Assembly: GCF_000150275.1 (NCBI RefSeq)
Contig: NW_002060949.1
Span: 542,786 to 606,785 of the forward strand
Direction of reading: 5' to 3'
Source of the DNA: Trichoplax adhaerens
Taxonomy: Eukaryota > Animalia > Placozoa
Length of the DNA: 64,000 nt
Under the pieces are notes generated by a model. It was not told the origin of the DNA. It saw only the letters and a program-made list of their open reading frames with translations, and did no database searches. Of the stretch, positions 1 through 64,000 are shown piece by piece (within the stretch, counting starts at the first letter, position 1; each line of letters begins with the position of its first letter). The translations under genes and the position numbers were made by a program.

Positions 1-1494
1 TGTAAGCCAAACGAAGGCCCTCTACCAACTTGTCTATGGAACGAAGAGTTATTGCCTAAAGTAATAAACAAATAAGTACATCCAATTCTTATTTTCTACC
101 CGCACATAATCTAAATTAAACAATTTGTCACTGGTTCATCAATTACAATAAAATTTTCGATATCGTTTACTATGCATCTTTTTTGCTATACTTTCGAAGA
201 TTTGCTTATTGTACTTTGTCCTCTGTTCTCTATTCTCAGTAAATGTAAGATTAAGGTCGTTATCATTCTTTTCCACCGATTGTATAATACCCTGACTTGC
301 AATTGCTCGTACAGTATAGATATCGGAAATTTAGAACAAGGTTAAATATATCAGCTTCTTTCAGATCTCGGTCACCTTAGGGTACTGAATTCGAGTTCAG
401 TTTATAAAATTAAAGTTTTGGCAATAGGGTTGGATTTTGAAATTAATCAGTTCACCGATTATTTAAAAATGCATTGAAATCTGTGCAAGATTTGCGTGAA
501 CAGAGATGAATGTCTTAGACAAAACTACAAAGATAACTGATTTGAGCAAAGATTTATCTATCTTATTCTACGTAAAAATTCAAAATGGCAATTTCCTGCA
601 AATATAAGAATTGCCATAATTTCAGATCAGCTTAAGTTCTCAAGACTTCACATGATCATCTAAGCACTTAGTGATTATTATGAAACGTTTCTAGTAACGA
701 TGAAAAACTGAGACCAACTACTTTTCGACGTTATAGTATCTTATATTGATATCTCTACATAATAACTGAACCATTTAAAGTGTTGGTGCTGTATAATAGA
801 ATCATTAGGCTATTCTGATCGTATTTAATTCGATGAAAGATCAGTTCAATTTCATTCAATGCCATCTCCAATGAAAATGGCTAAATTTCTTTAGTACGGT
901 ACCTCCATTTCCGTTTCCACCTCTTTGTAGTATTCCTGCATTAAACTGATAGCATAGACCAAAATTGGGTTCGACAACTTCAGTAAAACTATTTAGACAA
1001 TTAAAGTTATGGTAGGTACATTCAAGGATAATATCTTTAAGTTTAAATCCAAAAGCTCGAGCAAAAAACCCATAATCTGCATGCTGTCCAAATCTAGCCG
1101 CAATTATTTCTGGTGTTAGGCCAAGATTTACAAGATCTAATGCAGATCGATTGTAATTACTAAATACAGAATTGACCACCGCCAAGATATCCGGATCCAT
1201 CTTAGTTTTATCCAAATAGTTGGAATTGCATATAGTTACAGCTGGAAAGACTGAACTGTTGGAATATCGGACTTTAGATGTAATTTTTGTTGGATATTGA
1301 AACGCTGCTATAACGATTCTGGATGATTGGAGTATACATGCAGAAGTCGCTACTACCGTTAATAACATCCAAAAGTATCGTCGGTAGTGCGTCGTTTGGG
1401 GTTTATAAAACTGTCCAAAACCATGATAAGAGGTAGCATTTGCGAAATCTTTCTCTAGATTTGTTGATTGAATATCGTTGTTAGCAGTTTCCAT
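1..1494 (-). CDS. DEG/ENaC (ASIC-like) sodium channel subunit, 5' part; exons 1494-903 and 55-<1, continues past the window start
   Basis: The ORF carries the pre-TM1 HG motif (TSYHGFG), TM1 (YFWMLLTVVATSACILQ), FPAVTICN and the CxY..C..F..G.CYQFN signature. The donor G|GTACCG at 902 and acceptor TTTAG at 56 continue the frame as GNNSSFHRQVGRGPSFGL. Confidence 0.93.
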
Positions 1495-1879
1495 GATAGC
1501 TTAATATTATAAAAGGTTCGCTTAATTGAGAAGGAATTTATAGCATCAAATATTGCAATGATCGGAAATAAGTACTGGATAGAAGATCACTTGTAAATTC
1601 TCCAACTTTCTAATAAAAACTTCTAATGCATTATAGTTTTCGCAGGTTTATGTTCGTTTCTTTACCGTAGTACCAACTTGATATATAAAACCTTAAGAAG
1701 ACAAAGATTAACTTCGTTAACTGTACTGTTATTCATCGTTTCCTAATTTTGTACTAAAGTAATAGTCTGTTAGCTACTGAGTTGACATCTAACAATAAAT
1801 TGGCAGCGCTAATTTACTGAATATGTTATATGCCTACACAAACGTGAAACTGAATAGGATATAGTCATAATTTTTTTGT

Positions 1880-1905
1880 GGGAGAGGGGAGAGGGGAGAG
1901 GGAGG
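1880..1905 (+). repeat. (GGGGAGA)n polypurine tract with a G-quadruplex pattern
   Basis: GGG-AGA-GGGG-AGA-GGGG-AGA-GGG-AGG in otherwise AT-rich DNA. Confidence 0.75.
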
Positions 1906-4900
1906 ATTGATTCACTATTAGGTCATAAACATTTTATGTATCAATTAGATTTTGATGCAATAACATCAGTTTTATTCTAAATGCAATGAAATTAACGTAA
2001 TTTGGACAATATAATAATTTCAGTAGTGTTAACATTTATTTATAGTAACGAAATTTTATAAAAAACTGATTTCACGAAATTAAAATTAATCATGATTCTA
2101 AGAACTATATAATGATGGGCATTTCAAGCAACGTGACATTCCAAGTTCGGTATTAAAGTTAAAAGTAAAAATTTCTAATGTTTTATCGTTGTCCGATATT
2201 ATTAAACAAAATTTTCCCGTCAAAAATCAGTTAATATTTACATGTAAGTCTCACGGAAAACGCTGCGATTATACAATAGTTATAATTACTACACTGATTC
2301 ACCACGCTGATTTGGTAGATTTCACTGTTATATATCGGAAAATAGTTTGCTAACTCAATAAGATAAGTCGTAAAAAGATGTAATGGTACAGTATGGTTTC
2401 ACTTCACTAAAACCATCTAAGTGCTACTTGTAAAATTAGCGGAACTGATATGCTATTACTGCCCTAGCAAATTATTCATAAATTCTGTACTGTAGATTGT
2501 AGAAGAAATGTTCAAAAATTTTATCATTCTCCTTCCGTTGCATACCGTACTGATTAACTATTTTAAATGATTGAACTCTGATGATATGAGTAAGTTTTCT
2601 TCATCAAAACTAGACGGTAAGGAAATATTTTTAATGTGTTTAAAGTGTTGTAATTTTTTGTAACTCATTAATCAGTTGTAGCATCGTACATAAATTACTT
2701 TGATTGATTTAGCAAATTATCTAGATAGGCAGCCAGTAAAATTCTAATATATGCGTATACTAATTAACAAAACGTTGTCCTAATTATTCTGTGGCATTTT
2801 TCTTCATGATTAAAAGTAGTCAGAACGTAATTTAACATATTAATTTTAGAACCTAAAGAAAACTAAAACAAACAACACCAAGAACGAGGAACTTCATTAG
2901 TCAACGATTACACAATTCATCGATCATCGAAAGCACTGTAACATGTCGAGGATACTGTAGAGTTCAGTGTTGTTAGTCTACAGTACATCATAGTATTCTT
3001 GTTTAGTAACGTAGATATTGCTATATCTATAAATATAATTTGACCTTAAGATATATTACCTATAATTAAAAAGTGAAGAACTTTTGATGCAATTTTCCGC
3101 CAGTCAGTAAGGATAAACGATTGTGAGTATAAATCACGCAAAAGCTTGACTAAAAACTCAACATTGCACCGCCTTCGATAGAAACAGTAACAAAAGCCTT
3201 TAAATTAAGACTTGACAATAATCATTCCAGTGACAGATTTATGAATAATTTAATGACGTAATGATGCTAATTAAATCATCGCAACATTACAAAACAATCA
3301 AGGACAGAAAGATAGCCAAAGCCTCATACAGATGCATATTGATCAATCATAGACGTCAATAAGCCAAAATCAATGCAAGAATTTACTTATCCTTTATCAA
3401 CTCACATAATAGTAAATGTATACTGGTTGTAATTTACAACAGCGAATAAGCATACGATATAGCCCTATTAATCAACTTTAGTAGTGTTTTAATTGTGAAT
3501 CAGTTATTTTACTAACGTGAATAAAGTATCTTTTGTTATCTTGCTACAATTAGTAACGGATTGCGATGACGGTAATTACAAAAATTTTTTGAGAGGGTTT
3601 AGAAGAGCTGTAAAATATTAAAGGCATTTGTAATAAGTTCTCGAGCAAATGTAGAGACAGCGTATTAGTAAAGCATAGAATTTTATTAAGACTTAACATT
3701 TCAAAGTAATTACTAGAGTGCAATTGTCCTTGTTCAAACTTCTACAAAACATTGGTAATGACGTACACTTTAAATAATTCATTTAGTCCACATTCTTGTA
3801 AGTAATGTTAGCGCCTGTTTCTCCTGTTTATGATTTTAATAAAACGCTCAACTGCTTATTATTACGAGATAATATCTAATACTTTATTTTGGCATTAGGG
3901 ACATTAGTTACAATTATCGATTCTAAATGATATTTAATCGTATCTGTTGTTAAAATACTCAAAATTTTCCCTTTTAATAGACTCAACACCTATCTCAAAA
4001 TATTATACTAGTTAAATTTATTGGAAAGTAATTAAATTAGATCACCTTAAAAGTATACTCATACTCGAACTATTATCTACTGTATATTATATTATAAAGT
4101 TTTCACCGAATAAGCTTTACAGTACAAACACGGTACTGTTGCTCTACAATATTTCGACAGGTCTTTCGATAGGTCTTGTACCTTACTAACGCCCAACATA
4201 TCGTTTGTACAGTATATTTATACTGTAAAAGTAAGTGGAGTGAACTGATGTTGGTTATTTTAAGGTTGTACAAATATGCTTTGGAAGATTTTAATGTAAA
4301 AAGATACAGTAAAAGTTTGTTTATCCGGGTACTTAAGAAAATCATAAACTGTCTACCGTTTTGTTCAATTAACGCTGTCGAAGATGGGTTATGCTGCACA
4401 TTCACTGGAACTAATTTATAAAAATCTTCCTAACGTGGAAACCTGAATTTTATTATAGAGCTCTTATTTCGAACTTTCTTAATTACAATATCAATTTTTT
4501 ACAGTACGTATAAATCATGCATGAAATATATCAACGAGGCTTTATCAAAATTTGATATAAATTTTGGCTTAAAGGTTGTACTTGTGATGGTATACTCAAT
4601 TTTGTCAACAGTAAACATCTAAAGAGAAAAATAATATACTAAAACCAGCGTATTTATAAATTATTAATGTATATCCTAAATGAGATAAACGGAATGGAAT
4701 TTGTACATATATCGAAAGAGTAATCGATTAAAACTTTCACATTACTTTCCAAACTAAACTGATATTTAACATTGGCTCAGATAAAATATAAAGATAGAAA
4801 CAGATATTAACACTTGTCAGAAGAACTGAAAACAGTTAATGATTGGACAATTTTTTGTCAACTTGAACGGCATAACCAATGTCTCATAAAATTAATGAGT

Positions 4901-5268
4901 GGCAGAAAGTCTAAGCGTGAAATTTGTTTCGTAGTTGTCGCTTATACATCCGATGTTACTGAATTATTTATACGAAAAACAAAAGAGTAAATTGCTAATG
5001 TATTTATGAAGACTTCTGAATTATTTCTACTATTGTAGCAAGTATCTCAGTTACTCAGATAAATGAAATACTGATAAAGTCTGATACGATTAGTTGAGTT
5101 TCTTCTATTAAGCGACATAGTCTGGATCAGGATTTGCTGCTTCACAGCTGTTAGTGCTATTCGATCTGTTACTATCGTCAAGGTTATAACAGTGAAAAAA
5201 TTGATATTAATCCATTAAGTAAATTCAAATTTGCTTGAAACCTACTCTACTATACTATTTATTATTAA

Positions 5269-8200
5269 TTATAAATCTAAGGATATTTGCTTCATTCTTT
5301 TGCAGCTACCACCATCTAAAGACTTCCTAGAACTTAATTTTCTCTTAATTGCACCATCTACTCTTTTGACATGGTTACGTATGCCAGTTTCCTGAGGGAT
5401 TAATATATTTCTACCTGAGATCGGGTACTTGAATATCTTATTCTAAGAACGTTTGTGATAACATCTTTTCATGGCATGAATACTTATTAATAGTAAAACC
5501 GAATCTTACTCCTTCCTTGATATCCTCTTCGCCTTCGGCTATTGACAACATGGCATCGCATCCGTCATCATAATCTTTATTATGAGTAGTTGCTATGGCA
5601 GATTTTAGCTAATGATACATAACATTCAATTCATGTAAATGTTAAGACAAAATGTAAGGATTATTTTAATAAAAATAAAACGTTAAGTATTTCATATCGA
5701 ACTTGTAAGTATAATTTGACTGCAATCGCAGGTTCTGCTTGATTCTTCATGTTTTCGATAACATTTCTTGGATCAAATAAGTCAGCATTTCTTCTTGTTA
5801 GACTTTTATCATTAACTTTAGCATTATCCGAAGGCGAATAACCAATACATTTGCTATAATAAAATATACAAAATCTCATCTTTAAATGATAATACTCGCT
5901 TTGGATAAGATAGTGACATATCTTTACCTTTCCGAGATACTATACAAAGACTTCAGATGATCTCGTAATTGAATCAGCAAAAGGCATGATAACGTAGGAT
6001 AAATGAAGCGCCGATAATCAAAATCGCCATTAGAGAATTCAACTATGGAAGAAATCATCTATTTTTAATGACCACTCTAAATATGCATCGGAACAATTTC
6101 ATTTCGAAGTATTAAGATCATTAAGAAATTTTCTTAATTTTTACCTTTTAATGCGTCAACACTGCTACTATCTAAATCTTCCTCACTGTCTTCAAACTGA
6201 AAAGTCTTAGAATAGAAGTCAGTTGGGTTTAAAATCACACTTTTTGAATTTTCGAAATTTTAAAGGGTTTACCTTGCCAACGGCGTCTAATAAATTTGTA
6301 CCCATCACGGAAAGTGTTAAATCAAGCTGGTGAATTAGGAACAAAGGCTCATCTTGGATGTTATACGGAAAATATGCTAAATTACCAGCTATATATAAAA
6401 GATATTCTATTTCTTTCCCCTAGAAAGAAAGTAAAATAAGTAATACTAGCTGTTTTAGTAAAGATGAAACAAGAAGCAGTATATCGATTTTTAGAATTAA
6501 CTGTCACCGAGTTATTGTCAGTTTCAAAATATCGCAACAAGGAATGTGCCAAAGCTCGTCTATATCGACGGTTAGAACGAAGTAGCATATAACAGCAACT
6601 ACATAATGCGGATGCCGATTCTTTTGAATAACCTCGAACTATTGAGCCCTGTCAAGAATTAATATATGTAATATTTGAACAGATCTTTAGCTTTGACTTT
6701 CAACTGTTTCTTTAATAATAAAATATAAGCGACCATTAGTCGCCAACATATCATTTAATTTTTAATGATTCGTGATTGATTACTTGTAATTTCTTATGCA
6801 ATTCAAATGTGAGCCTAATCCCTTGAGCGGCCTTTGACTAAAATGGTATGCATTTGAGTCACCATTGAACATTTGATTAATCGGTTAAACTATTTATATC
6901 AGAAATCAGAGCATAAAAAAATTCGGAAACAGACCTGAACGAAATTAAGATAGTCACTTGCTAAAGTTGATAATTGTTTTTCTGCTAAAATTTTTGTCGA
7001 CTTTTGTGGATCAGTTGAAAGGGTAATTAAATAAGGTACGCACTAAAGATAACGAGATTGGGACAGAAAATGAGAAATTTTACGTGCTACGCAAAATAAT
7101 CTATAATTAATAGGCATCATACCTTTATTGGATGCATTAATCCATCACGTAAAATTCGTAAGATAACATTTAAAGAGGAATTTCTTATTTCTGATTCGGA
7201 ATTTGTAGAGGCTTCCAAAACTTCGTTGGCATAATGTTGCACTATCTTGCTAGCTAGACTATAAAAGAATTTCTTATGGTCAAATTGAGTACTGAAGGGA
7301 AAATGTATTTTAAGATTGCATCGTTTTGTACGTTAAATCAGAAAGATTCTTGCTAATGGATATTCACTTTAACAATTTTTTTTGTCGCGCTTTTCGCGTC
7401 TCCATTTTCAAATCTAAAGTATGTGAATTTTCGAATAAAAATTTGTAATCATTTAATTTACCTAGATCTAGCATCTCCTAACTGTCCCAAATTTTTGTTG
7501 GAGTTTGATTTTTTCCCTAAAATTGTTGTATAGGAATTACTTAAAATGCATATAATCAATGAAGTAAAGCTTAACGTACAGGTATCTTCCGCCTTTTGGG
7601 TTCTTTTGTCTTCTTCAATAAGGTAATGCTCTATATTCTTTAATACCTATGAAATAAGAAGATTTAATTTACTTTAAATATGTTAGTTCCAGAAAAATTG
7701 TACAACTATGAAAATGCTTACCTGGCACATGAGTTTTGTCGAGGATTTTCGCGAATTTAAGACTTTTTTGTATTTTTCAGAAAGTTTTTTATGCATTAAT
7801 AGTTTTGGATATCGGACGCATAAACTTCCTATTGCATTCAATGGTAATACAACAATAAGACTTAGGGTATTCGGTTTTATGCGAAGTGACACCAGGAAAA
7901 AAATTGAGGAAGTTAAGATCTCAATACTACCGATGCCAGTAAAAGCTTTAAGAAGGACTTCTCCATCTTCACATTGGCAGAAAGCTAGGAAAAGTTCAAA
8001 TGCGCTATCAAGCTGATAACAAAATTTAAACAAGTTTAGTGACTTTTTCTGTCAGATAAGTTACAGAATTTTAATAATCAGATTACAATCTTACATTTAA
8101 TTCTGAACTGTCAGAGCTTAAATCCATATCAAAATTTTTATATAGCATTCCAACTACGAATAATGCTCTCATAATTCGAGGTTTATTTGACGTTAACTTC

Positions 8201-11200
8201 GATTCGATTAACAGTAATTCCTGGTTTGTAACGCTACGTAATAAACCTACGGGATTGAATTAGCAAATAAAGTATAGATATATTAATAAACTACGTTAAC
8301 ATTATTTAATACCCATTTTCTTATAGTATTTACACAAGCTTACCAATATATTTACGTAGACAGTCTCTAACCAAGTCGTAATTGTGAGTTACTTCATTTA
8401 CTATGACAGTTAAGCAGCTAATACAATTTTGAACAACCTAAAATATTACATGAAAGAGTAATCACTGTATATAGGTGCAATAACATAAAATCTTCTATGT
8501 ACAATGTTTACCGTTTGTCCTTGAATGAGGATAAGTTTCATAAGATCTTTTTCTAAATCTGCCAAGAAAGACTTACTCGGATGTTGCATCAATGGTAAAA
8601 CATATTCTAATATACAAGGTACAGTTCGAAGTATCGCGGCATCAGCTTTGGTAGAACATTTCATACTTAAGTAAGGCTGAAGTCGGGGTGCGTAATCTAC
8701 TACTAATTGTGGGAAACATTTACTAAAAACGAGTAGTGTTGAAAAACAAGCTACAACCTTTACATCTGCTTTTTCATCATTTTTTGATATATTTACTAAC
8801 TGATCTTCGAATTTTAAAATGCTTTCCAGTAAGTTTGCTAGGATGACTTTACTAGAATTAGTAACAGCTTCGCTATAGGAACTGAAATCACTAGATTTTA
8901 CCATATGTCTTATTAGATTTTCAAGACATTCTAAAGCGGAGTCATGGCATATCGCTACACAGTTTACAAGATCATCTGTAACTTTTTTGACCTCATCTCC
9001 AGACTTGCTATCACAGGAAAACCAGACGTGCTGAAATACTTTAGTAACCAAATCCTTAACACTCTCGTCATCATTGAAACGGAGTAGTATACGAACGCAA
9101 ATTTCAGGGTTCTTTTCAAACGCTGGGAATCGGGTGTACAAGTCTTTCAGAACTTTAATAACACGCTTCCGTACACTTATACCAGTATCAAGGATTCTTT
9201 CTATCAGGATTTCGAAATACTGCTCACACAGTTGTATGTTTGTGAGCATGAACTTTCCTGTTAATTCTACAGCCGCTTCTCTAACCGAAACTGACGTATC
9301 TAATAACCTAGCATGAACAGCTTGATGGACTTCTTTTCTTCGGAGTATGTTGGGATCTTCTCCTATTATACTCGTTAGACATTTCAAAGCTCGTGCACGA
9401 AGTGCAATGGTAGGCTCGTAAAGCATTCTTAAAAGATGTTGAAGATACGTATCGAAACTACTGAATAACGATCGCTTGGAAACTACTTTCTGAGACATAG
9501 ATTCTAGTACTTCAGATGACAACGTTAATTTTGGCCAACGACCACGGATAAGAAGCCGACACATAATGGTTACTGCAGAGAGTTTTTTCTTTAAACTTTC
9601 TATAATTGCATTATCCTCATCAATATTTGCAGAGTCTTCGAGGGATAAGTTAGCAGAAAGATTAGCAGATTCGTTGAATTGCTTTTCAATTTCTTTATGG
9701 GTTTCATATAGTAAACGACCAATACGGAAATAAACTGCTGGCTACAGACATAGATGTAAAACTTTTAGGCTGATCATCTGCAAGCCACATACGGTATCCT
9801 CCGTATGCTTAAGTTGACCTGTTACAAGTTCAATAAATAATAATACTCACCTGATACCATGGAAAATCTTTTGATTCGCTGTAAAGCTGTCCTATTAAAA
9901 TCTTCTCGAAATAGTATTCCACAGATTCTAAAATATCGTTTGACTGTTGAAAAATTAGCAACTTAGTGAAATACAACAAATAAGCAAGTATTGAAGCTAG
10001 GAAAATCACAACAACTATGTTGTACGTCTGTCACTTACATCATCAATAACGGATTCGTGACTGATTTCGGAAATCTATATATAATAAAAATATTACTTAG
10101 CTATTTTAAATTTTAACAGTCACAGCTAAAAATTTTTGATAGTATTGTCCGCCATTGATAAGGTACGCATAAAATTTATCTAAGAGCTAATTTAAATTAA
10201 TTAAAATCAAACCTGCGATTGTAGTGCTTTTAAATCAATTTCTTCAATCGAGATGAGACGTTTTCTTAAATGAGCCGCGACTAAACCAAAATATTCCAAA
10301 GACGTCGTTCTAACTGCGATATCATTAGATTTGTCGGTAAAAGTATGTGCTAAACATTTTCCAACTATTCCTAATAATAATTCAGATGAGGGCCACTCAG
10401 GTTTGTCAACTGTTATCAATAAATCTTGAATAAAATTTTCAAAGATCACTTTACGATCTTCTTCGTCTTTCACACAATACCTAGGTATTCAAGGCAAAAT
10501 CATAGAAAATGCTTAAACTTACAGCGGAATCAAATGACTTCTAATTTCTTCTTTAAATTCATGATACATATACACATAACATTGTACTAACTTCTTAAAA
10601 AATTGCGTGATGAATGACTGTCCATTTCTAACGGCGCTTTCGTATGATTGGCCAATAATGTGCTCTTCAATAAGTTCTGGCTGTTCCGGCGGTTCCTTTG
10701 AACCTGTTCCTTTAGTTGACTTTTTCTTGCTATCTGAATTTTTCAGTACTGGAATCTTTACCATACAGTGAAACAGTTGCAGAATAAGAGCAGATACTAT
10801 TTGTATAGATTCCCCGTTTCCAAGACTACGTAAAAGGATAATAACTAGGTTAATTGATATTTTCATACTGGCTGTAAATTGAAGGATTTTCCTGACTTAC
10901 TTGTAACATCGTAAGTTAGTTCGATTACTAGGTAATTTTACTAACGATGAGAGAATATCCTCTATGATCACGTTCCGGTGTTTATCATATTTTTTGAAAG
11001 TCTATAATACAATACATGAAATGAGTGAAAATTATCCATTTGCACATCCGGTAATATTGCAATAGTGTAGCCACTTTGACATATCTAAGAAAGTATTTTA
11101 CCCATCTAATAAGATCCAATGCGCTACGTTGTAGGTCTTTAACGTTATCAACAAAGAACGAAGAAATACCAATCGAGCTTAACTATTGAATTAAAAAGAT

Positions 11201-14200
11201 TGAAATCATTTTTTAGAAATTATCACAATGTATACAGCTTCCTCACCATAACACCGCAAGTAAATTACGTATTCTTATTAATAACGTTGGTATTGTTTAA
11301 GCGATTAAAAGCCTCAACTAAATTATTACTTACTTGAATAATTATTGTATCAGTAAATGTTGTTATCTGTACGAGTTCAGACAATAAAGCAACCGCCTCA
11401 CAAGTCTTACGATATATGAAATTCACCAACTTGTTTTTGGGGCTTGATACCTTGCCTCGTCCCTTGAGACGATTAGAATCGGCTAGAATAATAGCATATT
11501 ATAACTTAAATGCAATAGACATAATTTATATACAGTATACTGTGTACTCGCTACTGAATAAACTACCCTGCTGATCGAACAATTTTAAGGAAAATTATGA
11601 ACATTTAAGAAATAGATATTTCAGACATTACATTTTAAAGAATTATCCGCGGATTTATCTTTGTACATAGGATCAAATATAGGGTATAGAGTGTTAACTT
11701 GGTGGTAACTAATAATATCAATCAGGCTATCAATGTTTTCATCTGCATATAGAGTCTTTGGCATATTTTTTGCAGTCAGGATATGAAGGACTGCTACTGT
11801 AGCTTCCATTGATGCTGCGATTTCTTCTAACTTTAAATAATTCCATAGCTTCTTTTCTTTATCATCAGCCTAAAGTTAAGATTAAATCCTATTTAATACC
11901 AAATAATTACTCAGCAAAATTAATAAACAATAGCTACTGTATTCTATCAAATACCGGTTCCTCTGTAACTGATGATTCTATACATTTGCCATGCCTAATA
12001 ATGCCCAAAAGAATTTTCACAACTTGTTCAACATCATCAAGGGATATCTCGTAAGCTTCATTTGTTGCCTTCAATCTTGCAGCCTCAATCGACAACTCAG
12101 ATAGCACCGTTAAGGGTACAGCAAGTTTATCCGGCTCTGAGCAGATTTGTAAATAAAATTTCAGTTAATTCAGAGTTTGGTAAAATTCTCAATTTAATTC
12201 CCGTACTTTTACTAGATGATTCATCCTTCTTTTTCAGATAATCAGTTATTTTTTCACATAGTGTAACGAAACGTTTGTATGTTGTGGATTCACCTGTTCA
12301 CGGGTTAGTCAAAGAATATATGTTACCTAAGTAAGTAAAAATTTTATAATATAATTATAATTAAGTACCTTCATATTCAGACTCTTGGTCAGACTTGTTC
12401 TTTAATGAAGTTTTTCCTTCAAACAATACACGGAAAATCATTCATCGAGAAATACGATTTAAAATGATTACATTTTGGTATGTTATTCTAATTTACGAGT
12501 GATAGGTTATAGTAAAATTAGGAGCTATATAGCTATAAAGTTTACTAAACATATTTTAGAAATACAGAATAAGTGCTATGCCTATTGCTGATTCTCTTTA
12601 TCGCCAATAATCTACCGACTTACGAGATTTTTTGGCAGATGATGGACCGGGTCGTACAAAATTTTCGGAGTCACTTGTTCCTGAAGTAGTTTCACATTTC
12701 CAAGTGCTATCCTTACTGTCAGATTCACTTACAGCCTAATTTGAATCAGTAACACAACAAAATGCTACATTATACAAATTGATTTTAAGCTAAGCAAATG
12801 ATCTAGAGCGCTTCAATAAGATCATAAAATGTCCTACTGATGTAGACGTCGAGTCTAGTGTAATAACTTCTTGATTTTCAAATTTGTAAATTGGTTTATC
12901 CTTTTTTCTAGGCTGTATTCTTCGCTTTTCAAATACCTGATGAGGTGCCACGTCTTGTACGCTCTCATCGCTTGTTTCGAGGTGATATCGGTGGGCATTA
13001 TGCCCATCTACAAACAAAAAGGATTAGGAGTGTTTTAACATAATTTTTGTAAGGAATAACTTTGATAGTATTGTTTCGAGTATTGCAATAACCTAATAAT
13101 ATTTTACAAAACTTTATACACATAATAAGAGACTACTAAGTATATTAAATGGGTACTTGAATATATAATTTCTACGATAAGATTTGCTATTATTCCACAT
13201 GTTAGTTATAAAGCATGAATGTTTGATACCCAAGTTAGAAAAGTATATATCATCGTTTCATGAATGCTTGTTGTATTTGGATATTGCGAGATATATGATA
13301 TTAAGTTTATTACTGCTTTAACTTCAGTGTCAATTCCATATTGAGCGATTCGAATTTATAGTATCGCGATATGGTTACGAAGATTAATTGCTAAAATCAT
13401 TCTATATAGCATAATAAATACTGTATACAAAGAGCGCATAAGATGTATTACCAAAAGTTACTATACAATATAATGTAGATATAATAAATATCGTGAACAC
13501 TGAAAGTATCCAACAGTATCCTATATAAAATAGGCTAAAATTTTAATAGAACTATTGATGTCGAGACCGTCCAACTTAAAGAAATACTATTACCGCTAAG
13601 TTAATTCATACCAGGTAATGGATTCGTTAAAGATGAACGATAGCTAAACAGATTAGGAAATCGCTGTTCCAAGGCGTACACAGAGTAGGGTCTCCTGAGA
13701 TCGCTTACTGATCCTAATGAGGGTTGTTCTTTGACTTGGCTTTAATTTCGAGTATGAATAAAATTATTGCTGCTTATTATATATGTATTATCTGATAATG
13801 TAGTAATAAGCTAAGATGTTAAAAACTCAAATTAGTCTATATCTATACAATATCTGTATTGCAATCATAACCTACTATGGTCGTAGCAATAAAATACCGA
13901 TTTGCAATTAATAAGTCATAAACAATTAAGCCATTTGCAAATATAAACAAATTTTCATTCCATGTAATGAAAATTTCTGACTACATTTGTAACTTACATG
14001 TGAGATACGTCCACTGCAAGGAGATCACTACCTAATTTTTCGGTTATTTGACCATCAGTAGTATTTTCTAAAAATTTCCATGTTTGTTGTACATCGTTAT
14101 TGTTAACAGCAGAACCTACATTCGCTGCGCATAGCGGAACTATAGGTTGTGGCACCGGTAGTTTGCTTGGTACTAACAAAAAATAATTAATCAAGAGTTC

Positions 14201-15722
14201 CTATTATTGGTTCATATAATCCTAAGTTAATTTGACTATAAGTACTGTAAGTTAGATTAGTAACTGCCAAGAGAAATACGATCTGTTTCACATATATATA
14301 TATATACATAATAAACCAATAATAACATTATTTTTTCGTTATCGTAAAATGTTGTACCGACTCAGCATGATGGCTTGGTGTACTGTTAGCAATTAACATA
14401 TTGACATTTAATATCAAAAGGCTAATTGTAGTCACAATCGCATGGATTATCATTGTCAGGCGAGTTAGTCTGCTAGATAAAATTACAGTATGATCTGCAT
14501 GACAATACAGTTGGTACAGTAACAAGATTATTTTAATGTAGAAATACTAAAATAATAGCACAGCACATAAGGTACTTATGGCTAGAAAATAATCTAGTAT
14601 TGAATATTTAGTACGTATCTTGCAGAAAATATGTCAAGAAGTACCAGTAGAAGCAGCAGTAATTTAGTACTCAAACTCAATTAGTAATAATTATTAACGT
14701 GTAGTTTACAGCAAGATCTTAATAAGGATAGAAATGTAGATAATATGCGTATACAGTACGCTAGACAGCAGTACAGTAATGTACATCACGCATTGAACTC
14801 AATACAATCACAAAGGATGCGAATTCTCTAGCCCTTGTAATTTAAAATCTATCATTCCCTGTAGCCAATAATGTCAAGTATTATATAGTACACACATGGC
14901 CTTAAGAGAGTAAAATTTGTCAAGATATGAGTAAGACAGCCCAATAAATTGAACTGAAAAATGCTCTCAATTTTCTAACGGACTCACGTAGTATATCCTT
15001 ACACACAAATATCAGTAAGTAAAATAATTATATAATTGGTCAAAAACAAGTCTTGTCGATTACAATTAAGACTGAAGTGACGACTTCTAATATTGAGATA
15101 TCTAACTACAAGTATTAAAACAAAATAATCTATGACTTAATATATAGAACCTTAAGTCTAGCGATAATGTTATGCAGTTAAGGTTTATCAATGGCGTAGT
15201 TTATTATACGAGTATGATACCATTAGAGGAGCAATGAAATGATAAGCTTGCATACAACTTTATGAAACAATAATGTTATATTTGAAGAATGTGCTATGCA
15301 ATTCTAATTTAAACAAGCAACACATAGTATCTTACTAAGTTGCTTTGCCTAGTTGGAATTATTGTTATTAGACTTAAGCAGTAGATAACTAGGATAAGTC
15401 AGTATAAGCATGTACACAGTACGTTTATGTTATATTAGGGACGATTAAATACTTTATGTAGTGTATATGCTTATGACTGCACAGTAGAGTACTGTGATGA
15501 ATACACGTACGTATCCAGTATGTTAACTTAATAACATATACCCACAGTACAAGCATAGAGTTGGTAAGAATATCAATAGAAGTAAGGTTCTTGTCAAATA
15601 ATATTGAATGAAATAATAAAATTTAACTTACAGTCTATTAATGTTGACGGTCCAATTAATGTATTAGCAAGTGCCTTTGAAGAACTTTGATAGGAACTAG
15701 CCGGGGCATTATAATCCGCCAT
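5269..15722 (-). CDS. NIPBL: Nipped-B-like protein (Scc2, cohesin loader), multi-exon
   Basis: First coding exon 15722-15632 (MADYNAP...TLIGPSTLID) splices to LPSKLPVPQP, resembling the NIPBL N-terminus TTLAGIASLTDL-LNQLPLPSP. The HEAT core includes FENFIQDLLITVDKPEWPSSELLL and ALRARALKCL..DTSVSVREAAVEL..ERILDTGISVRKRVIK. The C-terminal YSPSDNAKV follows, and the last exon ends KQISLDL-TAA at 5271-5269. Confidence 0.96.
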
Positions 15723-15732
15723 TGCCCTTCAT
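15709..15732 (-). promoter_or_regulatory. Out-of-frame uORF (MKGNGGL*) overlapping the NIPBL start codon
   Basis: ATG AAG GGC AAT GGC GGA TTA TAA; the main ATG (15722-15720) lies inside it in another frame. Confidence 0.6.
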
Positions 15733-16344
15733 AAATGAGAAGATCCTGTCTTTTTAAAATTTCGTGTTCTCACGAATATTAGCTAGGTTCTGAACGTCAA
15801 TTTATGACTAGATGCAGTTGATGTCTCTCTGCAATAAAGAGTATATGCAATAAATGAAGATTACTTTTTAGAAATACACAGTGCTCGACATAAACATTGT
15901 ACAGAATTATGACAAACAGAACATGATAAATCAGTGAATTCAGTGGAGCACACTGTTATGGCTTGAGTAACGCATAGTTTACAATGCACTTAATGAGTTT
16001 GTACAATATGTATATTAATTTAGGCTGTATCAGTATAGTTCTAACTGCATATTTATAAACGAATACATCCTAAAATATTACTAGTATAACTTTGACTTCA
16101 AATGCAGGTCTAATTTTGGGAATTCAAGAGCAAAATCATTCATATTACCTGTATCCTATTCTAATTAGCTGAGCAAGAAAATCTCTGAAAAAATTCATTC
16201 AAGCAATGCAGATACAGTCATACGGAGCGATACGTGTTACCACCGTACGTGTCGTAACGAGTGACTTCATTCACCAGACGTTCGTAACTCGTACGCTATT
16301 TCAATTCAATTTTCAAAATTTTGAAAAAGATTCGTTTGTTTCGG

Positions 16345-17460
16345 TATACAGTACTGTACACTATACAGGACAGTACCGTCTTGTGTACAAAAGGTGTCCA
16401 CTGGTTGGCAACACTATATACAGTGTGCGGTATACAGTACAGGATTGAATACAGCACTGTACCATACTGCACAAAATCAACTTTGCAGCTAGTGTAATTT
16501 GATGTCAATCGCGGAAAGTATAGTGTACTGTTTACAGACATGCAGAACACTTGAAATGACCGGTGAAATAATCAGCCTGGACATCATACAGTACTGTACT
16601 GTAATTAGTACAGTACAGTATAGTGAAAAACCGCTTGCTGTCCCGCCTCTTTCTTTTTACTAGTCGCCGAGGTATGGTATTGTACACTGTACAGTATACA
16701 GTGTCTATTTTGGATTTTTTCCAATTTTGGGGTCACATTGGGAGTTGGAAAAGTGACGTTTCATAGACCTCGACAGTACTGTATACTGCACACTAGTACA
16801 GTACTGTACAGTACTACATGTACTGTACAATACGTGTGACTACGGATGCATTGCCCAGTTTTAGTACTGTACTGTAGTTCGGATAATGACAGTACTGTAC
16901 AGTACGAAATTGGAGTGTACTGTACAGCAATGTTGTGCAATGCAGTGAAAAGGCAACCACAACCTGCTAAAACCCGATCCAATTGTTGATTTTCTAACGC
17001 GAAACGAGTGCAATCGCAAGCACTGTATGATGTCTGTATCACCACTGAGATTCTTAAGCCGAATCCCGCCCTCGAGTCGGTTTAAGCTTGACTTTGCACA
17101 TCCCTACAGTGTACACTGTACAGTACACTAGAAAGTTACAGTACTGTACAATACTGTACACTGTAAATGTAATTTTAATTTATTTTACAGTACTGCACTG
17201 TACAGTACTATACAGAAGTCAATGACCAGCTCACAGTACAGTACAATAGCAGTATTGGTGAATGCAGTCGTAGTTATACTGTCCTGTAAAACACCATTTA
17301 CACTGTTAAAATAGTAATTCCGTTTCCGTACCGTTGCGTAAAATACAGTACTGTACAGTACAGTTTCATCTACAGTAGTGTACTGTAGCTATCGTCACGA
17401 CAGTACAGGGTACATTGTACAGTACACAGTGTACACTGTACAGTACACAGTACTGTGGAT
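16345..17460. promoter_or_regulatory. TACAGTA/TACTGTA island A; divergent promoter of NIPBL and HMGCS
   Basis: Dense CAGTA/TACTG words and palindromes (TACAGTACTGTA; TACAGTGTACACTGTA at 17105-17120) between two head-to-head genes. Confidence 0.8.
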
Positions 17461-17553
17461 CATAGCTCAACCAGCTATTGTACTGAATCTACTCGTGCTC
17501 TTTACTCTTTTATTAGGTGCACGACGTCCAGTACGGTGCTTCTACCTTCTTTT

Positions 17554-17827
17554 GTGGTGTGACCCACCTTGTGACCTTTACAAGCAGCGATTTTGCTTTT
17601 AAGACAGGGTGGGCTGATTCGCCTGAAATCCATTTGCACAGCTGCATGCTTGAAGAAGCTGAAGGTAAAAGCTACTGGCGGTAGGTACCCCCAAAATGGT
17701 ATATTACTGCATATAGGTAGTATTGCATAGGCTAATTGTAAGCAGGCACTGTTTCAAATTGCTTTGCATTTTCTTCTACTGTAAATTGCAAGTTTATTTT
17801 ATTGATTCATTTCCGATATGGCGTGAC
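17554..17827. promoter_or_regulatory. Three sterol-regulatory-element-like sites near the HMGCS 5' end
   Basis: Reverse complements are GTCACACCAC (17554-17563), ATCAGCCCAC (17609-17618) and GTCACGCCAT (17818-17827). The SREBP consensus is RTCACSCCAY, so one is exact and two have one mismatch. Confidence 0.5.
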
Positions 17828-17884
17828 CTCAACTTATCCGATATTATCTGTCGAAAATTGTGATTAGATAAAAGCACAAGGAAG

Positions 17885-20800
17885 ATGGCAAATAATGGCA
17901 ATATTGGGCGGCCTCAAAATGTCGGTATAGTAGCGATAGAGGTATATTTTCCAAATTATTATGTCAATCAGGCAGAGTTGGAAGCACATGATGGCGTTGC
18001 TGCTGGCAAATATACCATTGGATTGGGCTTAAATAATATGGGCTTTTGTAGCGATCGTGAAGATATCAATTCCCTTTCTTTGACGGTCATGCAAAGATTA
18101 ATGGAACGAAATAATCTATCGTACGATCAGATTGGACGATTAGAAGTCGGTACTGAGACCATTGTTGATAAGTCCAAGTCGACAAAAACGGTCTTGATGC
18201 AACTCTTTAAAGATAGTGGTAATAGTGAAGTAGAGGGAATCGATACAACGAATGCATGCTATGGCGGAACCAACGCCTTGTTCAACTCAATCAATTGGGT
18301 TGAAAGTAACTCTTGGGACGGTATGTTGATCAATACTCAATAGTCATGACTCGATAACCATTTACATTTTTAAAAATATCATTTTTGAAGGAGTTTGTTT
18401 TTTGTGCGTGTGCTACACTCCAAGTTTATGGACAGGATCTATTTCCTTTTCTCACCTTTTCTACTTCATAGTCCTCGCGATCGTACAAGCACATCTCCAT
18501 CGATTTTACCCACATTGCCAAATAAACTAAAATTGATATAATTAGCCATATTGCAATTTTAGTTACGGCAATAGATCGTTTTGTCGTTCAAGGGAAAAAC
18601 TACAATACCAAGCAGTAACGTAGACGTCAGCAATTGAATATTTAATGCACAGTTTGCGCACACTGGATGAGTGTTAGATCGATGCCAGAATTTTTCCATT
18701 TGGTATTTCTATTGCAAATTATAATTTTAAACATATCAGGAATGTAGCTGTTATTGATTTATAGTTATAACATTGGAAGAAGACGCACAATATAGGCCAC
18801 ATTGTTACACTTTACATTTTTGTTACATTTTTTTTTCCAAGGTAGATACAGTATATACTGTACTTCTAGCCTACAGGGCCATGAAGGACTAAATCACATG
18901 ATAATCTAGTTTAGTAATCCATGCCAGGACTAAGGGGTACTTGGCCACTTCACGTTTGAGACATCATTTAATAACTCGCAGGAAAGGAATGGAGTACCAG
19001 TTCGTAGTTCTTACAAATTTAACGGATAGTACGCATAGAAATTACATTGCACTGTACATTTATTTCAAATTACTAATTTATTTACTGTCAATAATAAATC
19101 TGTTGGGATAAAATTTATACAGTATTGCCCTAATAGGGCATTGTTTAAAGTCAGCTTTAATTTAATGCACGCTACTGTACAATACTTTACAATTTGGAGT
19201 AGTGGCACAAAGGCAGATCTCCTTATGCATCCTCATGTTGCAAATGATTACTGCTAAAAGGTTGAAGATTAGCATGCAATGTGTAACTCACCATTCGAAC
19301 AGCTCTCGCTTTGTTGTTTCCCAATCGTTCAAGCCCGATGAAAGAAAAATAAATAAAAAATATTTATATAGTGCATACATACTAGCTAATTATGTTCTAT
19401 ACATATAAAGTAGCATGTAATTATAACGAAAAACTTTGAAAAGAATTTTTTTCTGCAATGACACAACAAGAGAGCAGAGCGTTAAGTTTCTTTAATTACA
19501 ATTTACATATGAGTATAGCAAACTTCTCATATTACATCATACATATACTACAAAACAATATATTGCACATGGTAAACCATCGTACACGTATTCGTATTCA
19601 TAAAATTTTATACCGTGTAAGATTGAAACAATTTGCTCATTGATTGTTATCAGTTATTAACCCATCGAACAGTAGCGATATAGTCATTAAGCAGTCATGC
19701 ATTGTTGTAACGATTAATATTGATGATGTCCGCGTAATAGTTTTGGATACTGAATGTCATATTGCTTGAAAATCCAGAAATGATAAGCAATCTACTGTAA
19801 CTTACAGTACCCTATCTTTCAATCTATTTAAACCATCTGATTCAATATTGTCGCCAGAGGATGTCTTCATACGTAATTCTACATCACAGCAATGACACAC
19901 CTAGGTGTGCTGTTGTCATGTCAACTATTCTTAATTAGTTTATATAAGAAATTAATCCAGTACTAAACGGTTTTAATCAATAATAATAAAACCTATATAT
20001 ACAGTACAGCTGATGTTCCGCAATATAAAAAACGTATACGCGTGTAACACATTTAATGCATAAAGTTAAAAAATTCAATTTTTGATCATTGATACAGTAT
20101 ACTGCTTGTTTTTACTTTATATAGGGCGTTATGCTGTAGTTGTATGTGGCGATATTGCGATATACTCGGTCGGCAGTGCTCGTTGTACAGGCGGTGCCGG
20201 TGCCTGCGCGATGTTGATAGGACCCGATGCCCCAGTTGTAATGGAAAGTAGTAAGTACTTTTAGTTAAGTATATTCTTCAAGCGTATTCATTCTATAAAT
20301 TATACACCGTAATATAAATATGTAATGACTATCACTGATGTACGCGTTCAAAATGCCCCTGCTCAATGTTAGTAATATATTGTGTGTTCATAAATAATCA
20401 TTAAAAGTTACTGTTGTTATTGCTATGTCAAAATATGCTCTCTAAATAATATCGTTTTCTTATATTTACGCAACTGAAAGGATTAAGAGGTTCTCACATG
20501 CAGCATGTTTATGATTTCTACAAGCCAAATATGACTTCGGAATATCCAACTGTCGATGGTAAACTATCCCTAACTTGCTACACAACATCGGTAGATAAGT
20601 GCTATCAACGTTATAAGGATAAAGCTGCTACAATACTGAATAAAAAGTAAGCAAGATACACTAATTACTTTGTTACATTACTTATTAAATATTGATGCAG
20701 AAATACTCATATATTATTATACTAAGTGATTACTGTTCCCTTCATATTCTTACAGGATAACGTTAGATACGTTTGATAAGTTTTGTTTTCATTCACCCTT

Positions 20801-21792
20801 CTGTAAACTGGTTCAGAAGTCCGTCGGTAGGATAACTCTTAATGATTTCTTGATTGATCCTGAAAGATACATCGCAGAATTTCCTGAATTACAGAACCTG
20901 AGGTTAACATATCATTGTTTAGCCCTGTAGTAATGGTTTTTAATCCATTATTTAAAGCATAAAATAAAATAGCAATCTATCTTTTGTACGTAGGGATGTC
21001 AAAATAGACGAAACTTATACTGATAAAAACATTGAAAAAACTTTCGTAACAGTTAGCAACAATTCTTTCAAGCAAAAAACTAAAGGATCTTTACTTTTAG
21101 CTGGCGAAGTCGGAAATATGTATACAGCATCACTTTATGGTGGATTGGCATCGCTTTTTGCTATGTAAGTGTGATAATTGATAATAAAAACTATTATTGG
21201 AGTCCCTTCTTGAAGTCATTGCTAGTCATTAAACTCATAAAGTAGAATAGTCAAAATAAAAATTGAATCATCTCTTTATTCGAAAAAGCTAATAGCTAAG
21301 GAAAGATTTTAATTATCAAATTTTGTAATATAAAACCTAGCTCCTCTGCCGAAACATTAGCTGGTAAACGCATAGGAATGTTCTCTTATGGGTCTGGTTC
21401 TGCAGCGACTTTATACTCATTTCGTGTAGTCGATGACGCTACAAACTCTAAGCTTATAAATATCATAAACAATGCTGCTGATATCCCTGCGAGACTTGAA
21501 TCACGCAAGAAGGTACTCGCAATTAATAAAATTATTGTTACATTTTTGCTTTGAATCGTGTGTAATTCTATTTTTAATTTTTATCAATAACTACATGGTA
21601 TATTGATAGGTATCACCTGACGATTTCGTCAAGACTCTAGCTATTCGCGAGGACAATCATTCGTCGAACAATTATTCACCTGTTGGTAGTACAGAGGACT
21701 TGTGTCCAGGCACTTATTACCTCGCTCACGTAGATGATATGTATAGGAGGAGGTATGAAAGAAAACCATTGCAAAACAGCAATGGAATTTAG
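17885..21792 (+). CDS. HMGCS1: Hydroxymethylglutaryl-CoA synthase, cytosolic type, 7 coding exons
   Basis: [30 protein letters not shown] (catalytic Glu), TTNACYGGT (catalytic Cys), FHSPFCKLV (catalytic His), [16 protein letters not shown] and [15 protein letters not shown]. Stop TAG at 21790-21792. No mitochondrial presequence. Confidence 0.97.
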
Positions 21793-23283
21793 TATATGCA
21801 AATTTAAGCAGTTAGAGTACTGATCTACTCTGAAGTGTCGTAGCTATTTTCTTTACGTAGTCTTGAAGGAATTTATTAATTACTATTGACTGAAATGACA
21901 ATGTTCCTATCGCTATTAATCGTCGTACGGTCATTTTTAACAGTAAAAGAAATGGGAACACCGGTTTGTAGTATTTAATGCCTGTTTGTGACTTTTTCAC
22001 TTTTTAACTCGATTTTGGTCTTAATTTTATATCACTTTCCGTATAATTTTATAGGACTAGGCATAGAGAATTACGCGTATATTTGCTTGGTCATATTAAA
22101 TGCAGTTTATTAACGTATTCTTTGATTTTCTCATTTTTATGCACTCTTTATGCACGCTTATTGATTGTATCATTCTTAATTGCTTAGTATTTTATTACAT
22201 TTACAGTTTAGGCAGGTTTCCTTAAATATGTAATAGCTACTTTGGATTGTTAAGTGAATGCAGCTACTATATTCGCACTAGACATATAATTTAGGCCTTT
22301 TATTGTATTAGCAATAAAGCTCTGACTGATTTACTCTTGAATTCTAAATGTCCATTTTGTGTATCAGTCGCGACAATAACTATAAATATTTACAATTCCT
22401 TTAATTATCATCATTGTATATATATGTTACATATGATGTAAGTACAGGAAACCGAAACGTATCATTAATTAATTGAAATATTGAATCAAAAAATTTGAAG
22501 ACTGCTATCTACATTTATCGCTGAATTTTATACTCCTACACTTCGTTTTAGAAACGTGTTGTACGCGTAGTTTGCGCATCGATACAGTTACAGAACTAAC
22601 ACTATCAGATGACCGACCCCTTGAGAATTGATGTAGAACAAGGTAACAAACCTCAAAAAAGGTAGCTTACAATATGTGCGTCTGTGCTTGTGTAGAGTAC
22701 TTTACGTACGTAGACGGATAGTTCATGAAACATCCATGTAATCCATAAACCGAATTAACAACGTAGAAGCCATTGAATTAAACAAAATCTGGCGTGTCAT
22801 AAAAAATTATATAAAATAAAATAATTATCGTGACACAGTAAAGAAAAAACATTAATTTAGAAAAAGTAATCGGGAACATTGCACAGTACCATACGACCCA
22901 TAAGTACCGTCATGGACTACAACAAAAAAAGACTTTTAGTCTATCTTTAGTAGTTCGTAGTACCGTACAAACAGTACGAGGATCAGATATAGGCGTACCT
23001 ATCTACTGGCACTTGCGCGTATGAAGTGCACTTATATCGAATCTTCTGAATTTTTAAGCTTTTTCACTACCGCAGCAAAGTGTAAATGATTACGGATGAA
23101 AGTCATAGGCAATAGAGCCAAAATTGGAACTTAAATAAAAAATTTGACATATTTTATAGATATTGTACACTATTATATAATGTACATTTGTACAGTATGT
23201 GGCATGAAGGTAGTTCGTATCAACTAGATGTTGCTAAAACTCGATACGACTATTTATCTCGACATCAGTGATCTCAGGATTAA

Positions 23284-26200
23284 TTAATTTTCTTTGGTCT
23301 CCATACTGGCTCCACAGTCAAATATCATTCTAATGCCAGATAAGATATTTTCTCTTCGTTGATCATCAATACAGCTCATTTTTGACCTTAACGATGAAAT
23401 CATCTAGACGAAAATAAAACACAGCAGACGAGTCTTTCATAATCTTGTAAAATGCGAAGTACTGATAAACCCTAGCTACTATTACGTATGGAAAGTTACC
23501 TTGTCAAGGATTAACTCATTTTCATTTTTGCAGCTTCGCTGAAGTAAATCAATGACGCTTAAAGAAATTTTTGTACAATGAAAAACACGTTACCAACTGA
23601 TTTTCATCAGAGTGTGAAAATATTGACTAAATAAAATATAGCACAGGTTTATCAGAATACATACCAACGATTATCCTTATACTTTACAATCAGGTCTTCA
23701 ATGATTTGAACGTAATCGTTCTCCTCAAAGTCATTCATAGGTAGGTTGAATTGATAAGGTATTTCTGTAACAAATGGTAAATAAAAAGTGACATGAAGTA
23801 ATTTTTAAAGTCATAACAATTAATCATCAATTGTTTACAATATCTTAACTACCTAGCACCTTACATTAACTTATTATTAATTTCTATGTCTCCAAGAATG
23901 ACAGTATTAATGTATCGATAGTAAACAGTTACCAAAGTCATGCAGCTTCAAGTTCTGATTATTAACAATAACTAATAATTGATCGTTGCACACTATCTCA
24001 AGCTGCCATTATCATTAAACTTTACTCCTCACAGCTAGAACTTACTAAGATTATCCGTTTTATCCATTTTATCTCCAATCATTAAACATGTAATACTGGA
24101 TTCGTGTGTTACAAGTTGTCTATAGTATGGACTAATAATAACTCCAACGAAGGGAGCTCCACCCTGAGCAAACCAGTCCTAAATAATTTCGTATTACGAC
24201 ATTAATTATGCATAAAATTTAGTGCAATACTAAAATTGAATGAATTATATAATTATTGAGAGCAAACCTGATATTTTGACTGCGTTTCAATATCTCTTAT
24301 GGAAGGAATAGGAGAAAAATACGGATGTGAATGATACCAACCAACTACAGAGTATCCACGGTTGCATAGTTCGGTAAAGGCTTCCGTCTGTGAAACTATC
24401 AAGGCACACAATGTGAAATATTGAAAATGAAAGTGCGTAACAAATACTAATGCAATACTTACCAGAGTCCATTTCACACTGCACCTCCGTACTTAAGCTT
24501 TCACAAGGCTCGGCTCTCAGTATCTGAATTCGCAAGAATTTTTTATATTAAATGACCTTATTGTGTATTAGATGTATGGTGTTATAGAGCTTCTCACCTT
24601 TAGCTCTTTTTGTTCGCAACTATATCTTCCCCCCAATAATCCAATTACTTCTGTCCCACAGAGATGAGAATGCTACCGCAGAAAAAGCAATTAATGGCGT
24701 TTTAAGTCTGATGTCAAAACAACTGATTAAATAGGTATTTTGCAATAAAATGACTATCCGATGTGCCGGTAGCCTTACCACTTCCATGACAAGTAAAGCA
24801 TCAATGCTGATAGAAACTTGGAAAGGCTAAATTTTAAGTAAAAAGTGTAAAATTATACCAAGACTCAATTGACATGACTGTCAATGATAAAGAGTCAGAT
24901 GATGATTACCTCGCTACCGCTATCAAATTTTCGACATGGAATTAAATTAAATGGATTGTAGCTACGAAAAAACTGGCTAGTTAGATCATACTCCAGAAAA
25001 ATACATGCATCTTATACTTCATGTTATGCAAAATACTGTATTAATAAAAATTTCGAGTATAGTACTACAAAAATTTTGCTAGTTTACCTCTGATATGATG
25101 TGGATCGCCTAGATTTAATCCTACTATAAAATATTAACAAAAATATAAATCTGCAGCCATTAATTTTGAATTCACAGAAACCTAAATGTTCGCAAATACT
25201 TAACACTACTTTGAAGAAATACCTTGCTCCACCTTCAGTTTCAGCTTCACTCGAATCTTTTGAAATCTGAAAAAAATTTTCAAGAAATTTACATATAGCA
25301 GAATTAGCACAATTAAATAATCTACTAGCGATCTACCTCATAGTCTGGCATCACTGAATGTTGATCGTTATTTACACATTTCCCCGCAGACCTTTTTCTA
25401 AGTCTCTATTATAATATTACATAACGGTATATAGAAGCATTATCTTACAGAAATAAACCAAAATAAGGTTTATGGATTATCCTTACATTGATGTCAAATG
25501 AAGCCAGACTATCACTATTCTCTAAAGTTTTAACATCTTTATCTGGAGAAAAAGAAAAGTAGTCTATTATACAGATTCAAGTAAATTCCATGAATGAAGA
25601 AAGTTACTGTACTTACCTTCTAAATTAACTAATTGGCATCCGCTTCTTATATTATTTCTGCGCCGAGCTTCTATCGGAAGGAGAGCAGGTATATGTATAT
25701 TGTTATGCGTATACAAAACGGTATCCAGTCATGAATATAGAAACCCTCAGCAGGTCAAAGCATTTCTAGGGAAGGTTTTTATTTTAGTTTATATTTATCC
25801 TACCTATTCCCACGTTGATTGCTCCAATTTGTTCTAAGAAACAGTGAACACGACCGATAGCATTTACATCCCCACAATTGCGTAAACCAACACGTAGAGA
25901 TGTCTTATTTAAGTAACTAGGTTGGCATTTATCCCTAAATAATTTATGCGTAACATATTTATGTTTACGTCTAAATTACTTGAAATAATTTACGTTAATT
26001 TACAGTGTTCACAAATAGAACTCCTACTTAGATCAGCATCTATCGCAATCATACTAATCATGTGAGCTTATAAGATCACTACATATATTCTATCGCAAAT
26101 GGGTCTTACCACGCATCCAAAATATAATTTCTAATTTTTTGGTATCTTTCTGGAGTTTTTGAAGATCTGCCTAAGAAAAATTCTCTGTTCACAATTTTCT

Positions 26201-29200
26201 CCACTTCTTGAATACAGTTACGTTCAATTACAAAATCGTCCTAATATGTAAAAATTTAATGGATAATTAAGAATTGATTTATGCATGCATGTCAATGCCA
26301 ATTGAAAAAGAGATGTAACATGTTAAAAATTCCGTTTACGTATCAACTATATTTTTGAAACTAATAATTTATTACCAAATCCTGTAATTCTAGATCCTGA
26401 TTTACAGAGTTGTTATCATCGCCAAAATATTTTAAACTTTGATCATTTCCTTGAGCTTCTTCACAGTTGATATCATCAGCAGTATCAACTTTGTCTAAAA
26501 TTCTGTTTCTATCTACTCGTAATTAGAAGTAGATGATTTTTAAAAGTTGTCTTAATTTATGTTGTAGCATTAGTAAAATATTTACCATTATCGAAGTCCG
26601 AAATTGGAGTTTCAATATTATCACTTTCAAGTTCGTGCGGAGAACTCGACTCGCCATCTAAAATTTCAGTTGCAGGATAGTCTTTTAGTCTAGATTCACT
26701 ACATACACGGATATTGACAACACAAGCTGATTGTTCAAGATCTTCACTGTTAGTTATATCGGTGATTAGACTCTTAACTTCGGATTTGCTATCGCTCTGA
26801 TTATCGAATATTTGATCATTGATTTCACTTTTAAGTTTATTGTCTCCAACATCTGTTTGGGGCTTCTCTGGTGGACTTTGTTCATTTGCCTTAATTAATT
26901 TAAACCCGTCCCGATTAACGTATTATTATAATTATTACAACGGCGATCTAAAATTTTAGCTATTATTCTATTGATTATTTTACGAACATCTTCGGACTCG
27001 GTCGAAACATCGCTACTTATTCCAGCTGCTTCCAGCAATTTTTCATAGACATCTTTTGAAGAGGTAGAATTTACTATATGATAACAGAGATAGTGTAAGC
27101 GTTTATAAAACTGTGTTGTATATGTTTATTCAACTAACAAGACAAAGTATGGATTTATACCGGCAGTAAACATTGATACTTAAATCAGAAGTTTTCGACG
27201 ATAAGCAAAACAAATTCCCGTAAGTAAAAAGTTAAATAAACACTAACTCCCACTGTAATCTTCAATGTCAATTTCTTCATCACTTTCTCGAGGATCAGAA
27301 ACAATTGTCGCTTTACGTTCAGCCTTCGGATTAGTTTCCTTAGTCTGATCAGATATTAATCACATGTATTTAAATTTTAGGTATTCATGATGACAGCAGT
27401 CGTAATCGACGAATTACAGGGCTATTACCTTCCGTTTAAGGTAATATTTGCAATAATTTTTAACTTGAGTAGCCGTTCTAGAGCCAACCATCTTAGCAAC
27501 TTTGGTCCAACATTTACCGTATCTTTTCTATGATGTAAATTTTAAATACTGATTGATACAATAAATGATAACTTAAACTAAACTAGTACAATCGATAGTT
27601 AAGTACTGTATATACTTACCAATCCTTCATCGAGCAATTTCCTTTCTTCTAAACTCCAGTGCTTTTTTACTGGCTGATTAGGACATCTAGAGATACATCT
27701 ATCTATTAATCGCTTCAAAAGTAACAGCTTTGACTAAATACTTAAACTTACAGTTTATTGTGTGAATTTAAAGTTTGTCTTCTGCCTGAAATCAAAAAGA
27801 TATTGTTTACATGCGAGAAATATCCTACTAAAATAACCTTCAGTCACTCTTCAAGACTTCTGTATTTTATTAGTAATTTCTTTAAAATTTAAACTAGCAC
27901 AGAATCTTAACTGATTTTAATATTATTTCTAAGCTAATACTTACCTTTCATTTTTTTAGAAAGAGTGTTTATGTCTCTTATTTTTATAGACTCGGAATTT
28001 TTCGATTGCCTTACTTTCTTTTTGTCTAAATATTTCCTAAAATTGTAAGGATAATATTAAAATTTTCACAAATGTAATGAGCGGTGTCATATACTTATTG
28101 TATTAAAAATAGCCTAACATAAAATTATAATATTTCTCCCAAAAGTAACTCATCAGTACCTTTCTTCCTTGATCATTTTATCAGCTAAATATTTACTTTC
28201 TGATGTTGTACCGGTTGTATTATCAATAATCCAAGCCTGTCATAAATAGATATGTAATGAACACTTAATATGGATAGAGTATGCGACATCATTTGCAAAT
28301 ATCTCCAAAGCAGGGTATAGTGCGTAATAACTCAAGACAGACAATATTTACGGGTAATAATTCTAAACTTTTGCTATCTTGCAGTATAATAACCACACAT
28401 ATTTTGACGTTTTATTCGCTTTATCAATGGCCTACTCAGTCTTACAAACGAAATTGCGCAATGCAGTACAGACATCACCGTGATAACGCACTGCCAGTGT
28501 ACGATGTTGTCACCGTGCAATTTCAATCATTAAAGTTGAAAGAATGAAAATACGATAATCAAAAATCAGCATAACATACAGAATGACTTACAGTGTAATC
28601 CCATGATGAAAATTCTGGAAATTCAGGTAGAGGATGATTGGTGTTATCTAACAGATAATTTCTGTCAACACTACATAAAAACAATATTCAATTATGTTAC
28701 CAATTATAAATATACTTCTCCCAGCATTATAGACAGTCAATTCCTGATATACAGAGATTCATAACTCGTATAAAAGATGCACTTTCAAGAGTATTAATTA
28801 ATGCCTGGTTGCATTGAATAGTAAGTCTTAAAATTTCTGGCTTATGGAGAGCAACTGATGCCTTTAATGACGACTACTATCACGGTAAATTCAAGGCATT
28901 AAATCGCTCTGTAACTTAAGTGCAATTATGCAAAGTAATACTCCGGTAAAGAGAATTAATTAATGGGATATTAACTGCCAGTTGCTACGTAGCGAAGATG
29001 AGAGCGTACCATACGCGCAAATTGTAGATGCCATTAGTATCATCTAGAATAGTTAGAAAATTTCGGAATAACTTGTTCGACAAGTGTGTACTTCACATAG
29101 AACAGCCCTGAGATGTACACAGCCTATTTGATATATAGATTCAAACTTTTCATACATGTAGGCACGTACGCATATTACTGAATTTTAAGGGAATTTCAAA

Positions 29201-29779
29201 ACTATATCATGTAATTATACGCGTATTATAAATATTAAATCATACTATTAAATCTATTCCTCTTTGCCCGAACAAGTTTACCCAACGCAACCTAAGTCGA
29301 ATACATACGATACCTCTGTATATGAATTTATGAACCCTTCGTGACTTTATTATACTTTGACTAATCTAAAGGTTAGGTCTGAATACAGAAAATTATTCTT
29401 ATTTACAGATTCATCAACATAGCGATAGATACATGATTTACAGTAGCGAGAGAGCCCGCGGAATCACTGCTTCACTATTTTGGACAAAGGATTACGCATA
29501 GAATCTATAGCTGCAATAAAGTCAGAAAGCCATATCTCTAACAATATTCTATTTTATCGGCAAAATAAGTAAATAAAGTATTGACTGTTTAACTTACTAC
29601 ACAATATCCATTAGGTCTGATTAATTATCCATTCAGCTATTTGACTTTATCATCCGATTTACAAAGACTTACACAGAGTTCTCTCCACTCGGATCCTCGA
29701 AATAATTTCGGATATCCAATGAACTACTGTCTAATTCTTCAATATCAACGAGTTCTTCATCAAATTCACTGGAATCCAT
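23284..29779 (-). CDS. MYSM1: Histone H2A deubiquitinase MYSM1 (SANT + SWIRM + JAMM/MPN+)
   Basis: Start [19 protein letters not shown]: [43 protein letters not shown]: [44 protein letters not shown]: [19 protein letters not shown]. Stop TAA at 23286-23284. Confidence 0.95.
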
Positions 29780-30394
29780 TGTGGCAGAAAGTAGAGATTA
29801 TACGTTGAAAAGTTTTACAAATAAATATTACTTGTAGCCAAAGGCTTTAAATCCCTTGTAATAAGTTGATCAATGCGTGTTTACAGTAGGAGCAAGTGCC
29901 TGTATACGAGGCTAATCAGCATGCCGTCGTTTGTGTAGAGTTACTGTAATGTCCACATAAAGCAGAGAATGTTGTGTATTACAGGAATTGAACTTGGATG
30001 TTACTCTATTCCAGCATAAAGGATAGAAGAGAATTCTTAATTTCTAGCTAAATTAGCATGAACAAGTTTATGAAATACTGGACGCAAAACTGTTGTTATC
30101 ATTTCCAAAATACCTGATCCATACAGCGTTCCCTTAATGCCTCCATCTTAAGTTGTTCGATGTTTTCAATCAAGGGCTAAACCAATTAATATTATACATT
30201 GTAAAAGCCTAAGAAGGATAAAAGGTCTAATTCTTCTTTGTCCACGAATAATCAATTTTTCAAGGCTTATAGCGTAGAATTTATAATTAATACACGTTAA
30301 AGATCCATATTTTGTTTTGCAAATTATTTAGTTAGTAAATCCTCTTTGACACTGCTTGCAAGACCGAGCGCAAATAGAGACAGACGGAGAATCC

Positions 30395-30980
30395 CATGTA
30401 CTGTACGTAACACTCATACTAGACGTGTCTCATACCAGGGCCTCCATGACAACTTTCTCTATTAACTCCTGGTCATACCCGATGATCGTTAACTGTTTCT
30501 ATTGGAGGTACAGTACTGTACAACTCAGTACAAGAGCATACTGTTACTGTACAGTACAGTACACGATATACAGTACTCACGGATTAAAAGTACTGTACAG
30601 TGTACAGTACAGTACCGTATTTTTGTACTACTGCATACCGTACAGTACAGTACTGTATGCCGTCTGATGTAAAAACTGCACTGAAACCTTTTCTGTACAG
30701 TGCACAGTAGTACAAATCAGGTACGGTACTTGTACTGTGCTACAGTACAAGTCTACAGTACCTTGCACACTCAATCTTAGGATTGACCAAATTCGGGTTG
30801 GACCATAACTGTACTGTATGGCACTGGCTGACAGCACCCGCCCGAAAATTCAAGTATCAAGCAGTTTCCTGGTACTATCAACATACTGTACAACAATAAT
30901 AAATGTACAGTTTGGTGGTAGTTTTCACAGTAATATAAAAGTTTTAAGCTGTGATAGGTACAGCATTACTGTACTGTATT
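30395..30980. promoter_or_regulatory. TACAGTA/TACTGTA island B; upstream of MYSM1
   Basis: Same word grammar as island A (GTACAGTACTGTAC, TACTGTACAGTACAGTAC). It starts about 0.6 kb upstream of the MYSM1 ATG and lies just past the IPO13 3' end. Confidence 0.78.
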
Positions 30981-31354
30981 TAAGGGAATTTATTTATCAA
31001 TCATTAATTAACTAATTATATTATAATAATAATTAGTATCAACAAAAGTTAGTGTATAGCATTCCATACGGTAGACGTTAAAAATTGTACAATTACAGTA
31101 TACGTACATTCTTTACAGGAGAAAAAATATTCACGTCTCATTACTCATGTATAATTAGATATTATCTTATCTGATAAAATGACTATGTAAATGTTATAAA
31201 AAATATAATGTACAAAGTACGTTAGTATCTTGATTAAAATTTTCTCGCGATCGCAAGCTAATGCTATTGTAGTTGAGTAATTTTAAACTTAGCTAAGTAC
31301 TATATCAATAGCCAATGTTCATCATGATTACGACAGCGCCTACACAATGAGAGC

Positions 31355-34300
31355 TTATCGTACTACTTTAGATTGAACGTCCTTTGCATAATTCGTTCCA
31401 TGCAATCCACGGCATTTCAGTGCAAATTCCTCTGCCTGCTCTTGTAGCCATCTTTTACGAGCTCTAGATCTAGATTAATTGTAAAAACCATGTTATCTAC
31501 ACTCACAGGCTTGATACTTAATCTGTATATGTGTTATAAAATAGCGTACAAATAACCTCAGAACAGCGTTTTGAAAAGCTTGTTTGTCAACATGACTTAG
31601 ACCCGCACATGGAAATATGTCTTCCATAAACAACTCCTAATTTTCATTGGTGTTACAGGGTTGGCATCAAAAAATTAATGCTAGAATAGTTATTATTTAT
31701 TTACTAAAGATCTTTTATACTTAACCTTAATCCATCTTGCAAGACATGTAATACAATTCTTATTTAATTCTATCAACACGTCGATTAGGGGTCTTAAAGA
31801 GACACGAGGTAACTCACCAGCAATACCCTAACAAGACACAATATATTTTCAAATTACAATTAATTTTCAAACCTTAGAAATAACATGTAAAAGAGATAAA
31901 AATTCTTTATACCAAAATTATCTTTGAAACTATCAATTTCCCATACAATTCTACTGATCTCCTAGCCTCCTCACTACTTGTAACTTTAGCAACAAATTCA
32001 ACCTATTCATTAATAAAAGTCAATCACAAGTCAAAATTATCAACTAATATTCATTAAAAGCAATCGACAAATTTACTCAGATTACCAAAAAACGTGAGTT
32101 ACTCTTGATTATATAGCTTTCCTTAAATACCATCGATGCTAAACCTAAAGTTTGAAGATTGAGTTTAGATAAGTACCACAAAGATAATAGATCTAGCAGG
32201 AAATTCGCAAATATGCTACCGCTGACGGTGGAATTGTAAATTGAGCATAAATAATATAATCTGACAGCTTACCGAAAGGGAGTAACTTGTCGTATACACT
32301 AGCATTAGAAAAAACTATTCTGCTACTAGACTTGACGGCCTTCAAGCCATGGACAAGCAACATATTAAAAATTTTAATTAAAAAGTTTTTGTCAATGATA
32401 ACAATGGAGTATAATTTACAGACACTGTCGCGCTCAACAAAAGTAAAAACCCTTAATTTACTGCATTCATGTTACTTCACATACAAATACCTTTTCATTG
32501 AATATGAGAAAAGCATTTACAAGATCAGGGGCACTATTCGATCCTAATAAAGTTTCAAAAAAATACCAACAACGTCAAATACAATTCATAAATTCTGCAA
32601 ACTCTTTCATGAAGTGATATTGAGACCTGTTTCTAGCAGTTGTAGCGTCCCCAAAGTTAATGTATAATATAAATGAGCTACGGTCTGTAGGGTACTCTCG
32701 TCGTCACCAAATAGCATCATTATCTAGACGAAGAAATATACAGTATCAGTAATTGCGACTTATACATAACTTTTATTGATAACTTGATGATTTTCATAAT
32801 TAAATTTATATTTAGTAAAGATATTACACAAACAGCAAAGGTGCAATAAGAAGAATTAATTATTTTAATTTTAAGAGCTAAGTTCATCACCTGCTTCGCG
32901 CAATTTAAAAAGCATGGACGAGGACCAGTCTTGTACCACTGGAGTAAAAAATCAACTAACGCTGGTAGTAAGTTTGCTGCTGCCGTGTGGAGATTGCCGA
33001 TCATTCTAATCATACATTCCATCACCGCCTATTGTTTAGGATACTGTAGAAGTTAGTTTGAAGCTAGGACAGAGTAATTGATACAAAGCAACTTGTACGA
33101 TGTAACATATGCTTACTTCAGTAACTTGTTCGTCATGAATCCATTTCAATAAAATTTCGTTAAATGTTCTTAATGCTATTTCACTCGATGAGAGGAGCTA
33201 AATCATAAGTGATGAAATCGTTAGCAAAGTTGCAGCATAAGCAGTAAGACATATTGCTTTCATCTACTGGCTTACAGGGCTAGGCTGAATTTCGCTAGGG
33301 AGGTTAGCAGTCAAAAAAAACGCTTTCAAACATTTCAATTGTAATATAATTTCATATCTTGACGATGGAGTTTCCTTTAGAATAAAATACAGTTTAACTT
33401 GCATGACGACTATCAAACTAATAATTAGAATAATAGCTAAATTAAACACCCAACTTACTGGCTTTTGTATGATATTAATAACTCCTTCAATTAATTGTCG
33501 GGATAAATGACTACTTGCATTTTCCATACTATTTTTATCCATAACAGGAATTATGGAACCCATGCTTTCTACTAATGGAATGCGTTGATTTGGCTATCGA
33601 TATTTAAGATTAACGGAATTGAAAAGAGTCCCATTTAATATAAAATTTACTAGTAAACAGTGGGTTTAGAGTAATTACCATCAGGTATGATCCGGAAAGA
33701 ACTTCCTGACAGGCATTAAAAATTTCTGTAGCTGACGTTTTTAATTCTTCTCCGCAATCTACACAAATATCTCTCAACGCAATGGCAGCAGCATAAACTA
33801 ACTTAGGCTCTTTGAGGCTCCATAATATGCGTGGCATGATTGCCATGAGGATCTCATGATCGTACTTTAAGTAATCACAATAAGAACCTACAATGGGCAA
33901 GATAGTAGTATATATCTACATAAAAGGCACTACAAAAGCGGAATTATAGCCAAGGTTTTGGAATTATTAGCACTATTTACCAATTACTTTCAGCGCCATT
34001 ACACCAACTTTCTCATGAGAAGGCAATTGTGGAAGTATTCGAAAGAAGTTACGAATGTACTTGGAATCGCTCGAGCTAACAGAATCGGAGATTGCTCGTA
34101 CAAGATATAAATAAACCTCAAAAGTCTATCAAAAAAGGATAACATTAACAATGAATTATTTACGTCGTATCATTACTATAGATTTTCATCATTAATAGTA
34201 ACGCACAATACCTGCCAATCAGACGATTGGATATTTGAGGTCAAATTTGAGAGATCTTCGCAATAGTATTTTAAACATTCCGATTGCAAAAATCGATTTG

Positions 34301-37300
34301 TAAGCATCTAATATTGCAAGTAAAAAAGCCATGCATAAGGAATGATGATATTTGCGTAATCCTCGATATGGCATAGTAAGAGAAAACGTACAATTGTTTC
34401 ACCGACATCATGACGATAAATTTCAAATTGTTCTCTATCATCTATAGTTAAGAAATATTTTGATTGCAAAAGGATCAGTTATCAAATTTTTTATGATTTC
34501 TACTTTACGAATAAAAACATAGCAATTCTGATCACCTGCACTCCACGTTTGTAGTATCTCATTTGATGGATATTTAATTTTTAAAGTAAGAGCCTATCAA
34601 TACTGCTATATTAGTAAAAATTATTGGAATAGCAGATATTAAAATAAAGTCATACCTTCATTAAAGAAATATACATCGGCTTATAATCTTCGTAGCATGC
34701 AGCTAATTGCTTACGAGATAATTCGGTATTAGCAGTTTCTAGGCATTCTATCTCAGTCTGCAACAGTGATAAATAATAAATAAGAAAAAATAGCCAGAAT
34801 TATATTTCCTATGCAAAATGCTTACCTGCAATGAGTACCAAAATTCAAAAGTCAATCTGCTACAAGTTTCATCCATAGGATAGTAGCCATTTGTAGAGGC
34901 GAAATTCTAATTAAATGCAAGTATAACATTATCGGGTAATACTATACATGTAAAACAGTTGCGTAAAATACTTAGATATACATCTAATTTGCTACAAATT
35001 GCCCATCAGGACATATTTAGTACCAGTATCATTGAAGCCAACTCATTAGCTAGTTTCCTATGATCATGATTTTCAAATTTGACGAAATATTTGCTATGGC
35101 ATTCAGATGATGATACTACTAAATTGCAGATATCACCGCATTCATCCTGAAACAAAAAATCATAAACAATTAACCTATTGCCCTATAGCTATTTATGACA
35201 AGTTTATACATAATTGAAAGGTAGTAACATACAATAGATTCGTTACGTATCGTTTCTTCTATCAATGGTGTTAATTTCGTCAATAGCTTCAAAAATCGAT
35301 AAAGAGACGAAGGATATCTAATATGATACACAGTATAAAGGCATCAAAACAGCTTCAAGGAATCATCATTTATACGCTTATATCTTACCGCGTTGATTCT
35401 CCGGAAGTTCCAATTTCCATTAAAGCACTAATAGCTGATTCAAACAGTTCCTCATCACGTAATAGATCAAATAAAGTAGGTATAAGACCGTCTAATAAAT
35501 TAATGGTAAGGCCAAAAGAGGTCCAACTAGCCAGACATTTTAATGCCTATCGAATTCGAATAAATGATATCCAAGGAATAACGAATTAAGGTAATTGCCA
35601 TCGAAGTGTAATAATTAACTATTTATCAATGAATCGCCATTAATTTACTTGTATTTTCAGTTGATTAGGCTTATTAGTTTCAAGCGAAGATTGAATTATT
35701 GATACGACTATAAACCCAAAATAATTTTATCAAATCTATATTAAGATACATGTAAAATGTATGATAGTGTGAAAGTTTTTTTAAATTTTTGACTCACCAT
35801 CAGCATAATTTGATTCTAATACGTGCCGGACACTCGCTCGATCAATATTGACTAATCCAGATTTATCGAACTACAGTCGGTTGTGAAAGGTATCAAACTT
35901 AAATAATTTACATTTTCAATTCCTTACTTCATCACTTCCAAGCGTATCAAAAAGACTGAATAGACGTTATACAGCATCTACAGTATATACTCAGTATATT
36001 ACATCCGTACATAAATCAGTGTAAGTATTAAATAATTGTGAATATTATCTAATAGATTATGCTGTCCATCGTACCATACTAGTAATTTCGGAAATAATCT
36101 CGATGAATACCGCTTGAAAGTTGATTTGCTAAAAAATGAATCATTAGCAGAATTCCTTATGTTATCTGCTTAATAGTAGCGATTACAGCATAAATAAATG
36201 CATCATAATAATACTGGTAGCTAATCCAATTACGCTCTAATACCCTATTAGAGTCAGTTAGTGCAGTACCTGAGACGAAAATAGAATTAGATCATTAATA
36301 GGCTGTGCCCAGTGATTCGGTGTAATTCTTAGAGTGAGAATTGCTAACTATAATTATATTAATTTGTTCGTATATCAGCAGCGATCACATAAGTTAATTA
36401 GTAACATTCATAAATAACATAGCAGCTAAAAAATGCAAAGATTTATAACTACTATAGCGAACCGCGCTACATAATTGACACCGGACAAACGGAGGACCAA
36501 TTGCAAAACGAATTATAAATTGAATAATTTGATCACGTAGTGGTATGTATTGATCAGCAGGTAGTTCAGACCTATACCAAGTAACAGCCATCATACGTTG
36601 AGAAAATTGAACGTTATAGCTAGATTAAGTCATATACAGTATTTGCATCAGCTACTGCATTACTTTTGAATGGAAACTGTATGTCAGTTTACAAGCTGCT
36701 GGATTGCAGCTAATTAATCGATATTAAACTATAAACTATACATCGTATAGCAACCAGCTTGTACAGCAAATAGATTTGGTACATGTATTGCAATAAGCAG
36801 AATGTATTTGCGATGGATTTGTAAAAATTGGTAGCTTCACAAAAACTATCAACTAGTTCTCCTAAGACGAATAATTTATTTCTGATTAAAGTGATCTCAA
36901 CATGGTGCAATAGCATATTATAAACCCTGCAATGAACTCTTTCTTACCAACATGTGGAAATTTTAGTTTTGATCGTACACGCTCCGAAAAATTGGATTGG
37001 TGGAGCCTATGAACGAGTGAGAATGATAAAAAATGATAGCATACTGTAAGATCGATGAGTATACGTATATCCACTCACATCTGTGTACTTGAGGGAGAAT
37101 AAGATTACCAGTTAGAAAGATACGCGTAATCAAATAGGATACAGAAATACAGTAAACGTATTCAATTAGTGTAATTATCTCTGAGCAGTGATTGACCTCA
37201 GCTCCATTCTAAGATCGCTTTGTGAGCCTAATATTAACTCAAGTGCTAACCGAAATTACATCCTCAGCAACGGTATTTACCAATGTATCATTAGACTCAT

Positions 37301-38004
37301 TAGCACAAATACTGTGCACATATATTAGTGAAAATGATGTAGGCTCGTAGATTACAGCAATAATAACCGAAAATAACTACAATTAGTCAATTTTAATTAT
37401 GGCAGATTATCAATCTATAATATGGCCGACCATCTTTTTCTCAGAGGCAAATGTTTTGCAAAAATTTAGCTATCTCAATAATTATTGTATGCATTACTGC
37501 ATAACATGATACTCTGTATAAATTGCTATCATCACCACTTCATGTTTACAGTACAGGATCTGCAATGCAGTAGTCTACATATCGTAGAATTAGTAGACTG
37601 AGCAATTGCACAGTCACAGTGTGCTTCTTGTACTGTTTGAAGAATATAGAAAGCGTCTAATTAATACTATTGCAACAGTGATCCAATAATTAAAACATAA
37701 TTATTCCAATGTCCACCTTATCTTCTGCCATCAGAGGCCAACAAAATTGCCATGCATCAAGAGAAGTTTGCATGCCAGTTAGCCACTCTTGGAGTTGGTG
37801 GATCGTTTGCGGGTCATTGACGCTATATAGTTGTTGTAGTGCCTAAATGTAGTAGAGAAAAAGCAAATTGAACTCTCTGTCTTCTCTCTCTCTACTCCTA
37901 TCTACAGTTTGAGCTATAATCAATCTATACTTTTCACTATCTACTGTGTACGTTTATTAAACGTAAAGTACCTCCTCAATTTTGCTTGTGTTTGCCATTT
38001 CCAT
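31355..38004 (-). CDS. IPO13: Importin-13 (karyopherin-beta family), multi-exon
   Basis: MEMANTSKIEE-ALQQLY..LQEWL..AWQFCWPLMAEDK-APPIQFFGACTIKTKIS..WSELPADQY..QIIQFIIRFA. Also GYYPMDETCSRLTFEFWYSLQ and a C-terminal EFALKCRGLHGTNY matching IPO13 EFTLLCRGLHGTDY. Stop at 31357-31355. Confidence 0.93.
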
Positions 38005-38084
38005 TCAATTTCTTAGCAGAATGCCTGGATAACACCAGTAGAGTTAAGCTCTAATCGAGCTAGTATAAACAGTTGACGATGTAC

Positions 38085-38395
38085 CTACAGTACACAAGGT
38101 CTGCAAAACACAGTAGAATGTTTTTACTATAAAAAGACTGGAACTAAAGTAGTGCCTAAGATACTTGAGTGTAATACTAACAAAGCTCTACAGTACAGTA
38201 ACTATTCTCTACTGAACAGTGTCCGGCGCAAAAATTGCACATACGGATTTCGAATTTGATGACGTAACGGCGGCCTTCAGCCATAAACCTTGGACAGGAA
38301 GGATGGACGACTGTACTATACTGTACTCATGGTTTACAGTACTGTACTGTACAGTACGTATCGTGGACTGTGAGTACTGTACACTGTACAGTTTC
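38085..38395. promoter_or_regulatory. TACAGTA/TACTGTA island C; divergent promoter of IPO13 and ARMH1
   Basis: TACAGTACTGTACTGTACAGTAC (about 38335-38357), GTACTGTACACTGTACAG and CTACAGTACAGTA lie between the two start codons. Confidence 0.75.
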
Positions 38396-38417
38396 AAGAT
38401 ATTAATAAGAGCACTTC

Positions 38418-38431
38418 GTTACTATGGCAAT
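38418..38431 (-). promoter_or_regulatory. RFX X-box upstream of ARMH1
   Basis: GTTACTATGGCAAT; the reverse strand ATTGCC-AT-AGTAAC fits RYYNYY-AT-RRNRAC. Confidence 0.6.
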
Positions 38432-38856
38432 ATGCCATGATCAATGTTTTTAACTGTAACTTCAACTCAAAATATTCCATCAATCTTGGAATAAATCTAT
38501 CCATCATCTGGCCTATCAGACAGTGCTTATATCAGTAAATTAGTAAATTTATAAACCACAATAGTAGCCTACGATCTTGCACTTTCAACAAACAAATCTC
38601 TTCTATCGTTATATTGGACTAGAACTACAGTCATTGGCAATATTATTCAACTTAGACAGGTATTTCGCTGTAGAGCTCGCACTAGATTAAATGCGGTAGT
38701 AATATCCTACTTACTACTAATCAAACGTACACGAATTACTATATTAGAGATAATAACTTTTATGCTACAGTTTAACGTTCATTAAAATAAAATTAATTAT
38801 TATACGAATATTTATAAATGCGTAATATCCATACTGTAGTATTACACCAGAGAAAC

Positions 38857-41909
<3,053 letters not shown>

Positions 41910-43529
41910 ATGGCCTTTCAATCAAACTCAGTTATACCCTGTCATGTTATTAAATACATGTTAGCTTTTTTGTAAATATTTTTACTATCTTGATCTACTG
42001 CTCTAAAACTGGTAATATATTACTTATGATAGTACAGTTATATAATAAAATCGTCATTCAATCTAGAAACAGTCGCTTATTTTAAGTAACTAGCAAGTGA
42101 CATGTAAACACTTGCATTAGATGGTCTATATCTATTTATGGTAGGAATGCTAGCAGAGTTTATTTCACTATCATCTGCTAGCTACGTTTGTTCGTATTGA
42201 GACTTAGTCGAAATGTACACGTTTAGTAACTTATTATTTGTTATTTCATGAAGCCAAAGTATTTAAGAAATGTTTTTGAATAGCAGGAGGTTGTAGATTA
42301 ATAAGAAAGGCTTATTACGTCTCGCTGTAAACTTACGATAATTAGTTTGACTATAATATCCGATAATATATGGCATTGTTTGAATTTTTACGGAAGTTTT
42401 TTATTGTACAGTAGCATTAAACACAGTATAAACGTAAGATTTTCATATATCCTTATTTTTACTTGCCCCTCTAGCATAATAATCCGTAATTGATAGGACA
42501 TTATTTGCAAGTACTCATAAATATTTGGAGTAGGATATTTTAAATATTTTGCATTCTCGGAAAGGCAACGCTACCATTTTGTTATAGCGGAGATGCATAA
42601 AAATTAATTAAATCTTTATATTCGTAGTACTCCTATTTGGTTGAAGTCAAATCCATGATTCTAGATGCTGCACAGTACGCTAATTTATCGTTCTGTTTGT
42701 TAAAATTAATCGAACTGTATTTTGTACTTTATTATATTCAGGCATATGCTCATTTTCGGCATTAAACGTGAATACTAACCTAAATTGTTAATACTTAAAA
42801 TGATCTATGGCGTTAGTCAAGAACTTCTAGAAGTCCCGTATTGACCTGGATACTATTATGAACGATATCGTAATGAATCGCAGTACACAAAAGCAGAATC
42901 GATTGCGATAATTCTTTATTAGATTTTGTCTCGATATATGAGCGCAAAAAGCGCGGTAAATAAGATTAAAAAGTATAGCATGTCGTGATTATTATCTCAA
43001 ATGGTCAATACCATCAACAAAGCTGATTATCAATTGATATGTGTTCATATAAATTTCTATAATTGATTAAACGAAGGATTTATGTACAGTAGCAATTTAG
43101 CATTATTGACTACCTTTGATACGTACAATATGAGTACAGCAATATAAGTATTACGAATTGCAATGGTCTATAAAGTAAGACCAAGTTGTCTTTATATCGA
43201 CATATATACATATATATATATGTATGCACGTTGTAAATAGAAAAAATTGGAAATTATTGTTAAAATTTTATAACATGCTGAAGATTACATCGTTATTGAT
43301 TTAAAGATTCTAATAAATAGCAAAAATCAAAGTGATTGTCATTTATAATATTTCAGACGTCTATAATTTCATCAGTGCATTTTATACTGTCTTTCATTGA
43401 TACATTACAACAATCATTTAGAGCAAGATCATGAAACGTTAAGTTATCAAACGTATTCTTATAATTATGGAAGTAAGACAAAATATGACTATGAAATCGT
43501 GTCATTAGCTACTAAGAGAATTAATTTCG

Positions 43530-46500
43530 TTATCTATTTTTATTAGCAGCTACTTGAGCATTTTTAAAATATTTCTTGGCGGCAGTCGAGTTTTTTGCTT
43601 TCTTCAAACCTATGAAGAAAATTTCAAAACAATCTAATTCTTTAGATCGCTAAAATAATACCAACAAAATAGATATTTTACGGATTATAAGAACTATGGC
43701 AAGAGATTAATAACTCCGTAAGCAATGCCATTTATAGAAAGTTAATAACTAAATAAGCAACTTGTTAAATTACTGACCGATACTAAACAGGTTATGATAC
43801 TGATTGAAATGAACTAAGAGAGTTAATATCCGCAGCCACAAACTGCTTGCTAATTGATATGATACCATGTAAGCAGATTATGTTGCTGATAGAGAATTAA
43901 TTAAAATAGTTATCATAAAGACAATATATACTGCATTATGCTTCCTAGATATAGATTATGTGGTTTCTAAAAACGATTTATACGGGTGTAGTTTATTCTT
44001 ATATCCCATTTTCCGGTAGAGTAATCGTATTTAGTACATTTATAAAAATAACAAGGACTATATCAACATTAATGTTACTGAGAATTATCAGTATGAAAAT
44101 ATGCTATGGCTAACAAATATCAGAAATTACCTTGAAATATGTACCCTTGAGTATCTGACTGGATAGACGAATTATTTCTGGTATCAAGAAATCTGCAGCA
44201 ATCATCGTAAAGTTAGAAATTACGATTACAATATTAAATTTTTCGACTGCTGGTATGATAGATCCCGTTAAAGCTATCATTCAGATGCGTATTTGAATCT
44301 TTATACCTTATCTTACTGGTAATTGCTTTAATATATATATATATGTTTATATTTATAAAAGATATCCCTATACTTACGCGATTTTAGTTACAGATATGGA
44401 AAGCTCTGCTCTGGGCGATGGACTTCTTGAAGAGCGATTTGATAGTCTACTCGGCGATTTTTTTTCCAAACGATTCGATGTATAAATTGGCGAACTTTGA
44501 GCTCGTCGATGAGAGCGAGGGTCCTTAATAGTATTATGGTTTTCAATTGGCCGGTGAAGATTTATTTCCATCGAAGGTAATGCAGGTGAATTTGGCCTTT
44601 GCTGGCAAGAAGTATTAGAAGTAAACGGTGCAACAACTGTGCTGCTATGCGCTGGAGCACTTTGTATTCGTTGTTCACGTTCATGAATATAGCTGGTTAC
44701 TACTGCATTCTGACCAGGGGTGATGTTTTCATCTATATTCTTGTTCCTCTCTAAGTAAATCAGAGTAAATTGGGAAGTATCTATTGATTCATTGCAATAC
44801 TGCATCTCATAACTTATTATTAGCAAAAGATTTTTAATTTCATTTTTGATCCCTCATGACTTAGTACAAAGCCACATTAACAAATAAACTTGGGAAGTAA
44901 TGCATTTGCTAATCACTTGCTAGTAAATATGATTAGTGTTTCTGTCAGGTTGTCTATTTCATATAAGGACTAGTTATGAGAATTAAAATGTATACCAACT
45001 TTGTTTTGATAATATTTTTCTATTTAAATGTCAATGTAGGGTTTTGTTTATTTCATTCTCATAGATTATTCAGTATATTAATATGATAGCTAAAGTAGCT
45101 ACTGTATGATATACGAGTTTTTAGTACTTTTTTAGACGCAAATTTTAAATATTGTATTTAAACAGGCAACGCTAGACTACAAAGTAAATTAACTTTAAAT
45201 TCCATGTAGAAAGATAGACTTTGAAGCTACTTCTATCCAATTTCTGAAATAGCAACGTTGACGCTATAGAAATGACTGACTGCCGCCAAGCCGTTACTTC
45301 ATATATACGCGGAAAAGATTATATTTAATGTTAATAAGGTCTTTGCATTTTTGCTAACGGAGAGAAACGTTGTCAGTCTTGAAGCTTATAGACATAGTTG
45401 ATTCCTATTTAGTTTTAATTTGTGGTTAAAACGGAAAGACTTCAATGTTAATAATACGAATACTTCCATTCGGAACCAACAAAGTGTTATTTTGTCTTAG
45501 AAATATACTTTACTACGCACTATTTAGCTTTAATTTAATGTCAGTATATATAAGAGACTTGGAAGCATAAATGTTTACGGTTCAATTTTAATCTGAGGTA
45601 TACGTGAAATATAAAGCTAATACAAGTAAAGTGCTAGAAGTAACACTAAGAAAGTGAAAATCTGTCAAAAGTCAAGTTTATATGATTGATTACAACATAG
45701 TTTTAATTTAAAATCTATGTAGAAGACAGAAGCTAGCATCAATGGAATACTTTCATTTAATGCTCACAAAGTTGAATTTTGTCCTATAAAAACGTAGGAT
45801 ATGTGGTAACTTACCCTATACAGTAGTAATCTAATATCTGTATAGGCACTTACACTAACAAACTTTTCAATTGTCATCGTTCAAGTCAGTAAAATAATTA
45901 TTATAATTGATTATTACCATTTACATTACTGTTTGGTTCAAATACTAAGTCAGTACCGAAGAATAATGAATCTATGACTAGTAGGATATTTCTGCAACAT
46001 TTATACTAATAAAACGCCACTTTATCGATGCTTGAGCTTAGAAGAAACGTCATTTACTACCATTTAGCTTTAATTTAATTTCTATTTAGTGAATTATAAA
46101 ATTGATGTTTGTAAGATTTTACTTCGTCATCAACTAAGCCTGAAAGCATAACGGATTACCTTTCAGTTAATTTTAAAGTGTGAGTTGAAGGATTATAAAG
46201 TTACTATTAAGAAAATGATTCTGTTAATATTAACAAACTGGCAAACTGTTCAAAGCCAATTTGAGAAATATAATTTGTTATCATACCATCTCGAGATTTT
46301 TTTATTGCCGTTTTAGGTCTGGGCCTATTGTAAACATTCAATATTGAGCCAATACCATTTCCTCGAGAATCTGATGAAAGGTCTTTACTCCAGGACGCAT
46401 TTTCGCTCGAAATAACAACGGAATCACTTTTAATCTTTTTGCTATCCGATAGCTGTCCTATTTCTTCGCTATCTCGGGTCAACAATGTATCATGAATTGC

Positions 46501-49500
46501 GCTGGCTATACATTCATCAATGATACCGGCACTGATGATTTTTGCTTCTAAATAATCACACAACGTTAAGAGAAGGATAAGATTAGATTAATATTGAAGA
46601 TGTTACCATTTCGGCCAAATAAGATTATGGCGAGACAAAAGATTCATGGGCTTTGTAGAAAATTAAGCACAATCCAACCTTTATGAAATTGGTCTTGGCT
46701 CTCATTCTTATCTTCACGCGGTTGGGACCCATGGTTATTCTTAATCTTTGTAAATAATTGTTGTTTTTCAGTATCGGTATCATTTTTATTTTCTTCTTTT
46801 TCTTCTCGAGGAATATCAATGAATTTTAAGGATCCTTTGTGCTGCTTTTCAATTGATTCATAAAAATCTTCTTCTTCCTGATCCATTAATTTACCTTCTT
46901 CTAAATTATGCAACCGGTCGTAAACCTGATAGGGTATTAATATAAAACTATTACAATCTCACTTTCTTATAGCTTAAACCGATCATTATCTAAAATTGAC
47001 TACTATCATTCACCGTGGGCATATTAATGACCATTCTCATTCCTGTCGATATAGATACTGCATTTGTTTCATTATCTTCAGTAGGAATATCTGGACAAAT
47101 TAAAATCGATCATATTATACCTCGTATCTTATCATTTAAAAGTGAATTCAAATGCTTTCCAAGAGTAAACGTGCTCGTAGCTATTATATGTTGGCATTGG
47201 CGCAGAATAGTTGTGCGGTGTTCTACGCGTATATCATTTTGGCTTAACAAAGTTAAAATTATTTGATTAAAGATTCAGCCATACATCGGCATTTTTAACT
47301 GCTAATAATTTAGATGAGCTGATAAAAAGGATTTTCTAAATATAATTATAGTTCAGTTATGAATCTTATGGCACTGTAAAAATGAGTAAAAATCAGTTTG
47401 AGGTACTAGAATATTTTACGCTCTTCCCCATCTTCGCATACACAATAACTTACGCTTTGATTCAATTTCGCTTTCGCTCCGAAAGTCCACTCTGAATAGA
47501 AAATTAATCATTTTATTACTATATGGCACACTTTGGCATGATATCTCGTTATAAAGGTCTTACAAAATTATCATAAATATATTGTACAGTTAATAAGCAA
47601 ATATAATTTAGTTTATCTCAATAAATAGGTTAGTTTTATAACATCCGTCTGCACTACTGTACTTACGAATCGGATCGAATGTGAACCCAATAGCCTAATG
47701 GATTCCATCGAATTGAGCTTAACGTTATATAGCTGTATTTATTGATAGGAGAGGTTGATGCCAGTGAATTTGGTTCTAAGTAATCATGAAGAAAGACTAT
47801 ATTATTGTTTATTCAGTTTTAACAATTACTTTAAATCTTGTAACTAAATCAGTTATATAAAACCTGGTATTTTTATAGATATATAAACTGAACATGTATT
47901 GCCATTATCGTTATTTAATATCTTACTATCATTATTTTCCATTGTTAACGAAAATTTGGCCTCATACTTATAATATAAGTTTATTTATTGAGTGCCAATT
48001 TTCAAAATTATCAGAATCTCTTACGATATTGATCGAACACTTAAAATTATATGATGATTTGGACTTTAGTAGCGTATCGGTAGTGTATTTTCTATATTTC
48101 AACCTTTTTCTCAAGCTTCTTACTATATTACTAATTTAAATAAATGACATTGATAAAATATCTCTAGTACTTACTTCTGCTTGCATTGATAGCAATTAAG
48201 GCTAAATTGTCTGATGGAAGACTTATTATCCTTGCAACATACTATGAAATGAAATTAAGAATACTATCAGCTGTCTTCCATTCTCCGAAACCTTAAAACT
48301 AGCAAATATATCCGGCATTCTAATTATTATATTCCCCACAGGTATATCTTCAAAATTATTTGAAAATTCAATAAACTAAAGCAGCTAAGGCGTTAAAATA
48401 TTAACTTATGAACAGAAACCGAGTTTTTAAGCTATTTTACCTGTTTGTCAACGATAATTGGATCACCTACAGCTGTTAATGTAATAAAATTATTGGAATT
48501 ATAGGCAAAACGGGCTGATCTTCTTATTTAATCAAAAGCTTAATCAACTACTTGAAATACTAAAGTATACCAAAAAACCTTACTTGCTTCCTTTTGTACA
48601 TGCTTTACATTGGACTTCTGGCCCTTAGCTGATTTACTACGCAATAGCTTAGCTCTGTTGATACTAGATAGAAGAATGAGAGGGGAACATGTTATTCTTA
48701 ATTCATTATGTTCCATGTAGTGATAAAATACGTAACTTTATTGTATCTATCATAATGTTAGTTTGCTATCTAAGTATTGTATATATAGCATTAGAATGAT
48801 TTCAATTAAAAATGCACTAAAATTATTAGATATTTCTTACAATTTGGGATTAAGAGCAGGAGAAGAATGAGGTCGTGGTAGGGTTTTAGTTTCCTTTTCC
48901 TAAAGTTTCGGAATGCGAGCATTAGTAACTTAATAATTCTAAAATTAATCTATATAATCTTTACCATAACATCTCTGCTACGTCGAAAATTATCGAACCA
49001 TGAAATAGTATTAACATCTGTCAAAATTAATATAATAGGATTAGCAACATAAAACCAATGTATTAAAGTTTTCTTATCTTAACTCCATAATAATATATTC
49101 AAATTTAATGTGATAGTGTTACCATTTTTTCGCATGTATCAAAGTAAATTCGTTGAGATTAGAGAATATACATATATATATTTAGCGCTTAAGACTTTCT
49201 TGTATTAGTCTACACAGCAGTACTGTACACTTGAAATTGTTACTAGAATCTTATCGTTTATCATTTCAGTCCATATTTGTCATTTGGTAGTTTTCTATTG
49301 GACAGTATAACCAAAGCTAGTAGTTAATTCGCTATTTACCACTTTGAACTTCGGACCGTGAAGATATGTTTGCTAGTAAAGTTTCAGCCAAGACACGGCA
49401 AGCAACTTTAACACCAGCCTGCAATATAGTAGATATTTATAAAGCGGTCAAGATATTCACCGAATTGAATATTAATAAATATCGGACTGTAAAGGTTACA

Positions 49501-52500
49501 CTGATAGAGAGAAAAGATATGTTTATGCTATGAAGTTTAGTATTATAAGTAATAACTAGCTTTCATCTGTTGTAAGTATGTATTACCTGATATCCATCTG
49601 TATTTGCTATGGCATTAAACATAAGTTTTGGAATATTATAATTTCCGGTTGCAGCAGATATCATAGCTTCAACACCTTGTTTAATTCAGTAGTAATAAAA
49701 TATTTACTTAAAAATGTACTGTTGATTATAACAGATAAATAGCTAAATCATCAATAACTTTACTCCATCGACATCAGTTTATAAAGCTAATCCTCCTATG
49801 TTACGTACCAGGCTCACTCAAGTAACTACATAAAATTTCTGCACTTGGATAAATCATGAGTATAATTTTTTGCGCCATTAGTCGATAGTGAGGTTGAAAG
49901 CTAACATAAAAATTGATAAAGGTTTCATTTATTCATTACATCTAAAATAAACTGCAACAAAAAATTAGAATAAAACGGTCAATTATCATGTAAACGAAAT
50001 ACTCGGTCTACCTTGTATGGGTTTGGCGAAGTTTTCTAATTCGACTATGTTTAAAAAACGAACAAAATTATTTGCAAGAAGTTTATGTTCATTAAAATAG
50101 TAAATTATATTACTAATCAATTTTATCGATACATTAGATTTAAGTAATTGTAACTATGCCATAGATCTGGAATTGATTTTCCGCTAAACTTAAGATTCAT
50201 TTAATCATATAATAAATTAATACAGTTAAGCTATGTGCAAATATGGCTTATCGACTTACTACTTGTAGCTTTCTTTCGACATTGTGGATTTTTTATAAAT
50301 TTCGCCAATTAGATTATATAAGCAAATGAAAAGGTGTTGATTCAAGTGATTGTCCTGAAAAAATTATCTGACATTGATTATAATTGGCAAGGTAATCGAA
50401 GTGAAGCAATGCTAGGATTCTAATTAGTCTTTATTATGCTGGACTGCAGACATAAAAAATACCAAAACAAGTGATCTGTTTTGTTCAAAATTTAAATAAT
50501 CTTTATCTAAATTCTCTCTGCTAAGTTATATAGAATTGCTTAAGTTAGACATTACATATTCGAGCTTGGAGTTCATTTAAAATGTTAATTTAAACTTTGA
50601 TTTTCCTTAAACTAAAATCGTACAAAAACTTGTGTATTTAAAGTGAAATAATTATAATATCTATCATTTGGTACTAATATTATCAACTCTTCTGACTAAG
50701 TATAAGATTGTTTGGACTAAAACCATGTCTATAACGCACTAACAATTATACCGTTATAATCTAGTGAAAGCTCTATATGGGGAATTTAACAACCCAATCA
50801 CGTATCATGATTATAGGTACATACAGTACATGATTAAACATACCTCATTGCTTTCCAGGTCGATTTGGACGGCTCCAAAGATTACTGATATTAACTGGTT
50901 GATTAGATCCGATGATAGATGAAAAAATTTTATAACTTCTATGGATCTATAATAACAGTAAGAACATAACATAATGCATTCGATTTAATACTATAGAATT
51001 GGCCAAGGGTTTTCAAGATTTAATATTTCACAATAACGTCATTATTTCGGAAAATACATTTTCTTATTAACTTACGATGAAGACATACAATAATTACAGA
51101 TGCAATTTATAGGTTATAATGCTCTAAAAGTATCATCTGTAGAAGGTACTTCATCAATTTTTATTCCTAAGATATCTTTTCGTTTACTACAACAACGTAT
51201 TATCTCAAGATACAGAAGTGAACAAGTTTTTTTTACCCAATTTCTAGTAATTTAGTAGCTTTTAATGTTTCCGTAATAATTTTTGAAGGTAAGTCAAATA
51301 GTTGTTTTGCCTGGACGAAGATAGAAAAACATGTCGAAAATCATCAATCTTATCTTGTATAATGGACATAAATGTTCAACTGCTGTACTCGTAAATTATT
51401 CTAACTAAATTTGATTTTGGACATGAAAATAGTGGTAAATTGAGTCTTTAGAAATAAAATAGTTTAACTCACAATAAGTAAAAACAATAGTCTGTGGATA
51501 AGTTTTCGATATTGACTTCGATACACTAGTAATTCTTCTACGCCTAATAATTCGTAACGATAGTTACGAAATTTCTTCTCCCTATTATGATTTGATAAAT
51601 TTAGTAAGTAGCGCAGTGATCGAGATAATAAAGTATGGTATTATTCTCATATAAATATATTGTTAGCTAGTCTATTAATTGATGATTATTCTTAGTCAAT
51701 ATTTTATTAATTAAAGGCAAGTTATTATAATTCTACAGTCACATACTTTATTTTTTAAATCATATAACTGAAATATTGCCATATAATGGAAGGATATCGA
51801 ATTGACATACCCTTTATTAGCTTCGGATGCTAGTTTTACTTCTTGTTCAAAGTTATAAGCTAGATAGATTAGTCTTTTCTCATCGATTTCTAAATTTTAA
51901 ATTTAAATATAGACGTCAATTATCATTTGTTATTCAAACTTACAATCGTGTTAGAAATGATACACAATAGGCAATGACTAAAAATACGATACCTTGGGTC
52001 GGCGTAGCATAGACAGGCATATATTTCATCATATGCATAGCCTAAAGTAGTCGCATATTTTCAATACGAATATTTTTACTGCTTAACAAATATAGAGCTT
52101 AAAGGCACAAAGTAATTTTTATAGAGTAATAAAGACTAAAGATTTTACAGTGTGTAAAGATTACTGCATAGCGAATTAAATTATGAACTGACAGTAAATA
52201 TGTCAGTAACCTCATTTATTCTATATTGTAATGGACGTCACGATCTATTAAATACACATATTTCACTCACCTTTGCCCCATAAATACTAGAGTTTGCCAT
52301 ATCTTTTAAATAAGATGGCACAAAGTAATATGTCTGAGCGAATCTTCTCGTCTAAGGTATCAATCATGAACGATAAAATGTGACATTCAGTAAATACATC
52401 AATATAGTGATATACCCTTTCTGTGCATTTATATAAAGCCGTAGCAAAGTTTATGGTGTTTCTATTGGAATGAAAGGTAAATTGCGAATAGTGGATTTTT

Positions 52501-55220
52501 TACTTTTAATACTTACATAATGAAGCCAGACTATCAAAATAATTAACTAATTAATTACAGAAGAATTTATACGCCATTACTACTAGGGGTTAGTTTTAAC
52601 TAAGAATTGGATAACTAGAGTTTTATGTTAATGCAAGACTTACAGATTTATGGGTTATATACCTGTCGCCGCTACCAAAATCTGATATCGTTGCAGCAAT
52701 TACTTTACGTAGATGTCATTTAATACTAACTGATACTTTCTATAGGATTTTATTAAGCTTAACTTTCAGTTTGACTGCATAATTTATGAAATACAATAGA
52801 GCTTATTCGTATTACATTGAATTATAATCGGGGAATACCCCATAACATTATCCTTCTACTCTGGAAAGTCACTCATGAAGCCTTTTATTACAGTAGCAGT
52901 ATTAAAACGGCCTAATTTATAGTTAAGATGAATCTAGCAAAATACACTCATACGGGTAGTCTAGTGGAATTATTACTGTTAAAATATCTAACAGTAACAG
53001 CTGAATATACAGTAAAGAATTTAATTTTCTTATTTTAGATTATCTTTTCCTGCTAGTAAATTGGGAAATTTAGAAAAATTTTCTAAATGTGTATTCGGTA
53101 AGTGCCATAAGAACAATATAGTTTATAGCGTGATATCTTACCATTGGTCTTTTGGAGTTAGCGGTTTTAAAAAAATTTTCAACTCGTTTCCGCTCATAAG
53201 CTAGACAAATTAATAAATTGTTGTTAGCGTTTGAAATTATTTGTAATATACTCGTGTAATTTTCATTCTAAGACAAGAAGAAATAGGCATAACTAAACAA
53301 TTACTGATAGCTAGATAATATTCGTCATTTTAGCATTTTAAAATATAAAGCAAGCAATATAATAAATCATTAGCTGAGTAATTATACTAGAACATTAAGT
53401 TCAATTATTGAGGCTATTAATAACTATATATTTATATATGTCATATTATAGAGAGACAGTAGGGGGAGAGATGAAATTTTAATTGTAAAATTTGATAGTT
53501 AGTAGACTGAAAAGTATCTCTTCTACTAAGGAGTTGATATGCATATCAAGCGTCAAATTGAAAATCAGAGTAGGTATGTAATGATCTAAGTTTTCAGAGT
53601 GAATTTACATTTGAAAATTCAAAATTATAAATGCTTGTGCTATTGCCAGAGCTTCATGCTAAAACTTACTTTCTCTATAAATTAGCTTATTGGCACATCT
53701 CTGAATATATTTTGTTTGCCATATAAAGAATAACTAGTCAGAGTTATTGTAAGATTTAATTATATTATGACAAGGATAGTCTACTAATGTTAATGATATA
53801 TCAAAAAGATACTAAAATATATGTAGAATTTATAAAGTGAAATATTGATCATATTAGCAGGCTATTTTATTTCGAGCTATTTGGCTTATTTGCTAAAAAA
53901 TTTCATTAAGGATCACATCAAATACAATTTTGCAGCTTCAATCATTTCAATTATTTAATCTTGCTAGAAAATAGTTATGCATGACAAATAATCAATACTT
54001 TACATACATGTCACAAATTTTCCGTCAAGCATCCACATATATGGCAATCCATCAATAACTTGTGCACGATCTGAAAGCGGTTAAAGTAGAACATGTAAGA
54101 AAGACATTATTTGTGAAGTACTACTGTTTTCTACGCAGTTTAATGTCAGGAAAGCGATGATAGTGATTCCAAAGATAAATTAAATGTATTGAATTTTAAA
54201 ATAAATATCAAGTACTTTATGTGAAGGAAGGATAATTAAAAAATTATGTAGTATCTTTGTTATCCATAACGACTAATCCACCACGACTTTGATACTAAGA
54301 CTAGCAAAATTAGTAATATTTGAAAAGTTATACGTACAATTTGGATCTTTCTCTAATTCTTTATTGCCATAGAGACATAAATCTAAGATATGTACATTGC
54401 GTAAATGCTGCAGATCCGTCCAAGATATATTATTATTGGCCAAGTTAATGGTTCCAAGAGAGTAAAAACACCCAAAACCTTCTAAGCATCGAATCTAATA
54501 GAACGGAATACGATGTTGCTGATGATAAATTACGTTTATAATAGATGCAGATTTTAAAGGGTGTAAAATCTTTTAATATCCTGTCGATGTCATTGTTGTA
54601 CAGTATGGTTAAATGAATTAACGATATCGGTAGCTATATGTTAGTAAATCACTTTAAATGGACGTTTAAACGAGTTTATTATAGAAATAAATTATTATCA
54701 AAGCAACAACATAAAGGAAAACTCCTTACCCTATTGCAACTTAGATCTATTTTCCAAAGTTCACGACAACGGATAATAGTAGTTAGAATAGCATCAATAT
54801 CATTTTGGCTGGCAAGGATTGTTTGCAGTTTTGGACAAACAGACAAATTTTCTAGTGATACTGTAACGAATTGTATTGCAAAGAAAGATTAAGCAAGTAC
54901 GCTATTTTATAGAGTTAAAAACACAATTTTATTGCTATATCTGGGACGTTATCTTAATATTGATGAGTCTAAACAAATTTTATAGTTATAGAGCAGTCCC
55001 CTCTTACCTAATTGACGATCCGATAGATCGATATATACAGCATCAACTAAACGACAACCAACTTGTGATCTTAACAACTGAAAAGGAAGTAAAAAAATTA
55101 AAATCATTACAATACACTAAATTGATTTTAGTCGTTAATTCGAAATATTTACTGCTACGCTTATAATGTTCGTCGAAAATATGTAGCGTAGACATGATTT
55201 ACCTGTTTGGTAATCTTCAT
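43530..55220 (-). CDS. Uncharacterised protein with N-terminal SDS22/U2A'-like leucine-rich repeats and LRRcap, a helical middle and a long low-complexity C-terminus
   Basis: The spliced reading is MKITKQ-LLRSQVGCRLVDAVYIDLSDRQL-VSLENLSVCPKLQTILASQNDI..LWKIDLSCNR-IRCLEGF..LGTINLANNNI..LDLCLYGNKELEKDPNY-RAQVIDGLPYMWMLDGKFVT-SYERKRVENFF. Further minus-strand exons include the ORFs at 46913, 46563 and 44826, ending in AANKNR-TAA at 43532-43530. The start codon and some internal exons are uncertain. Confidence 0.8.
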
Positions 55221-56996
55221 AATTTAATCATAAATTTTAAGAGCAAACACATATCATTAATAAGTGCATTAGTAACAAAAATTGTGAGACAACTTGCTGA
55301 TAATTTTATGCTTGAATCGGCGTATTGCTACTTCCACTATTGTTTATTGTCTTTGTCATAGTGACTATTGTTGTGCGATTAAGGTCAATAGCAGATTTTT
55401 GGAGTCCTTAATATGTTAAATTAAGACCCATGCCAATGAATAACATAGAGTTGAATAGCATGGGCACTGTCTGTTGCATATTATAATTAGCATTGATTTG
55501 TAAACGGACAATTATACGCCAATACACAGTTATTTTACCTTGCTTTAATAGCATTCTAATACTAAGATATATTTACTATGGTTACTAGAGTGGGCACTGA
55601 TTGCAGACTCATATCTTTACTACTCCATTTTTTGATGACAGTATTCATTTGTTTTCTTAAAAAGTAAAATGGTCAGAATTGCTCATGTCGCCTTCTTATA
55701 ACGAAAAATTGATATAGTCACGCAACTAGAGATTTTTTGTAATAAGATAGACACGATAATACGTTAATAGCTATCCAGGCTGTGACTTTTTTAACTTTAT
55801 ATTCAAGTGATGATCTAATTATCTTTAAAAATTTTATATATTCGATAGGTAATGGTATCGCATTAGTAATTTATTGTTACTAAAATAGCTATCATCAGCT
55901 ATGAGAAATAAATAAATAAATTATGTCGCATTATGTTGTGTAATATATGAATAGCGATTGATTAAACACTGCCATACTTATGCATGTTAGCTTCAATCGA
56001 ACTAAAGTCCAGACTCTTTAATAAAGCTGAAGTGAGATATAGCAGTATCTGATTAAGAGATGAGAATTTTGTATCAAGGGAAATGTAAGAAATAGCTACA
56101 ACTTAATAATTTGATGATATAGCACGTATAATTTCTTATCTCGACAGTTTAGTAATGAAAATGTAACCTTAAAATTTATGCCAAAAGCACTGTACCATCT
56201 TATCCCAAATGTAAAGGAGGTATATTCATCAATGATAGGAAGCCTATCATTAAAAAAGTTATACTATAACTAAGTGAAATTTACTTCCTTAGAGACGTGA
56301 TTAGCGAAATTATGAGGCTAATTATAATTATTAGAGAACCTGTAACTAATTTTGTGAAGCTGCCGTGCTAAATATTACCCCACTAAAGGTGTACGAATTG
56401 TGATTGATATTCTATCTGGTACGTGGAGATGGCACGTCGTTTTACTGGCACAAAAAAACGCGAAGGTATGAACACGTATGCTATAGCAAAATCAAGTGTA
56501 AAAAACAGACTGTTTAATGGCTTGTATTTGTACAATTGTACTATGCATGATCATCCATGAACCCATTTCCGGTTACGTAATCGTCTGTTTTACACACAAT
56601 CATCATTTGCAAGTATTTTATCTTAGTTATGAGTCATGATCTGTCGGCAAGGCGACGTGGTGTTGGACTAGTCTTAATAATTTCAACAGATTACACAATC
56701 ACGTAGGGTGTAATCACTTAGGGTGATAGGATATTGTTCTTATTCTATTGCCAGCAGCGTAGGCTATAAAACTATGTCGTAAAAAAGTGCAATTTGCTGC
56801 CTCCCCGTTGTCCGTACCATAGCACATGAAGATCCTAAAAATATACGCACTACAGGATCTCCAGTCTTCTCCATAAGCACTGAAAAATAAGTATTGATTA
56901 AAAATATTATCCATGCGAAATTGGCATAACTCGTTGCTCGCTTATCAGAAATTTTAAAAATCTCAGCAGTTTCTCTTTGAGTGAGTTTAAGCTGTT

Positions 56997-57010
56997 GTTG
57001 TCATAGCTAC
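56997..57010 (-). promoter_or_regulatory. RFX X-box upstream of the LRR gene
   Basis: The minus strand GTAGCT-AT-GACAAC is an exact match to GTHNYY-AT-RRNAAC and abuts island D. Confidence 0.62.
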
Positions 57011-57034
57011 GACGATTGCAAGCCTCTTACAGAA

Positions 57035-57990
57035 CTATATACTGTAAACTACAGTACAGTACTAAATTGCAGTGAGTGACTACTGTACTGTACACTATCG
57101 TACTGTACTGTAGTGTTGCGGGTCCGAAGAAGCCCTGTTTTCTCAACTTTTAAATTAATTTTTCCATCTCAGCCTAGACATACTGTACTCGTAATGGGTA
57201 TAATAAATCAATAGTACAGTATGTCATCGCCAGCATGAGCCACATATATTGGTAAATTACAGTTAGCGCTTAAAAAAAAGTAGTTTAAAATTGCAGTTCG
57301 TGGAAGCAACTAACATACTGTACATACAGTACAGTACTGTACAGTACAATGCTGGTAATACTGTACTGTACTGTACAGTATACTGTACTGTACTGCACAC
57401 TGTGCACACTACAGTACGCTCGTGATAGCTTATTTTGTACAGTACTGTACAGTACTGTATACAGACCGATAGTACGACGTGACTTTTAAAATTGTTGGAA
57501 GCGACCGCACATGTAACAACGACTGATAGTTTGTATTAGGAACTTGAAAGAATAGAATTATTCAATACTACGATATAAAGTAATAAAAATATAAAGAATC
57601 TATTGCTCAAGGTTGTACTGATCTGTCTGCATGGAATTTGAGCCAAATTTAAAGACATAATTTAAGACAACGTTATAGCTGAACATCTTTCAACCATTTT
57701 AGAGGGTTCACCACGCCCCGGTAATGCTACAGTTGTACAGTACTGTATACAGTGTACAGTACAGTATAGTCTGTAGTGCAACTCTTCACGGCGCTCAGAT
57801 GGCGGACGGCGGGATACCGAACTTGCAAGAGTTAATCGTGCAGGCCAGGCCAAGCCAAGTTCCATGATACCGTATAGTAACGTACTGTACACTCGTACAG
57901 CATCCAGTACAACTGTACATGATAGTTACTGCTAGCTAGGCTCACTGTTACTACTTAACATCCCATAGTAATGCAATATACTGTAGCGGA
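57035..57990. promoter_or_regulatory. TACAGTA/TACTGTA island D; divergent promoter of the LRR gene and KAT14
   Basis: Examples are TACTGTACTGTACTGTACAGTATACTGTACTGTACTG (about 57359-57395) and TGTACAGTACTGTACAGTACTGTA (about 57436). Confidence 0.8.
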
Positions 57991-58141
57991 AAGTCTTCAG
58001 GGGAAGGAAGCAGCTTTGCAAATCTTGCACAATTGAACCCGCCAATATTAACTTTCAAGGTGCAAGCAGCATTATGTGCAAGGACCGATCGATGATCTTA
58101 CCACAGTTATAGGAATCACTTAGCTTTTGCGCTGGAAAAGT

Positions 58142-61100
58142 ATGAGCAACAGTAAGCCAGGAAGCAGCTGCTATTGTGGTGAAGAGATCTCGTTGGAGCG
58201 TGCTCATCAGTAAATACGCCTAAATTAATAATGATTGTGTTGGCTTTTATAGGATTAGCCTTGTAATCATTTGTAGGCTATGTATACTATTCGTCTTGCA
58301 TACTCTGATGATGTATAGGTATACAGGATATGTTATACACTACGTTAGTAGCTAAAAATATTATTTATCTTCATCATTTTTGTAGGAATAGCTTAAGATG
58401 TAAAGTATGCGTGAGTTGGTTCCATCTCGGTAAGTACTACAGTAAACGTTAGAACTGAAAGCTTGTGTGAACTATACAACTAGGAGTGACATAATTAATC
58501 GAGCTAAAGCTAAAAATTTATTCCGACGTAAGAAATGATAGTTACTGTATCGTACAGATTAAAAATGACTAGTGCTTTACAGAAAAAAAATATCAAATAC
58601 TGAATACTGATAACTCGTAATAGGGTTTATGACGTAACTTTGTAATCAGCCTAATATTCGGTAAAACAATCGGTAAAATAACCGACACATACTGAATACA
58701 CTATTACTCTGCATAAATTGTGCACCTACCACTAACGTTGTGGTTCTGACTCATGGCTCTGATAAATATAATTATCAATTGTAATGGATTTTGAAATTGA
58801 TGATGACAATTTGATCGTGTCTAGCCTGTCTAAAAGATAAACCACCAACGGATTTGGACAACGATATATTTTTTGAGTTGATATGTCGGAATTGTGATCC
58901 TGATGGTGTCGAAAAGTTTATCCGATTGCCTATGAACTGGTATTTATAGTAAAATGTCTCATGCATTGGCTATCTGTAGACTCTATTTATTAATAAATTT
59001 TATATCAGATAAAGTTAACTACGATTATAAATTAAATTCTAGGCTGCAGGTTGTGCATTTAACTGTATATAACTTAAGTCGCGCTGGTAATAGTCGCCAT
59101 GGCTACTTCAGATGGCGCGAAGATATCTGCGGTTTTATTAATAAACATTGGGATACGCTAATGGCTCATAGGTGAGCAGAAATTTTTTCATAGACTAATT
59201 CTGTATCTGTCTATCAAATAAGCGATAGGCTATCCAAATCGATTAATATAATATACAGTATGTGTATCCAAATTATAGAGTAAGACAATTGTTATCATAC
59301 TGTGCTATAAACTAAAAATAAATTAAAGATAGACTTGCTCTTGATTAAAATATTGCTAAATTTTCGAATTTTATTCAGCGTGCATGCCTAATTACATATT
59401 ATGTATAATCGTCATGATTAGAAAACGCACTGCATCGTGGCATAGCACTGTTGCTGGAGTATTATCTCTTAACTGCCCTCAAAAATTTATTTCCGGAACT
59501 CGAGAATTTAATGAGCCAGGATGGTGGACTTTAGCTAATAAAGAACCTCCAACAATTGACGTAGATTCACTTGATGCTATGAGTAAACAATTACTTTTTA
59601 ATACTCTATATTAACTATTCGTGATTATATGGCATAATAGTACGTTAATCTTTGATGCTATTAGTCTATTTTATCAGTTATTCTACCCTTGCTAAGTTTG
59701 ATAATTGCATTAATACAGTATTACAGTTGATTCAAGTTTATTTAAAAAAAGCGATCTACATGCTGTTATGTTAATTCAACAGCCTGCGGTAACTGAGGAG
59801 TTTAGTCTTTCCGGTCAGGAATATTTTCGTGCGATAGTAAATACTGTATAGTCAACTGAAGATTCGATAGTTAACTGCAGGAAATGTTATGATGTACTGT
59901 TGGTAATACAGTAGTATTATTTATGTATTGTATTATTGATTTCTGTGACAGGATGAATAACTGCATTAAATACCACTATATGAATAGTGATTAAAGATTT
60001 TTCCATAATGGAATATTTTTTTGTAAATTTAGGTAATAGCTTACAAAATAAGAAAAGAAGAAATTCAACAGTATCATCGTCTGATGATGGATTAGAATTA
60101 AGACCACGAAAAATAAGAAAAAGTGATCAACTTAATAGCTCAAATAACCTTAATCATCATGCGGATGAAAAAATGGTTAGTATTAATTATAGATATATAG
60201 TAACTACAAATGATCAGTTTACAGTACTGTAAGTTGATAGATTTTTAAAGTGGTAAATAGTAACCATAGTACGTTATATGTGCAATGACTTGAATCCTCG
60301 TGTAGGAGGAGACTGTTGATTTCTCTAATGTTAGCAGTTCGCAAAATGAGAAATGGCTAAACGAACGTGACATCACTGTCGATGGTAAATTCGACTTCTG
60401 TATTGTAATAACAGATTTATACTTAAACGTTTTTTGATTAAATTACATTTATAATCACTTTACGAAGTATGCATATATCGAATTGCCTAAAGTACTGTAC
60501 TTATATAATATTTTAGAAACATTACCTGAAACTATCATGGCTGAAGAAGATCCTGGAACTAATGATGAAAGTAACATTATAAAAATAATTATCGTTACGA
60601 TAATCTTTAGTTAGAAATCAAGGACACATTTCAATTGATATTAATGTTGACTTAATACTGCCAATAGGCAACTCACAAAGAACGAATTCACTGATGTCAA
60701 CAAATACTAGACAGCCTGCTGGAAAAACTGTTAAATCCCAAAATAGTTCTCTTGATATGCGAAAACCAAAGTAATATACGATTTATGTAAAATGATGGAA
60801 TAACCTGAACAACACTTGTCGGTCTTACCAAATACGTTAAGGGTAACTTACTGTAATATTTGTATATGAACAAAGGTTAACTTCACTCAGGCCACATGAA
60901 GAGAGAAAATTATTAAAGTCGTTAAGTATTTACCTACCATTAGTGAAAGAAAATCCGAAACTTTGCAGAATTTATAATAAGTTACTCCTTCGCCAGGTAT
61001 TGTTCAGTCCTAGTGATTAATATCATAATCTTAATCTTATACTTTGTCCCTTTATTTGATTGGCTTTACTTCAACGGTACTATTATTGCAGGTTAAACGT

Positions 61101-62717
61101 GATAAAGGATTACCAGTGTTCGATTTGGACAGTTGCATGCTTAACTATGCCTGTAATGTCAATAGGTGTAGCACAACTGCTGACTGCGACACCATTGTAT
61201 CGGTACGTTATATAACAGTAGAATCAACGTTGTGTGTCGTGAGCAAGAAATAATAAAGAATATTCTGTACGGTCTCTACGATGTGAAGTACAGTTTATAC
61301 ACGCTTGCAGGTGGCAATGTGTTAATAGATCTTATTCTGCAACTAGGTACCAGACGTTAAACCTTTCAGATTAAAACAAAAGCGTAACGGAGGAACGTCT
61401 TGGAATGAGGTTATAGGCGCAGCTGTTTCTTATAAAATGATCTATGAAACTGATTTGAACTGTAACGTAAAACACAACTAGCTACTTTTAATGTAATAAA
61501 TATTCTCCATTACTTTAAATTTACCCCGACATACAGTTAATATCAAATGACCCGTCTATTGGAATATCTTCTACGAATACTGTCAAATCTAATATACTTG
61601 ACAGATTTCAGGTAATCTGATATTCGTTGCTCTTACTGGTATAGTTTTATTTTTATATACCGTACTTGATTATGCATGCAGTGAATTGACTACGACTACG
61701 ACATGTTAAATGATGGGTAGATCGCATAACTTGATCTAGATTGAGTTATATTCTATTTATATTTTGAAGGTTAAAAAACATCAAAAAGCTTTTCATCAAG
61801 TAAAGCCTCAATCTTTTCTTCAATACTTGGTTGGATCGAATTACGAATCTTCTACTCATTCCATTTGTAGTCCATATACCGCTAGGTATACTTCTTTAAA
61901 AGTACAACTTGAAAAGATAAAATTCTTATGTAATCAATCTATCCTTTCTCAAGGGTACTGAAGCCATTTATATGGAGAGATTACTCCTCAACTCCTCTGA
62001 AGCTCCAATTATTACAAGAAATAACTTCCTATCATCATAAAAGGTAACAAACATCAGCATGCTAGTGAATTTTCTTTTTCCCTAACTCCTACACGATCTG
62101 ACTTAATAACTTAGTAGCTACTTTAGAAAATGCTATTAACTTTAGTTAATGCCTAAAATTGATTTATTGATTTATACTTGCAATATAGGAATCAAGATCA
62201 AAATTCTTCCGATTCCAATAGTATTTTTACTCCTGCTCCCATTGATTACTGTTATGTTAGACCTCATCATATTCCGATTGTGAATAGTTTGTGTCGAGAA
62301 TTTTTTTGGCCTGGAATAGATTGTACGTCAATGGCTTACGTATAATAATTGTAATTTTAAGATTGAGAATCAGAAATGAGTATCGAAATGAATACACAGC
62401 ATCTCATTACGTCTTTCGTATTTCGGCAGTGTCAGAATGTTTAGAGTATCCGGATTTTAGTGTTGTAGCTCTTTATCGGTAAATATAAATAAACTATTTT
62501 CAGTAGAACAATTGTATACTATGTTCGTATTACATTATTTTTGATAAAATATTACAGGGACCTTCGATTTTCTTTTGCTTTTAGGAGGCTTATTGTAGGC
62601 TTTGCATTTATGACACCGGATGTGAAATATCATGAAGCTTACGTCTCATTTATTTTCGTGCATCCCGATTGGCGAAGAGCTGGTATTGCAACATTTATGT
62701 TGTACCACCTGGTTCAG
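58142..62717 (+). CDS. KAT14: Lysine acetyltransferase KAT14 / CSRP2BP (ATAC2), 3'-incomplete
   Basis: WLQVVHLTVYNL..GYFRWREDICGFINKHW..STVAGVLS..EPGWW matches the CSRP2BP winged-helix region. The GNAT domain reads PIDYCYVRPHHIP.VNSLCREFFWPGIDLSECLEYPDFSVVALYR..EAYVSFIFVHPDWRRAGIATFMLYHLVQ. The terminal exon is not visible before the N gap. Confidence 0.94.
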
Positions 62718-62889
62718 GTTGGTATAGGAGCGTACGTTATTGTGATATTTAAGGATCCTGGCATGATCGCTTTAATATGAGTTTTGATATTGCATAATAT
62801 GGTATAACAAATCATGATTAAAATTAGCCCTCCACGTTTATTGATTTTTCTCAAAGTAGCAGTTTTACATGTATTGAAATATATACATC

Positions 62890-62939
62890 NNNNNNNNNNN
62901 NNNNNNNNNNNNNNNNNNNNNNNNNNNNNNNNNNNNNNN
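62890..62939. other. Assembly gap (50 N)
   Basis: Run of N. Confidence 0.99.
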
Positions 62940-63106
62940 TTTACAAAGGTTAAATCCGTATTTTTGCTTAAGAGACAGCAATATAATAAAATATTCAGTT
63001 AAATCGAGCTCATATCTAATCGAGATACAATGATTCGCATTACGGTAGCTTATTACGTCTGCTCTCACTGGCACTGTCACAAAAGCTCAAGTTACTAGAG
63101 CATAAG

Positions 63107-63139
63107 CAGGGACTACTAAAGAGAAATTAGTAGTTCCTG
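63107..63139. repeat. 13-bp inverted repeat (hairpin)
   Basis: CAGGGACTACTAA-AGAGAAA-TTAGTAGTTCCTG, with one G-U pair on the + strand. Confidence 0.7.
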
Positions 63140-63644
63140 GTCTAACTTTCGTTGCTCTCGGTTAAAAAATTTAATTTATTATAATTATTATTGGGATGCA
63201 AAATGCTGTGCCAATAGCAAATCAAAAAATTTGAACTCTCTACCCTTATGTTTGCATAATCGCATCAATAGTACATATGTAGTGTCTGGTCCTTCTAAAA
63301 ATAATATAATGAAATAAATTAGATTTTTCTGCTACGAGAGCCAGCTTAATCAAAAGGGAACGGGTAATAAGAATTGAGTCTAAGATAGCACATCGTAACC
63401 TTAGCCCGTAGGTAGAGCTGCAGGCTACGCTCTACGTGTTTTAGTGATGATACAGTAGCAATATCAAGTTCAGCTCAATACAGCAAAATGAAAAAAAAAG
63501 TGTTACGGTTAATAATAAAGTCTCCATGGCCTAACCATTATAATTTATATATATATTATAATTTATACTATGTTTTACTGCAATCAAGAAATTTAAATTT
63601 CAGAACATCATCATGGTGCTGAGCTGAGCGTAATTTTGTACGGT

Positions 63645-63995
63645 AAAATACAGTAGAGACCCCTAGAATGTACTGTACTGTACAGTACTGTACACTGTAT
63701 GGTACAGCATGCATACCGAAAACATACTGTACAGCACAGTAATCACACTTGGTCCGTTGTAGAATGTGGAGTACAGTACCGTAATTATGGACATACTGTA
63801 CTGTACAGTGTACAGTACAGTATGTATCGTTTATGGTGAACTGTACAGTACTGTACTGTACAGTAAAGTTACTGAATTGCTTTACTCTTTTTTTACTACA
63901 GTACAGTATGTTTTGTTACGGTACTAAAATTTCAGAAGGTTTGTACTGTACCGTAGTGTACAGTACTGTACAGTACGAGCACTGAGTATTTACTG
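63645..63995. promoter_or_regulatory. TACAGTA/TACTGTA island E; predicted promoter near the right edge
   Basis: GTACTGTACTGTACAGTACTGTACACTGTA and CTGTACAGTACTGTACTGTACAG, with the same grammar as islands A-D. No downstream gene is visible in the window. Confidence 0.65.
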
Positions 63996-64000
63996 TTCAG

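Follow-up and report, generated by a model that had tools for sequence, protein, structure and literature searches.

The clusters of TACAGTA and TACTGTA words in the 64,000-nucleotide stretch of Trichoplax adhaerens DNA analysed here (the window) are the published (ACAGT)n promoter-associated repeat of this species. We consider them, with a probability of about 0.6, to be lineage-specific repeat islands which mark constitutive promoters and work as homotypic site clusters, the repeated site being symmetric. The distance from an island to the start codon downstream of it is a few hundred bases, and the two genes flanking an island are often divergent. Islands characterise broadly expressed genes but not those for GPCRs or DEG/ENaC channels.

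The preliminary description of this DNA regarded the clusters as possibly new. Both the repeat and the idea that it is a binding site have been in print since 2010, as have its abundance and its location ahead of genes (Wang, Zhang, Meyer, Bao, Biol Direct 5:18; PMC2871265). In that study (ACAGT)n was the dominant Trichoplax microsatellite (78% of pentanucleotide repeats), was located within 1 kb upstream of genes in 54% and within 5 kb in 85% of cases, was enriched at translation and kinase genes, and was proposed to serve as a binding site. The clusters analysed here share the genome, the tandem pentanucleotide unit ACAGT/ACTGT, the exceptional abundance, the proposed role as a binding site and a location mostly within 1–5 kb upstream of genes. 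Whereas Wang et al. (2010) treated the repeat as a one-motif microsatellite, the unit found here is TAC-W-G with a near-random A/T centre, and its very short runs are grouped into islands of 0.3–2.4 kb with unique spacers. The finding itself is thus already known; the unit structure, the non-mobile-element status, the gene-class split and the extent of the assembly gap are added here.

Chimaera, a deep-learning Hi-C network, also recovered the motif de novo, as repeating ACAGT, when trained on Micro-C maps of Trichoplax, and in silico insertion of the motif altered the predicted Micro-C maps (NAR 2026; PMC12817080). There it is a determinant of predicted Micro-C patterns, in silico only, and is given without further discussion and without a tie to promoters or gene class. 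This deep-learning result may merely reflect the promoter location of the repeat.

Islands and their position relative to genes

TACWGTA words were joined into islands where gaps did not exceed 200 nt. All five clusters named in the preliminary description were present where it had placed them, and a weak sixth cluster was found outside the range it covered (Table 1). The window contained 182 TACWGTA words and 64 copies of GTACWGTAC, compared with 16.2 ± 3.9 and 0.4 expected from first-order Markov simulations, and a reversed control word was not enriched in the window (8 versus 16 expected). TACWGTA density was 34–37 per kb within islands and about 1.0 per kb elsewhere (0.25 expected). Perfect pentamer arrays made up about 25% of island bases, the remainder being unique, slightly GC-richer DNA. 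The three nested palindromes reported earlier were present in 16, 11 and 1 copies, and the reported recurrence of GTAC every 5–7 bp was chiefly a spacing of 5 nt (322 cases), followed by 7 nt (51 cases). The two convergent intergenic regions and the exons held nothing beyond single words, in agreement with the preliminary description.

Table 1. Positions of word clusters, neighbouring genes and the assembly gap in the window.
Feature	Position	Strand	Content or evidence	Context
Island 1	16347-17445 (blocks 16347-16924 and 17119-17445)		33 TACWGTA words	flanked by minus-strand cohesin-loader-like gene and plus-strand HMG-CoA synthase gene
Island 2	30399-31100		20 words	upstream of minus-strand left gene (strand from open reading frames only); adjoins 3' end of importin-13-like gene
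Island 3	38086-38381		9 words	flanked by minus-strand importin-13/transportin-3-like gene and plus-strand DUF5578 gene
Island 4	57040-57985 (blocks 57040-57459 and 57736-57985)		31 words	flanked by a minus-strand gene and the plus-strand GNAT-domain gene
Island 5	63451-63975		22 words	window end; its gene lies beyond the window
Weak sixth cluster	4078-4506		6 words	outside the range described earlier
DEG/ENaC channel gene, N-terminal exon	856-1494	minus	ASC profile 1-184	
Cohesin-loader-like gene, exon	8446-9564	minus	Cohesin_HEAT and PDS5-type HEAT repeats	5' end towards island 1
HMG-CoA synthase gene, first coding exon	17885-18343	plus	Pfam positions 1-139 match from residue 9	
Importin-13/transportin-3-like gene, exons	32720-33915	minus	TPR domain order	
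DUF5578 gene, first coding exon	38818-39063	plus	profile positions 12-72	
GNAT-domain gene, most 5' exon in RNA contig	57925-58209	plus	contig end, not a mapped transcription start	
Assembly gap	62890-62939			outside all islands

The location of islands at gene 5' ends was borne out by genes oriented with Pfam profiles, by RNA contigs and by the 200-kb sample. The start codons of the HMG-CoA synthase gene (ATG 17885) and of the DUF5578 gene (ATG 38818) lie about 425–440 nt beyond islands 1 and 3, respectively, the distances being about 440 and 437 nt with the coordinates of Table 1. According to assembled contigs only, the mRNA of the GNAT-domain gene extends back to 57925, at the edge of island 4, and continues through later exons at 58824-58938, 59042-59168, 59419-59582 and 60033-60174. 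In the importin-13/transportin-3-like gene the coordinates of the third TPR domain exceed those of the fourth, which orients the 5' end of this gene towards island 3. The earlier claim that all seven genes other than the DEG/ENaC channel gene have an island upstream was backed by protein-family or RNA evidence for five of them; for the other two the orientation comes from the strand of open reading frames alone. The DEG/ENaC channel gene had no island within 2.5 kb upstream.

Unit structure, genomic abundance and gene class

The building block of the islands is a single in-register pentamer, TAC-W-G, and not a mixture of words in two orientations as first described. The central base was A in 158, T in 144, G in 13 and C in 7 units, and the four outer positions were kept. 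Since these outer positions are retained and the centre is A or T almost randomly, all TAC-W-GTA heptamers are near-palindromes and their "orientation" is meaningless. Genome-wide counts over 105.6 Mb (1,414 contigs) of GTAC-W-GTAC-W-GTAC gave 4851 AA, 5064 TT, 3495 AT and 3225 TA combinations of the two centres (16,635 two-unit 14-mers in total), with 0–3 for reversed controls. Thus 60% of adjacent units had the same centre base and 40% were mixed, a near-random choice between A and T. Variants with one mismatch at the ten internal fixed positions amounted to 50 in total versus 106 perfect 14-mers, a deviation of about 5% per site, compared with 40–50% A/T mixing at the centre. In arrays without selection that changed by ordinary point mutation only, such mixing at the centre would mean that nearly all perfect flanks had been lost.

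Perfect in-register runs numbered 59 in the window (10–26 nt) and 182 in the 200-kb sample (up to 40 nt). The earlier statement that the clusters are not simple tandem satellites was therefore half right: the islands do consist of short tandem runs of one pentamer, and these runs remain very short. A classical slippage microsatellite with long uniform runs was rejected, given that 40% of neighbours differ at the centre and that no perfect run exceeded the lengths above. Arrays with G or C at the centre were rare and mostly uniform (43 of 50 among those listed). Of the 7-nt variant units, 42 had the core CAGTG or CACTG and 3 the core CACAG or CTGTG. Among variants beside canonical units the palindromic TACGTA stood out (24 cases), and ACGG was 3.3-fold enriched in island spacers, mainly as GTAC-G-GTAC variants.

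The islands followed gene class sharply. Counting five or more words in the 2 kb upstream of a gene as an island, we found one at 14 of 18 proteasome/CCT loci and at none of 18 GPCR/DEG-ENaC (ASC) loci (Mann-Whitney p = 1.2e-6); upstream word density was 7.7 per kb for the proteasome and CCT genes and 0.4–0.5 per kb for the GPCR and DEG/ENaC genes. Four of the 18 housekeeping loci were word-poor, and one voltage-gated K+ channel gene had an island 2.6 kb upstream. The proposal that the islands mark constitutive promoters passed this comparison. A promoter code of general validity, also suggested earlier, did not, as these cell-type-restricted families lack islands. Placozoan housekeeping promoters form accessible hubs, and a Mutator-TIR motif likewise marks the promoters of broadly expressed Trichoplax genes (Kim et al., 2025, Nature; PMC12221973). 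This motif differs from the pentamer (it is named the ACGG repeat in PMC12817080) and is linked to chromatin loops and a transposon (PMC12221973).

The analogy with vertebrate CpG islands drawn in the preliminary description holds for position, both being compositionally distinct blocks at constitutive promoters, and fails for composition. Island GC content was just 37–45% in DNA of about 32% GC, and the observed/expected CpG ratio was 0.81 in islands versus 0.94 in the rest. Bulk CpG is thus not depleted and the islands are not CpG-enriched, so that there is no CpG depletion from which an island could stand out. Placozoa possess DNMT2 only. To our knowledge, Trichoplax has no CpG methylation enzymes.

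Possible function and origin of the arrays

The symmetric site could be read by a putative, probably dimeric factor, or DNA shape itself might do the work; a sequence-specific binder of the pentamer word was not found in the literature searched. By analogy with BEAF-32 and GAGA factor of the fly, such arrays would hold constitutive promoters in an open and insulated state. At Drosophila housekeeping promoters BEAF-32/DREF binds clusters of CGATA and GAGA factor binds GA repeats; these short words occur in both orientations a few hundred bases from housekeeping starts and are tied to open chromatin and domain boundaries. Trichoplax resembles this system in the clustering of one short word at housekeeping gene starts, whereas its word is self-complementary, strictly phased at 5 nt and without a known binding protein. 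The arrays may turn over through slippage and local duplication while selection would retain GTAC-W-GTAC; alternatively, a purely mutational origin may randomise the centre base. The Trichoplax genome comprises about 100 Mb of DNA with almost no transposons and mostly promoter-proximal regulation. In such a genome a single self-complementary pentamer at housekeeping promoters is a rare and simple handle on the establishment of constitutive promoters and insulation in an early-branching animal. The free centre base between kept flanks, the rare uniform G/C-centred arrays and the gene-class split sharpen the binding and cross-species tests of this role.

A neutral by-product appears unlikely; on this view a mutationally favoured pentamer without a promoter role would arise and grow through slippage and local duplication where chromatin is permanently open. 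This view is consistent with internal duplications of 24–160 nt (80–100% identity) in several islands, with the modest 60:40 excess of same-centre neighbours, with the small share of island bases in perfect arrays and with the uniformity of the G/C-centred arrays, as slippage predicts. Plain slippage would yield uniform runs, however, and the combination of 40% mixing at the centre with about 5% deviation elsewhere requires selection, or else a process that acts on the centre base specifically. The shortness of the perfect runs (maximum 26–40 nt) and the very sharp gene-class contrast also argue against neutrality, though open chromatin alone could yield such a contrast. In a further account the arrays are stacked excision scars: a Tc1/Sleeping Beauty-type transposon would have inserted and excised repeatedly at TA in open promoters, and every event would have left TA-CAG-TA or TA-CTG-TA, a gain of 5 bp in register whose central base is random. 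TACAGTA and TACTGTA, the heptamers found here, are precisely the canonical footprints of Sleeping Beauty (PMC6943129). Such scars predict the 5-nt register and the near-random centre, as well as G/C-centred units only via mutation and then slippage, and the prevailing 7-nt cores fit a full overhang joined to a trimmed one. Against this origin, which we regard as improbable, stands the scarcity of a source: the genome gave one DDE_3 match and four Tc3-type HTH matches, the single open frame found lacked CAG-ended inverted repeats, no source with TA-CAG termini was found in the genome, and only 11 inactive mariner/Tc1 fragments are reported for Trichoplax (PMC2871265). The non-palindromic minor footprints known for Sleeping Beauty (TACATA, TATGTA, TACTA and TAGTA) were not clearly enriched, footprint variants beside canonical units comparing with non-footprint variants as 19 (C + G) versus 14 (T + A) and 10 (CA + TG) versus 6 (CT + AG). 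Moreover, none of the eight footprints reported for Sleeping Beauty is longer than 7 nt, about 1e5 fixed events would be required, and a symmetric site accounts for the same palindromic variants. Slightly less probable still is a fuller version, in which the islands would preserve a fossil trace of cut-and-paste transposition aimed at promoters. Every pentamer would then be the 5-bp scar of a single insertion and excision, tens of thousands of which piled up at permanently open promoters, and once the transposon had died out the scars would have been retained or recruited as a symmetric promoter word.

A protein-independent element is likewise very doubtful as the whole explanation; such an element would extrude cruciforms or hairpins, or its unusual flexibility would exclude or position nucleosomes. 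Single strands of four of the five islands folded better than dinucleotide shuffles (z = -3.0 to -4.1, compared with -0.7 to -1.6 for three control regions), and the unit recurs each half helical turn and is rich in TA and CA/TG steps, which are flexible. The stems were short (10–19 bp) and interrupted, though, and the strings of centre bases had no dyad excess (21 of 79 four-unit windows were palindromic versus 19.75 expected). Finally, insertion near genes of a single MITE, transposon or satellite family can be set aside almost entirely. The words recur in every island, and many unplaced contigs of about 1 kb are packed with them, as copies of a mobile element might be. Yet an all-against-all BLASTN of 24 islands from 264 kb of DNA with pentamer runs masked gave two short and weak matches between loci (29 and 49 nt) and otherwise duplications inside or beside one island, and the islands were not framed by inverted terminal repeats or target duplications. 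A single family was therefore refuted, the masked islands having no substantial alignment to each other. The preliminary description, which had named such alignment as grounds for abandoning its view, was right that the islands are not alignable copies of one element.

Assembly gap outside the islands

The sequences on either side of the assembly gap are not adjacent. A 10.3-kb DNA contig of a sister strain covers 57677-62884 and continues for 5,131 nt without reaching 62940-63024. The latter segment lies in both strains on a separate 1.4-kb contig that reaches about 650 nt into the gap from the right. At least 0.65 kb, and probably more than 5 kb, of sequence is missing. RNA contigs of the plus-strand GNAT-domain gene run into this gap.

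Distribution of the TACWGTA word and the genes beside it

In the window, which is AT-rich (about 32% GC), the heptamer TACWGTA (W, A or T) occurred 182 times whereas 16.2 ± 3.9 occurrences were expected from first-order Markov simulations. For the 9-mer GTACWGTAC the expected number was 0.4 and the observed number 64, whereas the reversed control word showed no enrichment in the window in the same simulations. The five clusters listed in the preliminary description were all recovered, together with a weak sixth, and two thirds of the words lay inside them. Word density reached 34-37/kb within islands compared with about 1/kb outside. The window corresponds to G000:C1408:542786-606785. Genome-wide (105.6 Mb in 1,414 contigs), the palindromic two-unit 14-mer was present in 3,495 copies whereas its reversed control was present in none.

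The N-terminal domain exons of proteasome and CCT genes (housekeeping) and of class-A GPCR and DEG/ENaC genes (cell-type-restricted) were located genome-wide, and 2 kb upstream of nine genes per family were analyzed (2.1-kb pieces). The two housekeeping families carried 7.7 and 7.8 words/kb, with at least five words in 14 of the 18 loci, whereas the two restricted families carried 0.37 and 0.53 words/kb and none of their 18 loci reached five (Mann-Whitney p = 1.2e-6; Fisher p = 1.6e-6). Two of the CCT loci are possibly allelic contigs, and the result was unchanged when one was dropped. In the housekeeping set, the words became sparser within the 400 nt that immediately precede the first domain exon. 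This contrast between gene classes indicated that the arrays mark constitutive promoters, as had been proposed, and are not the general promoter code that had been proposed with it.

Genes beside the islands were identified by an exon-by-exon Pfam search, in which each exon was matched singly; a codon-usage exon finder trained with 18 long open frames was too weak for placing genes. The open frames 44374-44826, 46207-46563 and 46644-46913 of the minus-strand gene at 43530-57010 had no Pfam match. In both genes with a mapped ATG the last array word precedes it by about 440 nt (17445-17885 and 38381-38818). An RNA contig of the plus-strand gene at island 4 extends back to 57925, within the last island block, this being a contig end and not a mapped start. 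In a 200-kb sample of the same contig, islands were found on the 5' side of RING, HECT, HOOK, nucleoprotein-TPR and Kv-channel genes; a TGF-beta gene had a weak cluster only, and a second ion-channel gene had no island in about 17 kb upstream. The islands do exist, are conspicuous and had been assigned to promoters correctly.

Features of the window (own positions) and duplications in islands of sequence pieces (L-numbers)
Feature	Position	Strand	Basis
DEG/ENaC channel N-terminal exon	856-1494	minus	Pfam
Weak sixth cluster	4078-4506		
Cohesin-loader-type HEAT exon	8446-9564	minus	Pfam
Island 1	16347-17445		
HMG-CoA synthase first exon	17885-18343	plus	Pfam
Island 2	30399-31100		
Importin-13/transportin-3-like exons, ordered toward island 3	32720-33915	minus	Pfam
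Island 3	38086-38381		
DUF5578 protein first exon	38818-39063	plus	Pfam
Island 4	57040-57985		
GNAT exon	62493-62777	plus	Pfam
Island 5	63451-63975		
Island-internal duplication	L011:6987-7142 + L011:7273-7433		
Island-internal duplication	L014:8921-8956 + L014:9246-9281		
Island-internal duplication	L015:6544-6587 + 6781-6821 + 6925-6968		
Island-internal duplication	L019:8595-8627 + 8755-8787 + 8939-8971		

The preliminary description knew of no earlier account of the islands, but the repeat has been in the literature since 2010 and was recovered anew in 2026. Pentanucleotides form the most frequent class of microsatellites in Trichoplax, and ACAGT accounts for 78% of them; of the ACAGT copies, 54% are situated at most 1 kb upstream of a gene and 85% at most 5 kb, translation and protein modification are over-represented among the genes concerned, and a transcription-factor binding site was proposed (Wang et al., 2010; PMC2871265). 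The "repeating motifs ACGG and ACAGT" were obtained de novo from Trichoplax Micro-C maps (Chimaera paper; PMC12817080). Housekeeping genes were reported in accessible promoter hubs with a Mutator-derived motif (Kim et al., 2025; PMC12221973), which differs from the ACAGT word. A literature search with other spellings of the word and for placozoan promoter motifs found no further description. Added here are the internal logic of the unit, the exclusion of a mobile-element origin of the islands, the housekeeping-specific distribution and an assembly gap much larger than written. The suggested analogy to CpG islands stands for position but fails for composition: CpG observed/expected was 0.81 in the islands and 0.94 in bulk, and a CpG-island reading was rejected on these values. 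DNMT2 is the only placozoan DNA methyltransferase (PMC8821070).

Anatomy of the unit and growth of the islands

When read in register, ACAGT and its complement ACTGT constitute one pentamer, TAC-W-G, with A or T at its centre. Its perfect runs are short, measuring 10-26 nt in the window and at most 40 nt in the 200-kb sample. Pairs of neighbouring centres counted genome-wide (AA 4851, TT 5064, AT 3495, TA 3225) were the same in 60% and mixed in 40%, so that the centre base is nearly random between neighbouring units, and same-centre runs decayed near-geometrically in length. Dyad-symmetric strings of centre bases were not in excess, and no island showed a consistent strand bias of TACAGTA versus TACTGTA. 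Of 322 centres, 302 were A or T, and one-mismatch variants at the ten fixed positions inside the 14-mer numbered 50 in all, compared with 106 copies that were perfect (about 5% per site). If 40% mixing of the centres had arisen by unselected point mutation alone, almost no perfect flanks would have survived. Their survival therefore indicates either that the flanks are under selection or that the centre of a unit is random from its origin. Arrays with a G/C centre (GTAC-S-GTAC-S-GTAC) are rare, with 210 genome-wide, and were uniform (GG or CC) in 43 of the 50 listed, as ordinary slippage predicts. The second common unit, of 7 nt, is almost always self-complementary (AGT/ACT between GTACs, n = 33, versus TGT/ACA, n = 5). 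Perfect arrays make up only about one quarter of the island bases, the remainder being unique DNA of about 40% GC; ACGG is enriched 3.3-fold in these spacers, chiefly as GTAC-G-GTAC. Owing to the self-complementarity of the word, single strands of four of the five islands folded more stably than shuffled sequences (z = -3 to -4).

When the arrays were masked, the islands showed no substantial alignment between loci, apart from two short weak matches; this agreed with the earlier impression that they are not copies of one MITE or satellite family, and such a reading was rejected. Several islands contain internal direct duplications (24-160 nt, 80-100% identity), which suggests growth by local segmental duplication in addition to pentamer slippage. 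The two strains differed by 17 substitutions over 5.2 kb, of which none fell in the array 57730-57985, too few to estimate array turnover. Many unplaced contigs of about 1 kb (C8 to C491 of G000) are packed with pentamer arrays, and contigs of public runs fragment at arrays into pieces of 76-190 nt. Breaks in the assembly seem to be due in large part to the pentamer repeat, and assembled island lengths are therefore probably underestimates.

Origin and mode of action of the arrays

The arrays probably represent a symmetric site that would be recognised by a dimeric factor or through the shape of the DNA. Such a site would explain together the free A/T centre, the avoidance of G/C at this position and the preference for self-complementary variants, and it agrees with the gene-class result and with the Micro-C modelling. 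That the arrays are instead a neutral repeat of open chromatin without a role at promoters is less likely. An origin from stacked excision scars of a Sleeping Beauty-type transposon is more doubtful still: the heptamers coincide exactly with the canonical excision footprints of Sleeping Beauty (PMC6943129) and stacking would account for the 5-nt register as well as the random centre, but no more than one DDE_3 match and four Tc3-type matches were obtained in the genome, the sole open frame lacks CAG-ended repeats, the non-palindromic minor footprints are not enriched and about 1e5 fixed events would be required.

The frame in question (L023:1195-2271, a genome piece at G000:C1409:3537595-3538671) is uninterrupted over 358 residues and matches the Tc1/mariner DDE_3 profile weakly; no inverted repeats ending in CAG were recognised. 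It may represent a transposase that has decayed or been domesticated.

Related sequences and the assembly gap

The first exon of HMG-CoA synthase has its closest relative, at 88% identity, in one Logan contig (L022, run SRR30664517); this relative probably derives from another placozoan lineage. Its 262 nt upstream of the ATG are free of arrays, which is uninformative since contigs break at arrays. No match was obtained when the translation of an open frame crossing an array was used as a protein query.

Reads were aligned to 57025-63024, a stretch that includes the 50-N gap at 62890-62939. A DNA contig of the sister strain (10,339 nt) covers 57677-62884 and extends a further 5,131 nt without ever matching 62940-63024. 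In both strains this right flank lies in a separate 1.4-kb contig, which on its left penetrates the gap by about 650 nt and on its right stops at the start of island 5. The sequence missing from the gap amounts to at least 0.65 kb and probably exceeds 5 kb and, with the flanks in different contigs, the two sides are not continuous sequence. The plus-strand GNAT-domain gene has RNA contigs that continue into the gap; this gene is therefore incomplete in the window and lacks its 3' part. The gap overlaps no island, and its larger size removes the supposed nearness of island 5 to the GNAT-domain gene.
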